The notes under the pieces: model-generated
Database searches by the model: none
Told to the model about the DNA's origin: nothing
Seen by the model: the letters and a program-made list of their open reading frames with translations, nothing else
IMG/VR virus record: IMGVR_UViG_3300034072_000926
Coordinates: 186,001 to 250,000 of that record
Reading direction: 5' to 3' (one strand)
DNA: 64,000 nt
Shown: positions 1 through 64,000 of the stretch, in pieces
Position numbering within the stretch: the stretch's first letter is position 1
Layout: the number at the start of each line of letters is the position of its first letter
Translations under genes and position numbers: made by a program

Positions 1-2361
1 TGGCATCTGAAGCTGAAGCTTCATGGTTATGACCAACAGGGCAATTATCGGGTCATCGGTTCGGGATGGACTTGGAAATTAACTCTGCTTGAGATTCAGA
101 GTAAGATTTCTGAGAATGGAGCGCTTCACACAATTTCGGCTCTACCGATCTCTGAAGTTGCTCTCAATAACCAGTATTGCATGATTCCCGATGGCACCTC
201 TATTGATGGAACGACTGTTGGCGAAGCAATGGGCAACCTTATGACATCCTTGAACAAGGGTGTGAATAAGAAGTATGGCGAAACAAATCCGCCGTTCATT
301 GAATATGCGATCAAGGACATGCCGTATCCCTATGATACTAAGGTCGGCGTCTCGAAGCCATTTGATCACAAGATTACCTCCTCGTCTGAAATTGACTCGA
401 ACGTCAAAACGACGACTACCTACGGAACTCAGACAAGCCAGTATGCTCCTGGCACTGATATTCCTGGCATCCTCGACACTTTGTTCGCAAGGTGCGAAAC
501 GGCAGTGAAGATGGCGCGTAACAGTCGTGAACTTCCGCCACAATCTAGCCCCGACACCGAATCCACTATTCGAGACGTGGCAAGCTTCTTGCACCGTATT
601 GATACACAGGTGGAATATACTGGATACGATGTTGTTCTTGGTGACTATTGTAAGAAGATCACCTATATTGTGAAACCCTATAGCTCGCTTCGTCTTCTGA
701 CCTCCATGGGAAGGGCAATGGCCTTCGACAAGGAAAAGTCGCTGAACAAGAACAAAGCAGCTCATGCGATTGAGAAGAAGTTCCTTCAGAAGCAATACGA
801 CTATATCTTCACTGGTCTCAACACTGAGGTCGAGAAGTTTGATATTCAGACCAACTTCCGTTGGGCAGTGAGTGTTCCCCAGCTTCAGGGTTGGGTAAGC
901 AATCAGCTAACGGCAGGTCGAGTTGATCCAACGCTGGTGGCACAGACTCACACAAATCAGCTGGCTTATTTTAATCAGACTCTGGCTGAGACTGATAAGA
1001 CGATTGCTGAGGTTGATGCAATTCGAGCAGCCCAAGGCTATGATAAGGAATCCGAAGAGGGTAAAGCCACTGAAGCAAAACGTGCTCGACTTCAGGCTGC
1101 AAGAGATAAGCATGAGAAAGCAATTGGTGTTCTCAGTAAATCAGTCGGCGCCGAGCGTGATAAGATTAACTCTGCGGCTCAAGAGAAGATCAACAATGCA
1201 AGGAAGGCAACACCACAAGGTCGAATTGTAGACGGCGAAGATGATGTCTACGAGAATGTAAGAGATGGTGGTGCAGGATATGGCGGCGCCGGTCGTGGCG
1301 ACTCTAGCTATCTACCAATCACAATCGTTCAGGATCCTGATGATCCGGCTGCGGCGGTTGCTCCTGGTTCATCCAATGATAACAATGCAAACAAGAGTGT
1401 CTACGGTGCTCTCTTGAACCAGCTCTATGGTTCGATGGACGGCAACCTGCAGGCTATTGAGCTTGATATTAAGGGTGACCCATATTGGCTCGGTCCTGGT
1501 AACTCGGGAACACCTTATGATGAATGGAGCACATCTTCTACTCCGAACTTTATGAACGGTGAACATATCTTCGTATTCCGATTCAAGCTGCCTTTGGGAT
1601 ATGATTCGGTTACTGGTACAGTTGCTTTGAACAAGGGTGCAAATGATGGCAATGGTTCATCGGCAACACCTGCAAATGGTGCAGCATCTACAGGCGGTAG
1701 CAGCAATATCTTCACTGGGTTCTACGCAACCACACAGGTAACTCACCACTTCAGAGACGGAGGGTTTAGTCAGACACTATCGGGTGTTCGTATTCCTGGT
1801 TGGTATTATGAGAATATCATCGAGGGTCGTGAGAACACCGTTGATGAAGATGTTATCTATAGCAACTCACAGAGCCCTGCAAGCCAGTATGGCGCAACTG
1901 GAGATGTTAAGACCGTTAGTCGTGGATCGTCTAGGGTTAACACTACTGGTCTCACTGATCAGGAACTCCTTGCGATCACTCTTGTTGGTGAAGCAGGTGG
2001 CGAAGGTCGCCAAGGCATGCAGGCTGTTGGTAATGTGATCATAAATCGAGTCAATGCAAACTACCGTGGTCAATCTACAGTAAGCGGCGTCATCACAGAT
2101 CCGTCGCAGTTCTCGGTTTGGAATGGTATTAACCCTGCATCTAAATATGAAGAATATTCGAGCAGATCTTCATATTCTACGGCTTATGAACTAGCCGGAC
2201 AAATGTTGGCAGGAGGAACCTCAGATATTACTGGCGGTGCCACCTCTTATCTCAACGTAACAGTTACAAAGCAGCAGCGCGGCGGCTCTCTACCTAGTTG
2301 GTATCAGTCGAGCAAGGTTACAACTAAGATTGGTAACCATACGTTCTTGAAAGGTGTATAA
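1..2361 (+). CDS. Baseplate hub/tail structural protein with C-terminal SleB-type (Hydrolase_2) cell-wall hydrolase domain; 5' end lies outside the window
   Basis: Frame is open from base 1 to the ATG at 181. 'IKGDPYWL' and 'VTHHFRDGGFSQTL' resemble hub proteins. C-terminal 'LAITLVGEAGGEGRQGMQAVGNVIINRV...SQFS...GGATSY...KIGNHTF' matches SleB/CwlJ motifs. Confidence 0.75.
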   Translation, partial: WHLKLKLHGYDQQGNYRVIGSGWTWKLTLLEIQSKISENGALHTISALPISEVALNNQYCMIPDGTSIDGTTVGEAMGNLMTSLNKGVNKKYGETNPPFIEYAIKDMPYPYDTKVGVSKPFDHKITSSSEIDSNVKTTTTYGTQTSQYAPGTDIPGILDTLFARCETAVKMARNSRELPPQSSPDTESTIRDVASFLHRIDTQVEYTGYDVVLGDYCKKITYIVKPYSSLRLLTSMGRAMAFDKEKSLNKNKAAHAIEKKFLQKQYDYIFTGLNTEVEKFDIQTNFRWAVSVPQLQGWVSNQLTAGRVDPTLVAQTHTNQLAYFNQTLAETDKTIAEVDAIRAAQGYDKESEEGKATEAKRARLQAARDKHEKAIGVLSKSVGAERDKINSAAQEKINNARKATPQGRIVDGEDDVYENVRDGGAGYGGAGRGDSSYLPITIVQDPDDPAAAVAPGSSNDNNANKSVYGALLNQLYGSMDGNLQAIELDIKGDPYWLGPGNSGTPYDEWSTSSTPNFMNGEHIFVFRFKLPLGYDSVTGTVALNKGANDGNGSSATPANGAASTGGSSNIFTGFYATTQVTHHFRDGGFSQTLSGVRIPGWYYENIIEGRENTVDEDVIYSNSQSPASQYGATGDVKTVSRGSSRVNTTGLTDQELLAITLVGEAGGEGRQGMQAVGNVIINRVNANYRGQSTVSGVITDPSQFSVWNGINPASKYEEYSSRSSYSTAYELAGQMLAGGTSDITGGATSYLNVTVTKQQRGGSLPSWYQSSKVTTKIGNHTFLKGV

Positions 2362-4178
2362 TGGCAAGTAATCGAGGCTTTAATCGATCCACAAGGACGC
2401 CTGCAGGTTATAGCCATGCGCCTGGCGGTCGTGTGGCTATGTTCAATCAGACCTATCTTGGTTATGTGAAGCATAATGAGGATGCTTTCAAGATGGGTCG
2501 TTTGAAGGTGTGGATTCCAGAATTCTCCACTGACCCGGATGACGCAAGTCAGTGGTTCACTGTCCAGTATTGCAGTCCAATGGCCGGTGCAACATCGGTC
2601 AAGAACAATGTCAAAGAGGGCCGAACAATGGCTGACACACAGAAGTCCTATGGCTGGTGGTCAGTTGTGCCTGATCTTGAAAATGAAGTTGTGGTCATGT
2701 TCCTCAATGGTGACCCTAATCGTGGCATCTACATTGGTGGCATGTATCAACAGTTCATGAACCACATGGTTCCTGGTCTGCCCACTAATGCGAGCTACCA
2801 AGAAGGACAGGATGGACAGGATCCACCGGTTGCAGAATATAACCGCTGGGATCCAAATGCTAGTAACTCTGACAACCACACTAGGGCGCGCTACGAGCCC
2901 CTACACGAGGCGCTAGTTAACCAGGGGCTCTACACAGACCAACAGCGTGGTCCTTCTACTGCTGGCGCTCGTAGGGACGGGGTGAGCAAAGCTTACGGCT
3001 TTCTCAGTCCCGGTGGTTCACAATTTGTCTTTGATGACTCTGAAGAGAACAGCTATATCAGGATCCGAACCGCAACTGGCGCACAGGTTCTGATTAATGA
3101 TTCGGCCGGTTACGTTTATATCAACTCTGGCAATGGCAACTCTTGGCTAGAAGTAAGCGATGAAGGTGTTGACGTCTACAGTGCCTATGCGGTTAGCTTA
3201 CGAGCACAGGGTGACTTCAATATCCATTCCGATGCTTCGATCAATATGTATGCCAAGAAGTCGATTAATATGTTCAGCAGTGGCTCTGGAACGATGCAAT
3301 TCGGTAAGAGTCTAGACACTATGGTTGGTTCGGCAATGACCACAAAGGTCACTGGTGACTATGGACTGAAGGTAAACGGCAAAGGTGCCCTGGAAGTCAA
3401 GGGAACTCTAGGCATGGGTGCAAGTGGCGACATCATCATGAAGGCACCACAGATCCAACAGAACGCAGCAACACCTGATAAGCCAAGTGATGCAAAAGGT
3501 CCTGAACTATCTGGTCTCGAAGACCGTGAACTCAATGTAGGATCTGAGTATGAGGAAATCTCTACCAATTCCATCGTGAGTAGGCTTCCCACTCATGAAC
3601 CTTGGTCTGGTCATCCAAGCGGTAGATCTGGAGCCGCTCGTGGTCGAGTGGACCTCAATGTGAGTTCACGAAACCAGATTGATGGCAACGGCACGTCGAG
3701 TGATAATGCTGGAGATATTCAACCCGGTGAGGAAGAGTTCATCGCCACAGATAATGCGACCTTCGTGGCTCCAGCTAGTGGTCCAGTGACATCTTTGTTC
3801 GGTCCTCGTAACACAGGTATCGCAGGCGCTAGTCGTAACCACAAGGGTGTTGACCTTGGCATTCCTCGTGGCAGTTCTGTGGTTGCAATGCGTGACGGAA
3901 CAGTCACTAAGGCAGGTTGGGGAACTGGATACGGTAACGTGATCTACATTAAGCATGATGATGGATATGAAACCCGTTACGCTCACTTGACCAGTTTCAA
4001 TGTGCGCCCAGGCACAAAGGTCAAGCAGGGACAGGTTATCGCAAAGTCAGGCAACACTGGTGTTGGTAGTGGACCGCATCTTCACTTTGAGATTCGAAAG
4101 GGCGGCGTGGCTATGAATCCAAGCCAGAAGCTCAAGAATATCAGGAAGGGTTCTCGACTTACAGCGGGAAGGAACTAA
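2361..4178 (+). CDS. gp5/VgrG-like baseplate spike protein with C-terminal M23 metallopeptidase
   Basis: N-terminal OB-fold pattern (MGRLKVWIPE...W...PDLENEVVVMFLNGDPNRG) and beta-helix-like repeats. M23 motifs HKGVDL, YAHL, GPHLHFE. Confidence 0.85.
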   Translation: MASNRGFNRSTRTPAGYSHAPGGRVAMFNQTYLGYVKHNEDAFKMGRLKVWIPEFSTDPDDASQWFTVQYCSPMAGATSVKNNVKEGRTMADTQKSYGWWSVVPDLENEVVVMFLNGDPNRGIYIGGMYQQFMNHMVPGLPTNASYQEGQDGQDPPVAEYNRWDPNASNSDNHTRARYEPLHEALVNQGLYTDQQRGPSTAGARRDGVSKAYGFLSPGGSQFVFDDSEENSYIRIRTATGAQVLINDSAGYVYINSGNGNSWLEVSDEGVDVYSAYAVSLRAQGDFNIHSDASINMYAKKSINMFSSGSGTMQFGKSLDTMVGSAMTTKVTGDYGLKVNGKGALEVKGTLGMGASGDIIMKAPQIQQNAATPDKPSDAKGPELSGLEDRELNVGSEYEEISTNSIVSRLPTHEPWSGHPSGRSGAARGRVDLNVSSRNQIDGNGTSSDNAGDIQPGEEEFIATDNATFVAPASGPVTSLFGPRNTGIAGASRNHKGVDLGIPRGSSVVAMRDGTVTKAGWGTGYGNVIYIKHDDGYETRYAHLTSFNVRPGTKVKQGQVIAKSGNTGVGSGPHLHFEIRKGGVAMNPSQKLKNIRKGSRLTAGRN

Positions 4179-4181
4179 TTG

Positions 4182-4205
4182 GAAGAGCGCCGAAAGGCGC
4201 TCTTC
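4182..4205. terminator. Bidirectional intrinsic terminator hairpin
   Basis: GAAGAGCGCC-GAAA-GGCGCTCTTC between convergent genes. Confidence 0.75.
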
Positions 4206-4207
4206 TG

Positions 4208-4810
4208 TTATCGATTTGGAATGCCCTTGATGGGAGCCATTCCTCGAGTTTCTCGGACCATGTTGATAAACATCGCCCCTTGTTCAATGGCGTCGTCAAT
4301 TGCCACGTGGGTATGTGGCAAATCATCGAACCAATGCTTTGGCATACTTCGCTTGCTACAGGACTGGAAATGCTTTCCCATAATCGCCCATGCGTAGCTC
4401 TTTACGTCTACGCAACGCGAGAAGCTGAAGGGATTATCGCCCAAGAACTTCACGCAATAGTAGTCAATCCATTTGAAGTCATACGCCGCAGGATAACCAA
4501 CGAAGATTGGCTTTCCGGGGAGCGTATCAAGCCATGCAGCGTATTCCTTCATGGCTTCTTCAGGGTCTCGAACATTGACCCTCGTCTTCGCATATGCAGC
4601 CTGGTTCTCAGGTGTCTCGTTCCAAAACTCCATTGTGCTTGGATGAGACTGAGCACCTTCTAGTGTTTCTAGATTGGCTTCAAAAGTTCCAATGAGATTC
4701 TTCTCAATGTCGAAAGCGGCAGTTGCAAAGCTGAGCATACTTGAGAGACCTGGGCATTTGCCGTCGGCCTCGATATCAGTCATACAATAGATTTCGGGTT
4801 TGCTACCCAT
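4208..4810 (-). CDS. DEDDh 3'-5' exonuclease (RNase AS/Rv2179c-like)
   Basis: TDIEADG, AYDF and HVAIDDA motifs. ATG at 4810 follows AGGAAGG. Confidence 0.75.
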   Translation of the reverse strand: MGSKPEIYCMTDIEADGKCPGLSSMLSFATAAFDIEKNLIGTFEANLETLEGAQSHPSTMEFWNETPENQAAYAKTRVNVRDPEEAMKEYAAWLDTLPGKPIFVGYPAAYDFKWIDYYCVKFLGDNPFSFSRCVDVKSYAWAIMGKHFQSCSKRSMPKHWFDDLPHTHVAIDDAIEQGAMFINMVRETRGMAPIKGIPNR

Positions 4811-4838
4811 GCTCACCTTCCTGTCCGTTTTCCGGATC

Positions 4839-5087
4839 TTAGGTTTGTGTGTTAGGATCGCTTTTCACCTTCTTAGCTGCCTTTCGAGCAGCCAAAATTT
4901 CCTCAGGGTCAGTAATCCACTTGGGATTCTTTTCGTCGGGACTTTTGAGTTCAGGTGCTACGAGAGTGCGCTTCCTCCTTGATCCATTAAGGATCATTGG
5001 AGCGGTTTCTACCTTCTTTACACTCTCGAATTTTTCGCGATCCGCTTTGGCTTTTGCCTTAGGATCGTCAATATCTGACTTTTCCAT
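4839..5087 (-). CDS. Hypothetical basic protein
   Basis: 82-aa ORF with AGGAG RBS and an upstream sigma70-like promoter. Confidence 0.6.
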   Translation of the reverse strand: MEKSDIDDPKAKAKADREKFESVKKVETAPMILNGSRRKRTLVAPELKSPDEKNPKWITDPEEILAARKAAKKVKSDPNTQT

Positions 5088-5095
5088 TCTCCTAC

Positions 5096-5123
5096 TTTAT
5101 AGCATCTATTTCCAAACTGTCAA
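5096..5123 (-). promoter_or_regulatory. Sigma70-like early promoter
   Basis: TTGACA-N16-TATAAA on the minus strand. Confidence 0.65.
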
Positions 5124-5161
5124 CAAAGAGTATTCCATAAAGTGCATGGTTTATAGCCCAC

Positions 5162-5167
5162 TAAATA
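5162..5167 (+). promoter_or_regulatory. T4-like late promoter (TAAATA)
   Basis: TAAATA about 20 nt upstream of the gp25-like gene; the motif recurs before other structural genes. Confidence 0.55.
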
Positions 5168-5188
5168 TGGTTACATTGGAGGATAGAT

Positions 5189-5569
5189 ATGGCACGTAGA
5201 GCAATTATCGGGTTCAGCACCCAAGAGATGCAGGGCAAACGAGGTTGGACAGTATATGACGTCGATCTTATCAAGCGTGACCTCCTAAACCATTTTCACA
5301 CCCGTAGGGGCGAACGTCTCATGCTGCCAACCTATGGCACTATCATTTGGGACAAACTCTTTGAACCCTTCACCGAAGGCACCAAGCAAGAGATTGTTGA
5401 TGATGTTATAAGGATCGTCAGAACTGACTCTCGCGTAAAGCTTCAGGCAGTTGATGTTTCTACCAGCACCTATGGAATTTCGGTGGCAATCGAACTGAAG
5501 TATGAGCCTTGGGATGCCGTCGGCACCTTTGCTCTCGAGTTTGACCGTCGCTCTCTTGAGAGGATCTAA
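5189..5569 (+). CDS. Baseplate wedge protein, gp25-like
   Basis: 'LIKRDLLNHFHTRRGERLMLPTYGTIIWDKLFEP' matches the GPW/gp25 pattern. Confidence 0.85.
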   Translation: MARRAIIGFSTQEMQGKRGWTVYDVDLIKRDLLNHFHTRRGERLMLPTYGTIIWDKLFEPFTEGTKQEIVDDVIRIVRTDSRVKLQAVDVSTSTYGISVAIELKYEPWDAVGTFALEFDRRSLERI

Positions 5570-5572
5570 CGA

Positions 5573-8500
5573 ATGTCCCAATCACAGCGCCAGAGCGAGT
5601 TGTTCGCAGGTAATGACTGGCTTGCAGTCTATCGTGCATTCACTGAGGTAAACCTCAACGCTTTTGACTTCTCGTCCATCCGTCAGGCTATGGTCGATTA
5701 CATCCGTCGCAACTATGCTGAAGATTTCAATGACTGGATTGAATCTTCTGAATTCGTTGCGCTGATTGACTTGCTGGCTTACTTGGGTCAGAGTCTTGCA
5801 TTCAGGACTGACATTAACGCCCGTGAGAATTTCCTAGACACGGCTCGTCGTCGTGAATCGGTTCTACGTCTCGCTCGTTCGCTTTCCTACAATCCAAAGC
5901 GTAACTACCCTGCTCGTGGCTTGGCAAAGATCACAGAGATCCGCACTACGCATGACGTCTACGATTCGACTGGTAAGAACCTCAACAATATCGCGATCAA
6001 GTGGGACGACGCCAATAACGCTGATTGGTTTGAACAGTGGGTTCTGGTTCTCAATGCCTCTCTGATTGAAACCAATCCATTCGGCGTTCCTCTCAAGACA
6101 GAATCACTCGACGGTATTGAGACTCAGTTGTATCGAGTTGACAACGTCCAGAATACTCCTGGTAACTATCCGTTCACTACTAACGTGAACAATCAGAGCT
6201 ATTCCTTCGATGTTGTGAATGCCGACTTCAACACTTCGTTTGGTTTCGTTGAGCAGACTCCTAATCCAATCTCTAGCTACCACATGATCTATAGGTCAGA
6301 TGGTAACGGCAACAGCTCGCCAAACACTGGCTTCTTTGTTTACTTCAAGCAGGGAACCCTACAGAAGAGCGACTACAAGATTTCGGAACCACAAGAAAAC
6401 CGAATGATCTATCTCGACACCAGCAACGTCAACGAAACTGACGTATGGGTTCAGAGTGTTGATGACTTGGGTTCTATCTTGTCTGCCGGTGAATGGACCC
6501 GTGTTGGTCATGTTCCTAGCGACGATATGGTCAAGGTCTTCCTAACCACTGAGAATATTACCTACAACTCAGTTGATGTGGACGTGCAGAACATCTACCA
6601 GGTAATCACACAGGAAGAGGATCGCATTGCTCTTCGTTTCGGTGACGGTCGTTTCGGCATGTCTCCAGTCGGTAACCTGCGCGTTTGGTATCGTGTCTCC
6701 TCGAATGAGAACTTGAATGTTCGTCCAGAAGATATTCAGGGTGTGAACATCAACATTCCATTCTATGCAAAGAATAACACCCAGAAGCGTTTGAGCTTAA
6801 CCTTTAGCCTACAGGAAGCAGTCAACAATGGTGTTTCAACCGAAACATCGACTGAGATTCGTCGCCGTGCTTCGAGGGTCTACTCAACTCAGGGTCGTAT
6901 GGTCAGCGGTGCTGACTATAACGAACTACCTGTTCAGACCAATCTGGCTGTGAAACTCAAAGCAGTGAATCGTGTCTACTCTGGCCAGTCTCGTTATATC
7001 GACCTCAATGATCCAACCGGTAGCTATCAGAACACTCATGTGTTCGCCGATGACGGCGCATTCTACCTATTGTCGGCCAATGAATCGTCGGAGGTGAACC
7101 ACACTGTGGCTAACACCGATGAGATGATGAACAACTTCATTCAGGATGCCGTTAGCAGTATCGCGCTGAAGGATTTCTACCACAACTATCTCTATGAGAA
7201 TCTCGCAGATGCAGATGTTGTTGGTATTACGTCATACTTCTCAACTGAATATCTTGCTAAGAATGAAATCCGACGTCAGGTTCGCGAAAGCCTAGAACTG
7301 AATAGGACTTTTGCACTTGGATTCAACAACACTACTGCGGCTGATGGCTGGTATGTCTTGGCTTCGAGCGAGATCAATCCTGATCTGTCGGCCAGTTATG
7401 CCTTTGATAGCACGGTCGCCCCTGGTCCAAACAGTTGGCTAGTTCACGTTGAATACACGAGTAACTTCTGGCGTATTACCACTAGGGGACTTTCCTATGT
7501 CTTTGAAAGCAAGCAGGATTGCAAGTTCTTCTTTGCTTCTGAATATAGGTCGATTGACCCCCAGACTGGTAAAGCAGGCAATGACACTGTAAGCCTTTTG
7601 AGAAAGCCAAACAATTTCAGTGGCATTCGTTTGTTCAACTCTGTTGCTGATAAGAATTCGAATATTCCGTTGAAATGCTTAAAGCGAGATCTGATGTTTA
7701 AGCTTGAAGGTATGTTTGTTTATCCAGATGGTTTCAATGAACCATCTAGGGTCAAGGTGCGTTTCAATGATATGAACGGCGATGGTGTTGCCGACGTTCC
7801 TTATTCCTATAAGTTGATCAAGAACATTGATCCAGAACGCAACACGATTGTGCATCAAGACACTTATAGCACGGATGGATACCCGGTTCAGAAGCTAGTC
7901 AAGCGTCTTGAACTAGACGAAGAAGATGACAACAAAATTGCAACCACTCTATTACCTGGCGAGTTTGGTTACGTGGAACTAAGCGACCACACTGTTAAGA
8001 TTTATAGGGGCAACAGCGTCAACATTGTTCCAACTGAGGCAGATGTTTGTCGTAACCCAAGCACAGGTGCAGCGGCCATTCTTGGACGTTCTTTGACGTC
8101 ACAGCAGGTTCTCTATCCAACTGGTCAATCGGGTTCCGCAAATTTCACAGTTCGTGAGGGTGTGAACGATTTGATCTTCCAGTGGAGGCACTTTGCTCCA
8201 AGTAGCCACCGAATCGATCCAGCGATCTCGAATATCATTGACATCTTTGTTCTCACTCGCGAATACAATGATGCAATGATCTCTTGGCGCAATGCCGGTG
8301 CTGATCCATTGTCTCAGCCAAAGAGCCCAAGTGAGCTTAACCTGAGGACAACATTCAATCCTCTTGAGGAATTTAAGATGTTCTCGGATGAGATCATTTG
8401 GCGTCCTGTGAAGTTCAAGCTTCTCTTTGGTCAATCGGCAGAAGCAGCCCTGCAGGCAAAGTTCAAGATTGTGAAACTGAGCGGAACCTCTATGAGCGAT

Positions 8501-8785
8501 GGCGAAATTAAGAGCCAGGTTATCGCGGCAATGAGGAATTTCTTTGAAGTAAATAACTGGGATTTCGGTGAGACATTCTTCTTCTCTGAACTAGGTGCAT
8601 ATATTCATAGGCAATTGAGCACCGCTATTTCGAGTGTAGAAATCGTCCCCGTCCAGAATGATAGTTACTTTGGTAATTTGCGTGAAATTCGATGCGCTCC
8701 GGACGAACTGTTCTTCGTAACGGCCCAGGTCAATGACATCGACATTATCACCGCAAATACTCCAACGAATCTCAGGATTAGGTAA
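5573..8785 (+). CDS. Baseplate wedge protein, gp6-like
   Basis: 'DFSSIRQAMVDY...DWIESSEFVALIDLLAY...ENFLDTARRRESVLRLARSLSYNP', 'FGDGRFG', 'RMVSGADY'. Confidence 0.85.
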   Translation: MSQSQRQSELFAGNDWLAVYRAFTEVNLNAFDFSSIRQAMVDYIRRNYAEDFNDWIESSEFVALIDLLAYLGQSLAFRTDINARENFLDTARRRESVLRLARSLSYNPKRNYPARGLAKITEIRTTHDVYDSTGKNLNNIAIKWDDANNADWFEQWVLVLNASLIETNPFGVPLKTESLDGIETQLYRVDNVQNTPGNYPFTTNVNNQSYSFDVVNADFNTSFGFVEQTPNPISSYHMIYRSDGNGNSSPNTGFFVYFKQGTLQKSDYKISEPQENRMIYLDTSNVNETDVWVQSVDDLGSILSAGEWTRVGHVPSDDMVKVFLTTENITYNSVDVDVQNIYQVITQEEDRIALRFGDGRFGMSPVGNLRVWYRVSSNENLNVRPEDIQGVNINIPFYAKNNTQKRLSLTFSLQEAVNNGVSTETSTEIRRRASRVYSTQGRMVSGADYNELPVQTNLAVKLKAVNRVYSGQSRYIDLNDPTGSYQNTHVFADDGAFYLLSANESSEVNHTVANTDEMMNNFIQDAVSSIALKDFYHNYLYENLADADVVGITSYFSTEYLAKNEIRRQVRESLELNRTFALGFNNTTAADGWYVLASSEINPDLSASYAFDSTVAPGPNSWLVHVEYTSNFWRITTRGLSYVFESKQDCKFFFASEYRSIDPQTGKAGNDTVSLLRKPNNFSGIRLFNSVADKNSNIPLKCLKRDLMFKLEGMFVYPDGFNEPSRVKVRFNDMNGDGVADVPYSYKLIKNIDPERNTIVHQDTYSTDGYPVQKLVKRLELDEEDDNKIATTLLPGEFGYVELSDHTVKIYRGNSVNIVPTEADVCRNPSTGAAAILGRSLTSQQVLYPTGQSGSANFTVREGVNDLIFQWRHFAPSSHRIDPAISNIIDIFVLTREYNDAMISWRNAGADPLSQPKSPSELNLRTTFNPLEEFKMFSDEIIWRPVKFKLLFGQSAEAALQAKFKIVKLSGTSMSDGEIKSQVIAAMRNFFEVNNWDFGETFFFSELGAYIHRQLSTAISSVEIVPVQNDSYFGNLREIRCAPDELFFVTAQVNDIDIITANTPTNLRIR

Positions 8786-11700
8786 TGGCCAAGAAAAATA
8801 ATCGTAGCCCCTTCGCATTCACACCGATTGTCCTAGATCAGGATAGTCATGAGAAGCGTCGTATTGTCAAGCAGCTTCCTGCAGTCCATCAGACTGAGAC
8901 TCTGCAGAAGTTCTTTGGCGCGACCGCTGATCATCTATTCGATCCAGGCAAGGGTCGTGCGATCAATGGTTACGTGGGTCAGAAGCCACTTTGGTATGAT
9001 CCTGACCAGGACTATTACCTGGAGGAGAACACTAGCGAGCGCACCTTCTATCAGCTAGAAGCATCGATGGTTAGCAAGGACACTGAGGGCGAACTCTCGG
9101 ATCTTCTTCCTTATCCTGACCTTATCAATCAGCTTCGTTTCCAGGGCGCCTTGACGAACAATCACAATCGTTTGTTCTCGCAGGACTATTACACCTGGTG
9201 TCCTCCGATTGATCTGGACAAGATTGTCAACTTCCGTCAGTATGTCTGGCTTCCTGTAGCGGGACTATCGCCGACTAGCACTTTCGAGGATGACCAGAGC
9301 GATGGTTGGATTCTTGAGGATGGAACCCCTGCAACTATAAGGGGTCCATGGACTGGTCTGAGCAAGTATATTGGCGACTTTGGTGGAAACCCAACTGGTG
9401 CTCAGGTCGTTAGCAAGACCTTTACCCTCAACAGTTCTGCGACTTCGGCACAGATTGAGTTTGACTTCATCAAGCTAAACTCTTGGGACAGCGTTCCTAA
9501 TATGTATCAAGCACCTCAAGCTTATGGTCCTGAGAGCATCTTCGTCCATCTAAATGATGAGTTTGCATTCTCATTCACTCCAGTTGACATTGGTGGTAAT
9601 GGCGGTGCAAGCTTGGGTTCGGGATCCTTTGTGGTCGATGGTCTAACTGGTACCTACAATGTGACCTCGCCAGGCGCTGATGCTAATTTGGACACGAACA
9701 ACCCAGACTCTCAGCAATTCACTGATCGCGTTTATCGTGTGACTATGACCGTGCTTGGAACTGGGGCAACTCTCAAGCTAGGTTTCGGATCCAACACTGA
9801 TGAGCCTTGGCAGAACGAATCCTTTGGATTGGATAATATCCGTCTATCGCAGGTGTCTACTGCGGCCGTGATCGTCAATGGCCCAACTCAGACTTATAAG
9901 AGTCAGGGCAATACCTCAGTTTACAATCTGCCAGGATATGGCACTGGTGCGGATGCTGAACTACAGGGTCTCTATGATATTGACATCCTGACCTCTGGTT
10001 TGATCCATGCCGAGGTCGATGGTGTTTCTCGTCCATTCACTTATGTAACTGGTGAGGACAAAATCACCTTTGCTCAGCGTCCTGCTTTTGATGCTGAGAT
10101 TTCGATCTCAGTCTACAGCGACCTTGAGAACAACGCAATTGGTCTTCCAAGCACTAATGTCAAGGCATTCGGTGGAACTCAGCTATCAAGTGGCATGAGG
10201 ATCATTGTACGTCTCGACAAGAACAGTGACTTTAAGAACAATCAGATTTACATCGTTGAAGGTGTTGGTAGGTCGATCTTCCTAATCAAGGAAGAGGACA
10301 ATGGTGCCAGCGACACCCCTGACTATATGGTCATGGAACGTGGATCTTCTGATCGTAACGAATGGTCAACCGGTAACCGCTGGTTCCACGTAGATACCCT
10401 GCCAGAAAGCCTGGATCCTGATTATGTTCTGAGGCAGCGAGCAAATCGTCCAATCATCGAATTCAATCGCGGTCTAGAGCTTTACAACTATGGCTCTACC
10501 CGTCGTTTCGATGTAGACATTGTGGTTGAGAACATCGAAGATCTCAACGGCTACATGAATCAGAATCCAACTTCGATCACATTGGACGGTGTTACGGTTG
10601 TTACCCGTGGAACCAATATGATCAGCATGACTGCGGTCGATCCAACCACTGGTGTGACCTATGGTGATCGCACCAGCATCCGTATCATGGTTCGCAACAC
10701 TGTAAATGAACTCTTGAACAATAACATCCTAGTCCTTGTGAACCAGGGCGGCATTCTGAAACTGATCCTAGAGACTGATGGCGACAACCCAAGTGGTCAG
10801 CCAATCTATGGCGAAGTCTTCAAGGTCAAGCTTGGTTCCTATGCGAGCAAGAACCTACATTGGGATGGTGCTTCTTGGATTGTTGGTCAGAATAAGACCA
10901 AGGTCAATCAGGCTCCGTTGTTTGAACTTTATGACCTGAACGGCAACAGCCTCAGGGATGATGGTATCTATCCGAACAGCACCTTCAAGGGTTCGAAATT
11001 GTTCAACTACAAGGTTGACACAACTGGCACACGAGTAGCAGATGCTGCTCTTGGTATTGCACTTGTTCACGACAACAAGGGTCAGATTCAGTTTGAGAAT
11101 TTCCTCCACACTGAAGCTTACCAGTATGTTGTGGGCGGTAGGTTCCTAGACATCACTGGATTCTACTTCCATAGGTCAGGCGAGCAATTCAGCAATGACT
11201 GGTATAAAGGTCCATCCCGCACCCGTCAGTTCATGATTGACCGCTACGTGAGCGATGGTCGAACCAAGCTCTTTGCTTTCAGTCAGAATGCAGAAGAACT
11301 GTATGTTTCCCTTGGTCGTGTGAATGAGAGCAAGTCTTTCGAGCGCACTGATCTAGTAGAAGACACTGACTATATCAGGATGGGTCGTCAGATCATGATC
11401 CTGAATATCAAGCTTGGCGACGTGATCGAGATCCGTTCGTTCAGTTCTGCAAATCCTCCCGTTGATGCCACTGGTCATTATGAGATTCCTCTGAACCTTC
11501 AGGCAAACCCTGATAATGACGAAGTGACCACTTTGACCAAGGGCGACTTCTATGATCACTTCAGTGAGATCATGAAGAAGCAAGCAGGCTTTGATGGTGC
11601 TGAATATGCTCTAAACAACTATCGTGATACTGCTAAGGCTATGAACCTCGGCACACATATCATTCAGCACTCGGCTGGTCTATTGAAGACCATGCTTCTG

Positions 11701-14700
11701 GCTAGCAGTCAGAATCTTGATCTTTCCGCCTCGATCCGTTTTGCTGATTCCGAATATAGCAGGTTCAAGGCTAAGTTCCAGCAGAAGATTGTCAGCTACG
11801 TCAATCAAAACCGTCTCACCAATGCTACTTCGTATGACACTTGGATCAACACAGCTCTTGAAGAGATCAACAAGGGTAAAACAAAGCTCTTCCCATTCTA
11901 CCTCAGTGGTATGGCAAAGAACGAGTCGAATCTATTGCCAACTTTCATTCCACCGACTCCTAGCTTCCTCGGCGTGCATCCCCTGTATGCCCCTGAGATT
12001 GTCTCTGACGAGGTCTCGGACGAGGATGGCAACACAGTCACTGTCTGGTATGTAAGGGGACATGACGGGTCTCTAACCCTGGGTGAGAACGAGATTAGCG
12101 CTCGTGTCTTGATGGCACTCGAGGAACGCATCTTCAACAGCATTCCTGCTTCGATCCGTATGCGCGAACGTCCTGTTTGTGATCCATTGCTTGCTTATGG
12201 TGACCAATTCCGTTCCGCTGATTACACCTATGACGAGTATCTTCAGATCCTTCGTCCTTCGTTTGAACGTTGGGCAATTGCAAATCGTCTAGATGTAAGG
12301 ACGAACGAATACTATGACAGTGATGACCTATGGACTTGGAATTGGTCTCAGATCCTAACCTCTGATGGTCAGAAGGTTCCAGGTCACTGGCGCGGGATCT
12401 ACGAGAAGTTCTTTGGAACTCAGCGTCCTGACATAATGCCTTGGGAAAGCCTTGGTTTCTCGATAAAGCCCGATTGGTGGGATGATCGCTACGGCAGTGC
12501 TCCTTACACAAGCGAGAACTTGGTTCTTTGGAATGACCTTGAGAATGGTTATATCCACAGCGGTCCACGTCAGGGCTTCAATGCTCACTTGGCTCGTCCA
12601 GGTCTATCACAGCATATCCCTGTTGACCTTCGTGGTCGTCTACGTCACCCAGGTCCACGCTGGAGGCCATCTGATACTGGTCCAAATCTAGACCAGTCTT
12701 GGACCGAAAGCCAGTATGTTGAATGGGAAGACACTAGCGCAGATGATGTGGTTCTAGGCTGTGGAATCTTGCCGACCCTTCCGCTAGTCTCTGATCGTAA
12801 GGCTGATTGGAACTATGGCGACATGGGCCCAACTGAACAGAACTGGAGGCGTTCAAGCACCTTCATGTTTGCCGCTGCTACTGCGAGCTATCTCATGAAG
12901 CCAGCTGCTTTCGTCGAACTTGGTTGGAATACTCAAGACATTGAACTGTTCTTTGCCGGTTCGGTCAATGAGCAGTGGATGAACCAGGATACAATGGGTC
13001 GCCCGAGCAACAGCGAACTACAAGTTCACGGCGAAGTCTTGGATGATCTCAGCCTTGTGACCAAGGTCGGTATTCAGCAGTGGGTTAGCGATTATTTGGC
13101 AAACCGCAATTCGGAGATTAATTCGAATCTAGCTGAAAAGGTTCGTGGTTTGGGATCGCAGCTCTCCTATAAGGTAGGTGGGTTCTCGGACGCAACGACT
13201 CTCATCACAGTTAGCGATGCATTTGGTCGTATTCCAAGCGAAGACGTCACGATCTCAAGCTACAGATCACCAAGCATCCGCGAGGAAACCTATAGCGGTC
13301 TAGCAATTGAGTATAAGTCGAATGGTTATGAGATTTACGGCTATGATACCCTGAATCCATATTTCTATACCATCCCTGCTGATAAGAACGGCAGCAAGAT
13401 CTCCGTTGGTAGCGGCATTAAGGCATCTAACCCTACTCCACTTTGGAGGGGCGCGACCTATTATACCGTGAACATCGTTGTGAAGCATGAGGACAACTTC
13501 TACCGCGCACTAAAGACCCACACAAGCTCTACGTTCTTCGAACCATCTTACTGGACTCAGGTATCTCGTCCGCAGTATGCAGACGGTGGCGCGCTTGTAT
13601 GGTATCTTGGTCAGCCAGTATCTCCGGTAATTGAGAAGGTTGCGTATGGCACTATCCTTAAGACTCCGCAGCAGGTCGCAGATTTTGTCAATGGCTACAA
13701 CCGCTACCTCGAGTCGAGGGGTTGGAAGTTTGACTCGTTGAATGATGATCAGGATGATATCCGCGATTGGAGGTCTGCACTTACAAGTTTCATCACTTGG
13801 AGCAGTCAGACTGATCGAGAGGAAGGCGACTTCCTCTCACTTAGCCCAAGTTCTAAGCTGATTCAGTATTCGACTGATCACGGCACTATTCAGCCGGTTG
13901 AACAGATCATCAATGGTCTCTACGCAATCGTGAACCAGAATGGTCAGCCAATTGATCCGAAGGATACTAGGGTCGTTCGTAACGATGGCAGCATCTCGAT
14001 CTACTGCGATTCGACAACTAGCGGTGTCTTCGGTCTGCGACTCTACGTGAGCGAGATTGAACATGTTCTTGTGTTCAACAATAAGACGATATTCGGCGAT
14101 ACCATTTATTCGCCGCTGCTCAACATCAAGCAGCCTCGTATCCGTCTTCAGGGCTTCAAGACTGTTGGTTGGAAGGGTCGTGTTGATGCACCTGGCTTCA
14201 TTGTAACTGGCGACACTTTGACTCCAAACTTCGAGCGTGCTGCGGATGACTTCCGTCGTTTCTTCGAAATTGAGTCGATGGAGAACAAGTCCCTACAGGA
14301 TCGCGCCCGTGCAAACTTCGGCTATGAGGAACGTGAATACCTCAACAATCTGCTCTTGACCTCAACTAACCAGTTTGAGTTCTATCAGGGTATGATTCAG
14401 CAGAAGGGTTCGCCAACCTCAATGCGTCGTCTCCTTCGCTCCAACTTCATTCGCCACAACAAGGGTTTGAAGCTGTTTGAGGAATGGGCATTCCGAGTTG
14501 GCGACTACGGCGGACAAGAAGTTACGCCGCAGCTGGATATCCAGATCCGTCAGAGCGAATTCAAGAACAACCCACAGTTGATCAAATTCACTAATGCTTC
14601 TGAGGCAAATACCTACGGTGTCATCAATGTCGTTGACACTAAGAATGCTGATGGCTCCTTGAATGATCTAGATGATCGTTGGAACTGGCGTCCAGATATC

Positions 14701-17700
14701 GCGGATATCAATTGGCCAACCAAGGACTTTGTTGCTAACGCGACCACTCCAGAAACTGCTGGCCCGGTCAACCTAGATGAAGTTCGCTTCACTGTTGCGA
14801 CCAATGAAGAGTTTGATGACTTTTATGGTTCGCTTTTGGATCAGGACGAAGTAATCAATGATCGTGACCGTGTTTGGGTGTATGGCATTGGTTCAGGTAG
14901 TGCATCGACTTCGTGGATGACCTACAAGTTCAATTCGACTGGCTTCAATATCGTCGATGTTGCTGCTCCTACCTTTGAGGGTCAGGGTTCGATTGTTCAG
15001 CTTGATAAGAATCTGAATGGCTTCGATGGATCTAATGATCCATGGACCAAACCATTCTATCTCAGCGCCGATATTGACCTGAATGAATATGACGACAATG
15101 GTTTTAGGATCTCGGGCGAGCGTCTTGTTCTCAAGAACATTGAGAACACTGATCTTAACCCACGCATGACCTACGTTCCAGCAACTAGAAATAAGGCAAA
15201 GGCTACACTTGAAACCACTGATCAGGCTGTTTTGATGGCATTCATGCCTCAAGCAGGACAAATGCTGAAGAGCATCACGGTCATTGTGGACGAAGCCTTC
15301 CCAAGTGATGCAACTCTTGAGATTGGTCATTCTGAAATTCATGACTTCTTCCTACCGGCTGATATGATTAATCTTTCGGTTACAGGAACTTACGAGATCA
15401 GCTCGCTCAATAACCCTAACTTCCCTTGGAACACTTCCTTGGCCGGCGGTGCTACCTATATGACAGCTGACTTGGTTTCGGCATCGACCTATGGTAGCCT
15501 GCGTATTGAAGTTGCCTATTATTACACCAAGGGCGTTGAGCTTTTGGAGAATCTCAATGGTAGTTTGGTTCCAAGCTTTGTCAATGTCGATGGCGGCACT
15601 GGTGAATTCTATACTTGGTTGAAGACTCGCTATCCAAACCTCGCCAGCGTTCCAACCACTGCTGGCATTTGGGACGATGGTGATATTGTTGAAGTAGACT
15701 CAGGTCCAGAAGATGGTCCAGATGATGGTCGTTGGTCAACTTATAAGATGATTGGAGGTTCTTGGACCGAGATTCGTCGTCAGAACCGCAAAATCAATAG
15801 CGATCTACTGACCAACGCGGCAATCTTCAACTCGACAGAAAACAAGCTCAAGTTGGTTCTTCAGCTCTACGATCCACTCAAGGGATTCATTCCTGGCACG
15901 GCTGATCGCGAACTGGAATACAAGACAAAGGCTGACCCTGCAATCTACAATGATGGTTTGATGGTGTGGGGCAAGGAACAAGTCGGCAAGCTGTGGTGGA
16001 ATCTGTCTACAACTCGTTACCTAGATTATGAGATCTATGATGATCTTTCCAATGGTGTGAACTATCGTTGGAAGAACTGGGGTCGTATTGCTCCTAATAC
16101 GAGCATTGACATTTATGAGTGGACTTGTAGTCCAGTGACTCCAAACTCCTGGTCGGCATATGTGGAGAGTAAGGCAAATCTGAAGATTGACAACAAGCCA
16201 TCGGGCGAAGTTGAAGAGACTGCACCATACATCATCGATGTTGAATGGAATGATGAAATTCAGGCTGAAGAAACTGTCTATTACTTCTGGGTTAAGAACC
16301 CAACTGTCGTTCCGGGCATTCCAAGCCGCAAGCTTTCTGCACGTCAGGTCAGCAATATCATCAGCAATCCAAGCGCACAGGACATTCCTTACTTCGCAGT
16401 CATCGATACCAATAAGGTTGTTGTTGGTGGTATCAGGCAGTTCCTAAACGAAACAGATACCGTGTTGAAGATCAAGTGGAACTTGGATGCAGACATTCAC
16501 AACAATCACCATAAGCAGTGGATGATTCTTCGTGAAGAGGACGAACGCAACACCATCAATGACGTTCTGTGGAACAAGATGCGTGACTCGGTTGTTGGCT
16601 GGGACGCAACGCAGGCGTATGTGCCGGACACTAAGCTACCAAAGGCCCAGCAGGTCGGTGCGCTAGTCCGTCCTCGCCAGTCTTGGTTCCCGACTGATGC
16701 AACTGCAACTGGCCAGCGTCCAAGCCGCGGTGCTCGCGAAGCATTCGTAGATGTCATGAATGACATCTTGTCGGCTGCTCCATTCACTGAGACTATGCCA
16801 AATTGGGAGAATGTATTTGCATCCGGCGAAGCATTGCCAACTGAAGACCGCTACATCACTACCGCTCTTGACTTGACCGACCTTGCCAACTTGCTACCTG
16901 CAAGCCGCAATATGGTTCAGCCAGGTGAATGTGTTCTCATTGAGAATACTGTTGATGCAGCTGGTTTCTGGACTCTCTGGAAGCTAGTTGAGATTTCGGG
17001 TCAGAGGACTTTCATCCTTGAAGACTTCCAAAAGTGGAGGATGCAAGAAGGTGAACTATGGAACCTAGCTGACTGGTATGCTGAGGATTGGTCTGCAAAG
17101 AACTTCCCTAACTATCGCTTCGCTACTGAGGATGATCGTAAGGCTGCTGGTAACCTCGACGTTACCCTGCTGAAGGGCACCTTGGTTCAGGTTGACCACA
17201 GTGATACCGCAAATCCACAGTGGACTTGGGATGTCTATACCTCGACAACCAAATATCAGGTCGCTAAGGCAAAGAGCACAATGAAGCTCAGCGATGCGTT
17301 CTATGATGCAAGCCGTGTCGAGTTTGGTCCTAGGGAAGTCTCTGCAATCCTCAATGCAAGCGAGGCAACTCGTATCACTCCGGCGAGGATTCAGGAACTA
17401 GCTGATCTGATCAACTATCGTGATGGTAGCCGTGAAATTGAATACATCCTGAACACTATTAAGTCGGATGTCTTTGATGTTCTACAGAAGAACAAGCTGT
17501 TCTTCGGTATGGTCAAGAGTGCGTTCAAGCAGAGCCAGGTCATCGACTGGGCATTTAAGACGTCCTTCCTCTACCTCGGCGGCTATTCGGAAACTCTACG
17601 TCAGAGCCCGGTGGCTTTCAAGGATCAGATTGACAACGTGATTGCATACTTGGAAGAGGTCAAGCCATACCACGTTAAGATTCGTGAATATGTGCGTCGC

Positions 17701-19335
17701 CTCTCTTATGGACCCGACGTTGCTGATTTGGCTATGACTGACTTTGATAAGCCAGTCTACCCAGACAGTGGTAGCTACCGAGTATTGAATCCAAACAATG
17801 CTGCGGATCAGAACATCCTAGGTCTAAACCGTCCTTGGAAGGATTGGTATGAAAACTTCCAGAAGCCAGTTCAGGAACTAGCTGATTGGAACCTAGAATG
17901 GAATGGCGTCCGTAAGATGAAGGTCAAGATGAAGTTTGACCGTATCGCTTGTGGAACTGTTTCGGGTTGGGATACTTTCCCTTGGGATCCAGCACTCTTG
18001 GTCTATAGCCAGATTGGTGGTGAGACTCAGAGCCTCAGCACTTTGAATGCTATGTATCGTAATAAGAATACTGGCGGCGATCCTGAGTTCTATCGTGACC
18101 AGACTGTAGAAACGATTGAGGATCGTAACTACTTGGTTCGTAAGGGTATCGTGACCGAGGATCGTTCGGGAACCATCGTAACTGTCCTAACAACTGGCGA
18201 ACACTTCATGTGGACCGGTGAGGCTTGGGCTAAGTTCGAGGCAATTGGTTGGGATCAGGGTCCAGACATGGGTGCAGTTACCCGTGTCGAGGAATCGTAT
18301 TATCCACTGCCTGGTATGACCCGTGCAGATGATGCAGGCTTGATTGCAGGATGTGACTTTGACGGCACTGTTATCTCGAGCAGCTTTGTCCAGGATGAAT
18401 GGGATATCTTCGAATGGGATTCTACTGGATATAGCCAGGGTATGCGTGAACATATCGGCGTTGATGTTGACAAGATTGACGGTAACACCACTGCCTCGGA
18501 TGAGAATGATCCTGCGAACATTAAAATCTCTGGTAATCAGTTTGCTCAGCCACATCGTGATTCCGGACGTCCGCACGAACTGGTAAGCATTCGTGGCATT
18601 GAGAGCATTGTGATCAACGTGACACAGAATGGTGTTCCATTGCGTAAGAGCTTCATGAACGCACAGAACAAGTGGCAGGACACTGTGATTGGAAACAGTG
18701 GTATCTCGTTTGTTGATTGGGATCAAATCAATAAGCAGGTAACGCTGACCGTTCCGGGTTGGAATGAAGATGGAAATGGATTCACGGCAATCCATGACCC
18801 TCAGAATCCATCTAATGGTTTCATCCGAGATATCATGTTGTCGAAGGGCTACAGGTCAACCAGCAATGTGGATATGACTTCTGCAGGTGTCAAGACCTTC
18901 AAGCTTCGTGACATGGCCGACATTGATAGCTTGCCAGCTGGTCTGATGGGCGACAATGTTAAGGTTGCAATCGTGAATACTAGGGATCCAAGCAAGCGCG
19001 CAATTGGTGTTCTCTCGAACAGTAAGGGTAACGAAGTTGGATCTTGGAATGGTTCGATCACGGTAGATTTCACCGATGGCTTCGTGGACATTGGTTCGGG
19101 TAAGAGTTGGAACATCATCCCTGTTGATATGTTCAACGAACCAGGTATCGTCTGGATCGACAATGCTCGTTTCACCTACACTGAAATCGAACGCACTGGT
19201 AATACGGCAATCCTCAAGAACGCAAGGCTATCGGCAAGCTCGCTAGAATGTCTGAATATTGCTGAGGATAATAGCGTGACTCTAAAGAGCACGGGTCCGG
19301 TTTTTGATGGTTCTAAACATCGTCAAAACGCCTAA
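8785..19335 (+). CDS. Very large (3516 aa) virion structural/baseplate protein
   Basis: Uninterrupted 10.5-kb ORF coupled to the gp6-like gene. 'YLEEVKPYHVKIRE' near the C-terminus. Internal CBM-like modules. Confidence 0.75.
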   Translation: MAKKNNRSPFAFTPIVLDQDSHEKRRIVKQLPAVHQTETLQKFFGATADHLFDPGKGRAINGYVGQKPLWYDPDQDYYLEENTSERTFYQLEASMVSKDTEGELSDLLPYPDLINQLRFQGALTNNHNRLFSQDYYTWCPPIDLDKIVNFRQYVWLPVAGLSPTSTFEDDQSDGWILEDGTPATIRGPWTGLSKYIGDFGGNPTGAQVVSKTFTLNSSATSAQIEFDFIKLNSWDSVPNMYQAPQAYGPESIFVHLNDEFAFSFTPVDIGGNGGASLGSGSFVVDGLTGTYNVTSPGADANLDTNNPDSQQFTDRVYRVTMTVLGTGATLKLGFGSNTDEPWQNESFGLDNIRLSQVSTAAVIVNGPTQTYKSQGNTSVYNLPGYGTGADAELQGLYDIDILTSGLIHAEVDGVSRPFTYVTGEDKITFAQRPAFDAEISISVYSDLENNAIGLPSTNVKAFGGTQLSSGMRIIVRLDKNSDFKNNQIYIVEGVGRSIFLIKEEDNGASDTPDYMVMERGSSDRNEWSTGNRWFHVDTLPESLDPDYVLRQRANRPIIEFNRGLELYNYGSTRRFDVDIVVENIEDLNGYMNQNPTSITLDGVTVVTRGTNMISMTAVDPTTGVTYGDRTSIRIMVRNTVNELLNNNILVLVNQGGILKLILETDGDNPSGQPIYGEVFKVKLGSYASKNLHWDGASWIVGQNKTKVNQAPLFELYDLNGNSLRDDGIYPNSTFKGSKLFNYKVDTTGTRVADAALGIALVHDNKGQIQFENFLHTEAYQYVVGGRFLDITGFYFHRSGEQFSNDWYKGPSRTRQFMIDRYVSDGRTKLFAFSQNAEELYVSLGRVNESKSFERTDLVEDTDYIRMGRQIMILNIKLGDVIEIRSFSSANPPVDATGHYEIPLNLQANPDNDEVTTLTKGDFYDHFSEIMKKQAGFDGAEYALNNYRDTAKAMNLGTHIIQHSAGLLKTMLLASSQNLDLSASIRFADSEYSRFKAKFQQKIVSYVNQNRLTNATSYDTWINTALEEINKGKTKLFPFYLSGMAKNESNLLPTFIPPTPSFLGVHPLYAPEIVSDEVSDEDGNTVTVWYVRGHDGSLTLGENEISARVLMALEERIFNSIPASIRMRERPVCDPLLAYGDQFRSADYTYDEYLQILRPSFERWAIANRLDVRTNEYYDSDDLWTWNWSQILTSDGQKVPGHWRGIYEKFFGTQRPDIMPWESLGFSIKPDWWDDRYGSAPYTSENLVLWNDLENGYIHSGPRQGFNAHLARPGLSQHIPVDLRGRLRHPGPRWRPSDTGPNLDQSWTESQYVEWEDTSADDVVLGCGILPTLPLVSDRKADWNYGDMGPTEQNWRRSSTFMFAAATASYLMKPAAFVELGWNTQDIELFFAGSVNEQWMNQDTMGRPSNSELQVHGEVLDDLSLVTKVGIQQWVSDYLANRNSEINSNLAEKVRGLGSQLSYKVGGFSDATTLITVSDAFGRIPSEDVTISSYRSPSIREETYSGLAIEYKSNGYEIYGYDTLNPYFYTIPADKNGSKISVGSGIKASNPTPLWRGATYYTVNIVVKHEDNFYRALKTHTSSTFFEPSYWTQVSRPQYADGGALVWYLGQPVSPVIEKVAYGTILKTPQQVADFVNGYNRYLESRGWKFDSLNDDQDDIRDWRSALTSFITWSSQTDREEGDFLSLSPSSKLIQYSTDHGTIQPVEQIINGLYAIVNQNGQPIDPKDTRVVRNDGSISIYCDSTTSGVFGLRLYVSEIEHVLVFNNKTIFGDTIYSPLLNIKQPRIRLQGFKTVGWKGRVDAPGFIVTGDTLTPNFERAADDFRRFFEIESMENKSLQDRARANFGYEEREYLNNLLLTSTNQFEFYQGMIQQKGSPTSMRRLLRSNFIRHNKGLKLFEEWAFRVGDYGGQEVTPQLDIQIRQSEFKNNPQLIKFTNASEANTYGVINVVDTKNADGSLNDLDDRWNWRPDIADINWPTKDFVANATTPETAGPVNLDEVRFTVATNEEFDDFYGSLLDQDEVINDRDRVWVYGIGSGSASTSWMTYKFNSTGFNIVDVAAPTFEGQGSIVQLDKNLNGFDGSNDPWTKPFYLSADIDLNEYDDNGFRISGERLVLKNIENTDLNPRMTYVPATRNKAKATLETTDQAVLMAFMPQAGQMLKSITVIVDEAFPSDATLEIGHSEIHDFFLPADMINLSVTGTYEISSLNNPNFPWNTSLAGGATYMTADLVSASTYGSLRIEVAYYYTKGVELLENLNGSLVPSFVNVDGGTGEFYTWLKTRYPNLASVPTTAGIWDDGDIVEVDSGPEDGPDDGRWSTYKMIGGSWTEIRRQNRKINSDLLTNAAIFNSTENKLKLVLQLYDPLKGFIPGTADRELEYKTKADPAIYNDGLMVWGKEQVGKLWWNLSTTRYLDYEIYDDLSNGVNYRWKNWGRIAPNTSIDIYEWTCSPVTPNSWSAYVESKANLKIDNKPSGEVEETAPYIIDVEWNDEIQAEETVYYFWVKNPTVVPGIPSRKLSARQVSNIISNPSAQDIPYFAVIDTNKVVVGGIRQFLNETDTVLKIKWNLDADIHNNHHKQWMILREEDERNTINDVLWNKMRDSVVGWDATQAYVPDTKLPKAQQVGALVRPRQSWFPTDATATGQRPSRGAREAFVDVMNDILSAAPFTETMPNWENVFASGEALPTEDRYITTALDLTDLANLLPASRNMVQPGECVLIENTVDAAGFWTLWKLVEISGQRTFILEDFQKWRMQEGELWNLADWYAEDWSAKNFPNYRFATEDDRKAAGNLDVTLLKGTLVQVDHSDTANPQWTWDVYTSTTKYQVAKAKSTMKLSDAFYDASRVEFGPREVSAILNASEATRITPARIQELADLINYRDGSREIEYILNTIKSDVFDVLQKNKLFFGMVKSAFKQSQVIDWAFKTSFLYLGGYSETLRQSPVAFKDQIDNVIAYLEEVKPYHVKIREYVRRLSYGPDVADLAMTDFDKPVYPDSGSYRVLNPNNAADQNILGLNRPWKDWYENFQKPVQELADWNLEWNGVRKMKVKMKFDRIACGTVSGWDTFPWDPALLVYSQIGGETQSLSTLNAMYRNKNTGGDPEFYRDQTVETIEDRNYLVRKGIVTEDRSGTIVTVLTTGEHFMWTGEAWAKFEAIGWDQGPDMGAVTRVEESYYPLPGMTRADDAGLIAGCDFDGTVISSSFVQDEWDIFEWDSTGYSQGMREHIGVDVDKIDGNTTASDENDPANIKISGNQFAQPHRDSGRPHELVSIRGIESIVINVTQNGVPLRKSFMNAQNKWQDTVIGNSGISFVDWDQINKQVTLTVPGWNEDGNGFTAIHDPQNPSNGFIRDIMLSKGYRSTSNVDMTSAGVKTFKLRDMADIDSLPAGLMGDNVKVAIVNTRDPSKRAIGVLSNSKGNEVGSWNGSITVDFTDGFVDIGSGKSWNIIPVDMFNEPGIVWIDNARFTYTEIERTGNTAILKNARLSASSLECLNIAEDNSVTLKSTGPVFDGSKHRQNA

Positions 19336-19342
19336 ATAAATA
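19333..19342 (+). promoter_or_regulatory. Late promoter (overlapping TAAATAAATA)
   Basis: Motif directly upstream of the gene at 19368. Confidence 0.5.
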
Positions 19343-19367
19343 CACTTATAATAGGATTGGAGAGGTC

Positions 19368-19931
19368 ATGAGCGAAGAATTCCAGGATGATGTTCTGCCC
19401 AAGATGACAGGTCACGTTTTGATTCGTGACCCTGAATCTGGTCAGGTAATCCTCGATAAGAAAAACGCAATTCACTATGAAAACATGAGCCTTGCAATTG
19501 GATATGCTCTCGCGAATAAAGGCGAGGGCATCATCTACAGCATGGCTTTTGGTAATGGCGGTAGCGCGGTTAGTGGAACGGGTGCAATCACCTATTTCCC
19601 TACCAACACAGTTGATCCCAAGGCAGATCTCTATGATCCTACTTACAATAAGATCATTGATGCCTCCTCGACTAACTTCATCGAAGTGAAGCACCTTCTT
19701 GGCACACCTTACACTGACATTGTTGTGACCTGTACTCTAGATTACAATGAACCAAGTGGTCAAGAGGCATTTGACGACGCCTCTCATACCGATGGCACCT
19801 ATGTATTCGACGAGCTAGGCCTCAAGACCAGCGAAGGTCTATTGCTCACTCATGTTGTGTTCAATCCAATCCAGAAGGCTCTGAATCGACTAATTGAGGT
19901 TGTCTACACACTACGAGTCCAGATGAATTAA
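19368..19931 (+). CDS. Virion structural protein (baseplate/tail-fibre attachment-like)
   Basis: 'MAFGNGG', 'FDELGL', 'HVVFNPIQKALNRLIEVVYTLR'; lies between the baseplate and fibre genes. Confidence 0.6.
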   Translation: MSEEFQDDVLPKMTGHVLIRDPESGQVILDKKNAIHYENMSLAIGYALANKGEGIIYSMAFGNGGSAVSGTGAITYFPTNTVDPKADLYDPTYNKIIDASSTNFIEVKHLLGTPYTDIVVTCTLDYNEPSGQEAFDDASHTDGTYVFDELGLKTSEGLLLTHVVFNPIQKALNRLIEVVYTLRVQMN

Positions 19932-19950
19932 CCATGTGCTTTATCGGGCA

Positions 19951-19957
19951 ATAAATA
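19951..19957 (+). promoter_or_regulatory. Late promoter (ATAAATA)
   Basis: Upstream of tail fibre 1, which has an AGGAGG RBS. Confidence 0.55.
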
Positions 19958-19977
19958 TCTGAGATTCAGGAGGGTAT

Positions 19978-21093
19978 ATGAGTTACAAGATCAACAAAGC
20001 AGATGGCAAATCTGTCATTGTCAAAGACCTTGAGAGTGAGATCGTTGGTGGTCTAAACCTTCTCGGTTACGGCTTTGCTAACTATGGCGATGAAATTGCT
20101 CAGAACTTTGTCAAAGACTTAGAGAACAATGCAGGCACCGCAGAACCCACTAACCCGGTTCTCGGTCAGTTCTGGTTCCAGATTCCACTAAACTTGACTA
20201 GTGAAAATCGTAATCTGAGGATTTGCACCAACACAAACGGCACCTCGCTTGATGGTCGTTGGAAGACATTGTTCTCGATTACCCCTGCGGGCGAGATACA
20301 GCTTGATGCTTGGACTCTTAGGGGTAAGGCACCCGTGACACCCGGTGGTGGTTCTACGGGCATGGGACAACCCGTAGTGCTAGATTCCAATGGTAAGATC
20401 AACGCTGCCTATCTTACTGCGACTACGAGTGTCGGCACCGCTGACGTTGCAAATCGTCTAGCCAATGCTAGAACTTTTGGTTCAAGGAACGGTGGTCTAA
20501 GCTTTGATGGAACGCAGAATGTTCCTCTAACGACTGCTCACATTGGCGAAGGTGATCAGCAGTATTTTACAACTGCTCGTGCTCGTTCCACTCTTTCGGG
20601 TGGTCGTTATATTACCTATAACTCGACCACTGGTGAGATTGCTTTCAATGGTCCAGATCCAACAAGTGGCGAAACTGGTCCACAAGGACCGGCCGGTCCA
20701 CAAGGACCCCAAGGTCCGCAGGGGGAAACTGGTCCACAGGGTCCCCAGGGTCCCGCCGGCGCCACTGGACCACAAGGTCCAGAAGGTCCAACCGGTCAGA
20801 TCGGTAATGGTATTACTGGTCAAGGCGCTAATTGGGTCATGTTCTCAAATGGCTATAAGATCCAATGGGGATTCCAGTCCACATATGGTTCAAACGTAAT
20901 GGCATATGTTACGTATCCTGTGGCCTTTTCGAGCCTACCAAGCTTTACCGTATCCGGCGCGTATTCGACTGGTGGTAACGCAAAGGATAACTGGCCTGGA
21001 ACGCTTCACGCAAACAGTTCAACAACTCGAGGCTGCATGAAGAGTGCATCCGACGAAAGTGGCACATTCCACTGGGTAGCAATGGGATTCTAA
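19978..21093 (+). CDS. Tail fibre protein 1 with collagen-like (Gly-X-Y) segment
   Basis: GPQ/GPA repeats. C-terminal 'NGYKIQWG...YPVAF...HWVAMG' fibre-tip domain. Confidence 0.75.
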
Positions 21094-21096
21094 ACG

Positions 21097-21477
21097 ATGA
21101 AATATTTCTACAGTCCATCAACAGCTGGCTTCTATATTGAGGGTGTCAACACGTTTATTCCTGACGATGTATTTGAAGTCCCTGAAGCTGATTACAATGC
21201 TCTGTTTGAAGGGCAATCAACTGGCAAGCAGATTGTCTACAAGTCTCGCAAGCTTCAACTAGCTGACCATGAAATTATCAAGAAGACATGGGACGATGTT
21301 CGCGCTCGTCGTGATGCTCTTTTGACCGCTTGTGATTGGACGCAAATGCCTGATGCCCCCTTGACAGATGAAGTAAAGGCACTTTGGCGCACCTATCGTC
21401 AGAAGCTTCGCGATATTACTGAAATCTATAGTGATCCCGATAAGGTTGTTTGGCCACTTGCTCCTGGGGAGGAATAA
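21097..21477 (+). CDS. Tail fibre assembly chaperone
   Basis: 'MKYFYSPSTAGFY' and 'RARRDALLTACDWTQMPDAPL...WRTYRQKLRDI...WP'. Confidence 0.8.
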   Translation: MKYFYSPSTAGFYIEGVNTFIPDDVFEVPEADYNALFEGQSTGKQIVYKSRKLQLADHEIIKKTWDDVRARRDALLTACDWTQMPDAPLTDEVKALWRTYRQKLRDITEIYSDPDKVVWPLAPGEE

Positions 21478-22586
21478 TGAGCTATACAGTCAATAAATCC
21501 AATGGTGATATCGCGACAGTTGTTAATGACTTTCGTAAGGAAATTGTCGGCGGACTGAATATCCTCGGACTTGGCTATGTCAACTATGGCGAAGACATTG
21601 CGAACAACTTCGTAAGAGTTGCAGAAAACTTTGCCCATAGTGTTCCGCCATCTGATCCTTTGAAGGGACAGATTTGGTATGATATCTCAGTCGCAAATCC
21701 AGTTCTACGTGTTTTCAACGGCACAACCTGGACTCCTATGTTCTCAATTGACCTTGCGAACAATAGGGCATTGATCTTCTTCAACGGTAACCCAATTGCT
21801 CCTAGTCTCGATCCTACACCCGCGACTCTAGTTGTCCGTGGCAGCGATGGTAAGATTCCATCAAGCAGCATTCCTAGTGGATTGACCGCTGGTAGCTCGA
21901 CCACTGCGGCTCGTTTGGATCCTGGTGCAAAGATCAACGGCACTCAGTTCACCGGTGCAACCGATATCACGATTAACTCAGGACAAATTCCTGAGAATGG
22001 CAATCTCTATTACAGTGATGGTCGTGTTCGTGCAGCTCTATCGGGCGGACGTTACATCAACATCAATACCACAACCGGCGAAGTTTCCTACACTGGTCCG
22101 GATCCGACACAGGGCGGTGATGGTGCAACTGGTCCTCAAGGTCCAAAAGGCGATAAGGGCGACAAGGGAGATACTGGTAGTCAGGGACCAGCCGGACAAG
22201 ACGGTGCCCAGGGGCCACAAGGACCAGAAGGTCCACAGGGTATTCCCGGAACAGCAGCTCAAGTTATCACGGCTCAGAATTTGAATAAGAATGGATACGT
22301 GGTATTCAGTGGCGGATTCTGTATTCAGTGGGGTAACAGTCGCACTCGAGTCGGTGACGAATATGCCTATAATGTGACCTTCAACATTGCAATGCAGGGT
22401 GCAGCATGGGCAGTGTCTATTACACCTTATATTGCCGCTCCTAGCATTTCGCGAGATATTTGGTTCCAGCGAGCCAGCGAAGGCGGTAGTCCGGCAGGAA
22501 CTGGTGTTGTTATTCAGGCACAGAGTTCGACTAAGAACAATAACAACTGTGACGGTTACGACTGGATCGCAATCGGCATCGTTTAA
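21477..22586 (+). CDS. Tail fibre protein 2 with collagen-like segment (paralogue of fibre 1)
   Basis: ATG at 21477 (TAATG overlap). N-terminus and 'LSGGRYI...TTGE' shared with fibre 1. GPQ/GDK repeats and 'IQWG' tip. Confidence 0.75.
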   Translation: MSYTVNKSNGDIATVVNDFRKEIVGGLNILGLGYVNYGEDIANNFVRVAENFAHSVPPSDPLKGQIWYDISVANPVLRVFNGTTWTPMFSIDLANNRALIFFNGNPIAPSLDPTPATLVVRGSDGKIPSSSIPSGLTAGSSTTAARLDPGAKINGTQFTGATDITINSGQIPENGNLYYSDGRVRAALSGGRYININTTTGEVSYTGPDPTQGGDGATGPQGPKGDKGDKGDTGSQGPAGQDGAQGPQGPEGPQGIPGTAAQVITAQNLNKNGYVVFSGGFCIQWGNSRTRVGDEYAYNVTFNIAMQGAAWAVSITPYIAAPSISRDIWFQRASEGGSPAGTGVVIQAQSSTKNNNNCDGYDWIAIGIV

Positions 22587-22592
22587 TCAAAG

Positions 22593-22623
22593 AAAAAGCC
22601 CGGTATTTCTACCGGGCTTTTTT
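22593..22623. terminator. Bidirectional rho-independent terminator
   Basis: AAAAAGCCCGGTA-TTTC-TACCGGGCTTTTTT at the junction of the + and - gene blocks. Confidence 0.85.
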
Positions 22624-22630
22624 GTGACTA

Positions 22631-23569
22631 TCAGACCTTGAAAGTCGTCTTGAACTCACCTAGTTCACGCTTGCTCATTCGGAAATGCTCAAGGAATGCA
22701 GCTTCGTTCTCAAACTGTGCCTGAATATGATCATATGCTTCCGAGAAGCTGAGATCAAACTCGTTGGAACGAGTGATCAGAGCCTGGAGCAGTTCCACTT
22801 CCATACCCGAGAAGGTCTTCGCATCGCGAATGTAATCCTCATAGGCTTCGCAAGCTGCGGGGAACAGAGGCTGAACCAGCTTGTAAATCGCACGAGCAAA
22901 TTCCTGGATTTCCCACTGAGCGTGAGAGTCTTCGCGCAGCTTCAGCATGTGGAACAGGTTATGGAGGTTCTGCTTCCAGTAAAGCTCGGTGTAACCAGCA
23001 ACTGGCATAACAGTGCGAGCAATCTCACGCGAGATACCGGCTTCTGGAAACTCTTCCGAGAAACCATAATGCTCGACTAGACCGCCTTCATTGAGAAGGG
23101 TCTGGTAAATCTTGTGACTGTGGGTGGTTGCCTGACGAATCAGATCCTGAGCAGCCTGCTTGTCAGCATCGGTCATATCGCCGCCACGACCCTGCTTGTT
23201 GGTCGAGCTCTGAGGCAGGATATTCTCGAGCAGAGGCACATACATTTCATCAGTCAGAACCGAATAGCGACCCGAATACTCGTTCAGGCTCGAAGTGCGG
23301 TGACGCACCAGCTGACGCATGACAAAGATTGGAAGCTTGAGGTGCAGCTTTACTTCGCACATCTCAAGAGGACTGGTATGCTTGTGGCGTACCAAGTAAC
23401 GGATGAGTCCACGGTCTTCACGGACACTCTTCGTGCCGTTACCATAGGAAACTCGAGCAGCACTAACGATATCAGCGTCACTGCCCATATGATCGACCAG
23501 GCCTACAAAGCCGTGATCGAGAACTGGGACATATTTGTTATCGCCAGTTACTTCGCTCTGAAGGGTCAT
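22631..23569 (-). CDS. thyX: Flavin-dependent thymidylate synthase
   Basis: ThyX signature RHRTSSLNEYSGRY, plus 'HTSPLE' and 'HAQWEI'. Confidence 0.95.
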   Translation of the reverse strand: MTLQSEVTGDNKYVPVLDHGFVGLVDHMGSDADIVSAARVSYGNGTKSVREDRGLIRYLVRHKHTSPLEMCEVKLHLKLPIFVMRQLVRHRTSSLNEYSGRYSVLTDEMYVPLLENILPQSSTNKQGRGGDMTDADKQAAQDLIRQATTHSHKIYQTLLNEGGLVEHYGFSEEFPEAGISREIARTVMPVAGYTELYWKQNLHNLFHMLKLREDSHAQWEIQEFARAIYKLVQPLFPAACEAYEDYIRDAKTFSGMEVELLQALITRSNEFDLSFSEAYDHIQAQFENEAAFLEHFRMSKRELGEFKTTFKV

Positions 23570-23625
23570 TCTACACTCCTAGTATGTTCTGGATTGAGTG
23601 TTTGTTCTCAATCCAGACTATACAC

Positions 23626-23901
23626 TCAGAGCGCTATATCCTTCAATATGATTTCGGAGAAATGTCGGATACAATCTTTCACTTCTGCGAGATTTAGGAT
23701 AAGGCCAATCTCAGAGATTCCCTGGTCCTCAAGAGATGCTTCGTCCATCATAATCTCCTCGAGTTCTTCTCGGGTGATGATGCGAACATCGTCATCAAGG
23801 TCGGTCACACACGCTGCCGAAACAAATTCGGAAGGCACATGATCAGGTTCAATTTCAGCTAGGATCTTATCGAGAAGGTCCTCAAACTCCGGTGTCGCCA
23901 T
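23626..23901 (-). CDS. Hypothetical acidic protein
   Basis: ORF with AGGAG RBS before the ATG at 23901. Confidence 0.6.
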   Translation of the reverse strand: MATPEFEDLLDKILAEIEPDHVPSEFVSAACVTDLDDDVRIITREELEEIMMDEASLEDQGISEIGLILNLAEVKDCIRHFSEIILKDIAL

Positions 23902-24343
23902 TGTCGTCACTCCTAACGAGTTTGACCGCTACTTGGTAGCGCTCATACATTGAGCGAACGGCATGATTTTCTTTGATCAACTTCCGTTCACTAATGTATT
24001 TAATCAATTCGTCACGAGTAACGGTCTCATACGAACCGTCCTTCATCTCAATATCAATCTCGTCATGCTGCTTCCTTAGCGTTGGAGCAGCATGATAATA
24101 GTCGTATGACACAGGATTACCAAACAATCTGATCATATCGTCTGTGTTATTGACATTACTGAGAGTCTGATAGGATCTAGATGTGGAAGTGATTCCAAGG
24201 GATGACGGTGTCTCTATGATATCTTTGATGGCCTGCTGCTGATAGGGATAAAGCATATCAGTGAAGGAATGATCCTTGGTTTCCTTGTATAGATCCATCA
24301 CTGATTCAGCAGTGGTCTTCTTTGTTTCGACTCGCTTAATCAT
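23882..24343 (-). CDS. Hypothetical protein, tandem paralogue family (shared C-terminal helix)
   Basis: C-terminus 'IKENHAVRSMYERYQVAVKLVRSD'. Confidence 0.6.
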   Translation of the reverse strand: MIKRVETKKTTAESVMDLYKETKDHSFTDMLYPYQQQAIKDIIETPSSLGITSTSRSYQTLSNVNNTDDMIRLFGNPVSYDYYHAAPTLRKQHDEIDIEMKDGSYETVTRDELIKYISERKLIKENHAVRSMYERYQVAVKLVRSDDNGDTGV

Positions 24344-24686
24344 TCTTATCGCCACCTACAAGACGGATACTAGCAGTTAGCCTATCCCACTGGCTCTGAA
24401 GTAGCTCATTAGTCTGAATAAGATCCATAACCTTCTTGAGCTTTTGAAACTCGAGAAGTTGCTCATCCAAAGTATTGAGAACATCATCGAGACTTGGGTG
24501 CGCGTCGGTGCTAGATTTGATAGTGGTCAAAGTATTCAGACGATGATGGATCTTAGCCCATTTTGCCTCCTTGGTCCTAACATCCTGCATCTGCTGTTCT
24601 ACACGAGCATAAGCCTCTTGGTATTCAGCGCGAACATTAGCCTCGGCCTGTTCCTGAAGGGCTACGATATCAATTTCCTGTGTCAT
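24336..24686 (-). CDS. Hypothetical coiled-coil protein, tandem paralogue family
   Basis: C-terminus 'IQTNELLQSQWDRLTASIRLVGGD'. Confidence 0.6.
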   Translation of the reverse strand: MTQEIDIVALQEQAEANVRAEYQEAYARVEQQMQDVRTKEAKWAKIHHRLNTLTTIKSSTDAHPSLDDVLNTLDEQLLEFQKLKKVMDLIQTNELLQSQWDRLTASIRLVGGDKND

Positions 24687-25155
24687 CTGTCATCCTCATC
24701 ATAACTAAAATTCTTTCCCACTGGGCTTTGACCATTGGATTGGATTCGAAGGCATCTAAGAGGATCTGGAAATCTTGAGCTTTTCTCAATTGATAGAGAA
24801 GTGCCATACCAAACTCGTCCCTATCGAGCGGAAGGTCAATTGGTGTGATAGATGGATCTCTCCATGTCTCCCTCTCTCCCTTTATCGTTTTGTTACCAAA
24901 GACGCTATGGTATTGGTAATGATTAGCGGTTCGATTGGGATCTTTATCCTTGATGATTGTCCAAGACTGACGAATCCAATCCAGAGCCTTATGCCATGAA
25001 TCGATAGTTCGTTCCAGCCCTAGCTTTTCCCGACTGATTTGATCCGACAGTCTGACCATATCGTCAGATGCCTTATTAAAACCTGCCTGGTAAGCTTCGT
25101 GCTTTATTGCCTCTAGCTCGTTACTAAGAGCATTCCAATCATTCGGATTTGTCAT
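24670..25155 (-). CDS. Hypothetical coiled-coil protein, tandem paralogue family
   Basis: C-terminus 'FESNPMVKAQWERILVMMRMTDD'. Confidence 0.6.
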   Translation of the reverse strand: MTNPNDWNALSNELEAIKHEAYQAGFNKASDDMVRLSDQISREKLGLERTIDSWHKALDWIRQSWTIIKDKDPNRTANHYQYHSVFGNKTIKGERETWRDPSITPIDLPLDRDEFGMALLYQLRKAQDFQILLDAFESNPMVKAQWERILVMMRMTDDTGN

Positions 25156-25417
25156 AGCCTGCAATCCTTAATGCCATCATGAACTTGTCCCAGGCCCCGC
25201 TCACAATTGAATTCTCCTTGATGGCTTTGATCAAGATATCAAAGTGTTGAGCCTTTGGTTCGGCGGCTTCTATTCGTTTATTGAGGAGTTCAATTCTCAT
25301 TTTAAGCTGACGGACAGTTTCTTCCAAACCTGCAACTCTCGTCTGAGATTTTTCAAGGGCAAGAATTGCTTCTTCTCGATTTAGATTAGAATACATTTCA
25401 TCCAAATCCTTAGACAT
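25139..25417 (-). CDS. Hypothetical coiled-coil protein, tandem paralogue family
   Basis: Likely start MSKDLD at 25417. C-terminus 'IKENSIVSGAWDKFMMALRIAGYD'. Confidence 0.6.
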   Translation of the reverse strand: MSKDLDEMYSNLNREEAILALEKSQTRVAGLEETVRQLKMRIELLNKRIEAAEPKAQHFDILIKAIKENSIVSGAWDKFMMALRIAGYDKSE

Positions 25418-25859
25418 TGTCAGAACCAGACATCTTCCTGAAGAGCTGCATGTCCTTGAACATCTTCTTGATCTGTTCGTTACCCTCAACATCCTCCATG
25501 AGGTAGTGCCATTTCAAGGCGTGATGGCACATGACATTGTAGGCACGATTCAGCTTCTTGAGACGGTGACGAAGCTGAGCTTCGACTTCCTCTGATGTTT
25601 CAAGTTCGAGATCACCCTGATACCTGAAATGATAGCTCTGGAGTTCGCCGTCAAACAGATCTGCGTCGTCAAGTTTTGAACTAGGGTAATACGAATCTTC
25701 TATCTCATCACTGACGCATTCACCGTCGAGATCATAATAGCGAGCGTCGAAGATGCTTTCGGCCATATCCGGACCAAAGGGATGATAATTCGCATGCCAA
25801 GGTCCAGAAGAACTAGCGGCGGAGACAGAAGCTTTGCGAATGCGGTTTAGTCGTGACAT
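25410..25859 (-). CDS. Hypothetical protein, tandem paralogue family
   Basis: C-terminus 'VEGNEQIKKMFKDMQLFRKMSGSD'. Confidence 0.55.
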   Translation of the reverse strand: MSRLNRIRKASVSAASSSGPWHANYHPFGPDMAESIFDARYYDLDGECVSDEIEDSYYPSSKLDDADLFDGELQSYHFRYQGDLELETSEEVEAQLRHRLKKLNRAYNVMCHHALKWHYLMEDVEGNEQIKKMFKDMQLFRKMSGSDNV

Positions 25860-25916
25860 AAAGAATCCTGGAAAATTGCTTTTCCAGGATTCTAACACAT
25901 TAGGCTTTGAGGTGCA

Positions 25917-26174
25917 TTATTGCAGTTCGCCTCGTTGCTTCATCGTTGTCACATTTTCCAATGCAGCAATGATGACAGCAGCGGCTTTTACAAGATTGTC
26001 CTCAAACTCTTCAGTCTCAGGAACAATTCCATTACGACGAACCTCGGAGCTCACGTAATGGGTAATCATTGCAACCCAGTCGCCGGGTGTGTTCTTTGCA
26101 TCCCATTCCGAACCAGGCAGATCATTCTGCCTAGCACGTTCATCTGCGATGCGTTCAAGAATAGCAGAGAGCAT
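25917..26174 (-). CDS. Small all-alpha protein, possibly MazG-like NTP pyrophosphohydrolase
   Basis: 'ERARQ...W...EDNLVKAAAVIIAALE' resembles MazG-like helices; the match is weak. Confidence 0.4.
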   Translation of the reverse strand: MLSAILERIADERARQNDLPGSEWDAKNTPGDWVAMITHYVSSEVRRNGIVPETEEFEDNLVKAAAVIIAALENVTTMKQRGELQ

Positions 26175-27187
26175 TACTTCTTAGCCTTTGGTGGACGACC
26201 ACGCTTCTTAGGAGCAGCTTCCTTGGAACCAGCTGGGGTGCCATCCTTGCGAGGACGACCAACTGGATTCTTAGGCTGCATTGCGGCCCAAGCTTCCTTG
26301 TCTGCTTTGTCTTCCCTGAGAGCAGCACGATCCAGAAACTCCTGGATGGCTAGGTCAGAGGTATCAACCTGATTGCCTTCAACGACTTCGGCTTCGACAG
26401 GAGGAACATATGCCTGGAAGTCAAATGCCGCTGCCTGAAGAGCTGCCTGAACGTCAGCTGGCAAAGTAGGGTCGATTTCAACTGCGACGTTCTCTGGCAG
26501 GGTTTCTGCTTCCGAGACTTGTGCAGTTGCTTCGATAGCTTCTTCCTGCTCTACGGGAGCCTGAGGGGCTTCTAGGGCAGTCTCAGTCGCAATCTCCGAT
26601 GCCTCGGTTACTTCTGGACTAGCCGTCACCTGTGGTTCAGCATTTTCGACCGGACGCAGTTCGGGAACCAGACGATAGGCCCGCTCACGCTTTGCGGCGG
26701 CAGCATCCTCGAGGTCCTGTGCCTGCTGGAGAATGTTCTGGGCAATATCCATCTGTGCCTGTGCAGAATCAGACTTCTGATTCTCGAGGATCCTGTTCTC
26801 CAACTGAACGTCAGGGGTCTTAGGAGCATCTTCGCCGTTCATGTAGTCCACGATGGTGCGGAGCGGACATGGGGCGTTAGGTGCTGGATACATGACCACG
26901 TTGTCGATTTCAACAGCGCGAAGCAGACCATAGGTGTGCAGGGCGTTCATCATGTCCAGACCCAGATCAGGCAGGATCCTGCGCTGAAGCAGAGAGTGAA
27001 GGTGTGGGGTCTGCTGACCCTCGGTGGAATCGATGATATCCATCAGTGCGTCATGGAAACGATCCGGCAGAGCGTCAGTGTCTACAACTAGAGCATTCTC
27101 CTCGTTGCCGGGGATCTGCATGTAAACCACTACGCAGCGGCGGTCAGTGTTCCTGATGCGACCAACGTGCTTCTTGAATGTGCTCAT
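26174..27187 (-). CDS. Conserved jumbo-phage protein with acidic linker and C-terminal AT-hooks
   Basis: AAGGAG RBS before the ATG at 27187. GRPRK and KKRGRPPK motifs. Confidence 0.65.
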   Translation of the reverse strand: MSTFKKHVGRIRNTDRRCVVVYMQIPGNEENALVVDTDALPDRFHDALMDIIDSTEGQQTPHLHSLLQRRILPDLGLDMMNALHTYGLLRAVEIDNVVMYPAPNAPCPLRTIVDYMNGEDAPKTPDVQLENRILENQKSDSAQAQMDIAQNILQQAQDLEDAAAAKRERAYRLVPELRPVENAEPQVTASPEVTEASEIATETALEAPQAPVEQEEAIEATAQVSEAETLPENVAVEIDPTLPADVQAALQAAAFDFQAYVPPVEAEVVEGNQVDTSDLAIQEFLDRAALREDKADKEAWAAMQPKNPVGRPRKDGTPAGSKEAAPKKRGRPPKAKK

Positions 27188-27200
27188 TATTGAGTTCTCC

Positions 27201-27482
27201 TTATTGGACAATACGGAAGGTTCGAGTTCCCACAGGTGCTAGTTGATCTTCTCTAACCAGCGCGAGGCCCTTACCTTCTTCAATGTCAATCTTTGCCTTC
27301 TCAATCGGAATCACAAGATGATTCATAGAGAAGATTTCTTGGTTGCCGATGACGACATACCAAAGCGTTCCAGTATGATTATTCGGTCGAACAATCTTGA
27401 CGAAGCTGGAACACTGATTGCCATGCTCGTCTTGATATACGAGCATGGCAGAGGTGTCTGGCAGATATTTGCAATCTACCAT
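27201..27482 (-). CDS. Hypothetical protein
   Basis: Likely start MVDCKY at 27482; fits between neighbouring genes. Confidence 0.5.
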   Translation of the reverse strand: MVDCKYLPDTSAMLVYQDEHGNQCSSFVKIVRPNNHTGTLWYVVIGNQEIFSMNHLVIPIEKAKIDIEEGKGLALVREDQLAPVGTRTFRIVQ

Positions 27483-27489
27483 AGCCGTA

Positions 27490-27696
27490 TTAGCCTTCGG
27501 CTTCGTCTTCAGCAGGCGCTTCCTTGGGAAGCGTTGCATCGAGGAATACGGCAATCTTGTCGCGAACCGAGCCAACGCTCGAGAGTTCGCCGCCCTTGAA
27601 TGCGCCGCGTTCAGCAGCGATATCGATGATGCGAAGGGCATTCTGCAGATCAACCAGAGTGATCTGAGGGGTGGTATCCGGGGTCTCATCTGCCAT
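27490..27696 (-). CDS. Small conserved phage protein
   Basis: 'DLQNALRIIDIAAERGAFKGGELSSVG'. AGGAG RBS and an upstream TAAATA at 27783-27788. Confidence 0.65.
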   Translation of the reverse strand: MADETPDTTPQITLVDLQNALRIIDIAAERGAFKGGELSSVGSVRDKIAVFLDATLPKEAPAEDEAEG

Positions 27697-27809
27697 GAGT
27701 TATTCTCCTATTGCGGCATGTCCGATCTATGGAGAATACTAGATATTGAGCAAATACTCAATATTCTGGCAGCATCCGACCATATTTAGTCAAATGCTGC
27801 CAGGAAAGA

Positions 27810-28385
27810 TTAGAGAGCTGTCCTGCGACGCTTCTTGGGCTTCACAGTCACGATGTCAGGGTTCCAACCCGTGAACTGAACCCAAGACTCATGAGGCACT
27901 TCGATGGCAATGTTCTGCGCCTTGGCTACCAACTGGTAGTAGTCAGGACGCTTCGGTGTGCCACAGTTAGGCTTCATGGTCATGAAGTGCGCCTTCTGAT
28001 GGTTGCACTCACCACAAGCGGCTACGACGTTCTCCCAGCGGGTCTTACCGCCGTGGAAACGAGGAACAACGTGGTCGATTGTCAGCGGACCCTTGATCTC
28101 GCTTTCGTGCTGACCACAGTATTGACACTTGTGATCGTCACGGAGCAGGACGTTGGTGCGGCTGAACTTTACCCCACGGTTGACCTTCACGTAGTCACGA
28201 AGCAGAAGCACTGCAGGCACTTCGATTGTAGTCGAAGGGCTGTGGACTTCCCAATCTTCGTAAGTCGCCATAACTTCGGCGTTCTCGAGGAACATGAGCT
28301 TTATGGACTGTTGCCACGGAAGTGTGCTCAGGGGCACGACGCTCAGTGGCAAACCGTCTGCATTCAAGATTAGCGTGTCAGACAT
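27810..28385 (-). CDS. HNH endonuclease (McrA-like)
   Basis: 'RDDHKCQYCG...TIDHVVPRFHGG...WENVVAACGECNHQK'. Confidence 0.9.
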   Translation of the reverse strand: MSDTLILNADGLPLSVVPLSTLPWQQSIKLMFLENAEVMATYEDWEVHSPSTTIEVPAVLLLRDYVKVNRGVKFSRTNVLLRDDHKCQYCGQHESEIKGPLTIDHVVPRFHGGKTRWENVVAACGECNHQKAHFMTMKPNCGTPKRPDYYQLVAKAQNIAIEVPHESWVQFTGWNPDIVTVKPKKRRRTAL

Positions 28386-28428
28386 GATTCACCAGATTTC
28401 TACGTTGTTTTGTACCCCTACAGTTCTA

Positions 28429-28456
28429 CTTATACTGGTAGACAGACAAGAGTCAA
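28429..28456 (-). promoter_or_regulatory. Sigma70-like promoter
   Basis: TTGACT-N16-TATAAG. Confidence 0.55.
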
Positions 28457-28490
28457 CCTATTAGTAGCCAAGGAGTCGTTTTCCTTTAAG

Positions 28491-29762
28491 TTAATGACTC
28501 TTAAAGTTTTTTATGACGAGATTGTCACCTTCGAACAAAATATCAGCCGAAGTTAATCGACCTCCTTTGCCGCAACCAGTGTCCATGAAATAGGCTTCTC
28601 CGCCGCCAGTTCCCTTTACAACCAGTGGCTTAAAGGTGTCCCTGATATCATGGCCGACCATCACTCGTTTACCCTGGGGGATCCTATTCACCCATTCGTA
28701 GATGCGTGTAGGGTAACCATCTGCCCTCGGCGGTGCCGAATTGTCAACTTCGCCAAAGAGAGCCATAGTCTCAAAGCGACCATTCAATCTTGCACTCCTG
28801 ATGTCAAACATCTCAGGTTCTGCTGCACCGTGTGTGAACAAAGTGTCGCCGATAATCCAGTGATGTCTGGAGAATCCGAGAAGTGCCTTGTAGCGATTCT
28901 CGAACTTCTTCCTTGCTTCGCTACTAAGTGCCTCAATGGCCGCAGTGGTGACCTTGTTGCCATCACTGAGACGAAGACGAACATCGTTGAATCGAACCTG
29001 TTCGAGCCAGCGCTCAATCTTACGTTCGTGGTTACCAATGAGACATACGCCGCGACCTCGAGTCACAACGTCATAGACGTGGTCTACACACTCAAGGGAA
29101 TTTGGTCCATAGTCCACAACATCTCCTAGGAAGACACAGAAGAGATTTCTCTGACTTGCCCACTCGGTTGCATTCTTGAGAGGCTCCAACATGCCATGAA
29201 CATCGCCGACGACCATCACTCCTCGGAAGCCACGAAACTCGATGGCCTTTTTGAGGTCATGATTGTCTAGCTTGGGAATGACCTGGAAATCATCCTTCCT
29301 TGTGTCAATGACATTGGCGATTGAATCGCCCCTGAGAATGTCTCGCTCGTTAGTTCGGAAAATGTGCTCATGCTTTGTGATTGCACCTGATGCACCTGCA
29401 CGCCAGCTTCTATTGGAATTAGACAGCTTTATATCGAGATCACGATTGCAGACGACGTAGAAGATAGGAACGCCGACTTTTGTTCCAATATCAGCAAGAG
29501 TCAGACGATCCTTTTTGCGGAGATTGGTTGCATCAACGACCACGCGCTCGCCAAGCTCTAGCTTCAGCTGGGTGCGACGATGAATCTCACGGAATACAGT
29601 ATCGTTGGCATCAAGACGCTGGTAGTCGCCTGTCAGCTCATAACGAATGTCTTCGCTGCTCATAACCTCATAGGGAGCGAACTTGAGATTGGACCAATAG
29701 GTTTTGCCACCGCCTGCGGGGCCGACCATAATGACCAGGCTATGGAGTGGAATCTTTTTCAT
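28491..29762 (-). CDS. Polynucleotide kinase-phosphatase (P-loop kinase + metallophosphoesterase; Pnkp-like, no ligase domain)
   Basis: GPAGGGKT and VVDATN (kinase); GDVHG, GDVVDYG, GNHE, GHD, DTG (phosphoesterase). Confidence 0.85.
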   Translation of the reverse strand: MKKIPLHSLVIMVGPAGGGKTYWSNLKFAPYEVMSSEDIRYELTGDYQRLDANDTVFREIHRRTQLKLELGERVVVDATNLRKKDRLTLADIGTKVGVPIFYVVCNRDLDIKLSNSNRSWRAGASGAITKHEHIFRTNERDILRGDSIANVIDTRKDDFQVIPKLDNHDLKKAIEFRGFRGVMVVGDVHGMLEPLKNATEWASQRNLFCVFLGDVVDYGPNSLECVDHVYDVVTRGRGVCLIGNHERKIERWLEQVRFNDVRLRLSDGNKVTTAAIEALSSEARKKFENRYKALLGFSRHHWIIGDTLFTHGAAEPEMFDIRSARLNGRFETMALFGEVDNSAPPRADGYPTRIYEWVNRIPQGKRVMVGHDIRDTFKPLVVKGTGGGEAYFMDTGCGKGGRLTSADILFEGDNLVIKNFKSH

Positions 29763-29832
29763 AACTCAGTTTACTTGGTATTTGACTCGGGTGTCAATTT
29801 TGTTGCATAATAGGTTAACATTGAGGATCCTT

Positions 29833-30282
29833 ATGCGCCGCGCACTTCTTATGACAGGTATTGCTGCAGGAACGGCAATTCTATTTACTGTTGGACTTCT
29901 GACGTCTCCTAACAAAGACGAGAAACTCAAACAACATATGGACAAAGTCCGAGCGATCGCGTTGTGCCAAAAGGGCTACGAGATCGCGAGTTCCTTCCCG
30001 TCCTATGCGAGTCGAAATGTTCAGGACGTTGATCTCAAAATTGCCCTTGTGAATAGGGCTGATTCCCTAGAAGCAAAGAGCAAGGAACTTGAACTGCTCC
30101 TCACTGAGGACTTTAAGCAAGAAGCCAAAGACCTTGGCCTGGATAGTATTACCTATGATGCACAATTGGCTAGCATCATAAGTGAGGCAGAAGTTCAGGC
30201 TGTCATGGCTTTCCAGCAGACTGAGGAACCCCTAGAGGTCCTCAGCCAGCTGGATGAAGTTTGCCAATCCATTACCGAATAA
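29833..30282 (+). CDS. Hypothetical exported/membrane-anchored protein
   Basis: GAGGA RBS, ATG at 29833, hydrophobic N-terminus. Confidence 0.55.
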   Translation: MRRALLMTGIAAGTAILFTVGLLTSPNKDEKLKQHMDKVRAIALCQKGYEIASSFPSYASRNVQDVDLKIALVNRADSLEAKSKELELLLTEDFKQEAKDLGLDSITYDAQLASIISEAEVQAVMAFQQTEEPLEVLSQLDEVCQSITE

Positions 30283-30850
30283 CCGCGTTACCCTCAGCAT
30301 CAATGCTCAGGGTGCCACGCTTGACCCGCAGAGAACCCTTGGTCGCCGGATGATCAGGGGTTTCTCGCGTTGAGAAGCCAGTCTGACAATCCATGTGGTT
30401 GACATAATAGGTTTTACCCTTAGCCTTCACAACCCACATCGGCACGAAGTCGTATTCGATGGATTTCTTATTAAAGTGGAAGTCGATGTTCTTGGATTCG
30501 ACCTCGAGGGGATATTCCTTCTTCTGCTCCTCAATACCCTTACGCATGTTCCTAATGTTCTGCCAGTGAATCTTAGCTTCCTCGAGAACAGTGAGCAGCT
30601 TGCGGGCAGTGACACGCTTGTAATGGTGCTCGCTCTGACGACGGGCTAGAGCCGTTGCAATCTCGTCATAGATTTCATCACGACCATCTTCATCCCAGGC
30701 AGATTCCAGTCGACGAGACAAGTCCTTGATCTTTTTGCGGTTATGCCGAATGTCCAGGCTGGCGTAAGCATAGAGCTTACGCCATTCCGAACGCCACGCC
30801 ATATAGCCCTGATAGTCCTTGAAATTGGGCTTCATACCATGAACGCTCAT
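30272..30850 (-). CDS. Hypothetical protein (N-terminal half paralogous to the next gene)
   Basis: AAGGAGG RBS; 'F..YQGYMAWRSEWRKLY...DIR'. Confidence 0.6.
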   Translation of the reverse strand: MSVHGMKPNFKDYQGYMAWRSEWRKLYAYASLDIRHNRKKIKDLSRRLESAWDEDGRDEIYDEIATALARRQSEHHYKRVTARKLLTVLEEAKIHWQNIRNMRKGIEEQKKEYPLEVESKNIDFHFNKKSIEYDFVPMWVVKAKGKTYYVNHMDCQTGFSTRETPDHPATKGSLRVKRGTLSIDAEGNAVIR

Positions 30851-30860
30851 CTGGACCTCC

Positions 30861-31115
30861 TTAGGCTTCAACGGCAGCAGCGAGCTGCTCGTTCTTGAAG
30901 GTCTTGGCTGCTTCCAGTTCCAACATGAGGTTGTTGGCCTTGCGACGCAGCAGATGCAGGCTATACTGCTCGCTCGAAACGTCCTTGCCCTTCATGGAAG
31001 CCATAACCTTCTTGAGGTCACGGATCTCCTGCGAGATCTGTGCATACTTGAAGCGCCATGCTGCACGGTAGACCAGGTAGGTTTCACGCGAATTGAAATC
31101 GAAAGTATAAGTCAT
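30861..31115 (-). CDS. Hypothetical helical protein
   Basis: GGAGGAG RBS, ATG at 31115; 'FNSRETYLVYRAAWRFKY...EIR'. Confidence 0.65.
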   Translation of the reverse strand: MTYTFDFNSRETYLVYRAAWRFKYAQISQEIRDLKKVMASMKGKDVSSEQYSLHLLRRKANNLMLELEAAKTFKNEQLAAAVEA

Positions 31116-31417
31116 TAGATTGCTCCTCCAAAAGTCAGTTTGAAAAGTAGGGCGGTGTCGTGGTTCTCGAAATACCATTTGTCACCACCGCCGTTGTGCC
31201 AAAAGCTACCATTGTGTTCATTACACCAGGGCATCATCTCAGAGGTTTTCTCTTTGACAGTTACCGTGGTGCATTCAGGCCAAGCTTCACGAAGCCTCTT
31301 GCTCCAATGCTTGTCTCGGGTTGAGACTCCTACTGGTTGGCAAAACTTCATACCGCATTCACGCCATGCCTTGATGTAGGCTTGGGTTGCGATAGTTTGA
31401 GCTGTTTTGAAATCCAT
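31115..31417 (-). CDS. Small 'FKL-tail' family protein
   Basis: C-terminal FENHDTALLFKLTFGG. Confidence 0.6.
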   Translation of the reverse strand: MDFKTAQTIATQAYIKAWRECGMKFCQPVGVSTRDKHWSKRLREAWPECTTVTVKEKTSEMMPWCNEHNGSFWHNGGGDKWYFENHDTALLFKLTFGGAI

Positions 31418-31420
31418 CGG

Positions 31421-31879
31421 TCACTCCACTGCGCTGAAACGCTTGGTGATCGCATGTGCCTGTTCGCGGGTGCAAGGGCCAATACCCAGGGCAGTCACGA
31501 TGGGCGAACCATCGAACTCGGTGCCGGGGATAATGTGGTTCTTGTCCACGATGAGGGAAGTGATCAGACCAGCAGCCTGGGCCTCTTCGTAAGCGCGCTG
31601 GATAGCGGCTTCGTTCTTGGCCTTGAGGATGACTTGGGTGCCGATGAAGTCCGGGCCCTGGTAAACACGCAGGAGTTCCGGTTCGCGCCGACTAGCGAGA
31701 AGCACACAATTCTTGGCCGCATGACAAGCCTGGCTTGCCAGCTTACCGGGCTTCATAGCCAGGTCGCCTCGAATGATGCTATAGATGCGAAGCTTTTCAG
31801 AGGCAGCTTCGAAGGCCTCGTCGTCATTATCCGCTTCGTAGCGAGCAATGGCTTCCTACAAGAACGAGTTCGTCAGCAT
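31421..31879 (-). CDS. pth2: Peptidyl-tRNA hydrolase type 2 (Pth2) with in-frame amber codon at codon 8 (31856-31858)
   Basis: 'IIRGDLAMKPGKLASQACHAA...VILKA...LIVD...TALGIGP' is Pth2. The ORF-track start (31756) truncates the conserved first strand. The in-frame ATG at 31879 follows the RBS AGAAAGGA and reads MLTNSFL*EAIARYE. Confidence 0.8.
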
Positions 31880-31919
31880 TTGCAGTCCTTTCTATTTGCG
31901 TCCAACATCGGACGTCCTC

Positions 31920-31947
31920 AACATAAGACACTTTTAGGATGTGTCAA
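31920..31947 (-). promoter_or_regulatory. Sigma70-like promoter of pth2
   Basis: TTGACA-N16-TATGTT. Confidence 0.55.
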
Positions 31948-31961
31948 CACTTAAATTGAAA

Positions 31962-32300
31962 TTATTTTGCCTCGGTTTCTTTCAAGGCTTCAATCTCTTC
32001 CCTGGTGTAATATTTCGTCGTATCAGGGCTAGTACAACCATGTGGACTATGGTATTTCATTTTCCACATCAATGCACCTTTCTCAGTTGGAAAGATAACC
32101 TCCAATGCAGGACCTTCCCAACGTCCGCCCCAAGCCTCAATATCAGCAAGGACTTCTGGCTTTAGATCAGGTGTAAACTTATCAGCCCAGTGACCTATAA
32201 TCAAACCTTCTTTCCAGAGGTTGATCGTGCCATACCCGAAATGATGTTCCGTTGGTTCATCATCGTTTATGCCATTCCAGGTATAATAGGTCATCGCCAC
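31962..32300 (-). CDS. Small 'FKL-tail' family protein (divergent)
   Basis: FPTEKGALMWKMKY. Confidence 0.55.
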   Translation of the reverse strand: MAMTYYTWNGINDDEPTEHHFGYGTINLWKEGLIIGHWADKFTPDLKPEVLADIEAWGGRWEGPALEVIFPTEKGALMWKMKYHSPHGCTSPDTTKYYTREEIEALKETEAK

Positions 32301-32623
32301 CTCAGCTTAAACATCATCGCATCGCGCGAATGGCTAAACACCACACCGACACTATACGAGCAACCTGTCTCCCAGCCAACTTTCTTCCACTCGCCATGCT
32401 TGACATTTTCCTTACACCATTCCTCAACAGGAATGAATGTGGACCAGGAAAAGCCTAGCATCTTGACCAGATACCAGTTCGGGAACTTCTTATGGATTGA
32501 TTCGACGAAATCTCCGTCTTCCCATTCGTCTTCTTCGAATAGGTTTGAGGTCTCCACGTCTTCGGAAATTTGGCCATCGTGGTAACCGAGATCGTCCCAC
32601 AGCCAGGTAACATCATTATTCAT
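32291..32623 (-). CDS. Small 'FKL-tail' family protein
   Basis: VEEWCKEN...FSHSRDAMMFKLRWR; GGAGGA RBS. Confidence 0.65.
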   Translation of the reverse strand: MNNDVTWLWDDLGYHDGQISEDVETSNLFEEDEWEDGDFVESIHKKFPNWYLVKMLGFSWSTFIPVEEWCKENVKHGEWKKVGWETGCSYSVGVVFSHSRDAMMFKLRWR

Positions 32624-32705
32624 TATATCCTCCAGTCAGTAATGTTGTTGAAACATTCTGTGGAGGAGGGCCTCGTTGGACCTAGTGATGCTTATTCGTG
32701 TTCAT
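32616..32705 (-). promoter_or_regulatory. Leader ORF MNTNKHH*(TAG)VQRGPPPQ... with anti-SD hairpin; putative amber-responsive translational attenuator
   Basis: ATG lies 7 nt after the -10 box, with TAG at codon 8. The read-through frame ends at TAA overlapping the ATG at 32623. TCCTCCA pairs with the SD TGGAGGA. Confidence 0.55.
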
Positions 32706-32712
32706 GTAACTA

Positions 32713-32741
32713 CTTATAAGACACTAGGTCCGCAGAGTCAA
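32713..32741 (-). promoter_or_regulatory. Sigma70-like promoter (leaderless leader-ORF transcript)
   Basis: TTGACT-N17-TATAAG. Confidence 0.6.
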
Positions 32742-32743
32742 AA

Positions 32744-33187
32744 TTAAATCAGTTCCTGATCGGCCGCAGCATTCAGAATACCGCGATAGACCCGCATGTT
32801 GGGACGATACGGTCCACTGGCGCTGAAATAGCGCATATCGTCCCCGTTGAAGATCTTGTCCAACGCAGCAGCGACCGCAGCACTCCTGCACTGTCCCATG
32901 AGACAATGAACGTATAAGACGCTCACATCCTTCTCTACCATTTCGTGATAGAAATCCAGGACTTGCTTGGCATGATCATCATCGAACAGGATACGGGTTT
33001 CCTCTTCGGGTTCCCCGTTCTTATACTGATCAATGTCGTGGAACTGTAGGTTCAGCCTACCCATGAGGTATTCATTCTCATGGATAGTGGGAAACTCGCC
33101 CTTCTCACAGATGCTGACTACTGCCCAAGGCTTCTCGGGCGGATTGGCAACTTCCATGATGGCTCGGCTATATACTACAAACTTCAT
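32744..33187 (-). CDS. Protein-tyrosine/dual-specificity phosphatase-like protein
   Basis: Cx5R motif HCLMGQCRSAAVA, plus 'FHDID' and 'PNMRV'. Confidence 0.8.
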   Translation of the reverse strand: MKFVVYSRAIMEVANPPEKPWAVVSICEKGEFPTIHENEYLMGRLNLQFHDIDQYKNGEPEEETRILFDDDHAKQVLDFYHEMVEKDVSVLYVHCLMGQCRSAAVAAALDKIFNGDDMRYFSASGPYRPNMRVYRGILNAAADQELI

Positions 33188-33537
33188 GCACCAGTTTTAT
33201 TCTGTTCTGGAGCACCTGTCAACTTCTTAAAAGCTTCGACTTCCCTGTCGAGAATTTCGAGAGCAATAGGAATATCTGCGCCTGCAACTCGAATGTCGAA
33301 AAAGCCCCAATGACATTCATCGTCGCCGTCCGAATCGTAGCACTGATATTCAGTGCCGGTCTTCTCGTCGAGGAAATGGTTATCCAGAGAATACCAGAGA
33401 TCTTCATCAATAGCACCGACTGGAATTTTGATGCGACATGTGAGCTCGATGATAGGTTTCTCGGCATCATGCACGAAAATCCAATCGGTCGGGACAACCA
33501 GCTTAGAATCCCGAACCAAGATCGCAAAGATGCTCAT
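33184..33537 (-). CDS. Hypothetical acidic protein
   Basis: ORF with ATGA overlaps on both sides. Confidence 0.55.
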   Translation of the reverse strand: MSIFAILVRDSKLVVPTDWIFVHDAEKPIIELTCRIKIPVGAIDEDLWYSLDNHFLDEKTGTEYQCYDSDGDDECHWGFFDIRVAGADIPIALEILDREVEAFKKLTGAPEQNKTGA

Positions 33538-34334
33538 TCGTCACTGCCATTTGCGTGACGAGTGACATGCAGAGCGTTATCGGCCTGATACTTCTCGACC
33601 TGCTGCCAATTGTAGATGCAGCGATCCAGACCGATGGCAATCTCGAGCACAAGTGCGTCCTTCTCAACAAGACCTTTCTTGCTCTGGAACTTCAGCTTCT
33701 CAGGGAAATCAGTTCGCAGGCTGATGCTGCAAACTTCCATCCACTTGTCACCGTTCCAGACTTCAACGTCCATCGTCTTCAGCGAATAGGCCGGCAGACG
33801 ATCCGACTCAACAAGACGGGTCGGTAAATGAACCATAGAGGCGATCATCTTCCGAACGGGTTCGAGGATCGCAGCATGATAGTCGTTCGCTGTGTCTGCA
33901 CTGTAGATGCACTGGAACTCTTGCTGGTAGAACTCCTTAAGGCGCATGTGCTTGGTCGGCTGCACGATTTCCCGACGGAAGCTCTTACCCGCCTGCCAAA
34001 CCACAAAGGGCGGGGAAACGCCAAGATGGTTGTTGAGCAGGTATTGCGCGTAGGCATAGCTACCGGGAGTGGTTTCGGGTCGCAGCGTCAACGGCGCTTC
34101 GCCGGACATGGCCGGGACCTGCTGATCCCATACATCCTCAGATGTGTAGTTGACATTGAGTAGATCACGCGGAGTGAGTAACGGGGCCTCGACGAAATGG
34201 AACTTCCACTGCGGGTTCAAGGCCAGCAATGCGTTTTGAATGGTCCGAGCAAAATAGTCCCGGAAGGTTTCGCGAAGGCGGATCTCTTCCTCATTCCAGA
34301 AGACCAGACCATTGATGTTATAGGGATTCTGCAT
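33534..34334 (-). CDS. Class II aminoacyl-tRNA synthetase catalytic domain, GlyRS (alpha2-type)-like, lacking an anticodon-binding domain
   Basis: LRPETT, QAGKSFRRE (motif 2), RLKEFYQQEFQ, PAYS..TMDVE, WMEVCSISLRTDF, VLEIAIGLDR (motif 3). The protein ends about 25 aa after motif 3. Likely start MQNPYN at 34334. Confidence 0.75.
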   Translation of the reverse strand: MQNPYNINGLVFWNEEEIRLRETFRDYFARTIQNALLALNPQWKFHFVEAPLLTPRDLLNVNYTSEDVWDQQVPAMSGEAPLTLRPETTPGSYAYAQYLLNNHLGVSPPFVVWQAGKSFRREIVQPTKHMRLKEFYQQEFQCIYSADTANDYHAAILEPVRKMIASMVHLPTRLVESDRLPAYSLKTMDVEVWNGDKWMEVCSISLRTDFPEKLKFQSKKGLVEKDALVLEIAIGLDRCIYNWQQVEKYQADNALHVTRHANGSDE

Positions 34335-34342
34335 AATGGGCC

Positions 34343-34852
34343 TTACTGGTTGAGAATGAAGATGAAGGAAACAACTGCCATCATAACACCGCCCCAGAAG
34401 AATGGGCTCTTCAGCAGCGCGGGCTTGATATCTGGGATAGCGATGGGTTCTGGTTCCGGCCTCGGTTCCCGAACATTTCTGAGCCCGAGGAAGGCTTGCC
34501 ATTCCCATTCCGAAGAAGGCCGGTCATTGTTGTTCGTACTAGCCGCACCAGCATAGCCGATATACAGGCCTTCGCTGGCCGCCCATGTCCTCAGCTCTTC
34601 CCATACGGGCTGATATGCAGATTTCTCATCTTCCATATCCCATCGAGAACCATAGCAGGGCATTTCGAAGAGATGCCGGATAGCCTTTGGGGCAGTCACT
34701 GGCGCATATTCACTGCCGTGCTTTACTGCCTCTTGTAGGGCTTCGAGCAAGGTGGACTTTACGAAGAACCGAAGGAGGTCTGCATTCTCCTTCAGTTCAT
34801 TATGGATGGCTTCGCGCTTGGTCTTGCGAAGATCATCTGCGAGCGTTGCCAT
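34343..34852 (-). CDS. Hypothetical protein with C-terminal transmembrane anchor
   Basis: Hydrophobic C-terminal 'PFFWGGVMMAVVSFIFIL'. Confidence 0.6.
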   Translation of the reverse strand: MATLADDLRKTKREAIHNELKENADLLRFFVKSTLLEALQEAVKHGSEYAPVTAPKAIRHLFEMPCYGSRWDMEDEKSAYQPVWEELRTWAASEGLYIGYAGAASTNNNDRPSSEWEWQAFLGLRNVREPRPEPEPIAIPDIKPALLKSPFFWGGVMMAVVSFIFILNQ

Positions 34853-36171
34853 TAGTCTTCAATCCTCAAGTGATCTGCCTTGTATTCAGCTTCGAAGACA
34901 TCCTTATAGGTTTTGATGATTAGAATCAATACCGCAGGATACAGGAAGGTGGACAGAAGGACATTGCCGACCACAATAGCCTCGAAGAGTTCCAGGTATT
35001 CAAAGTCCCTGGGAATCATATGCAACATGAGCAGCGAGAACGCACCCTTCACACCGGCAGCAGTCAATACCTTCCACCAATGCAGCGGGATGGTCACAAC
35101 TTTATCAGTCCGCTGACTCATCCAAGCAAACCCGCCCAACATGACCATTCGAATGATCGTCGAACCTACGAATACTGCCATGATCTCGCCCCAATACTTC
35201 ACAAGCAACTGGAGATTGATCAGATTAGCCATCGTAATGAACAAGACCGTCGAGGCAATGATTGCAATGAACTGGATGTTACCGATGACGACTTGATAGG
35301 CATAGGAATCCTTGATCATGTTGTCGAAACGAGGAATGATCTTCCCAATGGTCCGACCACGTTCGCCAGTGTCCTCAACAGCATTCTCGAGTTCACTCGA
35401 TAGTCGCTTGGTGATGATATTGTTGGCGAAGAGGATCGCAACGATAACAGCAAAGATGCCAGAAGCATGATAGTGTTCAGCAATCGCGAACGCGCCTAGG
35501 GCCATGAGCAGGACAATCATCGTCTCAGTCATTGCATCGTGGATATAACGCAGAGCAATAAGACCCACGTAACCAACGACCAGACCAATGCCAAGTGCGC
35601 CGACGACCATCTTGACCGCGTAGAGGGTGGGGTTATCCGCTACATGCTCGGGGCCATGACCCATATAGACTAGCGCGATACTGAATACAATCAGGGCACT
35701 TGCGTCGTTGAACAAACTCTCACCCTCTGCGAGGACTTTGAGATTGTGAGGCAAATGCGACCGACCGAACACCGCAGAGACCGAAACTGGATCCGTTGCA
35801 AGGATCATACAGAACAATGCTGCGACCGCCGGGGCCGTCAGATGGTAGTCAGGTAGAATGTGTCGATTGACCATGATTGCAAGGCCGACCGAAAGGACGA
35901 TCATAATGCCTGCAATGTAGAACAAGCTTAGGGCATTGCGCTTGAGCTCATCCCAGCGGAGCATCATAGCGTCAACGCATATCAGGATGGGAAGCATGAG
36001 GAAGACCAGATGGTCAAATGTTTGATCACTAATCTCGATGGGACGATGCCCGGAAAGTGAAACCAGAACCACCGAGGCGATAATTGTTATCGGGGTGGGA
36101 ACGCCTAGCTTTTGCTGGACGAAAAGAGCCGTAGCGGCTATGAGCACAACAAAGATAGCTAGTTCTAGCAT
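34852..36171 (-). CDS. CPA1-family Na+(K+)/H+ antiporter (NhaP-like)
   Basis: Many hydrophobic helices; ATDPVSV and EGESLFNDA motifs. Confidence 0.9.
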   Translation of the reverse strand: MLELAIFVVLIAATALFVQQKLGVPTPITIIASVVLVSLSGHRPIEISDQTFDHLVFLMLPILICVDAMMLRWDELKRNALSLFYIAGIMIVLSVGLAIMVNRHILPDYHLTAPAVAALFCMILATDPVSVSAVFGRSHLPHNLKVLAEGESLFNDASALIVFSIALVYMGHGPEHVADNPTLYAVKMVVGALGIGLVVGYVGLIALRYIHDAMTETMIVLLMALGAFAIAEHYHASGIFAVIVAILFANNIITKRLSSELENAVEDTGERGRTIGKIIPRFDNMIKDSYAYQVVIGNIQFIAIIASTVLFITMANLINLQLLVKYWGEIMAVFVGSTIIRMVMLGGFAWMSQRTDKVVTIPLHWWKVLTAAGVKGAFSLLMLHMIPRDFEYLELFEAIVVGNVLLSTFLYPAVLILIIKTYKDVFEAEYKADHLRIED

Positions 36172-36209
36172 CTACTTTCCTATTCTGTTTGACCTCATAA
36201 AATGTTGAG

Positions 36210-36282
36210 CGCGCCTAGCGAGGCTCGAACTCGCGACCCGCGGATTTAGAGTCCGCTGCTCTACCAACTGAGCTATAAGCGC
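36210..36282 (-). tRNA. Amber-suppressor tRNA (anticodon CUA), tRNA-Gly-like body, no encoded CCA
   Basis: Minus strand GCGCTTA-TA-GCTC-AGTTGGTA-GAGC-A-GCGGA-CTCTAAA-TCCGC-GGGTC-GCGAG-TTCGAGC-CTCGC-TAGGCGC-G gives a complete cloverleaf with a 7-nt loop CT-CTA-AA. Confidence 0.92.
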
Positions 36283-36293
36283 ATGTAACCTTT

Positions 36294-36752
36294 TTAGGAC
36301 TTATTCTCCAGCCTGTCAAGACGTTCCATGATTTCTCGGAGAAGTTCTACCTGCTCCCTGGATTGATTCTTGAGAAGTTCCTGTTCCTCGTGCGTGAATG
36401 CATCGCTGTTGACGATCAGATGTGCGGCAAACTTAGCCGTGATGATCGGTGCGATGATAAAGGTGCAAACGTGCATGAACACGCCTGCAAGAAACTTGCT
36501 CCAGGGATGCGTGGGAAACATATCCCCGTATCCAACAGTGGTCGCTGTCACGGTCGCCCACCAAAAGCTGTCAGTGATGTCCTTGCCTTCGATGAAGCTG
36601 AACATAAGAGCAGCTATGGTCATGATCAGGCCATATGCAATTGCAAGGCTTATGACCCGATTGAACAGTTTCTGCATCAGCGTCAATTCTTGACCAGCCC
36701 CGGCTGCGGCGGTCCACAAATCACTACCGGCTTGTTCGATCTTTCTACGCAT
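36294..36752 (-). CDS. Two-TM potassium channel (KcsA-like)
   Basis: Selectivity filter TATTVGYGD flanked by two TM helices. Confidence 0.9.
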   Translation of the reverse strand: MRRKIEQAGSDLWTAAAGAGQELTLMQKLFNRVISLAIAYGLIMTIAALMFSFIEGKDITDSFWWATVTATTVGYGDMFPTHPWSKFLAGVFMHVCTFIIAPIITAKFAAHLIVNSDAFTHEEQELLKNQSREQVELLREIMERLDRLENKS

Positions 36753-36814
36753 AAGAATACCTCCTACACCACTCTCGTAGCATAGGAGGTTTCTTTGTCA
36801 ACCAGTATTAGCGA

Positions 36815-37408
36815 TTAGTTGAGTTCGCTATACTGGCTGGCCATCTTGTCCGACATTGCCTGGAGCATGCCGTGGATGCCCTTGTAGATGGTCGTGAACA
36901 CACGGTAGAGGAAATCACCGAAGAACGTGCCGATGATCGACCAGGGCCAGAACACCATCCAGGTCGTCACGCGACCCTTGTTGTAGCGCACCATACGAGT
37001 GTTGTTGATGTCCAGGTAAGACACATCACGACGCTTGTTGAATTCATCCCGCACCGCCGGATCGGCGGGGAAATCATTCAGTCCCTTTTCCTTCAAGAAG
37101 GCCGAACGCAGTTCGTCATACTTCTCGAACAGTGCCGGCAGGAAGAACGCACGCCATTTGACGATAGCCCAGAGGCCGGCGATCACGAAATAGCCGATGA
37201 CTCCGTAGAGGACGTAGATCGGATGTTCCTTGACCGTTGCAATGATCGGCGTAGTCGTGAAGGCCAGGATGACACCGATTCCGACCAGCGAGGTCAGAAT
37301 TGCATAGCCGGTCTTTTCCTGACTAACCTGCCCGGCGAGGACCAGGGTGAGCAGCGCGATGAGGCTCCAGAACAGGACGCCTCCAAATTCAATAAAACTA
37401 TAAATCAT
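36815..37408 (-). CDS. Hypothetical membrane protein
   Basis: Several hydrophobic segments. Confidence 0.65.
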   Translation of the reverse strand: MIYSFIEFGGVLFWSLIALLTLVLAGQVSQEKTGYAILTSLVGIGVILAFTTTPIIATVKEHPIYVLYGVIGYFVIAGLWAIVKWRAFFLPALFEKYDELRSAFLKEKGLNDFPADPAVRDEFNKRRDVSYLDINNTRMVRYNKGRVTTWMVFWPWSIIGTFFGDFLYRVFTTIYKGIHGMLQAMSDKMASQYSELN

Positions 37409-38758
37409 TTAGAGTTTCCTCCATTCGGTGCCGTGAACGCCATCGGCAAGCGCGATTCCTGCATCAGTAAGCTGCTGACGAATCTGATCCGCTCTCTCGT
37501 AATCTCGATTCGCACGAGCAGCTTGACGTGCCGCTATTAGCGACTCTACCCACACCTTGTCAACACCAAAGGTGCGCCACTGGTGAGGAGTTTGGTTAAA
37601 GAAACCAAGGAACTGAGCACATTTGATCAGTTGAGCCTTAGATTTTGCCTTTTCATTTCCACTTTCCAACGCATCAGCGAGTTCGTGGAGAATGGCAATA
37701 GCTTTGGTGGTATTCAGATCATGCTGGAGAGCATTCAGGAAATTCTCCGGCAGATCACAATCTTCGGCATAATTGACATCATCGTGCCGGTAGATCGTCT
37801 CATATAGACGATCCAACGACTTATAGGCCACATCCAGTTTCGACAATGTGAAGTCCATCGGACTACGATAATGTGACTGGAGGAAGAGATAACGAACTGC
37901 CTCGCCGGGATATTGCTCGACCAGCTCATTGAGGTAGATTACATTGCCCCGACTCTTCGACATCTTTTCGCTGTCGACGGTCAAAAGACCATTATGGATC
38001 CAGTTATTGGCCAGTGGCTTACCAATGGCGCAATGACTCTGAGCACATTCGGCTTCATGATGTGGAAAGCGAAGATCCTGTCCGCCGCCATGAATGTCGA
38101 TGGTCTGTTCATTAAACTCAGCAGCAATCATAGCTGAGCATTCAATATGCCAACCCGGTCGACCTTGACCCCAAGGACTATTCCACCAAGGCTCGCCCTC
38201 TTTTGCGGGCTTCCAGAGAATGAAGTCCCTTGGATCCTTTTTCTTTGGATCAACTTCGACTCGCGAACCACTTTCAAGGCTCTTGTGATTAGCAAGTCCA
38301 GGATGCGGGTTACTGGGAACATGGAAGAATACCTCACCCTTGCGGACATACGCATACTTCTGTTCAACGAGACGCTTAATTAGCGTCAGCATCCCTCTAA
38401 TGTTCTCTGTGGCTTTAGGCTCTACCGTTGGAGCCAAGCAATTGAGGGCAGCAAGGTCAGCGTGATATGCCTCGAGAGCCGGCTCGGTTATGGCCGAGAT
38501 ATCGACACCTTGCTCAATCGAAGCGTTGATGATCTTGTCATCAATATCCGTGACATTACGAGCATATCTGACTGCATTTTCACCATATGTATAGCGGAGC
38601 AATCGGAAGAGCTGGTCGAATACGATAGCGGGGCGAGCATTGCCAATGTGGGCCGGGCCATAAACGGTTGGTCCACAGACATACATGCTCACGTGATTTG
38701 GATCGAGCGGTGTGAACTCTCGCAGAGAACGCGACTGACTATCATAGAGTTTAATCAT
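37409..38758 (-). CDS. cysS: Cysteine--tRNA ligase
   Basis: CGPTVY, HIGN, GRPGWHIECSAM, DIHGGGQDLRFPHH, KMSKS. Confidence 0.95.
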   Translation of the reverse strand: MIKLYDSQSRSLREFTPLDPNHVSMYVCGPTVYGPAHIGNARPAIVFDQLFRLLRYTYGENAVRYARNVTDIDDKIINASIEQGVDISAITEPALEAYHADLAALNCLAPTVEPKATENIRGMLTLIKRLVEQKYAYVRKGEVFFHVPSNPHPGLANHKSLESGSRVEVDPKKKDPRDFILWKPAKEGEPWWNSPWGQGRPGWHIECSAMIAAEFNEQTIDIHGGGQDLRFPHHEAECAQSHCAIGKPLANNWIHNGLLTVDSEKMSKSRGNVIYLNELVEQYPGEAVRYLFLQSHYRSPMDFTLSKLDVAYKSLDRLYETIYRHDDVNYAEDCDLPENFLNALQHDLNTTKAIAILHELADALESGNEKAKSKAQLIKCAQFLGFFNQTPHQWRTFGVDKVWVESLIAARQAARANRDYERADQIRQQLTDAGIALADGVHGTEWRKL

Positions 38759-38764
38759 ACTGCC

Positions 38765-38792
38765 AGCTTACAGGAAAAAGGTTAGCTGTCAA
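38765..38792 (-). promoter_or_regulatory. Sigma70-like promoter, leaderless cysS transcript
   Basis: TTGACA-N16-TAAGCT, with the ATG 6 nt downstream. Confidence 0.5.
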
Positions 38793-39193
38793 CCAAAAGT
38801 CAATTTGAACAGAATAGCCATCCTGCGATCAGAGAACCTAGCAGTGAGTCGAAACTCAACTTTGCTATTGCGACCTGAAATTGCTTCTTCAAATGGATCA
38901 CCGGCATCAACTAGGAAACTGAAATGAACATTGCCTTGTGTTATGGTTTCCTTTGCCCATTCCATGATATTGATACCATTGAGATGGAAGTCAGGGCGAC
39001 ACAGAACATTGCGATGAGCCTGGTAGTCTGCCAGAGTTCCATATTCAACAGTTAGGAATGGAACCTTAACAGTTGCTCGATAGGGTTCGAGACGCCTCCA
39101 CCACTTATCGCGAAAGGCATAGACGTAATATCGCTCGTCACGATAGGGAATATCACCTCCACCGCGATGAAATGTTTTCTGCGTCCAGCTCAT
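38789..39193 (-). CDS. Small 'FKL-tail' family protein
   Basis: FSDRRMAILFKLTFG. Confidence 0.6.
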   Translation of the reverse strand: MSWTQKTFHRGGGDIPYRDERYYVYAFRDKWWRRLEPYRATVKVPFLTVEYGTLADYQAHRNVLCRPDFHLNGINIMEWAKETITQGNVHFSFLVDAGDPFEEAISGRNSKVEFRLTARFSDRRMAILFKLTFG

Positions 39194-39531
39194 CGTCCAC
39201 CCATCTGAAGTTTGAACATCAATGCACTATTGGGATCAGTGAATCGAACCCGAATAATGCAAGGATCTTCTTTAAGAAAAGAATAGCTTTTTGCGGGATA
39301 GACATCAAAGATGTATGATCCCTTTGCATTGTCTTTCAGCCACTCCTCTAGATCTTCGCCATTTGCATTGAAGAAGCTGCACTCGTTATTCCGACGTCTT
39401 GGACAGAGAAAGGTCTTGATTGTTCCTCCACGAACAATCGCTTCGGTCCAGGGCTTGAAGACTTTATGGAGACTGAACAAACGCAGATGCATCTTTGTGA
39501 TATGAACGTCTGTGTAGCGTCTAAATATCAT
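39190..39531 (-). CDS. Small 'FKL-tail' family protein
   Basis: LEEWLKDN...FTDPNSALMFKLQMGG. Confidence 0.6.
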   Translation of the reverse strand: MIFRRYTDVHITKMHLRLFSLHKVFKPWTEAIVRGGTIKTFLCPRRRNNECSFFNANGEDLEEWLKDNAKGSYIFDVYPAKSYSFLKEDPCIIRVRFTDPNSALMFKLQMGGR

Positions 39532-40354
39532 CCCCGAGATATTCCTTCAATGCAGCGGCACTGATTCCCTTGACAACCTTCTCCAGATCACAAGCGTAGA
39601 GACCAGCACAACTGAAACCATTCAGTTCGACCAGTTTAGCACCATTATCCGTAAGAGCAACATCACAGGTGTAGGCAATGTCAACTTGCCAAGGATGTTC
39701 TGCCACCTTCTGTGCTAGTTCTTCACATTCGGGGAGCCAATCACGACGAATGTCTAGTTTTCCATCCCAGCGATATTCAGAACCGGCAATGATCTTGCCA
39801 TCTGCGATTACAAAACGAAACTCGCCCTGGATATTCCTCAACGGAGCCATGAAGCAAAGGGTGTCGTTCATAACACCGCTAGTCTGTTCGAGTGTAGAGA
39901 TGTCATGGTCCACATTCTCGGACACCATACGCTGTCCGGCAAATGTCTTGTAACCACTATTGGGGCGAACGAACACCCCATTTGGACTCTGGTGGATTAT
40001 GAAATCTTTGACACGTTCTTTGAACATGGCCCAGGTCAAGAACTGTCCATCCGAATTCATGAACCAATCGAGTGGCAGATTGCTCATGTAGGAAGTAACC
40101 TGCGTGTTCAGGTTTACCCCGAGAGGACCAGGCTGTATCTTTGGAGACTGGACAGCTTTTACGAATTGATGAGAGCCATACATGACCACACACTTATTCT
40201 CAAGACCAGGTGGTTCACTATAGGTGCCATCGTCGTGACGATCGACAAAGATCACTTCGTGCCCAGCCGCCTGTGCATAGTGATCGATGGTATGGCGGTC
40301 ATACGAGAGTTTCTCGAGAATGCCGCGGTCTAAGAGCCAGATAACAGGAGCCAT
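39521..40354 (-). CDS. ATP-grasp domain protein (R2K/DUF4343-like)
   Basis: 'FVRPNSGYKTFAG', 'EFRFVIADGKII', 'CDVA...LVELNGFSCAGLY'. Confidence 0.75.
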   Translation of the reverse strand: MAPVIWLLDRGILEKLSYDRHTIDHYAQAAGHEVIFVDRHDDGTYSEPPGLENKCVVMYGSHQFVKAVQSPKIQPGPLGVNLNTQVTSYMSNLPLDWFMNSDGQFLTWAMFKERVKDFIIHQSPNGVFVRPNSGYKTFAGQRMVSENVDHDISTLEQTSGVMNDTLCFMAPLRNIQGEFRFVIADGKIIAGSEYRWDGKLDIRRDWLPECEELAQKVAEHPWQVDIAYTCDVALTDNGAKLVELNGFSCAGLYACDLEKVVKGISAAALKEYLGDDI

Positions 40355-40395
40355 CCGTCCTATCTAAGGACGGATGGCCTATCTGTCAACCACAT

Positions 40396-40725
40396 TTAAG
40401 CGGCGTAACGCTGCTCAAAAGGGAGTTCGGTTTGGATTTCTGTCGCCTCATCAATCGGAGTGACGACGAGATTGGCTTCTGCCATGATGCCGAACATGAT
40501 CTTGCGAAGCTGTTGCGCCATCTTGATCGCCTTAACATCCGAATCCATTACTGGATCGGTTCGGATCTTGTGGAGCTCTGCCTTCGCCGACTTTCTGGCA
40601 TCGTTGAGGAGCATTGTTGTGAATGCTTCTTCGACTTGGTCCGGAGTAACCGGCTTCCCCTCAGCTAGTAACTCAGGGGCAATGTGCTGGATATCCATAT
40701 TGAACGAAATATTGAACTTGGACAC
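40396..40725 (-). CDS. Hypothetical protein
   Basis: GTG start with GGAG RBS inside a long hairpin. Confidence 0.55.
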   Translation of the reverse strand: MSKFNISFNMDIQHIAPELLAEGKPVTPDQVEEAFTTMLLNDARKSAKAELHKIRTDPVMDSDVKAIKMAQQLRKIMFGIMAEANLVVTPIDEATEIQTELPFEQRYAA

Positions 40726-40889
40726 ATTCGATCTCCACTGTGAAGCGTCTCGACTTAGAGCACAAACCCATTATTCGACGATTAACAATAGTTCTAAGCC
40801 GATCTCTTGCCAGTGGCATCTGCCCTAGCACTTCTCGATTTATATGGTTACAGGATAGAGTCAAGCGGAAATATGACTATTACGGGAAA

Positions 40890-41207
40890 TTAAGTATTAC
40901 TACGGAAATATGACAAAAACAAAGGTATCTGTGGTTTGTCGTGGAGGAAGTAAGGACTCAGCTTGAAATAGAGAGCTTCTCGCACATCGATGAACAAAAT
41001 TCGGATATATGTATGATTTGTATGGTCTTCTTGCTGCACCTCCTCAAGGTGCTCAAGGGTCCACTCGCTCTTACAGTTCTTCAAGAGCCAGATCTCTATG
41101 AAACTATAGAGTAAATCTACTTTTAACTTTGTTAGGTGCGAAACTTCGAGAACGACGGTAAAGCCGTTTTCCAAGATCTGAGGATGAGTTGTCCGCAGTA
41201 GGTGCAT
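40890..41207 (-). CDS. Small 'FKL-tail' family protein
   Basis: IEIWLLKN...FIDVREALYFKLS. The ATG at 41207 sits 4 nt after TAAATA. Confidence 0.5.
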   Translation of the reverse strand: MHLLRTTHPQILENGFTVVLEVSHLTKLKVDLLYSFIEIWLLKNCKSEWTLEHLEEVQQEDHTNHTYIRILFIDVREALYFKLSPYFLHDKPQIPLFLSYFRSNT

Positions 41208-41265
41208 ACTGTATTTATGAACTATAACACAGTCCACAAATACAGTCATGCTTCGAAGGAGGAAG

Positions 41266-42471
41266 TTATTCCGTATCCTTTGCGTCCCTCAAGGCATACC
41301 AGCTTTGGCCGCCCCAAAGATGACGGATATTATCCACTTTGCCTTGACTGGAAAGGCTATTTCCTACGAGGTTGACCAAATACTCGTAGAGGCTAGCCTC
41401 TCCTTCTTCTAGGTGATCCCACATCCAGAACTTCACACCATTGGTGATCTTGTCTGAACCCTGAAGGTTCTTCTCCGCAAACTTCTTTTTGCTACCGTTG
41501 AAGTTGTCGAAGTCGGCCTGAACCTCCCAGTAGAGATCACTTGCAAGCTTCTTAAGGCTTTCGAAGATTATTTTGCCAAATGTCTCGGTCTTCTCGATGA
41601 GATCCTCAGGCAAGAATGGCTTTGCGTCATCGAGCTTGTTCTCAATGATTAAGCGAATGACATCCTTCTCAAGGGTTAGATGCTCAAGCGTCTTATGAAG
41701 CTGAGAATACCATTCGCCCTTGAGCTTCAGCATCGTGCCATCGGCCCAACGGAAGACGTCGCCTTCCTCGCCCTCTAGCGCACGAATCTCCTCAATGACT
41801 TCCTCGTCAAAGCCTTCCAGTTCATAGGAGAAGCTGCATACAGGAATACCATATGCCTCAGCTTCTTCCTTGAGCATCGGAGCATTCATATACTCACCGG
41901 ATTCGTTCTCACGAAGCGCAGTTAGGATCAGACTGGTCACTGGATAGTCGATGACGATACGCTGAATGCGCGAGCACCATTCGAAGATTGGTGTCCAACC
42001 CTGGCTCATCCAATACTTACAGAACTCGTGATACTCAACTTTGTCCGCTGCCCAGGTATCCACAGGAGCAGCAACTCCGGTCAAACCCATCTTGGTGCAG
42101 AAACGAACACTACCGTCAATCAACAGAGGAGTGATCATCGAACCATCGAGCTTCTTGAAGCGACGGTATGGCGAATCCCAATCCACGGCCGAAATCTGAG
42201 TCTCAGGACGCTCTCCAAGATTGAAGAACTTGTGATATTTGCGTGACAGCACCTTGCCCGTAGCGGTATCGAAGGTAATACCACGACACTCGCGAAGGAT
42301 AGCGGTGCGCTCATCGACTACCGGAGGGAAGGTATCCTCAAAATTAACGAGATAGTTGATTACCGTGTAGCCGTGCTCTTCATCGACCTTAACAACGAAC
42401 TCGTCCCGGCCTTCAATCGCACTGAGCACTTGATTGATGTGAGTGATGCGAGGAAAGGTATAGGCAGTCAT
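41266..42471 (-). CDS. RNA ligase 1 (T4 Rnl1-like)
   Basis: 'ECRGITF', 'KFFNLGE', motif I KKLDGSMI, 'TPIFE', 'EG', 'KLKGEWY'. Confidence 0.9.
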   Translation of the reverse strand: MTAYTFPRITHINQVLSAIEGRDEFVVKVDEEHGYTVINYLVNFEDTFPPVVDERTAILRECRGITFDTATGKVLSRKYHKFFNLGERPETQISAVDWDSPYRRFKKLDGSMITPLLIDGSVRFCTKMGLTGVAAPVDTWAADKVEYHEFCKYWMSQGWTPIFEWCSRIQRIVIDYPVTSLILTALRENESGEYMNAPMLKEEAEAYGIPVCSFSYELEGFDEEVIEEIRALEGEEGDVFRWADGTMLKLKGEWYSQLHKTLEHLTLEKDVIRLIIENKLDDAKPFLPEDLIEKTETFGKIIFESLKKLASDLYWEVQADFDNFNGSKKKFAEKNLQGSDKITNGVKFWMWDHLEEGEASLYEYLVNLVGNSLSSQGKVDNIRHLWGGQSWYALRDAKDTE

Positions 42472-42510
42472 GTGTGGCCCCTAGGCTGAAAATCGATCTA
42501 GGAGTAAGAG

Positions 42511-42536
42511 TGTGGGGAGTCCTAGGACTCCCCACA
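42511..42536. repeat. Perfect 26-bp palindrome within a structured clpP-ligase intergenic region
   Basis: TGTGGGGAGTCCTAGGACTCCCCACA. Confidence 0.8.
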
Positions 42537-42559
42537 TGGCCACACAATGTGGTTAGGAA

Positions 42560-43177
42560 TTAACGGTGTTCTTTGACTTCGTCGCCGAGACCCATCTCAA
42601 CAGCTTCCTGTGCCGAGAGGAAGGTGTCGAACTTCATCGTCTCAAACATCTCGTCATAGGACTTGCCTGCAGTGTTGTGACGCACATACAGTTCAGTCAG
42701 GCGTTCGTTGATGCGCTTGCTCTCTTCCATCGAACGAACAGCATCTTCGAACTGGAGTTCCTGAACGTGAACCGAACCCGAAGTGCCACGAGTGCCCGAC
42801 GACACACGATGGATCATCGTGCGCGACTCGGGAAGCAGATAACGCTTACCAGCTGCGCCTGCCTGAGCCAGGAAGGAACCCATCGAACAAGCCTGACCCA
42901 TAACGAGGGTGCAAACGTCAGGCTTGATGAAGCGCATGGTGTCGTAGATTGCCAGACCGGCAGTCACTGCGCCACCTGGCGAGTTGATGTAGAGCCAGAT
43001 GTCCTTTTCCGAATCTTCCGATTCGAGGAAGAGAAGCTGGGCGCACACAATCTGAGCCATGTGGTCTTCAACCTCACCATTGAGGAAGATGATGCGCTCC
43101 TTGAGCAAACGGGAGTAGATATCGTATGCGCGTTCGCCACGATTGGTAGTTTCGATGACTGTTGGAACCAGTGCCAT
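42560..43177 (-). CDS. clpP: ATP-dependent Clp protease proteolytic subunit
   Basis: [31 protein letters not shown] (catalytic Ser), MIH. Confidence 0.95.
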
Positions 43178-43244
43178 AATACGTAGAACTCCTTAATTGC
43201 TCAATCGGTTTAGCACCGCGTATTTCTTACTATCAATATTCTTT

Positions 43245-43559
43245 TTAAGAAATTTGCCACGCCTGGTGACCACCGCGTAGCTTGAACATCAACGCGTCAT
43301 TCTTGTCCTGAAACCGAACAACCATCGTATGATCGTTGGTCTTGCGGGACTTTGGATGTTGGTAGCAGTAAGAAGCCCATTGACCCGGATTGTTCTCACG
43401 GAGCCAGTCCTGGACTTTCTTTATTGATTCCCAGCTATCGGGAATATTGAACTGAACGCGAGTCCAGTTGAGGTTCATTGGACCCTGACTATGTTGTCTA
43501 AATAGCTCAGTTGTCGGGACTTCAAAGTTTGTGAATGTAATCTGTTCGGGCTGTTCCAT
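43245..43559 (-). CDS. Small 'FKL-tail' family protein
   Basis: VQDWLREN...FQDKNDALMFKLRGG. Confidence 0.6.
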   Translation of the reverse strand: MEQPEQITFTNFEVPTTELFRQHSQGPMNLNWTRVQFNIPDSWESIKKVQDWLRENNPGQWASYCYQHPKSRKTNDHTMVVRFQDKNDALMFKLRGGHQAWQIS

Positions 43560-43715
43560 AATCCTATGTTATGGTTTCTGCACTACAGATGTCTATAATG
43601 TCTTACAACTTTTACAGCTTTGAAACGCTCAACGAGCACGACAAGCAACCCTTGCGATCATGTGGTCTAGCAGGGCAATATCGACGGTTAGCGGGCTTGA
43701 TAGCGCAGTCATGAG

Positions 43716-43744
43716 AACAAGAGGGAAGTTGCCTCCCCTCTTGT
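43716..43744 (-). terminator. Intrinsic terminator after the vWA gene
   Basis: ACAAGAGGGGAG-GCAA-CTTCCCTCTTGT-TCTC on the minus strand. Confidence 0.65.
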
Positions 43745-43764
43745 CCTTGTGTTGGTCGAAGCTG

Positions 43765-45054
43765 TTACGCGGCGCGCTTGGCCTCGTCCTTCACATAATA
43801 TGCGGTCATGCCGAAGGGAGCAACGATGTTGGTGTTGCCGTGGACCACGAACAGCGTGTCGCAGTAGTCCTCTTCGCCCCACGTGCCGCAGGGATAACCG
43901 TCCGTGAACATGACGAACTTCTTGGGTTCGATTGCATCGCCCAGACCCTCGACATCGCCGAAGCCATAGCCGGCCGGATCGCGCATGAACTCCCAGTTGC
44001 ACTCAAACATGGTGCCACCGCCACCCTTGGGATCATAGCTCATGATCTCGTCCAGGTTGTTTGCCGTGAAGACCGCCGGGTTATAGACGCGAGTGTCGAA
44101 CGTCCACAGGGTCAGCTTGAACTCGTCGAACGTCTCCATGATGCCCTTAGTTTCCGAAAGGAAGTCGCGGAGCATTTCGTCGGTCATCGAACCCGAGGTG
44201 TCGATGCAGACTGCAACGTCGACGGTGTCCTTGAAGTTGCTGCCGGGCAGGATGACCGTTGCGCCACCGTCCACGCCCCACGAGCGCTTGCTCGGACGGT
44301 TGAAGGTGTAGTCGTCCTTGATCGAGGACTGGATGTGCATTTCCAGAAGGGTGCGCCAGTCCATGATGGGGTTGGTGAAGTCCTCGATGAGACGCTTGAC
44401 GCCCGCAGGGACCTTGCCGGCGCCCACGGCCTGAGCAGCATTGATCGTCGCAGCCTTGATTTCGTTGCGGATCTTTTGCTTGTCCTCTTCGGTCAGCTGG
44501 GGAGGACCATCGGGGCCGCCCTGGACAGTAACCGTAACGGTCTTGCCGCCGCTGTTGCCATCTTCGTCGCCTTCGCCGTCGCTGCCGTCCATTTCCAGAT
44601 GCTCGTCCAGGGTCATCTGGAACTTGGTCTGGTTCTGTTCGAGCAGGCGATACACCTCTTCCGACGTCATTTCGTCGGTGTATTTGTCGTCATACAGGCC
44701 GCCCTGGGGCATCTTGCCCAGCTTTTCCTTGACGAGGGTGTAATTGACGATATAGTCGTTCGCCATGTTCCACAGTTTGTGTTCACGCGAGCCCTTGCGA
44801 CCAAGGTGGTCGTAAACGCAGTGAAGCACTTCGTGGCCAATGAGGAACAGCAGTTCGTCGGGCGTCAGCGCCTTGATGAATTCGCGGTTGTAATAGAGCT
44901 TGCGGCCGTCGGTTGCAGCGGTCTTGCACCACTTGGTTGCATCGACGAGCTCCATGCGCGTAGCGAGGTTACCGAAGAACGGCTGGTTGAAGAGAAGACC
45001 CACACGCGCCTGCACAATGGCCTGGACGACGGGATCTGACATATTTGCTGCCAT
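43765..45054 (-). CDS. HExxH metallopeptidase-like + vWA domain protein (DUF2201-type)
   Basis: TAATDG, HEVLH, MIDAS DTSGS, GGGT, FTDG. Confidence 0.85.
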   Translation of the reverse strand: MAANMSDPVVQAIVQARVGLLFNQPFFGNLATRMELVDATKWCKTAATDGRKLYYNREFIKALTPDELLFLIGHEVLHCVYDHLGRKGSREHKLWNMANDYIVNYTLVKEKLGKMPQGGLYDDKYTDEMTSEEVYRLLEQNQTKFQMTLDEHLEMDGSDGEGDEDGNSGGKTVTVTVQGGPDGPPQLTEEDKQKIRNEIKAATINAAQAVGAGKVPAGVKRLIEDFTNPIMDWRTLLEMHIQSSIKDDYTFNRPSKRSWGVDGGATVILPGSNFKDTVDVAVCIDTSGSMTDEMLRDFLSETKGIMETFDEFKLTLWTFDTRVYNPAVFTANNLDEIMSYDPKGGGGTMFECNWEFMRDPAGYGFGDVEGLGDAIEPKKFVMFTDGYPCGTWGEEDYCDTLFVVHGNTNIVAPFGMTAYYVKDEAKRAA

Positions 45055-45079
45055 GGAAACCTTCCTTTCTTGTCTGCCC

Positions 45080-45107
45080 ATTATAACATGAGCAAACTCT
45101 TTGTCAA
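45080..45107 (-). promoter_or_regulatory. Consensus sigma70 promoter
   Basis: TTGACA-N16-TATAAT. Confidence 0.75.
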
Positions 45108-45119
45108 CCTATTTGGCAT

Positions 45120-45153
45120 AAAAACGGGGTGGAATGTTGCCACTCCACCCCGT
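45120..45153 (-). terminator. Intrinsic terminator after the AAA gene
   Basis: ACGGGGTGGAG...TTCCACCCCGT-TTT on the minus strand. Confidence 0.7.
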
Positions 45154-45180
45154 CCCGTTAGGCCACGGGAACCGTTTGGA

Positions 45181-46383
45181 TCAAGCGCCCAGGATCAGGT
45201 CCTGATACTTGTCCGAGAAGTCGTCCCAGTTCTTCATGCCCGAAGGATCGAACTGGATCTTGAAGATCGCCAGTGCGGTGCGCGCACCCATGATCACCAT
45301 TTCGGACTGGAAGTTGCCCATCATGAAGCCGAGGAAGTTATCCACGTTCGTGTTGAACTTCTTCTTGTCTTCGGCCTTGGCGCCCTTGCCGGCGTTGGTG
45401 TCGAAGCGGTCCTTCAGCTCGTAGCACAGAGCGGTCGTCAGTGCATACATCAGCGAGATGTCAGCGCCCTTCTTCAGCTCAGTGACCTTGCCTTCCAGAA
45501 TGTCGCTGGCGGCGGGCAGGTTTGCCGCGTTCTTGCGGTATTCCAGGAACTTGACCGCGATACCGTCGCCGACGGCGCCGGCGATCAGTGCCATCTGGAC
45601 GCTTTCCGGCAGATTCGGATCACCGCGCAGGATATCCGAAACGCTTTCCCACGAACGAGGGGTCGGGAAGCCACGCGATGCGCTCGTCGCTTCGAACTGG
45701 AACAGTTCGTGCTTGAAGGCAGTCAGGTAGCCGACCACGGCCTGGTGGAACTGGGTGTTCAGCGCGAAGGTCTGGAAGTCTTCGAAGTCGACCCGCATTT
45801 CGATGTGCGTGAAGCGATTCAGCAGCGGGGTCGGCATCTTGAACGTGGCGCCCTTGTCGGTGTCACGGTTGCCGGCGGCCATCACGATCACGTTGGTCGG
45901 GCAGACCCATTCGCCGAGCGCGCCGTCCAGAACGATCTGGTAAGAACCAGCCTGGACCGAAGGAGCAGCGTTGGGAAGTTCGTCGAGCAGGATGATCGCA
46001 CCATCATAATTGTGGCCGAAATCGTCGGTGATGACTGCGCGACCCTTTTCGTCGCCGGCGGTGCGCTTGGGCAGCATTGCCGGGATCGCCCATTCCACAT
46101 ATGCACGACCTTCGTCGTTCTTGAAGGGAACCGGGATGCCGCGAAGGTCAGTGGGTTCCATCTGCGTCAGTCGAATGTCGATGAGCTTGTAGTTCAGCTC
46201 GTCGGCGACCTGTTCGACGACCGAGGACTTTGCGATGCCGGGAGCGCCCCAGATGAACAGACCACGGCGCTTCTTGCCGATTTCTGCGTTCTTGAGGTTC
46301 ACTTCCACCATGTGCTTGATTGCAATGGCAGCTTCCGACGGCTTCACCGTCAGCGTGTCGATACGATTTGCCTTCTTGGACAT
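45181..46383 (-). CDS. MoxR-like AAA+ ATPase
   Basis: Walker A GAPGIAKS, Walker B ILLDE, AAGN, NRF, TPRSW. Confidence 0.9.
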   Translation of the reverse strand: MSKKANRIDTLTVKPSEAAIAIKHMVEVNLKNAEIGKKRRGLFIWGAPGIAKSSVVEQVADELNYKLIDIRLTQMEPTDLRGIPVPFKNDEGRAYVEWAIPAMLPKRTAGDEKGRAVITDDFGHNYDGAIILLDELPNAAPSVQAGSYQIVLDGALGEWVCPTNVIVMAAGNRDTDKGATFKMPTPLLNRFTHIEMRVDFEDFQTFALNTQFHQAVVGYLTAFKHELFQFEATSASRGFPTPRSWESVSDILRGDPNLPESVQMALIAGAVGDGIAVKFLEYRKNAANLPAASDILEGKVTELKKGADISLMYALTTALCYELKDRFDTNAGKGAKAEDKKKFNTNVDNFLGFMMGNFQSEMVIMGARTALAIFKIQFDPSGMKNWDDFSDKYQDLILGA

Positions 46384-46429
46384 TTGAACTCCTTATAGTG
46401 GCCTAACGGTTACTAACAACCTATCTGCA

Positions 46430-46457
46430 CCTATAACACCTAAAAGCGGCATGTCAA
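46430..46457 (-). promoter_or_regulatory. Sigma70-like promoter
   Basis: TTGACA-N16-TATAGG. Confidence 0.55.
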
Positions 46458-46568
46458 CCAACTTTTTAATGTTTTCGGTGAAGGAGTTTGTTTGTCCCCG
46501 CCGCTGTTTGCTGGTTAGCGGGACATTATAAGAAATGCAATATAGAAAATGACTACGTGGTGATTTTT

Positions 46569-46964
46569 CTAGCTAACAAAGGCTTGGATAAGGGTATCCA
46601 GATCTCCGACCAGTTTTGCCTTCATGGCTAGATCGGGTTCAAATAGCTGAATCGTGATGGGAAGATAGTTCGTTGTATACCAAGGCATGCGACACATTCG
46701 ATCTAGGTACAATATATGACGGCTCGAGAAAATCTGCTGATCAGGGAATACCACTTCAAATTTCTTGAAGTAGCTAGACATGATCGCTAGACCACCCTGG
46801 CTCAATTGCAAGCCATGCTTGTTATCATTCCCTCCACGGAAATTCACAAACATCATGCGAATGATCTCTTCGTCAGACATGCCAGGTAGCTGCGAAGCCG
46901 CGGCGACAGGTTTATCCTCCATCGCTTTGCGGATCGCAGCTACTATGACGTAATGGACGCTCAC
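46569..46964 (-). CDS. Hypothetical protein
   Basis: Coupled ORF ending in TAG; weak 'FEPDLAMKAKL' resemblance to the FKL tail. Confidence 0.55.
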   Translation of the reverse strand: MSVHYVIVAAIRKAMEDKPVAAASQLPGMSDEEIIRMMFVNFRGGNDNKHGLQLSQGGLAIMSSYFKKFEVVFPDQQIFSSRHILYLDRMCRMPWYTTNYLPITIQLFEPDLAMKAKLVGDLDTLIQAFVS

Positions 46965-47248
46965 TCTGAGATTGGCTTACCGCCAGTTAGTTCATAGACC
47001 TTGAACTTGTCGGTCTTGAACAACTTGTTGAGCTTTTCCGCTAGGTTGAAAGCATGTCCAGGATTGCTGAACGACACTTTCTTATACTTAGGGCCTGGAT
47101 AATTGATCAAACTGTTGATCGATCTTAGATTAATTGGCTTTCCATCATAGAAAACAGCGTAGATCGCTTCGGCCTCAAGAACTTGTTCAGCCTTGTAGGT
47201 CTTGGGATCCGTGTAGTCCAGAAGGATTTTCGGCTTAGGACGAGACAT
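46961..47248 (-). CDS. Conserved jumbo-phage hypothetical protein
   Basis: MSRPKPKILL...KYKKVSFSNPGHAFNLA. GAGG RBS and TAAATA at 47276-47281. Confidence 0.7.
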   Translation of the reverse strand: MSRPKPKILLDYTDPKTYKAEQVLEAEAIYAVFYDGKPINLRSINSLINYPGPKYKKVSFSNPGHAFNLAEKLNKLFKTDKFKVYELTGGKPISE

Positions 47249-47285
47249 TTGCGACCTCTCTATTAAACACAAAGATATTTATCCA

Positions 47286-47313
47286 TTGACATTTGGAACA
47301 GGGCTGTTAGAAC
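47286..47313 (+). promoter_or_regulatory. Sigma70-like promoter, leaderless coaE-coaD transcript
   Basis: TTGACA-N16-TAGAAC, with the ATG 6 nt downstream. Confidence 0.5.
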
Positions 47314-47319
47314 ACGGGT

Positions 47320-47901
47320 ATGACTCAATATAAACGAATCGTAGGTCTTTCAGGAGGCATGGGTGCAGGCAAGTCCACACTCGTTGCTGTTATTCTGGAA
47401 AATGGCATTCCTGTTTGGGATGCAGACAAGGCTGTTCATGCTCTCTATGAGACTGAGGGCTTTGTCGATGAAATCTCAAGCAAATTGGGAATCAGGACGC
47501 GAGCAGAGGCTGCTGCCCTAATCGTTCAGGACCCAAGTGTTCTTCCTATACTGGAAAAGCTTGCCGAGGAATGGCTCGAAGCTGACTTCCAAGTGTTCAT
47601 GAGCAAGCATGAGTCGGCAAAGTTCGTGATCATGGACGTTCCACTGCTTTATGAGCAGGGATGGGACGAACTCTGTGATTCGGTGATTATTGTCCAATGT
47701 CCCAGGGCTATCCGCGAAGAGCGCGTGATGAAACGGCCTGGTATGACTCCTGAGAAGATGAAGCTTCTCATGGACAAGCAACTTAGCGATGAAGAACGTC
47801 TAGACCGGGGTAACTTCATCGTCTACACTGACAGCGATATTGAGGATAGTCGTCACATTATGACAGGCATCCTCACACACCTTCAGGAGTTTTACGCATG
47901 A
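47320..47901 (+). CDS. coaE: Dephospho-CoA kinase
   Basis: GLSGGMGAGKST, DADKAVH, DVPLLYE. Confidence 0.85.
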   Translation: MTQYKRIVGLSGGMGAGKSTLVAVILENGIPVWDADKAVHALYETEGFVDEISSKLGIRTRAEAAALIVQDPSVLPILEKLAEEWLEADFQVFMSKHESAKFVIMDVPLLYEQGWDELCDSVIIVQCPRAIREERVMKRPGMTPEKMKLLMDKQLSDEERLDRGNFIVYTDSDIEDSRHIMTGILTHLQEFYA

Positions 47902-48446
47902 CCGCAGTTGGTCTTTATGCTGGTTCATTCGACCCTCTAACCCGTGGTCATCTGGACATCATATGCAAGGCTGTTCAGACCTTCGAGACAACCTACGTGG
48001 CTTGTGCGAGGAATGCAGCGAAGAAGGGACTCTTCGCGATTGCAGATCGTCTGGATCTGATTCAGAGCTCCTGTGAGGAATGGGAGAATCCCATCCTCAA
48101 ACAAGCAATCTCGCAAGGTCGTTTGCAGTTTGGTTCCTATGAGGGAATCAGCATCATCAAGTATGCAAACCAAATTGGCGCAACCCACATTGTTCGTGGT
48201 CTTCGACAGGCCGGCGATTTCAATGATGAGTTCGCGTTGACTGGTATTGCGGGTCAACTGGACAGCAATGTGATCTTCACACATTTCATCGGCAAGGAGA
48301 AATACCTGCATGTCTCGAGTTCAACGGCTCGGGAACTCGCGAGTTTGAATGAAGATGTCAGCTGGCTTGTCACTCCTAGTGTCGAGCACGCCTTGAAGGT
48401 GGTATTCAGCGGAGGGCAACTAGCCGCTCACCCCTACAAGCCGTAA
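47898..48446 (+). CDS. coaD: Phosphopantetheine adenylyltransferase
   Basis: YAGSFDPLTRGHLDII, IVRGLR..GDF..E, VSSS. Confidence 0.9.
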   Translation: MTAVGLYAGSFDPLTRGHLDIICKAVQTFETTYVACARNAAKKGLFAIADRLDLIQSSCEEWENPILKQAISQGRLQFGSYEGISIIKYANQIGATHIVRGLRQAGDFNDEFALTGIAGQLDSNVIFTHFIGKEKYLHVSSSTARELASLNEDVSWLVTPSVEHALKVVFSGGQLAAHPYKP

Positions 48447-48484
48447 ATATTAGATCGAGAAACAATCTCGACTAGGAGAATAAT

Positions 48485-48697
48485 ATGGATGCCGGTTTTC
48501 TATTGATGTTTGTCATGTGGCTGTTCCTGATGTTTGCAATTCCAGGAGCCATTTTTGCCATCTACAAAGAAACACAGGAGAGAACGATTTGTTCTCCCCT
48601 GATCGTCTCACTTCTCGTCATCACAGTTTGTATGGCCTACGCTTTCTACATATTCACGCAGGTCTGCTTCCCAGTTGTTCGCGCGCTCTTCCTGTAA
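48485..48697 (+). CDS. Small two-TM membrane protein
   Basis: AGGAG RBS, TAAATA at 48444, hydrophobic. It overlaps the 3' end of the opposing ORF. Confidence 0.5.
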   Translation: MDAGFLLMFVMWLFLMFAIPGAIFAIYKETQERTICSPLIVSLLVITVCMAYAFYIFTQVCFPVVRALFL

Positions 48698-48895
48698 GGT
48701 AGCGTGACCGAACCACTTACGGGGATTGCCACAACAGTGGCTTGAACAAGGATGAGGGGTGGTTGCGCTTTTGCGGAGCCACTTTTCACGCTTTTCAGGA
48801 TCGTGAGAACCCCACCATCCTACCTTGCTGGCACGAACTTTCGCACGAGCGATTGCACGCTCTCGTTGAGCACGCCTCCAAGACCTATCTCGCAT
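48608..48895 (-). CDS. Basic Arg-rich protein with CxxxCCGNPRK motif
   Basis: GGAGG RBS; 'PHPCSSHCCGNPRKWFG..TLQE'. Confidence 0.65.
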   Translation of the reverse strand: MRDRSWRRAQRERAIARAKVRASKVGWWGSHDPEKREKWLRKSATTPHPCSSHCCGNPRKWFGHATLQEERANNWEADLREYVESVGHTNCDDEK

Positions 48896-48936
48896 GTTAA
48901 CCTCCACACGCCTAGGCCCCAGCTTGATTGCCGGGG

Positions 48937-48975
48937 TCAGGGTGTGAGCGGAGGTCCTGAAGTGTAAAAATCCAT
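48937..48975 (-). promoter_or_regulatory. Leader ORF MDFYTSGPPLTP* overlapping an anti-SD arm (putative attenuator)
   Basis: ACCTCC..CACAC in the leader pairs with GTGTGGAGGT, the SD of the gene at 48895. Inner hairpin CCCCGGC-AATCAA-GCTGGGG. Confidence 0.45.
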
Positions 48976-48979
48976 ACCG

Positions 48980-49852
48980 TTACTTACTTGGAACTTCGAT
49001 TTGTGTCAAGGTAAAGGGCGGATTCTCACGTGGATAGCCCCGTGCATTGTTGGCATAGATAACACCATCAATCTCAGTCATCTTCCTCGTGTGAGTGTGG
49101 CCATAGACCCAATAACGGATCTTCTTGTTCACATCTGCTTCCAAGCAATTTTTCAAGCTCGTGTTCACATAGCTTGGAGTGAGCGTATTCCAGAACACAT
49201 CGCCAGCTTTCCACTGCATAATGTCTGCCCTTGGGCTCATATGTGTGGTCATGACAATTGACGCAACATCGTCATCATTCTGAACATCACGGACATTCTC
49301 AGCCAGCTGAACACTCTGTTCCATAGCCATACGAAGAGGACTGCTACCATCGAAATCGGGATAGCGAGAATCGTTGGAATATGAAGCCCATGCGCGTTGT
49401 GCCGTGAAGCTTGTAATGCCTTGATTAGCATAAGCCTCAAAGTCATACCAGCCGGTAGCACCGAAGAATGCCACTCCATCTAGCACGAACGTATCAGTAC
49501 CATCGAGGTAGTGGACATTCGGGAAGGCTTTGAGCTCCTCCTTGAAGAACTCCATGCCGTTCCGAACTGTCATGTCTTCGCCATAATGCTCATGGTTGCC
49601 ATCAACGACAATCACGTGTTCATATTCCTCTGCCGCAGCACCTACGACTTCCTTAGAAGTGAATAGGCTATTCGCAGTATCACCAGCAATGATCAGAACA
49701 CGGCTTTCCGGGTTCTTGTAATAACGCCAGTCGATATGGAGGAACTGTGACTTATATGGTTCACCTGTCCACATGCGACGATCGGGATCATGGAGAATAG
49801 TCTCACCCATCCACTGATCAACATGGAGGTCAGAACAGAAATCAATCTTCAC
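48980..49852 (-). CDS. Calcineurin-like metallophosphoesterase
   Basis: SDLH, AGD, GNHE, THMSP, GHTH. Confidence 0.85.
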   Translation of the reverse strand: MKIDFCSDLHVDQWMGETILHDPDRRMWTGEPYKSQFLHIDWRYYKNPESRVLIIAGDTANSLFTSKEVVGAAAEEYEHVIVVDGNHEHYGEDMTVRNGMEFFKEELKAFPNVHYLDGTDTFVLDGVAFFGATGWYDFEAYANQGITSFTAQRAWASYSNDSRYPDFDGSSPLRMAMEQSVQLAENVRDVQNDDDVASIVMTTHMSPRADIMQWKAGDVFWNTLTPSYVNTSLKNCLEADVNKKIRYWVYGHTHTRKMTEIDGVIYANNARGYPRENPPFTLTQIEVPSK

Positions 49853-50064
49853 TTGAATGATCCTCCAGTCACGACAATCTCTTGAACGCCTGCGTTGGCA
49901 AGTTCTTCGATTTTCTTCAACAGCTCATTCTCCCTCAGGAGCAAAAGAGCCATGCTGTTCGCGAGATCCTGAGCATCATCCATCGACATATTGAATGTCC
50001 GAGTCTGACTCCGGGATTGTTGACGAACGCGGTCAATATACCGCTTGATTACTTCTTGGCTCAC
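49849..50064 (-). CDS. Hypothetical protein
   Basis: Coupled ORF. Confidence 0.6.
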   Translation of the reverse strand: MSQEVIKRYIDRVRQQSRSQTRTFNMSMDDAQDLANSMALLLLRENELLKKIEELANAGVQEIVVTGGSFK

Positions 50065-50528
50065 TTATTCTGACTCGACTGGATGTTCTCTTGTGTGGTC
50101 AGCATTGTGACGTGGTTGCTCAGCTCTAGCTTGGACTTGAACGGACCAACGCTTTCGTAGTCCTCAGTAGTCTTCTGTTTGGGACAGCAAACAAGTGTCC
50201 AACCCTTGGGGAATTTGAGACCCCAATAGCCTGCACAGAACACAACCTTACCGCCAATGGTATAGAGAGGTGGCTTCTCGCTCTTAATCACGATATGCTC
50301 GTGGCGAACCGCATAGCCTGCAATGTGACTATGCTCAGTGTCTTCAGCCCGCTCTTCAATCTTGAGTTTGCCGAACTTCTTTTCAACCGCATCGTAGCTT
50401 TCGAACTCGATACGGCTTTGAGGGCTCATAAAGAGATATCCCTCGTCGGTCTTGAACAAAAGACCAGATGTGCCTGAACTTGCACGGATGAGCCAGCTAT
50501 TGCTGGTTAGTTGGAGCATTTTGCTCAT
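50061..50528 (-). CDS. Conserved phage hypothetical protein
   Basis: 'FCAGYW...CPK...YESVGPFK'; GGAGG RBS. Confidence 0.65.
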   Translation of the reverse strand: MSKMLQLTSNSWLIRASSGTSGLLFKTDEGYLFMSPQSRIEFESYDAVEKKFGKLKIEERAEDTEHSHIAGYAVRHEHIVIKSEKPPLYTIGGKVVFCAGYWGLKFPKGWTLVCCPKQKTTEDYESVGPFKSKLELSNHVTMLTTQENIQSSQNK

Positions 50529-50585
50529 TGCGACCTCCGGTTAATAGAACTACCGTAGCAGACCTATTAGCCAGAGTGCAATAAA

Positions 50586-50945
50586 TCAGTCAGCTTTATC
50601 AGTAGTGTCTGAGGTTCCCGCAGAAGCACTCTCAGGGCGGTCGATGCCCATAGCCTCATACGCAGCATGGAAGAACGGTCTCGTTCTGTCGCGTTCTTCT
50701 CCGACGCTTAAGATACCCTTAACAGCGAGGACACCTTGTATGAAACCAATCCAACGCGAAGTCTTGTCCGTTGGCCAAACATCCACCATCTTTGTTGCTT
50801 GATTCAACATCCAGTAGAGGTTCGCAACATCAGTCTCTTTGACGACTTCAACGATGAGTTGCTGTCTGGTATAGTTGTTCATCAGCATCTCCCCCAGACC
50901 GTTGAGGGTCTGAAGGAGTGCGGCGCGAAGCGGGGCGTCGTTCAT
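50586..50945 (-). CDS. Hypothetical protein
   Basis: 'DKTSRWIGFIQGVL...ERDRTRPFFH'. Confidence 0.6.
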   Translation of the reverse strand: MNDAPLRAALLQTLNGLGEMLMNNYTRQQLIVEVVKETDVANLYWMLNQATKMVDVWPTDKTSRWIGFIQGVLAVKGILSVGEERDRTRPFFHAAYEAMGIDRPESASAGTSDTTDKAD

Positions 50946-51373
50946 TCGGCAGATTCTTCGACTACCGGACGGTAATAGTCCGAAGATGCGCGACCATCTA
51001 GACGATGATCGTCATTCTTGTCATTGGCCCAGGCCGACACGATATAACCCTCACGAGCAAGAACATACGAATAGTCGTATTTCTCGTCCAGGTTATGGAT
51101 ACGGATCAGCATCTTCTGGATGCGGTTCATGGATTCGCCGAACTCGTTGAGGACTTCATAATACTCAACAAGAGTGTTGGCAGAGTGGAAGATTTCCTCG
51201 CGGGTCGGCAGAGGAATGATCCCACGCTTGTCTTCAATCAACTGTTCGGCGGCGTGATAAGTCACATCCACATCAGTGATCTGTCCGAGGAACTCCATGC
51301 ACATTTGGCCAGTGTTCTCAGGGAAGTAAATCTTGTGGTGGTAGCGACGAAGATTAGGGCGCTGGCGCGACAT
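50942..51373 (-). CDS. Hypothetical protein
   Basis: Likely start MSRQRP at 51373. Confidence 0.55.
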   Translation of the reverse strand: MSRQRPNLRRYHHKIYFPENTGQMCMEFLGQITDVDVTYHAAEQLIEDKRGIIPLPTREEIFHSANTLVEYYEVLNEFGESMNRIQKMLIRIHNLDEKYDYSYVLAREGYIVSAWANDKNDDHRLDGRASSDYYRPVVEESAE

Positions 51374-51374
51374 T

Positions 51375-51941
51375 TTATGCGATCTCCTTGAGCAGCTCTT
51401 CGACTTTCTTGCGATCACAGAGCTTGCGATTCTTAAAACGAGTGTCGGTGCTGGGAACGGCATATCGGAGATATTCCTTCACCAGCGGATGCAATTTGTC
51501 CGGTGGACCAGCCCTTGCTGGAACTTCAAACTCAGCCATGGCCAAGTAGATACCGTCTGCATCTCGGAAGAAATCAATCTCCCAAACACCTGAGGTATTG
51601 TTACAGGGTAACATGAACCGCGTCTTTGTCAGCTTGTGATCAGCCTCGCTCCACGCTAGGTCGAAATCATCGTCACTCATAGGAGTTTCGATCTCAAGAC
51701 AACCTGGCTGTTGAGTCAGGTCGAACTTATAAGTGAAGATCTTCTCGACGATCATTTCGTCAAGTGTCTCTCCGCTCTTTACAGACCATTCGCGCTTGCG
51801 AATGCGTCCCCCCTTACCGAGATACGCTTGTTCGATCTCGGCTCGTCCCACGATCAAGCCTGATGTGCTGATGGGATTTAGTCGATTCCACAGCTCATCC
51901 GCCGAACGCAGGAGATACTTAAATTCTAACTCGATTGGCAT
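51375..51941 (-). CDS. CYTH-domain (triphosphate tunnel metalloenzyme) protein
   Basis: N-terminal ExExK (IELEFKY), IEQAYL, KTRF, WEIDFF, AEFE. Confidence 0.8.
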   Translation of the reverse strand: MPIELEFKYLLRSADELWNRLNPISTSGLIVGRAEIEQAYLGKGGRIRKREWSVKSGETLDEMIVEKIFTYKFDLTQQPGCLEIETPMSDDDFDLAWSEADHKLTKTRFMLPCNNTSGVWEIDFFRDADGIYLAMAEFEVPARAGPPDKLHPLVKEYLRYAVPSTDTRFKNRKLCDRKKVEELLKEIA

Positions 51942-52045
51942 ATTATGCAACTTTCCCCTACGCTCATGTGTTGTATTGCTTCGTAGGGGCGGTGATGTCA
52001 ACACCTTAATGATGAAGAAACATCACCGCCTCGGTTAACCCTTTG

Positions 52046-53095
52046 TCAGACCTTTGTGTATGACGCCTGTAGCACTGTTGCGTAATCGTTAGGATTCTTT
52101 GCTAGGTTGGGTAGATTCATCTCCTCACAAAACTTGAGGAAGTAAATGCCCACGCCTTGCTTCCTGGGAGCCTGACAGGCCTCGATAATCACAGAATCCA
52201 TAAGTTCTTTGATATCGTCAGGCTGTTGCCTCAGGTCGATGAGATGTTGATTTCGCTTGTAGGCGTCAAGAACCTTGATCATGTTGCCCTCGTGGTCTTC
52301 CCATTCGTCTTGCATGAACATTGTCCAATCGTAGCCACGACCATGACGATCCTCAAAAGCTTCCTTGATACCTGGCTTCTTAGAAGAGCCATTCTCGCGA
52401 ACGCCTGGCTTGGCAGACATGATATTATCCGATGCGTCGCCGCGGATAATCTTCTTGAAGAGTTCATAGTCCGGATTAGGAGGTGTTAGTTCCTCCTTGA
52501 CCTTCTTCTTAACCTCTCGTTCCTTGCCCGTCTTGCCGATGAACTTTTCCGTAACGGTCTTTTCCTTAACGGCGGGTTTACCGTTCTCATCTAGCACGCT
52601 ATCAAGGGAGATTGTAACGCCCTTCACACCATCATGGATGCGAACATTGGGAGCGAGCAGCTGGTAGAAGTCTGAGTCACTCGACATAATAATGTGCTGA
52701 TCGTCTGGATGCAGGTCGATCCAACGAGCAATGAAGTCGTCTGCCTCGCAACCCGGCGATTCCAAGATGGTCACATTCGTGCGCTTGCGGAGGAATTCAA
52801 TAAAGACTTTCATCGTGTCGAAGAAGAACTCATCCTCTTCACGTTCGCTCTTTGTCTTGAGTGCATCCTGAACCCGACGATGTGCCTTGTATTCGGGATA
52901 GACGTCTTTGCGCCACGAGCTCTTATCCAGAGCCACGACCACGTGAGTGGCCTTATATTCGCGCCACAGTTTCCTGAGGCTGTTGAAGGCAATCTGAAGA
53001 GTGTTACCAGCTTTCAAAGCGGCATCACCTTGGATGACATGCCTTGCGCGGTGAAACAGATTGCTCAAGTCAACGATTGCATATGTTGCAGTCAT
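52046..53095 (-). CDS. rnh: RNase H / 5'-3' exonuclease (T4 rnh-like)
   Basis: IVDLSN, SWRK..YPEYK, EADD, SSDSDF.QL, GDASDNI. Confidence 0.85.
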   Translation of the reverse strand: MTATYAIVDLSNLFHRARHVIQGDAALKAGNTLQIAFNSLRKLWREYKATHVVVALDKSSWRKDVYPEYKAHRRVQDALKTKSEREEDEFFFDTMKVFIEFLRKRTNVTILESPGCEADDFIARWIDLHPDDQHIIMSSDSDFYQLLAPNVRIHDGVKGVTISLDSVLDENGKPAVKEKTVTEKFIGKTGKEREVKKKVKEELTPPNPDYELFKKIIRGDASDNIMSAKPGVRENGSSKKPGIKEAFEDRHGRGYDWTMFMQDEWEDHEGNMIKVLDAYKRNQHLIDLRQQPDDIKELMDSVIIEACQAPRKQGVGIYFLKFCEEMNLPNLAKNPNDYATVLQASYTKV

Positions 53096-53151
53096 AAAAA
53101 CTCCTGAGTGTCACCTATCTTAACACTCAGGAGTCCTATTTGTCATTATTC

Positions 53152-54006
53152 TTAGCGGTATTCAGTCAACCCGTCATCCCTGCGAGTTTTCTGGCTTCCT
53201 GCCATTGGCATTGGATCATCATCACCTGTATCGATGGAATCAAGATCCTCAAGATGAAGGTTGTGCTTCATCATTGCCTCGAACCATTTGTCAACGGCTT
53301 CCTCAGCAGTGGATCCTACATAGCCCAGAGTCTCAATGAACTGAACAAAGTGTTCATTCCAATCCAACTCAATAGCCATCCTCACCCCGCTACCATTTGT
53401 CGCGTGATCAGCGCCTATGATATTGAACCAAGGCTCTCTGAGCAAATTAGCAACACTCTTATCATGACCGTTCTGGTCAATGTTGCCCCACTTTAGCTCT
53501 AGGTCCAACTGAGCAATCTGATAGTCGATGGAAGTCTTATCCTCAAACTTCATATCAAGCAGTTCGTGATCGGCTTCCTCTTCAGTCTTCTTCTGGAAGC
53601 GAACATCAAGCTTCAGCTTTTCCTTCTGATACTGTTCAGTGTCCTTGACTGCATAGGATAGCTCAAACAGCTTGTATTCAAGTTCCTCAGCAGTGAGTCG
53701 ACCATAGCGGTTCAGGTATTTCGCTACTTCACGTTCGCGATCAATATCAACCAACTTAGGATCGTTCTCGAGAAGTCCTAGACCATAGTCAAACTCGCCA
53801 ATCTTATGAAAGCGATAGTCAAGCTTCAGTTTATCGTAACGATACTCCTTGGACTCCTTGTCATCATGCTCGATTTCCAGAAGGCGATAGGCTAGATCCT
53901 CACCATCCCAATGATATTCCGCAAAAGCAACTTCGCGTCGCTTGCCAGCTAGGCCCCAATTGGCCGGCCACCAGCCGAATGGGACGATTCGTGTAATCTT
54001 TGCCAT
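53152..54006 (-). CDS. Conserved jumbo-phage hypothetical protein
   Basis: C-terminal 'ELDWNEHFV...GYVG...EEAVDKWF'. Confidence 0.6.
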   Translation of the reverse strand: MAKITRIVPFGWWPANWGLAGKRREVAFAEYHWDGEDLAYRLLEIEHDDKESKEYRYDKLKLDYRFHKIGEFDYGLGLLENDPKLVDIDREREVAKYLNRYGRLTAEELEYKLFELSYAVKDTEQYQKEKLKLDVRFQKKTEEEADHELLDMKFEDKTSIDYQIAQLDLELKWGNIDQNGHDKSVANLLREPWFNIIGADHATNGSGVRMAIELDWNEHFVQFIETLGYVGSTAEEAVDKWFEAMMKHNLHLEDLDSIDTGDDDPMPMAGSQKTRRDDGLTEYR

Positions 54007-54015
54007 ATTATCCTC

Positions 54016-54546
54016 TTACTTTACTGGAGTATTTACCCCAATGAGGTTAAGAATCTGGGTCATACGGTCAACTTCAGGGTTATTGGTCACACGACTGTAG
54101 GTAATCTGCTTCCTATTCAGAAGATTGACCATCGCGGAATCGACCTCAACGGCCTCTTCTGCAGTCTGATTCCTACCAGCAGTCTGGTAAGCAAAGTCGC
54201 GACCGATTAAGAAGTTGTGATTGTCGTATGAGTTGAAGACGTCCATGACGAACGGTTCAAAGGTTTCATAATAGTTCTCAGGTGCATAGACCAAACCAAT
54301 AGGTAATGGACTATCCGTGATCACATACTCGACCTGACCCTTGAGACGCTCAAGGCGACGATTCTGTTTCGCGAGAATGTAGAGCTGGTCACCAAGGACA
54401 TTGTGACGCTTTTCCCACGTCATGTCCTTGGCATACTCAGTCACAAGCTCAACGGGAATCTGTAGCTTCTTCATTTCGAAGAAGAGACCAGCGGCAGTGG
54501 TTGACTTGCCTGCTCCTGGCCCGCCCCAGATATTGATTACCTTCAT
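54016..54546 (-). CDS. P-loop nucleotide kinase (NadR/AAA_28-like)
   Basis: GGPGAGKST, EYAK, ITDSPL, GRNQ. Confidence 0.7.
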   Translation of the reverse strand: MKVINIWGGPGAGKSTTAAGLFFEMKKLQIPVELVTEYAKDMTWEKRHNVLGDQLYILAKQNRRLERLKGQVEYVITDSPLPIGLVYAPENYYETFEPFVMDVFNSYDNHNFLIGRDFAYQTAGRNQTAEEAVEVDSAMVNLLNRKQITYSRVTNNPEVDRMTQILNLIGVNTPVK

Positions 54547-54812
54547 ATATTCCTCCACCCGACAATCTCAACTTCTTCACGGCTATGAATGAAATGAACT
54601 TTGAGATAATCTGGCAATTGTTGGTATTGAGCAGGTGAAATATAAGAACCAGTTGGCCTACGAATTCCATAAACCATGATAGGATAAGCAGACAAGGCTA
54701 TCATAATCTTGATCGAATCAGCTGTCGAAATAGTATAGAGACTTTCAAGAGGACGATAGATATCTAGTTCCATCGTCTTAGGCGCTTTGGCCTTCCTAAA
54801 CCAACCGAACAT
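54543..54812 (-). CDS. Hypothetical protein
   Basis: Likely start MFGWFR at 54812. Confidence 0.5.
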   Translation of the reverse strand: MFGWFRKAKAPKTMELDIYRPLESLYTISTADSIKIMIALSAYPIMVYGIRRPTGSYISPAQYQQLPDYLKVHFIHSREEVEIVGWRNI

Positions 54813-54813
54813 C

Positions 54814-55743
54814 TTACTTTCCAATAATATTGCCAAAGCACCAAGTGTGAACACGTAGGGCTACGGAATAACCACGCTCCACTGCCTGTTCAGCAATAAT
54901 AGCCTGATGGCTTTCCTGCATCTCACGGTCAGCACCAACAGGCATAATCCAAACGTCCCAATCAATACCGGCTTTGCGATATGCTTCAGTTGCCCTCGCA
55001 ACTTCATCCCAAGAACGATCAGTGCCGTTGCTGACGAACTTCAACTGACCATGATCGCTGATTGCCTTATAGTGGGCAAGAACGTCTGGCTTGATCGCGT
55101 TGTCCCAAAGTTCGCCCGAGAGATAGAGCTTAGGGCTTACAGACCAGAACAGTTCTGTATCACAAGCCACTGCATCATGATCTGCATCGAGCAGCTTCGT
55201 TGGACGCTCCCTGAAATCTCCATTGAAGAAGTTCTCAAAAGCAGGGCGAGGCTTCTGCGTTCCATTTGTTTCAATGGTAACGAAACGAGGCATGTTGTAA
55301 CGCTTGCGGAAGTTCTGCATCACATCAACAACTGCGGTCTGGCTCATCATTGGTTCGCCGCCGGTGAAAGCCATGTGGTGCCACTGCTTCGAGGTAGGAT
55401 GTTCAAACTTACCACCAGGTAGAGTTGCTTCAATCTTGTCACAGATTTCAGCAGCCGTGTTCTGATGAGCAAGGTGTGAGAACCTCTTGGACCATGAGTA
55501 GCTCGAATCACAGCCCCTGTGGAAAACTGGAAGAGCTTCCATAGACTTGTATTCCGAAGGATCAATCTTCAGATAGTCCAGGTCGTAGGTCTCTGGCTTA
55601 TCGGGCTGTTCCTGACCGAAGCCCGCACATTCGAAGTTGCAACCCCAAACTCGCAACCATGCTGTTGGACGACCGGTGTAAGCACCTTCACCCTGGAATG
55701 TTTGTCCGAAGATCTCGGAGTATCGATATTTCTTTTCAGTCAT
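54814..55743 (-). CDS. queE: 7-carboxy-7-deazaguanine synthase (radical SAM)
   Basis: SEIF.TFQGEG..TG.P..WLR..GCNFEC...GCDS, FTGGEP, IETNGT, SVSPK, R.H. Confidence 0.85.
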   Translation of the reverse strand: MTEKKYRYSEIFGQTFQGEGAYTGRPTAWLRVWGCNFECAGFGQEQPDKPETYDLDYLKIDPSEYKSMEALPVFHRGCDSSYSWSKRFSHLAHQNTAAEICDKIEATLPGGKFEHPTSKQWHHMAFTGGEPMMSQTAVVDVMQNFRKRYNMPRFVTIETNGTQKPRPAFENFFNGDFRERPTKLLDADHDAVACDTELFWSVSPKLYLSGELWDNAIKPDVLAHYKAISDHGQLKFVSNGTDRSWDEVARATEAYRKAGIDWDVWIMPVGADREMQESHQAIIAEQAVERGYSVALRVHTWCFGNIIGK

Positions 55744-56243
55744 GCTTTCCACCATTCCTCGTAGGGAAAGATCACCCAGGAATCATCTTCGCTGCGATTG
55801 ATCTCTCGACCTGCATAATTGGGCTCGAAGAGATCCTGGCCAATGTTGTTCCACAATACTGCAGACTTGAGCTCGTTGGAGCAATCATATTCGTCCGCAT
55901 TATCTAGGTGGCACAGGATTTCATCCAGCTGGTCCACTACATTACGGAGAGTATCCCCGCCATCGCAAATATCATCTACGAGTAGGACCTTTTTCTTTGC
56001 CTTGATCTTCAGCGCAACATCGTTGATTTCAGATGCCTGACTGACCTTGCGATCACGAAGAGAATAGTTGATCACTTCGAGGGGCTTGCCCAGGTAGTGG
56101 CTCAACATTGTGGCGGGCACCAATCCCCCGCGAGCAATACCGACGATGATATCTGGCATGAAAGCATCCAGGGTCATCTGGCGCAGGATCTCTTGAAGGT
56201 CACCGCGCAATTGGGTATTGGTGTAAATGATCTTGTTGGGCAT
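55740..56243 (-). CDS. Type I phosphoribosyltransferase (xanthine/guanine PRT-like)
   Basis: GIARGG, PRPP loop VLLVDDICDGGDT, WVIFPYE. Confidence 0.85.
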   Translation of the reverse strand: MPNKIIYTNTQLRGDLQEILRQMTLDAFMPDIIVGIARGGLVPATMLSHYLGKPLEVINYSLRDRKVSQASEINDVALKIKAKKKVLLVDDICDGGDTLRNVVDQLDEILCHLDNADEYDCSNELKSAVLWNNIGQDLFEPNYAGREINRSEDDSWVIFPYEEWWKA

Positions 56244-56545
56244 TAGCACCACCTCATCTTGAAGAGCATTGCTTCCCTGATATCTAGTTCGACCAACACA
56301 TATTCGTAAATAGTGATTGCTCGATGATCAGGGAAGCAAGTCCAAATCCAATCCATAGCCTCCGAAGCCTCCATCACAAGAAAGAAGTTTCGGACGACTT
56401 GCATTGCTTCACGCTGTCCTACTTTTGGTTTGCCCCAAGTCATGTTCTTGACCATCAGGTCAACAGCATGGTTGGATTCATCCTCAGTTAGACCTAAGAC
56501 CATCATCTCAGGAATCTTAGGATCGTAGATAGCGTGAGGCAACAC
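56243..56545 (-). CDS. Small 'FKL-tail' family protein
   Basis: LDIREAMLFKMRWC. Confidence 0.55.
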   Translation of the reverse strand: MLPHAIYDPKIPEMMVLGLTEDESNHAVDLMVKNMTWGKPKVGQREAMQVVRNFFLVMEASEAMDWIWTCFPDHRAITIYEYVLVELDIREAMLFKMRWC

Positions 56546-56548
56546 GGA

Positions 56549-57310
56549 TTAATTGTGGCCCTTCATGCTCAGCATGATCTTGTAGAACTCGTCCTTCAGG
56601 TGAGCATCTTCACGGAACTTGCCACGCATAATTGCAGTGGTCATATCCGATTCGTGCTCGCGAACACCGCGATGCGTCATGCAGTGGTGTTCGGCCTTCA
56701 GGACAACCGCGACGTTTTCAGTCTCGGCGTATTCGACCAGAGCATCAGCAATCTGAGTGGTCATCTCTTCCTGAATCTGAGGACGTTCGCTGATCCAGTG
56801 GACCAGACGATTGAACTTCGACAGGCCAATGACTTTATCCTCAGGGAAGATACCAACCCAGCACTTGCCAACAATATTCTGGAAGTGATGAGCACAAGTG
56901 GAACGGATCGAGATCGGACCTGCGGTGTAGAGATCCTGATAGCCGATGTTGGGGAACGAAGTGATCTTCGGAGCAGCCGAATAACGACCGCCGTAGGTTT
57001 CGTTCACATACATCTTGGCTACGCGACGAGCCGTGCCATTGGTGTTGTGGTCATGATCAGTGTCGATGACCAGGCTGCGGAGAACCGCTTCCATCTTCTC
57101 AGTGACTTCATCGACTAGAAGAGCACGCTCTTCATCGCTGATGAACTTTGAGATGTTGTCGTTGCAATGGAACTGTTGACCAGCTTCAATCAAACGGGCG
57201 CGGATTTGTTCAGATACCGGAATTGGTGTGTCGGTAGCTGTAACCTCTTGCCCGAAAGTGCATTCACAATCGTTAGAGCCGCAGCTCTCGGTAAGTTTGG
57301 TGTCGGACAT
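56549..57310 (-). CDS. folE: GTP cyclohydrolase I
   Basis: TARRVAKMY, STCAHH, GLSKFNR, RPQIQE, HHCM..RGV. Confidence 0.95.
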   Translation of the reverse strand: MSDTKLTESCGSNDCECTFGQEVTATDTPIPVSEQIRARLIEAGQQFHCNDNISKFISDEERALLVDEVTEKMEAVLRSLVIDTDHDHNTNGTARRVAKMYVNETYGGRYSAAPKITSFPNIGYQDLYTAGPISIRSTCAHHFQNIVGKCWVGIFPEDKVIGLSKFNRLVHWISERPQIQEEMTTQIADALVEYAETENVAVVLKAEHHCMTHRGVREHESDMTTAIMRGKFREDAHLKDEFYKIMLSMKGHN

Positions 57311-57338
57311 TATCTGTCTCTCCTTATAGTTGTTCTAT

Positions 57339-57367
57339 ACCATACTTAGAAACTGGCATAGTGTCAA
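57339..57367 (-). promoter_or_regulatory. Sigma70-like promoter of folE
   Basis: TTGACA-N17-TATGGT. Confidence 0.5.
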
Positions 57368-57378
57368 TTTATTAGCTG

Positions 57379-57819
57379 TTAATTGCTCAGCTTTAGCATG
57401 AGCGCACACTTATTTAGAAAAGGTGCGATATCGGCTTCATTCTCGAAGAAAATCTCAAAGAAACCGCTTCCTGTGCCCTTAGAGATCATCGAACCAGTTG
57501 TTGAATCCCAGTCCTTGTCCCTAGAGTAGCTCTTGTCCATCGTCCAGAATCCGGTGCAGTTTTCATCACAATAGCGATGAATATCCTCCATAACGTCATC
57601 AATATCAGCATGGTCATATGAACCAAAGTCAGACACGTTGCTGGTATTAAACTTGATCAGAACCTTATTGCGAAGGAACTTCTGAGCAAGCTCTTGGAAC
57701 TCAGGCTTTACAGCCCAAGTTCTCCAGTTGCGGGGACGTCCATCCTCTTGAGGAACTTCCATCATCCGTGCTTCGATGAAACGCTGGCGACGAATTACTC
57801 CAACAGTTAGGTCGGTCAT
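57379..57819 (-). CDS. Hypothetical protein (divergent FKL-tail-like)
   Basis: YCDENCTGFW...FFENEAD...ALMLKL. Confidence 0.55.
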   Translation of the reverse strand: MTDLTVGVIRRQRFIEARMMEVPQEDGRPRNWRTWAVKPEFQELAQKFLRNKVLIKFNTSNVSDFGSYDHADIDDVMEDIHRYCDENCTGFWTMDKSYSRDKDWDSTTGSMISKGTGSGFFEIFFENEADIAPFLNKCALMLKLSN

Positions 57820-58889
57820 GCGAGCAGCCTATCTAGCATCGGGTTACAGGAGAGATACTTATCAAGCAGCTTCTGCTTTTGCTTGGCCATCTTATCCTGG
57901 AACAGGTGGTAATTCTTAATCACATGCGTGAGAGCCTTGACCATCGGATAACGATGAGCCGTATAGTAGTCCCAGTCTGCTGTCCAATCACTCGGATAGA
58001 GCAAATCGTATTCATACATCTCAGTGTAGGATAGACGGTTAGGCAAGAACGGAATCGCTCCGACCAATACACCTTCCATTGCCGAGATACCTAGGGTTTC
58101 CTGCAAATTAGCGGAGAAGACAACCTTGGCTTCTCCCAACAATTTGTGGTATTCATCCTTTGTGAGCTTCTTGTCCTGACAGACCACAAACTCAACATTC
58201 GGCATTTCCTGTGCGAGGTCACGGAAGATCTCCACTTGCTTCTCAGGAGCAATTCGATGCGGGAACAAGACGAGGTCACGCTTAGGCATACCCTCAAATG
58301 CCCTCAGGCTGTCAACGAGTGCAGAGTGGGGCTGTCCGCTTATCACGCAACGTTCCTCGGCTGTTCCTCTTGCAGGGAGTAATGTGTTGAGAAACAACTC
58401 CTTGTGGAACTCGGTGGCAAAATAGTTGAAGTGACTAGCGTAGAACAGTCCGCGCTCAGTGTTGTAGGTCCAACGCTTGTCCCGAATCAAACGACCGAGG
58501 AAGTCCTGAGGATCATAAGAACCTGCATGCCACATGCTATGGATCTCAACGGGAATCTGCATCAGTTCACTCATATAGCGAACCTGTGTGATACCAGTGT
58601 GCCACGCATCGGTGAACAGAACCTTGTCACCTGCCTTCACGACACCCTTCTGGAAATACTCGACTAGTCGATTGACCTGAGAGTTCTTCCAGATATTGGT
58701 TGCAAAGAAATCCAAGAAGGCACCTTCGGTTGGTGCGCTGCTCGTCTGTTCACCCGCGATATTGTAGACAGTGACATCCTTGCCACGTTCCTGAGCCGTC
58801 TGCTCAATTAGCTTTGGGATACCATCGAACCACTGACCAGTGTATCGGGTTTCCAATGGCTCTAGGGCCATGATAAAAATGTTTGTCAT
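57816..58889 (-). CDS. GT-B fold glycosyltransferase (GT4-like)
   Basis: 'HRIAPEKQ' and the Ex7E motif 'QETLGISAMEG', then 'PNRLSYTEM'. Confidence 0.8.
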   Translation of the reverse strand: MTNIFIMALEPLETRYTGQWFDGIPKLIEQTAQERGKDVTVYNIAGEQTSSAPTEGAFLDFFATNIWKNSQVNRLVEYFQKGVVKAGDKVLFTDAWHTGITQVRYMSELMQIPVEIHSMWHAGSYDPQDFLGRLIRDKRWTYNTERGLFYASHFNYFATEFHKELFLNTLLPARGTAEERCVISGQPHSALVDSLRAFEGMPKRDLVLFPHRIAPEKQVEIFRDLAQEMPNVEFVVCQDKKLTKDEYHKLLGEAKVVFSANLQETLGISAMEGVLVGAIPFLPNRLSYTEMYEYDLLYPSDWTADWDYYTAHRYPMVKALTHVIKNYHLFQDKMAKQKQKLLDKYLSCNPMLDRLLA

Positions 58890-58890
58890 A

Positions 58891-59202
58891 TCAGCACCAA
58901 ATTAGTTTGAACATCAGAGCGTCGTCAAGTTTCTCAAAATACCAGACAACCTCATATTCTCGGTAATAATTGTCAACGTCCCAATCGTATCCACCACCGG
59001 CCATAAAATCAATTATATCCGATTGGTCAGGATCTACGAACTTGACTATCCAAGCCCAACGACCTCTGTCTTCTTCGAAGAGCCACTTCATAGATTCAAC
59101 ATCTGATGACTCGAGTGCCTCTTTGTTGTGATTCATAAGAGCCCGACGTAGATCGTCGTCCATATCATGAAGGGTGTAGGCAACTTGATGATCCCAGAAC
59201 AT
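58891..59202 (-). CDS. Small 'FKL-tail' family protein
   Basis: FEKLDDALMFKLIWC. Confidence 0.6.
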   Translation of the reverse strand: MFWDHQVAYTLHDMDDDLRRALMNHNKEALESSDVESMKWLFEEDRGRWAWIVKFVDPDQSDIIDFMAGGGYDWDVDNYYREYEVVWYFEKLDDALMFKLIWC

Positions 59203-59203
59203 G

Positions 59204-59452
59204 TCACATCCACGTTAGCTTGAACAACATTGCGGAATTATCATCCCAAATGTCGATATAGAATATCAGATAGGTATGTAGGCCCTCTCCTAGATCACGC
59301 TGCTCATGCAAAGCATAATCGTCATACTTGATATTGCGCTGATCCAGCCATTCCTTAACCACTGGATTGAGTCTTAGATCAAAATCAGCCGGGTCATCAG
59401 GATGGGCAAAGTTATGCCAATCGTAGAGAGGTTTACGAAGCTGGAAAATCAC
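59204..59452 (-). CDS. Small 'FKL-tail' family protein
   Basis: VKEWLDQ...DDNSAMLFKLTWM. Confidence 0.6.
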   Translation of the reverse strand: MIFQLRKPLYDWHNFAHPDDPADFDLRLNPVVKEWLDQRNIKYDDYALHEQRDLGEGLHTYLIFYIDIWDDNSAMLFKLTWM

Positions 59453-59820
59453 TTCTTGACCGGATACTCAGCAAAGCTTCCGTTCTCACCGTCTTCGCTC
59501 ACCTCAATAGTGATGTGACGATTAGGGAACTTTGTGGTGATCTCAGCATAGAGTGCATCACTGATCATTTCACAGGACTTATAATCCAGTTCGAGGGTGC
59601 CGTTGCCGTAGAGGCTTTCGAGCCAACGCTTGAACTGAATGAACTCCAGGTCGCGATCATCATGGAACACTTCAATCCAGACCTTGAACTTGAACATATG
59701 ACGATGGTCATAGCCAAGGAACTTCACGTCTGCGAGGTTCGGGTCTGTTAGTGCGGCGGGGTATTTGTGGACACCTTCTTTTGCGAACGTGACCCAAATC
59801 ATCTTAAAGTCTTCTGTCAT
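59449..59820 (-). CDS. QueD/6-pyruvoyl-tetrahydropterin synthase-like T-fold protein
   Basis: H...HRH metal-binding motif, 'SCEM', 'VSEDGENG'; adjacent to folE and queE. Confidence 0.65.
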   Translation of the reverse strand: MTEDFKMIWVTFAKEGVHKYPAALTDPNLADVKFLGYDHRHMFKFKVWIEVFHDDRDLEFIQFKRWLESLYGNGTLELDYKSCEMISDALYAEITTKFPNRHITIEVSEDGENGSFAEYPVKK

Positions 59821-59857
59821 GCTCTCTTTATAGCAAAACAGGTGACAGCGAGCAATA

Positions 59858-60190
59858 TTATCTGGAGAGCTTATTGATCAAGGCAGCGACTAGAAGTCTG
59901 CGATACACTGAGAATCGCTTCAAAGTGGGATTGAGGAAGATACGGATACCCCAATGATAATGGCTGACAATGGGTGCAGCCTTTTGATTCTTCCGCTTTC
60001 TCACACTTTGTCTGTCAACTGGATTATACTCAGACTTTATGACTGGCTCATGAACAATCATGAAGGCGCCGGGAATGAAGCGGTGCATTATAGAGTAGAT
60101 GCGCTTATACTCTTCAAAAGTGGTGTGCATCTTGAGAAATAGGTGATCAGGATGTCTGCCACCCGAATAGTTGGTAATATCTTGAATCAC
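59858..60190 (-). CDS. Hypothetical basic protein
   Basis: Coupled ORF. Confidence 0.5.
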   Translation of the reverse strand: MIQDITNYSGGRHPDHLFLKMHTTFEEYKRIYSIMHRFIPGAFMIVHEPVIKSEYNPVDRQSVRKRKNQKAAPIVSHYHWGIRIFLNPTLKRFSVYRRLLVAALINKLSR

Positions 60191-60396
60191 ATCCAGGTCA
60201 ACTTGAAAAACATTGCATCCTTGGGATTAGGAATCTGAATATACGCTCTTTGATCCATGAAACCCAGACTTAGGTGATATTTGATGCCATTACGATACAA
60301 CCAAGAGTAGAACTGGCCACTCAAGGTTCTTACCTTAGATTCCTTGACCACGATATAGGTATAGTGATCATCTTCTCGCAATTCAAAGGTCGTCAT
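60187..60396 (-). CDS. Small 'FKL-tail' family protein
   Basis: PNPKDAMFFKLTWM. Confidence 0.6.
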   Translation of the reverse strand: MTTFELREDDHYTYIVVKESKVRTLSGQFYSWLYRNGIKYHLSLGFMDQRAYIQIPNPKDAMFFKLTWM

Positions 60397-60629
60397 AGCC
60401 AGGTCATCTTGAACAGTATGGCGTGATTATCATCGGGAAAGTTTAGCTCAACGAGACGGTATGATACCACTCGTCCAGAGAACAGAATGCCTAGGTCGTT
60501 ACACCATTCGGCAACTTCTTCATCTAAGACAGGAAACCAGCTTCCTTCACCTTCTCGATCAATTGTGCATCGAGTCACGAAGCCAGCGTCTTTGTTCTCT
60601 TTGCAATGAGTTTTGACATAGAGCTTCAT
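60393..60629 (-). CDS. Small 'FKL-tail' family protein
   Basis: VAEWCND...FPDDNHAILFKMTWL. Confidence 0.6.
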   Translation of the reverse strand: MKLYVKTHCKENKDAGFVTRCTIDREGEGSWFPVLDEEVAEWCNDLGILFSGRVVSYRLVELNFPDDNHAILFKMTWL

Positions 60630-60976
60630 GCGAGACCCTTAAAACCGAGACGATCGTTAGCGACGCGACGATCAAAATGGCCAAGGAAGATATTCTTGGA
60701 AGGTATATTCCAGGCTAGAACGAAATGTCGAGCAGTCTTGAGATCTTTGAATTTCAAGTAGCTTTCTTTGCGACCCTTGGCTCTGTTCTGATACTTGACC
60801 TCGACAACGTGTTGAGTCTTGGCTACGCCATTGGCTTCTAGCCAGCGTTCCAGGTCGGGATTCATCTCACGTTTCCAACCACTGCCATAGATCCTCATGT
60901 TGTTAGTGGCCTCGGATCCTTGAACCCAACGCCAATGAAACCGACGATCAAGTATGATTGAAATCTCTATATCCAT
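60626..60976 (-). CDS. Small 'FKL-tail' family protein (divergent)
   Basis: LERWLEAN...FKDLKTARHFVLAW. Confidence 0.55.
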   Translation of the reverse strand: MDIEISIILDRRFHWRWVQGSEATNNMRIYGSGWKREMNPDLERWLEANGVAKTQHVVEVKYQNRAKGRKESYLKFKDLKTARHFVLAWNIPSKNIFLGHFDRRVANDRLGFKGLA

Positions 60977-61215
60977 GTCAACTTGAATAGCATCGCGTCT
61001 TTCAAGCTGTCAAAATAGATTGCAGAAACCTTGCTAAATGGAGCCTCGCCATACCAATATTCGAGGTTCTGATCTTTCAGCCATTCCTCAATATCCTCAT
61101 TGAGGCGATAGGTCTTACCGTAATAGGGATCAGCAGAACTCTTCCATCGACTGTCGAGGTGACGATGGCGACCGTCCAACATAACGAGATGTTTGTTTGT
61201 GAACATTATAGCCAC
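60967..61215 (-). CDS. Small 'FKL-tail' family protein
   Basis: IEEWLKDQ...FDSLKDAMLFKLTWI. Confidence 0.6.
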   Translation of the reverse strand: MAIMFTNKHLVMLDGRHRHLDSRWKSSADPYYGKTYRLNEDIEEWLKDQNLEYWYGEAPFSKVSAIYFDSLKDAMLFKLTWI

Positions 61216-61418
61216 CTTAGTTTGAACATAGCGGCCTTCTTACGATCCGTTATGTGTATGATTGCTTTGAAATTGGATAAGAGACTAAAGACGTATTCAG
61301 TCTTCGTGACTACGAGCCAGAGTTTAACATCACGCCGCAAATGTAAAGAAGTCTGCCATTCATTGACTTGCTGAGACTCGATAAACTCTGATCCAAGTTC
61401 GAACAGAGTATCAAGCAT
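61206..61418 (-). CDS. Small 'FKL-tail' family protein
   Basis: Likely start MLDTLF at 61418; TDRKKAAMFKLRWL. Confidence 0.55.
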   Translation of the reverse strand: MLDTLFELGSEFIESQQVNEWQTSLHLRRDVKLWLVVTKTEYVFSLLSNFKAIIHITDRKKAAMFKLRWL

Positions 61419-61989
61419 CCTTAGCCTTCTTCGCGTAGGTATTCCAGATATGCAGATCGAAATCAGCAACACTCATACCCGACGCATCAGCGAGCTTGAG
61501 GAACTCTTTCTCCAATTCAGCATACTTCTTACCACCTGGTGTTCCGACCTGAGTCGTTAGTCCGAGGTCGCGCATGTGACGAATCACATGGGTATCAAGA
61601 CAAGCGATGCGTTGATTGGCACGGGTATGGAGCATGAAATAGCGGGCAGTCTTCGCCCCGGCTCCGTGGATCGCTTCGAGGTCTGCAATCGTGCAGGTCT
61701 TGAGATCAGTGCCGAGACTCTGACTGAATGCCCTAGATAATTTGTTGTATTGACCCAGCTTGGCGTCCTTGATCGAGTCAAGTAACATGCCACATTGTTC
61801 CAAGACAGCAACGACTTGGAAAGGTGTCTGGAAGTTGGGAAACTCTGCTCGACCAGCTGATAGAAAAGCTTCGAGGTGTTTAGCCTGAGTAACCGCTGTC
61901 TTTCCTGCTACACAGAGACAGAATAGCCAGAACTCTTGAAGCTCTGCATCGGTGCGGTCAAACTTTGTGACATCTGTTGGATCAATCAT
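61411..61989 (-). CDS. HhH DNA glycosylase/lyase, archaeal-type Ogg (8-oxoG)-like
   Basis: HhH 'IHGAGAKTARYF' with Lys, 'ACLDTHVIR' with Asp, 'KKYAELE...FDLHIW'. Confidence 0.7.
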   Translation of the reverse strand: MIDPTDVTKFDRTDAELQEFWLFCLCVAGKTAVTQAKHLEAFLSAGRAEFPNFQTPFQVVAVLEQCGMLLDSIKDAKLGQYNKLSRAFSQSLGTDLKTCTIADLEAIHGAGAKTARYFMLHTRANQRIACLDTHVIRHMRDLGLTTQVGTPGGKKYAELEKEFLKLADASGMSVADFDLHIWNTYAKKAKDA

Positions 61990-62023
61990 ACACCCTCATA
62001 GCAGGGAGAATTGCGTTGTGTCA

Positions 62024-62533
62024 CTATCCGATATGTTTCCAAGTTTTCCTTGATTTTACGTTCTTGATTGTAGAAACATTAACCGAGAATTTATCAGCCA
62101 ACTGAACATTCGTTAGATTAGAATTCCTAATAAAACGGATATCATTTTCTTTGAGGACCGAACAACCGTTTCTTTCTCCGATTGCATTCCTACCTCGAGC
62201 AATACAGTCATCAGAATTGTCTTTATGCGTTCCGATAGATAAATGAGATGGTTTCACACATGATGGATTATCACAGGAATGTCGAATGAGCATTCCGATA
62301 GGTATGTTTCCGTTATGTGCTTCGTAAGACAATCGATGAGCAAAGATTTGCTTCCCGTTCAGGATTACAAATCCATAACCTTTTCTATCACGAGAGCCTG
62401 TCCAGATCAAGCAATCGTTGACCTCTTTAGAGTTTAGATCTATTCTACATTTAGGAGAACAGACTTTCTTAGTCGAGTTGCTATTCACTTGCATTTCATT
62501 AGAACATACAAGACATTGGACAGTGTAAGACAT
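62024..62533 (-). CDS. HNH homing endonuclease (HNH_3-type) with N-terminal Zn finger and C-terminal HTH
   Basis: CLIWTG...GYG...AHRLSY...RHSCDNPSCVKPSHL..GT..DN. Visibly more AT-rich than its neighbours. Confidence 0.85.
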   Translation of the reverse strand: MSYTVQCLVCSNEMQVNSNSTKKVCSPKCRIDLNSKEVNDCLIWTGSRDRKGYGFVILNGKQIFAHRLSYEAHNGNIPIGMLIRHSCDNPSCVKPSHLSIGTHKDNSDDCIARGRNAIGERNGCSVLKENDIRFIRNSNLTNVQLADKFSVNVSTIKNVKSRKTWKHIG

Positions 62534-62544
62534 CGATCTTGAGA

Positions 62545-62670
62545 TTGAGGAGGTGGGGGCCACGCAAACCCCCGCAAGCTGCTCTGGAACTACCGTTCCT
62601 GCGCGAAGAAAGGAATCACCTCCTCAAGAGTAAATTGGGCAGCTTGCTTTGTGGGGCACTAGGCCCCACA
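62545..62670. ncRNA. Candidate structured (pseudoknotted) RNA upstream of the HNH gene
   Basis: Interleaved perfect stems 62545-62555/62617-62627 and 62574-62582/62639-62647, plus three hairpins. Confidence 0.4.
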
Positions 62671-62674
62671 CTCA

Positions 62675-63430
62675 TTACTTCTTGCGAGCAGGAAGAATGA
62701 ACTTGTATTCGGCAACACCCGAAGCCATCGTGATCTGCAGAGCGCCACGGCTCGAGAACTGAAGCTTGAGGTTTTCGTCAGCACCCAGCTTGAGGATCTT
62801 CAGCACTGGATCAATGCCCCAGTGAAGATCGCCACCCAGGTCACCCGAGACATCGTCAGCGATGGTTAGGTAAGCGCGGTGCATGGACGAACCTTCGTCG
62901 CCGATGTAGAAGCGCAGCTCGTTCTTGCCTTCTTCGTTCTTGACGGTCTTGACCATGAAGAAGTTTTCGAAGGTGCTATACAGACCTGCAAGAGCCTGCA
63001 GTTCCTTGAGCTTGCTGGCCGAAGGATCAACCTCGACGTCCCAGGTCGTGCCCAGGAACTTAGCCTGGTCAGGAATCAGATCCTTCGACATCAGACGGTA
63101 AGCTGCATTGCTCTTGGTGTTCTTGTTGTTGAACACGATTTCCTCAGGGGTATCAACGCCACCACGATCGCGACGCTTAATGTCGACGGTCACCCCGTCG
63201 CCCTTGTAGAGAGCACTGGTAACCAGACCCTGCAGAAGACCAAGCTGCGACAGACCGAATTCACCCTTGAGGGCTGGTTCGACGGTGGTCAGCTCGCCCT
63301 TGACAATGACAGTGCGATCATTGTCCATAGCTTCGATGATGGTCTTGTCATCAGTGCCGGTGATCTTCACCGTGTCGATGAAGCCAAGGCCACCAGTGTG
63401 CCTTACGATGTCCTGAAATGTTTCACGCAT
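62675..63430 (-). CDS. Probable DNA polymerase sliding clamp (gp45/PCNA-like)
   Basis: About 250 aa alpha/beta protein ending 'YKFILPARKK', near the DNA polymerase. The fold call is an inference. Confidence 0.5.
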   Translation of the reverse strand: MRETFQDIVRHTGGLGFIDTVKITGTDDKTIIEAMDNDRTVIVKGELTTVEPALKGEFGLSQLGLLQGLVTSALYKGDGVTVDIKRRDRGGVDTPEEIVFNNKNTKSNAAYRLMSKDLIPDQAKFLGTTWDVEVDPSASKLKELQALAGLYSTFENFFMVKTVKNEEGKNELRFYIGDEGSSMHRAYLTIADDVSGDLGGDLHWGIDPVLKILKLGADENLKLQFSSRGALQITMASGVAEYKFILPARKK

Positions 63431-63465
63431 TAGGGAGTTTATCCTTCTATTTGGATGTTTAACCT

Positions 63466-63494
63466 AATCTAGCAATTAGGTGAACGAACGTCAA
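63466..63494 (-). promoter_or_regulatory. Sigma70-like promoter
   Basis: TTGACG-N17-TAGATT. Confidence 0.5.
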
Positions 63495-63497
63495 TAA

Positions 63498-63800
63498 TTA
63501 GATCACCCTGACTTCGCATTGTCCACCGAAACGGCCCTGTCCGTCCGTGTAAACCGCAACTTCGTAACCCTCAGAATCGAGAGTCTTTACGAAGTCACAG
63601 AATGCAGTCATCTTGTCAGCTGGGATGATCCAGTTTGCTGCCTTCACATTGTTGTAGGCAATCATATACCCGGCCCAGCTGAGCTCAGGGAATTCAGCGA
63701 ATAGGAGTTCTCCCGTTCGCCGTTCACTTGAGGACAACTCTTCACGCGAAGGTGCCTTAGTGCGATTAATTAGGAGAACTCTATTCATCTTATTCCTCAA
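63498..63800 (-). CDS. Hypothetical protein
   Basis: Coupled to the stop of the polymerase gene. Confidence 0.5.
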   Translation of the reverse strand: MRNKMNRVLLINRTKAPSREELSSSERRTGELLFAEFPELSWAGYMIAYNNVKAANWIIPADKMTAFCDFVKTLDSEGYEVAVYTDGQGRFGGQCEVRVI

Positions 63801-64000
63801 AAGCTAAAGAGATCATTGAAAGTCGTGTCTTCGCGGGTCTCACTGAGGTCCCACTTCAACACACCAATCAGGTTGTTGATCTTCTTGTCAATGATCGTGT
63901 CTTCCATCGACGCAGAGTCGAAAGGAAGTTCCTTATACCACTCCGGAATGTTGAGCTCGTCGATTGGATAGGCAACGCTGTCCATCTTCAACGGGTTTGG
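63797..64000 (-). CDS. Family B DNA polymerase, C-terminal end (5' part outside the window)
   Basis: 'AYPIDE...PEWYKELPFD...M...IIDKKI.N.IGVLKW' and a terminal clamp-binding-like 'FNDLFSF'. Confidence 0.7.
   Translation of the reverse strand, partial: PNPLKMDSVAYPIDELNIPEWYKELPFDSASMEDTIIDKKINNLIGVLKWDLSETREDTTFNDLFSF

What the first reader, a model, noticed from the sequence alone, without database searches (positions are those of the whole stretch)
31115..61418. About 16 dispersed small paralogues sharing a C-terminal F-x4-A-x-x-F-K-L-x-W motif
Seen in ORFs ending at 31115, 31962, 32291, 38789, 39190, 40890, 43245, 56243, 57379 (divergent), 58891, 59204, 60187, 60393, 60626, 60967 and 61206. 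Examples: DAMMFKLRW, DALMFKLIW, SAMLFKLTW, DAMFFKLTW, DAMLFKLTW. Most also have an upstream helix like V/I-x-E-W-L/C-x-E/D-N. N-termini are unrelated. The genes occur in translationally coupled runs (five in tandem at 60187-61418) and are interleaved among metabolic genes. Inference: an expanded family with a constant docking module and a variable recognition part, for example adaptors for one phage or host hub (ClpP, the AAA ATPase, RNA polymerase) or an anti-defence repertoire. The conserved 3' DNA could also aid shuffling by recombination.
Basis: partly seen in the sequence, partly recalled or inferred. Interest (0 to 1): 0.7.

Follow-up and report, generated by a model that had tools for sequence, protein, structure and literature searches.

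The report
Ninety-copy protein family, jumbo phage
A 465-kb bacteriophage genome gives about one gene in nine (83-90 genes, 14-15 of them in this window) to a single undescribed family of tiny proteins that share a 60-residue fold ending in D-A-M-L-F-K-L-T-W; this is more than twice the largest such expansion I found reported for a phage, and its function is unknown.

Summary

The window lies in a complete 465,259-bp T4-like jumbo phage from a metagenome. The whole genome holds 83-90 members, about 6% of its DNA, mostly in arrays of up to 32 genes. Relatives carry 82, 94 and about 55 copies; Atu_ph07 has 4-5; T4, phage G and three other large phages have none.

The motif is the last helix of an autonomous domain of about 60 residues, predicted as strand-strand-helix-strand-strand-helix (pLDDT 82). 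The conserved residues are mostly hydrophobic. Loops, N-terminal extensions and charge (pI 4-11) vary freely.

No Pfam, PHROGs, NCBIfam or PADLOC model matches. No fold match rises above background; the nearest are DCoH-like and ACT-like folds at Z 6-7.

Conservation is at the protein level, because synonymous codons are randomised. This argues against the DNA-recombination idea.

The genes sit in translationally coupled operons. Six of 31 operon heads carry sigma-70-type promoters and none carries the late-type CTAAATA motif.

Best inference, unproven: a repertoire of diversified small binding proteins made early or mid-infection for host takeover or counter-defence. A single-hub adaptor role is untested.

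The parts
31115..31417 (-). Family member, 100 aa, ends ...DTALLFKLTFGGAI
   Evidence: Profile E 5.7e-14. Orthologue in Phosso at 41% identity over 95 aa.
32291..32623 (-). Family member, 110 aa, ends ...RDAMMFKLRWR
   Evidence: Profile E 1.2e-12. Orthologue in Phosso at 52% identity over 77 aa.
38789..39193 (-). Family member, 134 aa, ends ...RMAILFKLTFG. It overlaps the next member by 4 nt.
   Evidence: Profile E 5e-10. 38% identical to its counterpart in relative L046; no counterpart in L038.
39190..39531 (-). Family member, 113 aa, ends ...NSALMFKLQMGGR
   Evidence: Profile E 1.4e-12. 36% and 45% identical to its positional counterparts in L038 and L046.
40890..41249 (-). Family member, 119 aa, next to RNA ligase. 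The motif REALYFKL is internal, followed by a 22-residue tail.
   Evidence: Profile E 1.6e-8. 65% and 71% identical to orthologues in L038 and L046. Atu_ph07 homologues gp255 and gp258 lie near its RNA ligase gp261.
43245..43559 (-). Family member, 104 aa, immediately upstream of phage ClpP (42560-43177). It is the best-scoring member in the window.
   Evidence: Profile E 3.8e-16. Same position next to ClpP in L038, L046, a 407-kb JGI contig and seven IMG/VR contigs, at 58-62% identity.
56243..56545 (-). Family member, 100 aa, ends ...REAMLFKMRWC, downstream of GTP cyclohydrolase I (56549-57310)
   Evidence: Profile E 6.6e-10. Neighbour identified by Pfam.
57379..57819 (-). Marginal, divergent member, 146 aa, ends ...CALMLKLSN
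   Evidence: Profile E 0.005, covering helix 1 and the strands only.
58891..59202 (-). Family member, 103 aa, ends ...DDALMFKLIWC
   Evidence: Profile E 9.9e-9. Contigs 99-100% identical are present in wastewater RNA libraries.
59204..59452 (-). Family member, 82 aa, ends ...NSAMLFKLTWM
   Evidence: Profile E 2.3e-13.
60187..60396 (-). Minimal family member, 69 aa, essentially the bare domain; the subject of the second structure model
   Evidence: Profile E 3.6e-12. AlphaFold2 pLDDT 81.6, elements E3-8 E13-18 H27-35 E41-44 E51-55 H58-68.
60393..60629 (-). Family member, 78 aa, with a 4-nt ATGA overlap with the next gene
   Evidence: Profile E 6.8e-11; overlap seen.
60626..60976 (-). Family member, 116 aa, with a degenerate motif (TARHFVLAW) and a 27-residue C-terminal tail
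   Evidence: Profile E 3e-8 to 2e-9, domain at residues 33-89.
60967..61215 (-). Family member, 82 aa; the subject of the first structure model
   Evidence: Profile E 9.6e-15. AlphaFold2 pLDDT 76.4 with the same order of elements.
61206..61472 (-). Family member, up to 88 aa (start codon uncertain), ends ...KKAAMFKLRWL
   Evidence: Profile E 1e-7.
57339..57367 (-). Sigma-70-like promoter candidate (TTGACA, 17 nt, TATGGT) heading the operon 53152-57310 that contains member 56243-56545. A CTAAATA motif also lies just upstream, at 57417.
   Evidence: Consensus match only, with no expression data.

Best explanation
SHOWN. The ORFs encode a lineage-specific multigene family of small proteins (median 97 aa), nearly all soluble. 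They are built on one autonomous domain of about 60 residues, predicted as strand-strand-helix-strand-strand-helix. Together with helix 1 (L..E[VI].W[LC].EN) and the strand [FVI]-x-F it forms the conserved, mostly hydrophobic part of the protein. Loops, N-terminal extensions and net charge vary freely, and no column looks catalytic. The family has 83-90 copies here and 82-94 in complete close relatives. It grew by old local duplications into arrays. Individual copies persist as positional orthologues that evolve faster than neighbouring enzymes.

SHOWN BY MOTIFS ONLY. The genes sit in translationally coupled operons. Some operon heads carry host sigma-70-type promoters and none carries the late-type CTAAATA motif.

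INFERRED. The proteins are made early or in mid-infection. They act as a repertoire of diversified small binding proteins on one stable scaffold. Each paralogue would have its own host or phage target, in host takeover or counter-defence, rather than all serving one hub.
For: - Copy number and lineage: searches give G000 83-90, IMG/VR relatives 82 and 94, and Phosso 53-55. Atu_ph07 has 4-5. Five other large phages have none.
- Wider spread: 2131 representative clusters at E<=1e-3. All 150 listed are 53-245 aa, and 15 of those 150 have two domains. Arrays also occur in unrelated-looking metagenome contigs: 9 members in 4.5 kb of L012, which has 37% GC.
- Fold: two AlphaFold2 models, pLDDT 76 and 82, show the same order of elements.
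- Conservation: the strongly conserved columns are W, L/C, F, F, A, M/L, L, F, L and W, plus E, N, D and K that can be read as helix caps or a salt bridge. No conserved His, Cys or Ser column exists.
- Variable surfaces: pI runs from 4.1 to 10.9 and net charge from -14 to +12. Two of 90 members have a membrane-like stretch.
- Protein-level selection: all synonymous codons are used at invariant residues.
- Old local duplication: the best paralogue lies within 3 kb for 21% of members against 7.7% expected, yet paralogues are only 25-40% identical.
- Retained but fast orthologues: 62/58, 65/71, 36/45 and -/38% identity against 52-92% for adjacent enzymes.
- Timing: the sigma-70-like pattern heads 6 of 31 family operons against 27 of 378 other operons, with chance about 1.4% per 100 nt. 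CTAAATA heads 0 of 31 against 16 of 378, and it precedes candidate sheath-sized and portal-sized genes.
- Not virion parts: Atu_ph07 homologues gp255 and gp258 are absent from that phage's virion mass-spectrometry table.
- No hit in any curated family library.
Against: - No binding partner, phenotype or expression time course exists for any member; the functional part is inference from anatomy and analogy.
- Promoter evidence is consensus matching. One CTAAATA lies at the head of the plus-strand half of the largest array (312672) and another just upstream of the operon holding member 56243-56545, so late transcription of some copies is not excluded.
- Small non-family genes in this genome turn over as fast or faster: 39 of 390 have a reciprocal best hit in Phosso against 20 of 90 family genes. 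Fast evolution is therefore not specific to the family.
- The conserved, nearly invariant Lys and the very hydrophobic last helix could equally mark a common interface.
- RNA-library contigs show presence, not transcription.
Confidence: 0.4

Rival explanations
1. Common-hub adaptors or modulators. All members would dock, through the invariant A-x-x-F-K-L-x-W helix, onto one phage or host machine, such as the phage Clp protease or unfoldase, the MoxR-like AAA ATPase, or RNA polymerase. Their variable parts would select substrates or conditions.
For: - The last helix is hydrophobic around most of its circumference and holds a nearly invariant Lys (275 of 295), more than a simple packing helix needs.
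- It always ends the protein within 1-4 residues.
- The best-conserved member is a fixed neighbour of phage ClpP and of the AAA/VWA pair in four or five relatives.
- These phages encode several Clp proteins (PMC11242549).
Against: - Conservation is not confined to the helix; it covers the whole domain.
- Residues after the Trp vary, unlike known C-terminal degrons.
- ClpP adjacency concerns one of about 90 copies, in genomes that share synteny over the whole segment.
- No complex was tested.
Confidence: 0.17
2. Nucleic-acid-binding proteins: specific transcription or translation regulators, or RNA or DNA chaperones. This is what was proposed for the roughly 35-copy zinc-ribbon expansion of Bacillus phage G.
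For: - The two-layer alpha/beta sandwich has an open sheet face.
- The family is rich in aromatic residues (Trp 3.7% against 1.6%), with frequent Tyr/Trp/Arg at the outward-facing strand position 50.
- Structural neighbours include eIF1, KH, RRM and the GyrA tower domain at Z 5-6.
- The analogy comes from PMC7824862.
Against: - A third of the members are acidic (31 of 93 with pI below 6) and net charge goes down to -14.
- No conserved basic patch exists apart from the one Lys.
- All structural matches are within background (Z below 8).
Confidence: 0.12
3. Nearly neutral or selfish expansion. A small, robustly folding gene cassette is duplicated easily in the plastic regions of a very large genome and is mostly dispensable.
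For: - Arrays lie in regions full of other small orphan ORFs.
- Presence/absence differs between relatives (38789-39193 has no counterpart in L038).
- Only about 20 of 90 copies have a recognisable partner in Phosso.
Against: - Fold-core residues are maintained by selection across thousands of diverged copies with randomised synonymous sites.
- Reading frames are intact.
- Positional orthologues persist at 58-71% identity.
- Three complete or near-complete genomes keep 82-94 copies.
- There are no recent duplicates; the best paralogue identity is about 40%.
Confidence: 0.1
4. Capsid-associated or injected proteins, in the manner of T4 internal proteins, delivered with the DNA.
For: One member (G000 278473-279075, outside the window) is fused to a copy of the major capsid protein's N-terminal segment (Pfam Gp23 positions 4-62, E 1.6e-13). 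Relatives encode Gp23-N-like proteins next to ClpP.
Against: - This is one fusion among about 90 copies.
- Atu_ph07 homologues were not detected in virions.
- No family operon head carries the late motif.
- No shared N-terminal targeting sequence is present.
Confidence: 0.05
5. Stand-alone small-molecule sensors of the ACT kind.
For: The best structural neighbours are ACT-like regulatory domains (aspartokinase Z 6.8, VC0802 Z 6.7, CASTOR2 Z 5.9). ESM Atlas neighbours carry ACT_7 or ACT_9.
Against: - The order of elements differs from ACT (strand-helix-strand-strand-helix-strand).
- The aspartokinase matches are non-contiguous, spread over about 150 residues.
- No Pfam ACT hit was found.
- Z values are within background.
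- Ninety sensors without output domains are hard to rationalise.
Confidence: 0.04

Closest known systems
Lineage-specific expansion of a zinc ribbon (about 35 copies) in Bacillus phage G (Iyer et al. 2021, PMC7824862)
   Same: One small domain is multiplied many times within one jumbo phage genome. Its function is unknown and was guessed from the fold. The authors called it 'unprecedented'.
   Different: - The fold is different: no conserved Cys or His here.
- Copy number is 2.4-2.7 times higher (83-94).
- It occurs in a different phage group, T4-like group 2.2 rather than phage G. The family is absent from phage G.
DCoH / pterin-4a-carbinolamine dehydratase fold (PDB 2ebb, 1uso, 3jst, 4low)
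   Same: Same order of secondary-structure elements (two strands, helix, two strands, helix) in a two-layer sandwich. The match is contiguous over 64-65 of 69 residues at rmsd 2.4-2.8 and Z 5.5-5.9. From my own knowledge, DCoH and the carboxysomal acRAF are protein-binding adaptors.
   Different: - Sequence identity is 3-11%, and there is no Pfam hit.
- Z lies within the tool's stated background (below 8).
- No conserved His column is present; from my own knowledge the dehydratase site uses His residues.
ACT-like regulatory domains (aspartokinase 6mx1, VC0802 1zvp, CASTOR2 9kpb)
   Same: They have the highest structural scores (Z 5.9-6.8; Atlas TM 0.65-0.70) and the same two-layer arrangement.
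   Different: Connectivity differs, the alignments are non-contiguous, no sequence-profile match exists, and no ligand motif was tested.
Multigene families of large eukaryotic DNA viruses (African swine fever virus MGF110/360/505; poxvirus Bcl-2-like proteins). This is an analogy from my own knowledge, not a tested relationship.
   Same: Tens of highly diverged paralogues of one simple fold lie in arrays. They are retained across relatives with gains and losses and have no enzymatic motifs. In those viruses they antagonise host defences and set host range.
   Different: The hosts and folds are different, and no functional data exist here.
Small early 'host-takeover' and anti-defence genes of T4-like phages. 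This is an analogy from my own knowledge.
   Same: Short, translationally coupled genes sit behind host-type promoters among replication and nucleotide-metabolism genes, and they vary between relatives.
   Different: In T4 these genes are mostly unrelated singletons; here about 90 share one fold. T4 itself has no member.

Membership tests
Any curated protein family (Pfam-A, PHROGs v4, NCBIfam 20, PADLOC-DB 2) | Profile match at or above the library's threshold | tested here: not met
   - Pfam: no hit below E 0.001 for 10 window members or 10 distant members.
- PHROGs: 0 of 10, then 2 stray weak hits among 59 members.
- NCBIfam: none that is meaningful.
- PADLOC: none.
DCoH/PCD-like (Pterin_4a) | Strand-strand-helix-strand-strand-helix two-layer fold | tested here: met
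   The AlphaFold2 models show this order. The match to 2ebb, 1uso and 3jst is contiguous. This rests on prediction only.
DCoH/PCD-like (Pterin_4a) | Structural similarity clearly above background | tested here: inconclusive
   Z 5.5-5.9. The tool states that Z below 8 may reflect only a common arrangement. Foldseek finds nothing better than E 0.04.
DCoH/PCD-like (Pterin_4a) | Sequence-profile match and conserved catalytic histidines | tested here: not met
   No Pfam hit. No conserved His column among the 67 profile positions.
ACT domain | Strand-helix-strand-strand-helix-strand connectivity and an ACT profile match | tested here: not met
   The predicted order of elements differs. Aspartokinase matches are spread over about 150 residues. 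No Pfam ACT hit.
Lineage-specific domain expansion in a jumbo phage (as the phage G zinc ribbon) | Tens of paralogues of one small domain in one phage genome, few or none in other phage groups | tested here: met
   83-90 copies here; 82, 94 and 53-55 in relatives; 4-5 in Atu_ph07; 0 in five other large phages.
Lineage-specific domain expansion in a jumbo phage (as the phage G zinc ribbon) | Zinc-ribbon cysteine pairs | tested here: not met
   Cys is 1.2% of residues, the same as in the rest of the proteome, and there is no conserved Cys column.
C-terminal degron or docking peptide for Clp-type machines | Conserved extreme C-terminal residues | tested here: not met
   Tails after the Trp vary: GGE, GGK, GGR, G, L, V, S, A, C, I or longer.
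C-terminal degron or docking peptide for Clp-type machines | Physical binding to ClpP, ClpX or an AAA ATPase | not tested
T4-type internal (capsid-packaged) proteins | Presence in virions and a shared N-terminal capsid-targeting sequence | tested here: not met
   Atu_ph07 gp255 and gp258 are not in virion mass-spectrometry Table S5. N-termini are not conserved. This is indirect, from another phage and only two homologues.
Anti-defence proteins (anti-CRISPR, anti-restriction and the like) | Inhibition of a defined host defence system | not testable with these tools
   No library of anti-defence profiles was available, and the test needs bench assays.

The most novel reading that the evidence does not exclude
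This clade of rhizobial and soil jumbo phages has evolved what may be the largest multigene family yet seen in a phage. It would be a natural binder library: 80-95 paralogues of one 60-residue scaffold. Each paralogue would be tuned to neutralise or redirect a different host protein or defence system, much as the multigene families of African swine fever virus or poxviruses do in eukaryotic hosts.
Probability: 0.3. Interest if true: 0.85.

Novelty: new variant of a known kind. Interest (0 to 1): 0.66.

Why it matters
- Jumbo phages are mostly orphan genes. Here about 11% of the genes of a 465-kb phage collapse into one family, which gives a single handle on a large part of that unknown coding capacity.
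- The expansion is more than twice the roughly 35-copy case that a survey of 224 jumbo phages called unprecedented (PMC7824862).
- It is shared by cultivable phages (Sinorhizobium phages Phosso and probably AP-J-162), so it can be studied at the bench.
- If the paralogues are target-specific binders, they would be a rich source of inhibitors of host processes and anti-phage defences in agriculturally important rhizobia.
- They would also offer a compact natural scaffold for protein engineering.
- If they all serve one hub, they would reveal a new layer of regulation of phage-encoded proteolysis or chaperone systems.
- Either way the family deserves a profile in Pfam or PHROGs.

Tried and rejected
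- Homodimer prediction for the 69-aa member, with alignment A2: no verdict (score 0.00, fold poorly modelled in that tool). This is not evidence either way.
- tblastn of single members against 50,697 phage records found nothing, even though Phosso and Atu_ph07 hold members. That is a sensitivity limit, not absence.
- The search for related loci with the family alignment failed because no stretch is conserved enough.
- Fold searches gave nothing significant: Foldseek against PDB, BFVD and AFDB clusters with model 1 (best E 0.1), PDB with model 2 (best E 0.04, de novo designs), and the VIA wide search with model 1 (best Z 4.5).
- The profile against PDB sequences gave only chance RanBP2 hits at E about 1.
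- Conserved DNA repeat or recombination substrate: rejected.
- Acidic/basic pairing of adjacent members, which would be a hint of heterodimers or toxin-antitoxin-like pairs: correlation 0.04, and opposite-sign pairs are not enriched.
- The generic promoter and terminator scan of 44-64 kb was not above shuffles. Only the operon-head analysis was informative.
- dN/dS was not attempted, because the available relatives are 36-71% identical and synonymous sites are saturated.
- Copy counts in L038, L046 and L012 could not be made, because those records are not held.
- Literature: no description of this family was found. 'Paralog' has zero occurrences in the AP-J-162 and Atu_ph07 papers, and a search for 'Phosso' found no paper on the phage.
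- Metatranscriptome contigs cover the array but cannot separate RNA from contaminating DNA.

Full report
WHERE THE WINDOW LIES

The window is bases 186,001-250,000 of a single 465,259-bp contig. It is an IMG/VR virus record that CheckV rates 100% complete, with 49% GC. It encodes a T4-type major capsid protein, aminoacyl-tRNA synthetases, RNA ligase, ClpP and a MoxR-like AAA/VWA pair.

Its nearest named relative is Sinorhizobium phage Phosso (469 kb). Similarity is patchy at 68-70% nucleotide identity. There are 210 reciprocal best hits with a median of 43% amino-acid identity. It therefore belongs with the Atu_ph07-like T4-related jumbo phages, group 2.2 of Iyer et al. (PMC7824862). Its 31-mers occur in soil and subsurface metagenomes, which are probably the source, and in several other runs.

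Yes. A-x-x-[FLMW]-K-[LM] occurs 17 times in six frames against 3.8 in shuffles. Thirteen occurrences lie within 12 residues of a stop, against 1.9 expected. Fifteen are on the minus strand in real ORFs.

ORF 57379-57819 is marginal (E 0.005). ORF 31962-32300 is not a member (E 44).

Those E-values are partly circular, because the ORFs helped build the profile. Two results are independent of that. A model built mostly from other genomes' proteins (A2) finds 83 copies in this genome. A search of 1.84 billion representatives finds 2131 further clusters at E<=1e-3.

The 'upstream helix' is real: L..E[VI].W[LC].EN, with Trp in 271 of 295 aligned sequences. So is translational coupling: an ATGA overlap follows 32% of members against 10% of other ORFs.

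SCALE

Genome-wide there are 90 non-overlapping ORFs at E<0.001, about 30.5 kb or 6.5% of the genome. That is roughly 11% of a crude set of 788 ORFs.

They form 24 arrays or singletons. The largest has 32 members in 12.7 kb, arranged as two convergent blocks (312,472-325,222). Another has 11 members at 50.8-55.3 kb. The window's own array has 7 members.

Copy numbers with model A2 at E<=1e-3:
- G000 (this genome): 83.
- IMG/VR relative of 436 kb, terminal repeats, 100% complete: 82.
- IMG/VR relative of 417 kb, 90% complete: 94.
- Incomplete relatives: 62, 62 and 19.
- Phosso: 53.
- Atu_ph07: 5.

T4, Bacillus phage G, Xanthomonas phage XbC2, Acidovorax phage ACP17 and a 379-kb Acinetobacter phage have none. 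Most long public contigs that carry members are 280-480 kb; a few are 70-140 kb, and one entry lists a 958-kb contig that was not examined.

A 35-kb scaffold with 37% GC shares almost nothing else with this genome, yet has 9 members in 4.5 kb. A 981-bp contig has 3 members among 4 genes. The family therefore reaches beyond the immediate relatives and is typically arrayed.

WHAT THE PROTEINS ARE

Median length is 97 aa. The shortest members (62-80 aa) are little more than the conserved domain. Fifteen of the 150 best outside hits carry two domains.

Two AlphaFold2 models agree on the order strand-strand-helix-strand-strand-helix. One is of an 82-aa member (pLDDT 76) and one of a 69-aa member (pLDDT 82).

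Over 295 sequences the informative columns fall into three elements:
- Helix 1: L, E, V/I, W, L/C, E, N.
- Strands 3 and 4: aromatic residues, with [FVI]-x-F.
- The turn and last helix: D/N, then D-A-M/L-L/M-F-K-L-T/R-W, often followed by G-G.

These are hydrophobic residues, or polar residues that can be read as helix caps or a helix-to-helix salt bridge. That reading is my inference, because I could not access the model coordinates to measure burial. There is no conserved His, Cys or Ser column, so an enzyme is unlikely.

Other properties:
- pI runs from 4.1 to 10.9 and net charge from -14 to +12.
- Only 2 of 90 members have a membrane-like stretch.
- Trp is enriched, 3.7% against 1.6%.

COMPARISON WITH KNOWN FAMILIES AND FOLDS

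No Pfam, PHROGs, NCBIfam or PADLOC model matches. Public records call the proteins 'hypothetical'. ESM Atlas neighbours are unnamed viral clusters.

Foldseek finds nothing at E<0.01 in PDB, BFVD or AFDB clusters. The exhaustive aligner gives these best values:
- ACT-like regulatory domains: Z 5.9-6.8, but non-contiguous and with a different connectivity.
- DCoH/pterin dehydratase: Z 5.5-5.9, contiguous, with the same order of elements.

All are below the tool's own background mark of about 8. I therefore treat the fold as a common two-layer alpha/beta sandwich with DCoH-like connectivity and claim no homology.

EVOLUTION

Conservation is at the protein level.
- The invariant Ala uses all four codons (24, 15, 11 and 9 times).
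- The invariant Leu uses all six codons.
- The median longest exact match between two members' last 63 nt is 6 nt, and only 1.2% of pairs share 14 nt or more.

Paralogues are only 25-40% identical, and there are no recent duplicates. Even so, the best paralogue lies within 3 kb for 21% of members against 7.7% expected (p<0.001). That fits old local duplication.

In a 20-kb segment syntenic with two metagenomic relatives (468 and 481 kb), the identities are as follows:
- ClpP, the VWA protein and the AAA ATPase: 83-92%.
- Other enzymes: 52-76%.
- The four family genes: 62/58%, 65/71%, 36/45% and absent/38%.

The copies are therefore kept in place under purifying selection but sit at the fast end, with some gain or loss. 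Other small orphan genes turn over as fast or faster, so this is not unique to the family.

EXPRESSION CLUES

The most enriched intergenic words contain CTAAATA, which resembles the T4-type late promoter (my knowledge). The motif lies 3-120 nt upstream of 30 genes, many of them large. Examples are 1086-aa and 580-aa ORFs whose sizes match the sheath and portal of AP-J-162 (1092 and 574 aa). None of the 30 is a family gene.

When the genome is split into co-directional runs, 0 of 31 family-containing runs are headed by CTAAATA within 100 nt, against 16 of 378 other runs. A TTGAC-N17-19-TAnnnT pattern heads 6 of 31 family runs against 27 of 378 others. Chance is about 1.4% per 100 nt.

Caveats:
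- These are consensus matches only.
- One CTAAATA sits at the head of the plus-strand half of the largest array.
- Another lies just upstream of the operon holding 56243-56545, within the wider 120-nt window.

Two further points bear on expression and location:
- Atu_ph07 homologues gp255 and gp258 lie near RNA ligase, as in the window. They are not among the virion proteins found by mass spectrometry.
- Four wastewater metatranscriptome runs hold 150-340-nt contigs 99-100% identical to the window's array. DNA carry-over cannot be excluded.

INTERPRETATION

Shown: a very large, lineage-restricted family of small non-enzymatic proteins with one predicted fold. The sequence is conserved at mostly hydrophobic positions and varies elsewhere. 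The genes are arrayed and translationally coupled among non-structural genes.

Inferred, at about 0.4: they are early or middle proteins that serve as a repertoire of diversified binders for host takeover or counter-defence. This follows from the scaffold-plus-variable-surface pattern, the retention of individual orthologues and the absence of catalytic residues. It also rests on analogy with multigene families of large eukaryotic DNA viruses (my knowledge).

In its favour are the unusually hydrophobic last helix with an invariant Lys, and the fixed ClpP neighbour. It was not tested.

Other rivals and their main weaknesses:
- Nucleic-acid binding (about 0.12) is weakened by the many acidic members.
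- Neutral expansion (about 0.1) is weakened by maintained cores, intact frames and stable copy numbers.
- Capsid delivery (about 0.05) rests on one fusion to a capsid-protein N-terminal segment.
- An ACT-like ligand sensor (about 0.04) rests on background-level fold matches.

NOVELTY

I found no description of the family in curated libraries or in the papers on Atu_ph07, AP-J-162 or jumbo phage comparative genomics. That survey called a roughly 35-copy zinc-ribbon expansion in phage G 'unprecedented'; this one is 2.4-2.7 times larger. The kind of thing, a lineage-specific expansion of a small domain in a jumbo phage, is known. The domain, its scale and its clade are new.

Noticed in passing
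window 36209-36282 (-): A tRNA with anticodon CTA (ARAGORN labels it tRNA-Pyl), that is, an amber-suppressor-type tRNA, lies between a Na+/H+ exchanger homologue and an ion-channel-like gene. TAG ends about 15% of crude ORFs genome-wide, so whether TAG is read through late in infection is open. Atu_ph07 is reported to carry a TCA suppressor tRNA.
   Followed up: no
window 46961-47272 (-): A 103-aa protein with no Pfam hit is 96-97% identical in two relatives whose neighbouring enzymes are 50-92% identical. It is the most conserved gene in the 20-kb syntenic segment, and its function is unknown.
   Followed up: partly
G000 278473-279075 (+), outside the window (locus L005:1473-2075): A 200-aa protein joins a family domain (residues about 21-92) to a copy of the major capsid protein's N-terminal segment (Pfam Gp23 positions 4-62, E 1.6e-13) and a Pro/Gln-rich tail. 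Relatives L038 and L046 encode 205-211-aa Gp23-N-like proteins right after ClpP, a gene this genome lacks at that position.
   Followed up: partly
window 34852-36171 (-) and 36294-36752 (-): The phage encodes a Na+/H+ exchanger homologue (Pfam E 4e-26). Next to it is a 152-aa protein whose orthologues in relatives hit Ion_trans_2. Membrane ion transporters are unusual cargo for a phage.
   Followed up: no
window 43765-46383 (-), promoter-like site 45107-45080 (-): A MoxR-like AAA ATPase and a DUF2201 metallopeptidase/VWA protein form a pair that is 83-92% conserved among relatives. A perfect 12-of-12 sigma-70 consensus with an extended -10 TG sits just upstream of the VWA gene. Iyer et al. noted this chaperone pair in group 2.2 jumbo phages.
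   Followed up: no
G000 genome-wide; for example window 57417 (-): CTAAATA is the most enriched intergenic word family (up to 14-fold). It precedes 30 genes, including sheath-sized and portal-sized ORFs, so it is probably the late promoter of this phage group.
   Followed up: partly
window 54814-57310 (-): GTP cyclohydrolase I (E 5e-47) and a radical-SAM (QueE-like) gene, with a glycosylase further on, suggest a 7-deazaguanine DNA-modification pathway, as annotated in Phosso.
   Followed up: no
window 57000-62000: Near-identical 31-mers of this stretch occur in DNA runs labelled as single organisms (shares 0.78, 0.74 and 0.32), in an indoor metagenome (0.65) and in wastewater metatranscriptomes. 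This phage or very close strains are therefore widespread and may accompany cultured organisms.
   Followed up: no
family genes genome-wide, for example G000 322584-322877: About a quarter of members end in W-G-G-x-stop, and the stop usually overlaps the next start (ATGA). The Gly codons (GGN GGN) then lie a few bases upstream of that start and may double as its ribosome-binding site.
   Followed up: partly

What the first reader, a model, noticed from the sequence alone, without database searches (positions are those of the whole stretch)
31421..36282. Candidate self-contained amber read-through circuit: Gly-type tRNA(CUA), anticodon-blind GlyRS, and amber-gated Pth2 and leader
Seen, within 5 kb on one strand: (i) a tRNA with a CUA anticodon whose body looks like tRNA-Gly; (ii) a GlyRS-like class II synthetase that stops right after motif 3, so it has no anticodon-binding domain; (iii) pth2 with an in-frame TAG at codon 8; (iv) a promoter-proximal leader ORF, also with TAG at codon 8, controlling the next gene's SD. 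The other genes in the window, including a 3516-codon ORF, read through in the standard code, so this is not genome-wide recoding. Known: a synthetase that ignores the anticodon can charge a suppressor tRNA (PylRS is the precedent), and Pth recycles peptidyl-tRNA after drop-off. Inference: the phage carries an orthogonal UAG-to-Gly pair used as a translational switch on a few genes, or these genes sense competition between RF1 and the suppressor.
Basis: partly seen in the sequence, partly recalled or inferred. Interest (0 to 1): 0.95.

Follow-up and report, generated by a model that had tools for sequence, protein, structure and literature searches.

The report
Suppressor-tRNA-gated phage pth2 switch
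A huge phage that otherwise uses the standard genetic code carries its own amber-suppressor tRNA and two nearby genes (a peptidyl-tRNA hydrolase and a small leader-controlled operon) that can be translated only if that tRNA reads a deliberately placed early UAG; the arrangement is conserved in dozens of phage lineages and gives a first target for the so far unexplained suppressor tRNAs of jumbo phages.

Summary
All four sequence features exist at the stated coordinates on the minus strand. The window comes from a 465-kb phage related to Sinorhizobium phage Phosso and Agrobacterium phage Atu_ph07.

The in-frame TAG at codon 8 of pth2 is not an error. It is present in all 8 close relatives, with synonymous changes in the 7 codons before it. 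An early in-frame stop after an SD-ATG mini-ORF occurs in 51 of 111 non-redundant phage pth2 loci.

The stop type tracks the suppressor tRNA nearby: TAG with CUA in 25 loci, TGA with UCA in L046, L047 and Atu_ph07, and no mismatched pair.

The leader ORF is conserved too. It is leaderless, has 7-8 codons and then TAG. The read-through part encodes Pro-Pro and forms the anti-SD arm of a hairpin over the next gene's SD.

Late structural genes in the window carry no in-frame TAG, so this is gene-specific gating, not genome recoding.

Not supported: the tRNA is not Gly-like (G73, variable acceptor stem). The truncated GlyRS-like enzyme is real and looks catalytically intact, but it belongs to a large jumbo-phage family that dissociates from the suppressor/pth2 module.

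Verdict: a natural suppressor-tRNA-dependent translational gate. The charging enzyme and the inserted amino acid are unknown.

The parts
36209..36282 (-). Amber-suppressor tRNA (anticodon CUA, discriminator G73, no encoded CCA)
   Evidence: ARAGORN; Rfam RF00005 at 69.9 bits; orthologue covariation
31920..31947 (-). Sigma-70-like promoter of pth2 (TTGACA-16-TATGTT), conserved in relatives
   Evidence: 10 of 12 matches; conserved upstream sequence in 8 loci
31899..31914 (-). Small conserved 5'-UTR hairpin (CGTCC-GATGTT-GGACG) between the promoter and the SD of pth2
   Evidence: read (GTCCGATGTTGGAC conserved); function not tested
31856..31879 (-). pth2 mini-ORF: SD (AAGGA, 31890-31886), ATG, then MLTNSFL, then the in-frame TAG (31858-31856)
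   Evidence: conserved M[LI][TSI]NSFL-TAG with synonymous codon changes in 8 genomes
31421..31855 (-). Body of the Pth2 peptidyl-tRNA hydrolase. It is reached only by reading through the TAG. The first canonical in-frame start lies 34 codons later, inside the domain.
   Evidence: Pfam PF01981 at 7e-20 and NCBIfam Pth2 at 5e-17; 87-91% identity from the first post-TAG residue in relatives
32713..32741 (-). Promoter of the leader (TTGACT-17-TATAAG). The leader ATG lies 7 nt after the -10 box, which implies a leaderless mRNA.
   Evidence: spacing of 6-7 nt conserved in 9 loci
32682..32705 (-). Leader mini-ORF MNTNKHH followed by TAG (32684-32682)
   Evidence: 7-8 codons and then TAG in 9 loci, plus L041, L042, L089 and L090
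32616..32681 (-). Read-through part of the leader (VQRGPPPQ...). It holds the anti-SD CCTCCTCCA (32669-32661), paired with the SD TGGAGGA (32634-32628) of the next gene, and ends at TAA 32618-32616.
   Evidence: fold (z -3.3); covarying anti-SD/SD pairs and synonymous variation including CGG<->AGG in relatives
32291..32623 (-). Gated gene 1: 110-aa protein of unknown function with an acidic N-terminus and a conserved C-terminal domain. It is linked to pth2 in many lineages.
   Evidence: AF2 pLDDT 71 and no fold match
31962..32300 (-). Gene of 112 aa that overlaps the end of gated gene 1 and is probably co-translated. Function unknown.
33534..34334 (-). GlyRS-like class IIa catalytic core without an anticodon-binding domain. 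It is a neighbour of the tRNA; its membership of the circuit is unproven.

Best explanation
The phage's own tRNA(CUA) works as a trans-acting translational key for two nearby cistrons.

(1) pth2 starts with SD-ATG and seven codons, then UAG. Without the suppressor, RF1 releases a heptapeptide. Pth2 is not made, because the fold's first beta-strand lies upstream of the next possible start codon. With charged suppressor tRNA the ribosome reads on and makes full-length Pth2.

(2) A leaderless 7-codon ORF ends in UAG about 15 nt before a hairpin that buries the SD of the next gene. Read-through carries the ribosome through the Pro-Pro-encoding anti-SD arm, which frees the SD. The read-through frame ends at the next gene's start, so that gene and the overlapping one behind it get translated.

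Shown: the parts, their conservation and the co-variation of stop type with anticodon.

Inferred: that read-through happens in vivo and that it gates expression. The placement also looks tuned for suppression, with a very short nascent chain and a purine after the stop. Which amino acid goes in probably does not matter. A host synthetase is the default candidate for charging.

Proposed purpose (speculative): Pth2 output, and that of its partner proteins, is tied to the amount of active suppressor relative to release factor. This would be a feed-forward or AND gate, or an RF2-like sensor of termination efficiency, inside a tRNA-repair/translation island.
For: Conservation of the pth2 TAG:
- TAG at codon 8 of pth2 is present in all 8 close relatives. 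The pre-TAG codons vary mostly synonymously (CTG/CTC/CTT/TTG, ACG/ACC, AAC/AAT, TCG/TCT, TTG/CTG). The post-TAG residues are conserved from residue 1.
- No ATG, GTG or TTG lies between the TAG and the Pfam domain start.
- The cultured phage Phosso has ATG AAG TAT TAG plus a tRNA-CUA.

Co-variation of stop and anticodon:
- Cultured Atu_ph07 has TGA at codon 7. Its single suppressor is UCA, while UGA ends 267 of its genes (PMC6102473).
- In 111 non-redundant loci, 51 are of the read-through type. A CUA tRNA is in the fetched flank of 25 of 45 TAG loci, often 100-600 nt upstream. A UCA tRNA is in the flank of 2 of 3 TGA loci. There are no mismatched pairs.
- A blind scan of 1.2 Mb for early-stop-gated ORFs returns almost only pth2.

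Controls and code:
- The Pth2 genes of XacN1, Xoo-sp13, RsoM2USA and phiM12 have ordinary starts.
- Structural genes in the window carry no TAG. TAG ends only 4 of 72 genes.

Leader:
- It is conserved in 9 loci plus 4 further lineages. The SD-sequestering hairpin forms in all 9 folds, with covarying arms. Synonymous variation follows the TAG, including CGG<->AGG. Atu_ph07 has a TGA version.

tRNA:
- It is under strong structural selection and its anticodon loop is invariant.
Against: There is no expression, ribosome-profiling or proteomic data, so read-through is inferred. About 20 TAG-type loci show no CUA tRNA in the fetched flank; many of these are short contigs. Three TAA-type loci show no UUA tRNA. 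XacN1 and RsoM2USA carry CUA suppressors but have an ungated pth2, so suppressors have other targets too. Leader fold z-scores are weak in 5 of 9 loci. The tRNA, pth2 and leader promoters all look like host-type early promoters, so the gate does not obviously provide late timing. Its physiological purpose is unknown. Only 64 kb of the 465-kb genome was seen, so other TAG-containing genes may exist elsewhere.
Confidence: 0.75

Rival explanations
1. The truncated GlyRS-like enzyme is an anticodon-blind synthetase that charges the neighbouring tRNA(CUA), with glycine, so the phage carries a self-contained orthogonal pair.
For: The tRNA-CUA lies 50-400 nt upstream of the aaRS-like gene on the same strand in L002-L008, Phosso and L093. 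In the window two ion-transport genes are inserted between them. The enzyme's catalytic motifs are invariant in 35-39 homologues, and it folds as a GlyRS-type core. In L042 both the tRNA and the aaRS-like gene are missing from the otherwise syntenic slot. From my own knowledge, Rhizobiales lack GlnRS, the usual charger of amber suppressors. Atu_ph07 uses a Trp-like UCA suppressor and lacks the enzyme, which fits that picture.
Against: The family has at least 1840 members. Members sit next to Ala, Glu, Cys, Tyr, Gly or Ser tRNAs, or next to none. The gene is absent from Atu_ph07. It is absent within 8 kb in more than 20 lineages with a tRNA-CUA/pth2 pair. The tRNA lacks the Gly identity set (U73, C35, C36). 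All 7 of its acceptor pairs vary while the enzyme stays 72-84% identical. An enzyme that reads only G73 would mischarge many host tRNAs.
Confidence: 0.15
2. The phage is partly TAG-recoded (code 15-like) and the pth2 and leader TAGs are just two of many recoded codons. In that case the tRNA serves general decoding of late genes, as proposed for Lak and crAss-like phages.
For: Suppressor tRNAs and TAG depletion are hallmarks of recoded phages and their relatives (bioRxiv 10.1101/2021.08.26.457843). TAG is a rare stop here, 4 of 72. Only 14% of the genome was inspected. Some gene callers in public data already translated these TAGs as Q.
Against: Baseplate, tail-fibre and lysis-type genes, including the 3516-aa and 1070-aa ORFs, have no in-frame TAG. 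The stop always sits at codons 3-14 of pth2 and never in its body. A blind scan of 1.2 Mb of related sequence finds essentially only pth2. Atu_ph07 ends 267 genes with the very codon its suppressor reads.
Confidence: 0.06
3. No read-through occurs. The mini-ORFs are ordinary upstream ORFs. Pth2 is either made by re-initiation at a non-canonical codon after the stop or is a truncated, inactive remnant that starts at Met34.
For: In many lineages the codon after the stop is ATT, ATC, GTG, GTT or CTG, and these could act as weak starts. Public annotations start the gene at the internal Met.
Against: The mini-ORF is in frame with pth2 in all 51 read-through-type loci, which re-initiation would not require. 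In the window clade the codon after TAG is GAA. The sequence between the stop and Met34 is conserved as protein and contains beta-strand 1 of the fold. The stop type follows the suppressor anticodon.
Confidence: 0.04

Closest known systems
Stop-codon recoding in phages as a regulator of late or lytic genes (Lak, crAss-like and 'Jade' phages with suppressor tRNA, aaRS and RF 'code-change modules'; Borges et al., bioRxiv 10.1101/2021.08.26.457843)
   Same: A phage-encoded suppressor tRNA lets genes with in-frame stops be translated in a standard-code host. The idea that this acts as a post-transcriptional switch is shared.
   Different: There, hundreds of in-frame stops are spread through structural and lysis genes. 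Here the genome reads in the standard code. The stop is a single codon placed at positions 3-14 of one gene family (pth2) and in one leader peptide, next to the tRNA. The target is a translation-quality-control enzyme, not lysis.
prfB (RF2) autoregulation: in-frame UGA at codon 26 bypassed by +1 frameshifting
   Same: An early in-frame stop codon in the gene for a translation-termination or recycling factor makes expression depend on how slowly that stop is recognised.
   Different: prfB needs no special tRNA and senses its own product. Here by-pass needs a dedicated phage tRNA, and whether Pth2 feeds back is unknown. A second class of phage pth2 genes found here does use a prfB-like +1 arrangement.
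bldA tRNA-Leu(UAA) of Streptomyces: a regulon gated by one tRNA that reads a rare codon
   Same: A single dedicated tRNA controls translation of a small set of genes through a codon that is otherwise avoided.
   Different: bldA reads a sense codon and acts in cellular development. Here a nonsense codon is read in competition with a release factor, in a virus.
Leader-peptide control of a sequestered SD (erm/cat-type translational attenuation, EF-P-dependent polyproline pauses)
   Same: A short leader ORF is followed by a hairpin that hides the next gene's SD. A ribosome positioned on the 5' arm frees the SD. Pro-Pro codons sit in the arm.
   Different: The trigger is not a drug or an amino-acid shortage. 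It is read-through of a UAG inside the leader by a phage tRNA. The leader mRNA appears to be leaderless.
Unexplained suppressor tRNAs of cultured jumbo phages (Atu_ph07 UCA; XacN1 and RsoM2USA CUA)
   Same: Same kind of phage and same kind of tRNA. Atu_ph07 and Phosso are relatives of the window's phage.
   Different: The authors looked for C-terminal extensions and found no targets (PMC5852040). The targets found here are N-terminal mini-ORF gates that annotation pipelines cut away.

Membership tests
Bacterial tRNA-Gly (substrate of GlyRS) | Discriminator U73 | tested here: not met
   G73 in the window tRNA and invariant in 11 orthologues
Bacterial tRNA-Gly (substrate of GlyRS) | Anticodon bases C35 and C36 | tested here: not met
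   The anticodon is C34 U35 A36
Bacterial tRNA-Gly (substrate of GlyRS) | Conserved G1-C72, C2-G71, G3-C70 | tested here: not met
   Present in the window and L002 only. All 7 acceptor pairs change on both sides among orthologues.
Bacterial tRNA-Gly (substrate of GlyRS) | Overall body closest to Gly tRNAs | tested here: inconclusive
   The nearest tRNAs among 200 from related loci are Arg(UCU), Asn and Thr at 0.72-0.80 identity. Gly appears only 5th for the window and 1st for Phosso. No isotype-specific models were available.
Nonsense (amber) suppressor tRNA | Canonical cloverleaf with a 7-nt loop, U33, anticodon CUA and purine 37 | tested here: met
Nonsense (amber) suppressor tRNA | Is aminoacylated and inserts an amino acid at UAG in vivo | not testable with these tools
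   Only indirect support: conserved in-frame TAG targets that covary with the anticodon
Glycyl-tRNA synthetase (alpha2 type) | Class IIa catalytic core with motifs 1, 2 (FRxE) and 3 (GxDR) | tested here: met
Glycyl-tRNA synthetase (alpha2 type) | C-terminal HGTP anticodon-binding domain | tested here: not met
   The protein ends about 25 residues after motif 3. The NCBIfam match stops at profile position 346 of 454. All homologues are 245-300 aa.
Glycyl-tRNA synthetase (alpha2 type) | Scores above the curated equivalog cut-off | tested here: not met
   60.6 bits against a cut-off of 312
Glycyl-tRNA synthetase (alpha2 type) | Activates glycine and charges tRNA | not testable with these tools
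Residues that align with the GlyRS RPET and FxQxE motifs are invariant.
Pth2 peptidyl-tRNA hydrolase (PF01981) | Full-length PTH2 domain above the gathering score | tested here: met
   71.8 bits against 23, profile positions 3-113 of 115. It falls below the NCBIfam equivalog cut-offs: 62 against 126.
Code-15 (TAG-recoded) phage | Many in-frame TAGs in long genes, and coding density that rises when TAG is read as sense | tested here: not met
   Within the 64-kb window only pth2 and the leader qualify. The rest of the genome was not seen.
Translational attenuator with a sequestered SD | Leader ORF plus a conserved hairpin pairing the SD with an upstream anti-SD | tested here: met
   All 9 loci fold this way, with different, complementary arm sequences

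The most novel reading that the evidence does not exclude
Phage pth2 may be the hub of a general 'private tRNA key' system. In different lineages the gene is unlocked by a dedicated tRNA encoded just upstream. That tRNA is an amber, an opal or possibly an ochre suppressor. In a second large class it is a tRNA whose anticodon, sometimes in a widened loop, matches the +1-frame codon at a stop-terminated mini-ORF. That would be natural quadruplet or +1-frameshift decoding, helped by a conserved downstream RNA element. In GlnRS-less hosts the GlyRS-like core could be the dedicated charger of the amber key.
Probability: 0.35. Interest if true: 0.95.

Novelty: new variant of a known kind. Interest (0 to 1): 0.85.

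Why it matters
Suppressor tRNAs in standard-code jumbo phages have been reported repeatedly, and their targets were explicitly left unidentified (XacN1, Atu_ph07, RsoM2USA papers). This work names concrete, conserved targets and explains why they were missed: annotation trims the N-terminal mini-ORF.

It shows a natural, gene-specific nonsense-suppression switch, something built many times in synthetic biology but not known from nature in this form. It links that switch to peptidyl-tRNA recycling.

It is directly testable in cultured systems (Phosso on S. meliloti, Atu_ph07). It may also supply compact natural orthogonal tRNA/codon parts.

It corrects the annotation of a whole protein family, since most database entries are 110-111-aa truncations.

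Tried and rejected
- Megablast of the 5-kb region against GenBank phages gave no hit. Protein-level searches were needed.
- I tried to infer the inserted amino acid from 'uninterrupted' Pth2 homologues. The Q at the stop position in P0135 and P0146 is an artefact of code-15 translation in the database; the DNA has TAG.
- I tried to assign the tRNA isotype by similarity to 200 tRNAs from related loci. The result was ambiguous: Arg(UCU), Asn, Thr, Gly.
- PHROGs, Pfam, AF2 and Foldseek on the gated 110-aa protein and its small neighbours gave no function.
- The 10-bp inverted repeat GGACCTAGTG/CACTAGGTCC around the leader TAG could have been an alternative reason for that TAG. It is present only in the window and L002, not in the other relatives, so it does not explain the conserved TAG.
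- Other ATG...TAG mini-ORFs in intergenic regions of the window (36172-36198, 60491-60523, 57335-57343) could not be evaluated because no conserved relatives were available.
- Two loose matches in the window (63544, 63198) to the downstream motif of the frameshift class lie inside coding sequence and are chance hits.
- CysRS next door was considered as the charging enzyme. It is a complete canonical CysRS, and the tRNA lacks U73 and GCA.

Full report
**What is there**

All features lie on the minus strand. ARAGORN finds one tRNA in the window, at 36209-36282, with anticodon CUA. Rfam scores it at 69.9 bits.

Downstream on the same strand come the following genes:
- a Na+/H+ exchanger gene and a 169-aa gene;
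- a 266-aa class II synthetase-like gene (33534-34334);
- a 117-aa gene;
- a DSP-like phosphatase gene (32744-33187);
- a 121-nt gap holding the 'leader';
- genes of 110 and 112 aa;
- pth2;
- two further small genes.

The window is part of IMGVR_UViG_3300034072_000926, a 465-kb phage contig. The nearest cultured relatives are Sinorhizobium phage Phosso (469 kb) and Agrobacterium phage Atu_ph07 (490 kb).

The neighbourhood is a translation and tRNA-repair island. It holds a complete CysRS (37409-38758), an RnlA-type RNA ligase, a kinase/phosphoesterase (Pnkp-like) and an ATP-grasp protein.

The plus-strand block 181-22586 holds baseplate, tail-fibre and cell-wall-hydrolase genes, including the 3516-aa ORF. 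None has an in-frame TAG. Among 72 curated genes the stops are TAA 43, TGA 25 and TAG 4.

**pth2**

The gene reads SD(AAGGA)-ATG(31879)-CTG ACG AAC TCG TTC TTG-TAG(31858-31856)-GAA GCC... The Pfam PTH2 domain (7e-20) begins at residue 24 after the TAG. That is ten residues before the only in-frame canonical start, at 31756. A product started at that Met would lack the first strand of the fold.

In the seven closest relatives (72-84% identical in the synthetase-like protein) the same arrangement is found: M[LI][TSI]NSFL-TAG-EA... Codon changes before the TAG are mostly synonymous. The post-TAG sequence is 87-91% identical from its first residue. This rules out an assembly error or a private mutation. 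It also shows that both sides of the TAG are under protein-level selection in one frame.

**Breadth**

I fetched pth2 loci from IMG/VR (47), from metagenomes (80) and from cultured phages. A blind classification of the 111 non-redundant loci gives these classes:
- 51 with an SD-ATG mini-ORF of 2-13 codons ending in an in-frame stop, after which Pth2 continues (TAG 45, TGA 3, TAA 3);
- 25 of a different, +1-frame type (described below);
- 11 with ordinary starts;
- 24 unclear. Nine of these are TAG plus tRNA-CUA cases, and several have two in-frame TAGs.

A CUA tRNA lies in the fetched flank of 25 of the 45 TAG loci, often 100-600 nt upstream of pth2. A UCA tRNA lies in the flank of two of the three TGA loci. 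The third TGA locus is Atu_ph07, whose published tRNA set has exactly one suppressor, UCA. Meanwhile UGA ends 267 of that phage's genes (PMC6102473). No locus pairs TAG with UCA or TGA with CUA.

Phosso has ATG AAG TAT TAG GTT and a tRNA-CUA 4.6 kb upstream. The stop is followed by a purine in about 36 of 40 lineages. From my own knowledge of E. coli context effects, a purine there favours suppression.

The Pth2 genes of XacN1, Xoo-sp13, RsoM2USA and phiM12 start normally. An unbiased scan of all fetched sequence (1.2 Mb) for early-stop-gated ORFs returns almost only pth2: 32 TAG hits, against 5 for TAA and 3 for TGA. About 27 of the TAG hits are pth2.

**The leader**

The layout is TTGACT-17-TATAAG, seven nucleotides, then ATG(32705), six more codons and TAG(32684-32682). 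There is no SD, and the 6-7-nt distance from the -10 box is conserved in nine loci. This implies a leaderless mRNA.

After the TAG the frame continues for 12-24 codons. These always include Pro-Pro (GPPP, APRAPPL, SRSPP). The frame stops between 35 nt before and 7 nt after the ATG of the next gene; in Phosso the overlap is ATGA. The post-TAG codons differ among relatives mainly at third positions and by CGG<->AGG. That is what translation predicts, not what RNA structure alone predicts.

The Pro-Pro codons form the 5' arm of a hairpin whose 3' arm is the SD region of the next gene. The arm sequences differ between lineages but stay complementary: CCTCCTCCA/TGGAGGA, CCACTCAC/GTGAGTG, CGTTCTCC/GGAGAACG. 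All nine fold this way. The z-scores are about -3.3 to -3.5 for the window, L003 and Phosso, and weaker for the others.

The same leader is seen in L041, L042, L089 and L090. Atu_ph07 has ATG AAG TGA ATC GTT TTT AAA CCT CCA TAG, with CCTCCATA facing TATGGAGA before the homologous gene. So the opal phage has an opal version.

The controlled 110-aa protein belongs to a 44-member family restricted to these phages and is linked to pth2 in many lineages. Its fold gave no match.

**The tRNA**

Eleven orthologues form the cloverleaf in 99.1% of cells, and 16 of 21 pairs show double changes. The D-stem, the loop CUCUAAA and G73 are invariant, while every acceptor pair varies. This is a functional tRNA, but not a Gly-type one. 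It lacks U73 and C35/C36, and the G1-C72/C2-G71/G3-C70 set is seen only in the window and L002.

Suppressors next to pth2 in other lineages have A73, G73 or U73, and one has a long variable arm. They therefore arose several times and cannot all insert the same residue. This fits a site where only passage matters. Who charges the window's tRNA cannot be told from sequence.

**The GlyRS-like protein**

It is a class IIa core, closest to alpha2 GlyRS by sequence (PDB 8u2q at 1e-9; NCBIfam PRK04173 at 1e-16, but 60 bits against a cut-off of 312). It is also closest by predicted structure (pLDDT 91.8; Foldseek E about 1e-15, ahead of ProRS). Motif 2, motif 3 and the RPET/FxQxE residues are invariant, and no anticodon-binding domain is present.

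It is one of at least 1840 homologues, all 245-300 aa, on huge-phage contigs. In the window clade, Phosso and L093 it follows the tRNA-CUA. Elsewhere it follows Ala, Glu, Cys, Tyr, Gly or Ser tRNAs, or none.

It is absent from Atu_ph07. It is absent within 8 kb in the many lineages where tRNA-CUA abuts pth2. It is present in Caulobacter and Brevundimonas phages that gave no Pth2 hit. On one 543-kb contig the enzyme and the gated pth2 lie 140 kb apart.

It is therefore a tRNA-neighbourhood enzyme of unknown substrate. Its role as the suppressor's synthetase rests on adjacency in one clade only.

**A second recoding class (outside the window, partly followed up)**

In about 25 metagenomic loci the SD-ATG mini-ORF ends in a stop followed by C (CAT TGA CC; xxx TAG CTC/CAC; GTA TAA CGC; CGT TGA CTC), and Pth2 lies in the +1 frame. 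This is like prfB.

Eleven of these loci have a same-strand tRNA within 500 nt upstream. In ten, the anticodon is cognate to the +1-frame codon at the shift site:
- GCU for AGC of UAG-C. These tRNAs are 76-79 nt with no long arm, so they are not Ser tRNAs.
- AAU or GAU for AUU of CAU-UGA. The AAU tRNAs have an A.C mismatch that widens the loop to aCUAAUGAc, and AAUG is complementary to CAUU.
- GUC for GAC of UGA-C.

A conserved element, ACGG-N4-6-GACCGCA plus a covarying hairpin, follows the stop. It is read in different frames in different lineages. It recurs with its mini-ORF on a second gene in L120, L134 and L143.

This suggests that pth2 is gated by a private upstream tRNA in several mechanistically different ways. 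It strengthens the reading of the window's TAG as a gate. These points need proper validation.

**Literature**

Searches of the held library found no description of stop-gated or frameshift-gated phage pth2. The main recoding preprint does not mention peptidyl-tRNA hydrolase. The XacN1 paper states that targets of its CUA suppressors could not be found by reading through annotated stops.

**Verdict**

The 'Gly tRNA plus anticodon-blind GlyRS orthogonal pair' half is not supported. The purpose of tying Pth2 to a suppressor remains inferred: a feed-forward link between suppression and peptidyl-tRNA clean-up, or a sensor of termination efficiency.

Noticed in passing
Metagenome loci L102, L106, L109, L111-L113, L120, L122, L123, L126, L128-L130, L132, L134-L137, L140, L143, L146, L163 (pth2 5' ends): A second class of phage pth2. 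The mini-ORF ends in a stop followed by C, and Pth2 lies in the +1 frame, as in prfB. An unusual tRNA lies just upstream, and its anticodon matches the +1-frame codon in 10 of 11 cases. Some of these tRNAs have a widened anticodon loop, which would suggest natural quadruplet or +1 decoding.
   Followed up: partly
Same loci, 8-12 nt after the stop; also L120:8352, L134:8488, L143:9215: A conserved nucleotide element, ACGG-N4-6-GACCGCA, followed by a covarying hairpin. It is read in different frames in different lineages, so the conservation is at the RNA level. It is reused with its mini-ORF on a second gene. It may be a recoding stimulator.
   Followed up: partly
L149, L153, L155, L159 (pth2 N-terminal extension): Two in-frame TAGs, each in a T-TAG-V context, with a tRNA-CUA 200-600 nt upstream. 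This would be a double gate.
   Followed up: no
L114-L116, L118: pth2 with ATG-TTG-TAA (ochre) in frame at codon 3. No UUA tRNA was found in the fetched flanks.
   Followed up: no
window 36172-36198 (-): A mini-ORF MRSNRIGK-TAG lies between the tRNA and the ATG (36171) of the Na+/H+ exchanger gene, in frame with it. The exchanger gene is unique to this phage, so conservation could not be checked.
   Followed up: no
window 34852-36171 and 36294-36752 (-): The phage encodes a Na+/H+ exchanger (PF00999, 4e-26) and a small K+-channel-like protein (PF07885, 2e-12) flanking the suppressor tRNA. The channel gene is syntenic in five of the seven close relatives (L002, L004, L006-L008).
   Followed up: partly
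window 32723-32732 and 32679-32688 (-): A perfect 10-bp inverted repeat, GGACCTAGTG/CACTAGGTCC, brackets the leader promoter's -10 box and the leader TAG. It is present only in the window and L002. It may be an operator.
   Followed up: partly
window 43660-46398: Long ORFs lie on both strands (459 and 442 aa on plus; 438 and 400 aa on minus). GC3 is 0.78-0.79 for the minus-strand ORFs against 0.58-0.59 for the plus-strand ones, which favours the minus-strand pair.
   Followed up: partly
L046, L047, L053, L061, L063, L064, L066 (and L023): Phage-encoded tmRNA genes lie within a few kb of pth2 and the suppressor tRNA. Ribosome-rescue functions therefore cluster together.
   Followed up: no
L010-L014 (6726-8018) and window 37409-38758: A full-length phage CysRS is linked to the GlyRS-like gene in two separate clades. 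In L010-L014 the two genes are directly adjacent.
   Followed up: no
L048:8525 and L055:6066: Further early-TAG-gated ORFs lie next to pth2. One is an unknown 195-aa protein (MTM-TAG-IDN...). The other is a second, diverged pth2-like gene (MTHISAADT-TAG-...).
   Followed up: partly
Public protein databases (P0121-P0240): Most database entries for this Pth2 subfamily are 110-111-aa truncations that start at the internal Met. Others were translated with TAG read as Q.
   Followed up: yes

What the first reader, a model, noticed from the sequence alone, without database searches (positions are those of the whole stretch)
31421..31879. Pth2 gene with an in-frame amber at codon 8
Seen on the minus strand: RBS AGAAAGGA, then ATG CTG ACG AAC TCG TTC TTG TAG GAA GCC..., in frame with KLRIYSIIRGDLAMKPGK. 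No ATG, GTG or TTG lies between the TAG and the conserved first beta-strand. Starting at 31756 would delete residues needed for the Pth2 fold. Without read-through the mRNA yields a 7-aa minigene product, and minigenes are known to drain tRNA as peptidyl-tRNA, the very substrate of Pth. Inference: a feedback sensor reminiscent of prfB autoregulation, making Pth2 only when UAG termination is inefficient or suppressed.
Basis: partly seen in the sequence, partly recalled or inferred. Interest (0 to 1): 0.85.

Follow-up and report, generated by a model that had tools for sequence, protein, structure and literature searches.

The report
Suppressor-tRNA-gated phage Pth2 gene
A jumbo-phage gene for the tRNA-recycling enzyme Pth2 starts with a deliberate stop codon that the phage's own stop-reading tRNA, encoded nearby, appears to read through; the pairing is conserved in dozens of phages and gives a first clear target for their puzzling suppressor tRNAs.

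Summary
On the minus strand the order is SD GAAAGGA, ATG (31879), six sense codons, TAG (31858-31856), then 33 codons without ATG/GTG/TTG running into a complete Pth2 domain. The in-frame stop is conserved in every relative: 56 loci, 51 distinct architectures, always at codon 2-10. Its identity tracks the suppressor tRNA encoded beside it: TAG/CUA in 38 loci, TGA/UCA in 2 plus Atu_ph07, TAA/UUA in 1, with no mismatch. That makes three independent switches on the tree. Codons on both sides of the TAG evolve as one reading frame (pN/pS 0.10 and 0.24). The base after the gate stop is a purine in 94% and never T. Neither the window nor the complete relative Phosso shows genome-wide recoding, and Pth2 is the only gene interrupted this way. 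Best reading: Pth2 is made only by read-through of an early stop by the phage's own suppressor tRNA. The purpose of the coupling is inferred, not shown. No paper in the searched library describes this module, and the XacN1 authors explicitly failed to find targets for such tRNAs.

The parts
31920..31947 (-). Sigma-70-like promoter TTGACA-16 nt-TATGTT directly upstream of the Pth2 leader
   Evidence: 10 of 12 consensus positions. The -35 TTGAC is invariant and the -10 is conserved in 11 close relatives.
31900..31913 (-). Small hairpin (GTCC-gatgtt-GGAC) at the predicted 5' end of the mRNA
   Evidence: It occurs exactly only once in the 64-kb window. It is conserved, with 3 pairs showing compensatory changes, in the relatives. 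Its function is unknown.
31886..31892 (-). Shine-Dalgarno GAAAGGA, 6 nt before the ATG
   Evidence: An SD-like purine run precedes the short ORF in most relatives.
31859..31879 (-). Seven sense codons MLTNSFL: the true N-terminus of the read-through protein
   Evidence: pN/pS is 0.10 over codons 2-7 across 13 relatives, with synonymous TTG/CTG variation at the codon before the stop.
31856..31858 (-). In-frame amber codon TAG (codon 8), followed by G: the gate
   Evidence: It is invariant in 13 close relatives at pS of about 0.5. A stop at codon 2-10 is present in 56 loci of the subfamily. The following base is G in 31, A in 20, C in 3 and T in 0.
31796..31855 (-). 20-codon linker between the stop and beta1, with no ATG/GTG/TTG; the model shows two helices
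   Evidence: pN/pS is 0.24 in this frame against 1.1-1.3 in the other two frames. Helices at residues 2-9 and 12-20, pLDDT 61-76. The motif F-E-x-A-S is conserved in the clade.
31421..31795 (-). Pth2 catalytic domain (KLRIY... to the TGA stop at 31421-31423)
   Evidence: PF01981 E=7e-20. NCBIfam Pth2. Sequence match to PDB 1q7s and 2zv3. Fold match TM 0.77-0.85. The GK lysine and the Asp at residue 104 are conserved.
36209..36282 (-). Amber-suppressor tRNA, anticodon CUA, loop CU-CUA-AA, discriminator G73, no encoded CCA
   Evidence: ARAGORN. Rfam tRNA 69.9 bits. Orthologues keep the anticodon loop while their stems change by compensatory substitutions. It lies on the same strand, 2.3-4.9 kb upstream of Pth2, in the whole clade.
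33537..34334 (-). Truncated GlyRS-like class II aminoacyl-tRNA-synthetase core with no anticodon-binding domain. It may charge the suppressor, and its membership of the system is uncertain
   Evidence: PF00587. Best PDB and NCBIfam matches are glycine-tRNA ligase, core only. It lies directly downstream of the tRNA-CUA in 13 loci and is absent from Atu_ph07.

Best explanation
The gene encodes a complete Pth2 peptidyl-tRNA hydrolase whose translation starts at ATG 31879 and must pass an in-frame UAG at codon 8. The phage's own amber-suppressor tRNA (anticodon CUA, 36209-36282) decodes that UAG in competition with release factor 1. Pth2 output is therefore set by the amount of matured, charged suppressor tRNA; without it only a heptapeptide is released. 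This suppressor tRNA plus stop-gated Pth2 is a conserved, usually physically linked module of a large phage Pth2 subfamily. Shown here: the conserved stop, a single reading frame across it, the cognate tRNA, and co-variation of stop and anticodon. Inferred: that read-through actually occurs, that it is partial, and what it is for. My preferred purpose is a feed-forward link that supplies extra peptidyl-tRNA hydrolase in proportion to suppressor activity. Such activity should increase ribosome run-through and stalling, and so peptidyl-tRNA release. A checkpoint confirming that the phage's tRNA supply line is working is also possible.
For: (1) SD, ATG, 6 codons, TAG, then 33 codons without a canonical start into a full Pth2 domain. 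(2) tRNA-CUA on the same strand 4.3 kb upstream, a good tRNA by Rfam, with compensatory stem changes in orthologues. (3) Every member of the window clade (22 distinct sequences, down to 59% identity) has the early stop. In L146 and L150 the internal Met used by annotators is Leu, so an internal start is impossible there. (4) pN/pS is 0.10 before the TAG and 0.24 after it, against 1.1-1.3 out of frame. (5) Loci fetched only by a tRNA-CUA pattern turned out to have stop-gated Pth2 genes next to the tRNA. (6) A survey of 60 loci found 56 gated, with stop type equal to the anticodon of the flanking same-strand suppressor in all 41 loci that have one (TAG/CUA 38, TGA/UCA 2, TAA/UUA 1); Atu_ph07 has TGA and its only suppressor is UCA. 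(7) These represent three independent stop switches on the tree; L194 (UUA) and its sister L191 (CUA) are visibly the same tRNA. (8) Gate stops are followed by a purine in 94% and never by T, against T after 36% of real terminators. (9) The gate is gene-specific: no other interrupted gene in the window or in the complete 469-kb Phosso genome, and no TAG-specific ORF gain in any locus. (10) Outgroup Pth2 genes (XacN1, RsoM2USA, phiM19, Xoo-sp13 and others) have ordinary ATG starts 3-6 residues before beta1.
Against: There is no direct evidence for the read-through protein, for expression or charging of the tRNA, or for which amino acid is inserted. Similarity to other tRNAs gives no parent isoacceptor. 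Phosso still ends about 31 genes in TAG, with no enrichment of backup stops, so suppression cannot be near-complete. Fifteen gated loci show no suppressor within the fetched flanks; most are short contigs, and in L016 the tRNA lies 270 kb away. Seven of the 56 gated loci have a canonical start codon between the stop and beta1 that could serve instead. The purpose of coupling Pth2 to suppression is inference only.
Confidence: 0.85

Rival explanations
1. One reading: an autoregulatory sensor. The 7-codon minigene releases peptidyl-tRNA, and Pth2 is made when UAG termination is inefficient. This would give prfB-like feedback on Pth or release-factor activity without a dedicated tRNA.
For: The stop always lies within the first 10 codons, which from general knowledge is where short peptidyl-tRNAs drop off most readily. 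The product is the enzyme that clears such species. SD plus a short ORF plus a stop has the form of a minigene.
Against: The stop type co-varies with the adjacent suppressor anticodon in three independent switches, which a sensor of RF1 or Pth activity does not predict. Pth2 does not act on stop codons. No route by which low Pth activity would raise read-through is apparent. The last sense codon is not conserved between clades.
Confidence: 0.07
2. The short ORF is a separate upstream ORF, and Pth2 is translated independently by re-initiation or from a non-canonical start (ATT, ATC, CTG) after the stop.
For: Near-cognate codons exist after the stop in the window (ATT at the third codon). Seven loci have a canonical start between the stop and beta1. 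L161 and L164 have GTG immediately after the TGA.
Against: The short ORF is in frame with Pth2 in 56 loci although its length varies from 2 to 9 codons and the linker from 1 to 39 residues. The ATT is not conserved, being GCT in close relatives. The six codons before the stop are under purifying selection. Matching of stop type and anticodon is unexplained by this model. Three loci have two in-frame stops.
Confidence: 0.04
3. The phage uses an alternative genetic code (TAG reassigned genome-wide, as in code-15 phages), and Pth2 is just one of many genes containing TAG.
For: A suppressor tRNA is present. TAG is the rarest terminator, at 3 of 71 genes in the window and 32 of 557 in Phosso.
Against: No other gene in the window or in the whole Phosso genome is interrupted by TAG. 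About 31 Phosso genes, including CysRS, end in TAG. Treating TAG as sense never extends ORFs more than the TGA or TAA controls do. The stop is always at codon 2-10 and never inside the domain. A TAG share of about 6% of terminators is ordinary for bacteria and phages (general knowledge).
Confidence: 0.02
4. The gene is a nonsense-mutated pseudogene or carries an assembly error.
For: It is a single stop codon in a metagenome-derived contig.
Against: The stop is conserved across 56 loci from independent assemblies and two cultured phages. There is purifying selection on both sides of it, and the domain is intact with its catalytic Lys and Asp.
Confidence: 0.01

Closest known systems
Stop-codon recoding in phages with suppressor tRNAs (TAG or TGA reassignment in crAss-like, Lak and other phages; e.g. 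bioRxiv 10.1101/2021.08.26.457843, PMC9523058, PMC13037316)
   Same: A phage-encoded suppressor tRNA decodes in-frame stop codons in phage genes while the host uses the standard code. It is proposed as a regulator of expression.
   Different: There, many (mostly late) genes carry many in-frame stops and the stop largely ceases to terminate. Here one gene carries one stop (rarely two), always in its first 10 codons. The same stop still ends about 31 genes in Phosso, and the tRNA is usually adjacent to its single target.
prfB (RF2) autoregulatory recoding
   Same: An early in-frame stop in a translation-factor gene makes product synthesis depend on competition at that stop.
   Different: prfB uses a +1 frameshift, and its product recognises the very stop codon, which closes a feedback loop. 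Here the stop is in frame in the window, decoding is by a dedicated tRNA, and Pth2 has no known action on stop codons.
Programmed read-through genes (e.g. the Qbeta A1 read-through protein; retroviral gag-pol UAG)
   Same: Partial read-through of one specific stop yields the functional or extended product. The 3' context favours read-through.
   Different: Those use host near-cognate tRNAs and extend a protein at its C-terminus. Here a virus-encoded cognate suppressor is used, and the stop precedes the whole functional domain, so it acts as an on/off gate.
Lambda bar minigenes and Pth
   Same: A short SD-ATG-few-codons-stop unit, with a functional link to peptidyl-tRNA hydrolase.
   Different: bar minigenes are toxic to Pth-deficient hosts and are not fused in frame to any gene. 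Here the mini-ORF continues, in frame, into Pth2 itself.
Synthetic suppressor-tRNA feed-forward gate (PMC7969014)
   Same: A target gene carries an early amber codon and is expressed only when a co-encoded suppressor tRNA is present.
   Different: That is an engineered E. coli circuit. The present case would be a natural, evolutionarily conserved counterpart.
Pth2 family (PF01981; archaeal and eukaryotic-type peptidyl-tRNA hydrolase, e.g. PDB 2zv3, 1q7s, 1xty)
   Same: Domain, fold and conserved Lys/Asp.
   Different: Ordinary members, including the phage ones in XacN1, RsoM2USA, phiM19 and Phosso gp55, start 3-6 residues before beta1. This subfamily has an N-terminal extension containing the gate.

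Membership tests
Pth2 peptidyl-tRNA hydrolase (PF01981) | Sequence match to the family profile above the curated cut-off | tested here: met
   71.8 bits against a cut-off of 23, E=7e-20. The NCBIfam Pth2 models match at E=5e-17 but below their equivalog cut-offs.
Pth2 peptidyl-tRNA hydrolase (PF01981) | Pth2 alpha/beta fold including the N-terminal beta-strand | tested here: met
   Model pLDDT 85.3 with beta1 at residues 23-29. Foldseek probability 1.0 and TM 0.77-0.85 to 2zv3, 1wn2, 1q7s, 1xty.
Pth2 peptidyl-tRNA hydrolase (PF01981) | Conserved active-site Lys (GK motif) and Asp (residue identities recalled from the S. solfataricus work, not re-derived here) | tested here: met
   K38 is nearly invariant (Arg in one sequence) and D104 is invariant in 19 sequences. 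The Asp is invariant also in the divergent set.
Pth2 peptidyl-tRNA hydrolase (PF01981) | Hydrolysis of peptidyl-tRNA | not testable with these tools
   Needs an enzyme assay.
Suppressor-tRNA-dependent programmed read-through | In-frame stop conserved among homologues, with protein-level constraint on both sides in one frame | tested here: met
   56 loci. pN/pS 0.10 and 0.24 against 1.1-1.3 out of frame.
Suppressor-tRNA-dependent programmed read-through | A cognate suppressor tRNA available in the same genome | tested here: met
   Window tRNA-CUA. 41 loci have a cognate tRNA in the flanks. Atu_ph07 has UCA. L016's contig has CUA.
Suppressor-tRNA-dependent programmed read-through | Co-variation of stop identity and anticodon | tested here: met
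   Three independent switches and no mismatch.
Suppressor-tRNA-dependent programmed read-through | Detection of the read-through polypeptide and the inserted residue | not testable with these tools
   Needs proteomics or a reporter assay.
Genome-wide stop-codon reassignment (code 15 / code 4 phages) | Many genes interrupted by the reassigned stop, which is no longer used as a terminator | tested here: not met
   Only Pth2 is interrupted in the window and in Phosso. There are 31 TAG terminators in Phosso. No TAG-specific ORF gain.
prfB-type autoregulatory recoding | The gene product acts on its own recoding site; +1 frameshift with an upstream SD-like stimulator | tested here: not met
   The stop is in frame in the window. 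The product is a hydrolase of peptidyl-tRNA, not a release factor.
Pyrrolysine system (the label 'tRNA-Pyl' given by ARAGORN and by published annotations) | tRNA-Pyl architecture (short D-loop, 3-nt variable loop, long anticodon stem) together with PylRS and pylBCD | tested here: not met
   The tRNA is a canonical cloverleaf with G18G19 and a 5-nt variable loop. The neighbouring synthetase-like protein matches GlyRS, and no PylRS chain was matched at E<=0.01. The label reflects the CUA anticodon only.
bar-like minigene | Short SD-ATG-stop unit whose expression sequesters tRNA as peptidyl-tRNA | tested here: inconclusive
   The form is met. The sequestration effect is not testable, and in-frame continuation into Pth2 is not a minigene feature.

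The most novel reading that the evidence does not exclude
The suppressor tRNA and the stop-gated Pth2 form a self-contained, near-orthogonal translational circuit that is the main reason standard-code jumbo phages carry 'orphan' suppressor tRNAs. In the window's clade the tRNA would be charged by the truncated GlyRS-like enzyme encoded beside it. Pth2 made through suppression would feed back on the consequences of suppression, or on the suppressor pool itself, to hold read-through at a set point. Evolution has rewired the gate to all three stops, to double stops, and possibly to four-base decoding (L183: a tRNA with an 8-nt loop CC-UCUA-AU next to a Pth2 that needs a +1 shift exactly at UAGA).
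Probability: 0.2. Interest if true: 0.93.

Novelty: new variant of a known kind. Interest (0 to 1): 0.88.

Why it matters
Many large phages that use the standard genetic code carry suppressor tRNAs whose targets are unknown. The XacN1 authors read through all amber stops in silico and found no target (PMC5852040). The Atu_ph07 and AP-J-162 papers list the tRNA without a target. This finding supplies a specific, conserved and testable target, and shows that recoding can be used surgically on one gene rather than genome-wide. It would be a natural counterpart of the engineered amber-codon gate. It links stop-codon suppression to peptidyl-tRNA recycling, a connection nobody has proposed for phages, and it corrects the annotated start of this gene in published genomes (Phosso gp267, Atu_ph07 AUZ95035). 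Two cultured phages with tractable hosts, Phosso on Sinorhizobium meliloti and Atu_ph07 on Agrobacterium C58, make it directly testable.

Tried and rejected
- **Crude ORF lengthening** and **six-frame coverage** with each stop treated as sense are weak metrics. They only show the absence of a TAG-specific effect.
- **Parent of the suppressors:** comparison with all 62 Phosso tRNAs gave no clear parent isoacceptor. My impressions of Trp-like or Gly-like origin, from memory of E. coli tRNAs and from mixed BLAST hits, are not supported, because acceptor stems vary freely between orthologues.
- **Own promoter for the tRNA:** rejected. The TTGAC upstream of it is the coding 3' end of the preceding gene.
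- **Backup-stop test** for genome-wide adaptation to suppression: negative.
- **Small hairpin around the TAG** (4 bp): too weak to interpret.
- **Structure job:** I did not resend that sequence and ran the job without it.
- **Relatives of L183**, to test the four-base-decoding idea: none found.
- **L162, L183 and L196** were left out of the counts as ambiguous, because the short ORF is out of frame. **L229** (no stop) sits on a branch of 5.8 substitutions per site and is barely a member.
- **Pyrrolysine reading** of the 'tRNA-Pyl' label: rejected.

Full report
**1. The observation.** On the minus strand the window reads SD GAAAGGA (31892-31886), ATG (31879), CTG ACG AAC TCG TTC TTG, TAG (31858-31856), then an open frame that runs without any ATG, GTG or TTG for 33 codons to the ATG at 31756 and on to a TGA at 31421. 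The product downstream of the TAG is a Pth2 peptidyl-tRNA hydrolase. Pfam PF01981 matches at E=7e-20, covering profile positions 3-113 of 115 from residue 24 of the post-stop piece, whereas the ORF from 31756 begins only at profile position 13. Solved Pth2 proteins start 2-4 residues before the segment IYSIIRGDL. An AlphaFold model (pLDDT 85.3) places beta-strand 1 at residues 23-29 and superposes on solved Pth2 structures with TM 0.77-0.85.

ARAGORN finds a single tRNA in the window, at 36209-36282 on the same strand, with anticodon CUA. It scores 69.9 bits against Rfam tRNA and has an ordinary cloverleaf. The label 'tRNA-Pyl' reflects only the anticodon. It is an amber suppressor 4.3 kb upstream of the amber-interrupted gene.

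**3. The genome is not recoded.**
- Of 71 rough gene calls in the window, 41 end in TAA, 27 in TGA and 3 in TAG.
- Pth2 is the only gene with a long, coding-like stretch between an in-frame stop and its first start codon.
- The window comes from a 465-kb IMG/VR contig related to the jumbo phages Sinorhizobium phage Phosso and Agrobacterium phage Atu_ph07.
- I fetched the whole 469-kb Phosso genome. About 32 of 557 rough genes end in TAG, including real ones such as CysRS. A genome-wide scan found only Pth2 as a clean TAG-interrupted gene.
- TAG-terminated genes have no excess of backup stops.

Suppression is therefore gene-specific in its use and probably partial.

**4. Conservation in the window's clade.**
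- Phosso reads AGGAG, ATG AAG TAT TAG, and is in frame with KLRIYSII. Atu_ph07 reads GAAAGG, ATG ATT GGC GAA CAC TTT TGA, also in frame. Both are annotated from the internal ATG.
- Viral and metagenome scans added further relatives, giving 22 distinct sequences down to 59% identity. Every one has SD, ATG, 2-8 sense codons and an in-frame stop, and none has a canonical start before beta1.
- In L146 and L150 the internal Met is Leu, so the annotated type of start is impossible there.
- Across 13 close relatives, synonymous sites are about 50% diverged while the TAG is invariant. pN/pS is 0.10 for the six codons before the TAG, 0.24 for the 20 codons after it and 0.14 for the domain, against 1.1-1.3 for the linker in the other two frames.

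Both sides of the stop are translated in one frame.

**5. Co-variation with the suppressor.**
- All close relatives carry a tRNA-CUA 2.3-4.9 kb upstream on the same strand. Its stems change by compensatory substitutions while the anticodon loop stays fixed.
- Atu_ph07 has TGA in Pth2. Its only suppressor tRNA has anticodon UCA, according to the published description (PMC6102473), and I confirmed this with ARAGORN.

**6. The module is widespread.** A DNA-pattern search for tRNA-CUA genes returned 108 viral contigs. Four distant ones (Pth2 40-51% identical) have a Pth2 with an early in-frame TAG within 70 nt to 2.5 kb of the tRNA. A wider protein-based scan followed by a systematic classification gave these results:
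- 60 loci of one Pth2 subfamily were examined (beta1 of the RLYAIVRGDL type); 56 are gated, in 51 distinct architectures.
- The first stop is at codon 2-10.
- Forty-nine of the 56 have no canonical start between the stop and beta1.
- Wherever a suppressor tRNA lies in the flanks (41 loci), it is on the same strand and cognate: TAG/CUA in 38, TGA/UCA in 2 (L161, L164), TAA/UUA in 1 (L194).
- Three loci have two in-frame TAGs, and L194 has two TAAs.
- Pth2 genes of the KQVIVVRKDLNMRKGK type, including XacN1, RsoM2USA, phiM19, Xoo-sp13 and Phosso gp55, have ordinary starts even when a suppressor tRNA is nearby.

On a maximum-likelihood tree the three non-TAG cases fall in three separate places: Atu_ph07 inside the window clade, L161+L164 elsewhere, and L194 as sister to a TAG/CUA clade. 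That means three independent switches, each matched by the anticodon. L194's tRNA-UUA is visibly the same tRNA as its sister's tRNA-CUA. No locus shows a TAG-specific gain in ORF coverage.

**7. Context of the gate.** The base after the gate stop is G in 31 cases, A in 20, C in 3 and T in 0. T follows 36% of real terminators in Phosso (Fisher p=2e-10, not corrected for shared ancestry). From classical E. coli genetics (my knowledge, not tested here), a 3' purine favours tRNA suppression. In the window clade the gene has its own conserved sigma-70-like promoter (31947-31920) and a small conserved 5' hairpin (31913-31900) that occurs only here in the window.

**8. Mechanism.**
- Shown: a conserved early stop, one reading frame across it, a cognate suppressor tRNA, and co-variation.
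- Inferred: ribosomes start at 31879 and reach UAG at codon 8. Either RF1 releases a heptapeptide or the phage suppressor inserts an amino acid and the full Pth2 is made. Output is thus proportional to active suppressor tRNA.
- Not derivable from sequence: the purpose of tying Pth2 to suppression. I favour a feed-forward link that supplies extra peptidyl-tRNA hydrolase in step with suppressor activity, because read-through of host and phage terminators should increase ribosome stalling and peptidyl-tRNA release. A checkpoint on the phage's tRNA maturation and charging, or a homeostat acting on the suppressor itself, remain open.
- Context: the neighbourhood is tRNA-centred, with a truncated GlyRS-like synthetase core directly after the tRNA in 13 loci and a Pnkp-like RNA-repair enzyme 1.7 kb downstream of Pth2. 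Phosso also carries an ordinary, ungated Pth2 (gp55), so the gated copy is a specialised extra.

**9. Rivals.** The prfB-like or minigene feedback does not predict the stop/anticodon matching and lacks a feedback path. Re-initiation or a non-canonical start does not explain frame conservation, selection on the upstream codons, double stops or the matching. Genome-wide recoding and error or pseudogene are contradicted.

**10. Comparison and novelty.** The nearest known kind is phage stop-codon recoding by suppressor tRNAs. That affects many genes and effectively changes the code, whereas this is a one-gene gate with its tRNA alongside. Full-text searches found no paper linking a phage Pth to a suppressor tRNA. 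The XacN1 paper states that targets of its suppressor tRNAs could not be identified, and the Atu_ph07 and AP-J-162 papers list the tRNA without a target. I rate it a new variant of a known kind, of high interest, with direct tests available in two cultured phages.

Noticed in passing
window 33537-34334 (-): A truncated GlyRS-like class II aminoacyl-tRNA-synthetase core (266 aa, no anticodon-binding domain). It lies directly downstream of the tRNA-CUA in 13 loci of the clade, is absent from Atu_ph07, and has homologues in Caulobacter, Brevundimonas and Xanthomonas jumbo phages. It is a candidate charging enzyme for the suppressor.
   Followed up: partly
L183:9779-9852 and L183:~9985-9998; L162:~9960-9972: L183 has a tRNA with a 4-bp anticodon stem and an 8-nt loop, CC-UCUA-AU. 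The adjacent Pth2 is reached from its short ORF only by a +1 shift exactly at ATG TTG TAG A (UAGA). L162 needs +1 at CAG TAG G. This is either natural four-base decoding or assembly indels. No relatives were found to decide between them.
   Followed up: partly
L192, L195, L201 (two TAG each); L194 (two TAA): Some members carry two in-frame stops of the same type before beta1, for example MNT-TAG-IDSPT-TAG-VDTTLRLY. This would make the response to suppressor level steeper.
   Followed up: partly
L201:9856-9940: The 3' CCA of the tRNA-CUA ends 8 nt before the Pth2 ATG, with no Shine-Dalgarno. tRNA processing would leave a nearly leaderless Pth2 mRNA.
   Followed up: no
window 28491-29762 (-): A Pnkp-like polynucleotide kinase-phosphatase (AAA_33 plus metallophosphatase; NCBIfam bacter_Pnkp, N-terminal half), an RNA/tRNA-repair enzyme. 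It lies 1.7 kb downstream of Pth2 and is syntenic in Phosso and Atu_ph07.
   Followed up: partly
window 34852-36171 (-) and 36294-36752 (-): A Na+/H+ exchanger family protein (439 aa) and a K+-channel-like protein (152 aa) flank the suppressor tRNA. These are unusual cargo for a phage, and the exchanger is inserted between the tRNA and the GlyRS-like gene only in this genome.
   Followed up: no
Phosso genome (L128-L137); AP-J-162 (PMC11242549): Phosso has 62 tRNAs, including two different tRNA-CUA genes (171,983 with G73; 446,731 with A73), but no tRNA-Tyr. The AP-J-162 paper reports the same combination.
   Followed up: partly
L001:6040 (Phosso gp267), L002:6040 (Atu_ph07 AUZ95035), L154:485 (Xoo-sp13_273): The published annotations start these Pth2 genes too far downstream. 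The first two start at the internal ATG because of the gate. Xoo-sp13 is a plain mis-call, with its true ATG 31 codons upstream.
   Followed up: yes
window 31900-31913 (-): A conserved 5' hairpin (GTCC-gatgtt-GGAC) lies between the promoter and the SD of Pth2. It is unique in the window, shows compensatory changes in relatives, and its function is unknown.
   Followed up: partly
L176:~9860-9945: A tRNA-like sequence with acceptor and T arms and a loop UU-CUA-AA closed by a C-A mismatch ends about 45 nt before the SD of a TAG-gated Pth2. ARAGORN does not call it, so suppressors may be under-counted.
   Followed up: partly
window 8785-19335 (+): A 3516-aa ORF. A very large protein (about 4555 aa, gp294) is annotated as a virion structural protein in Phosso. 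It was not examined.
   Followed up: no
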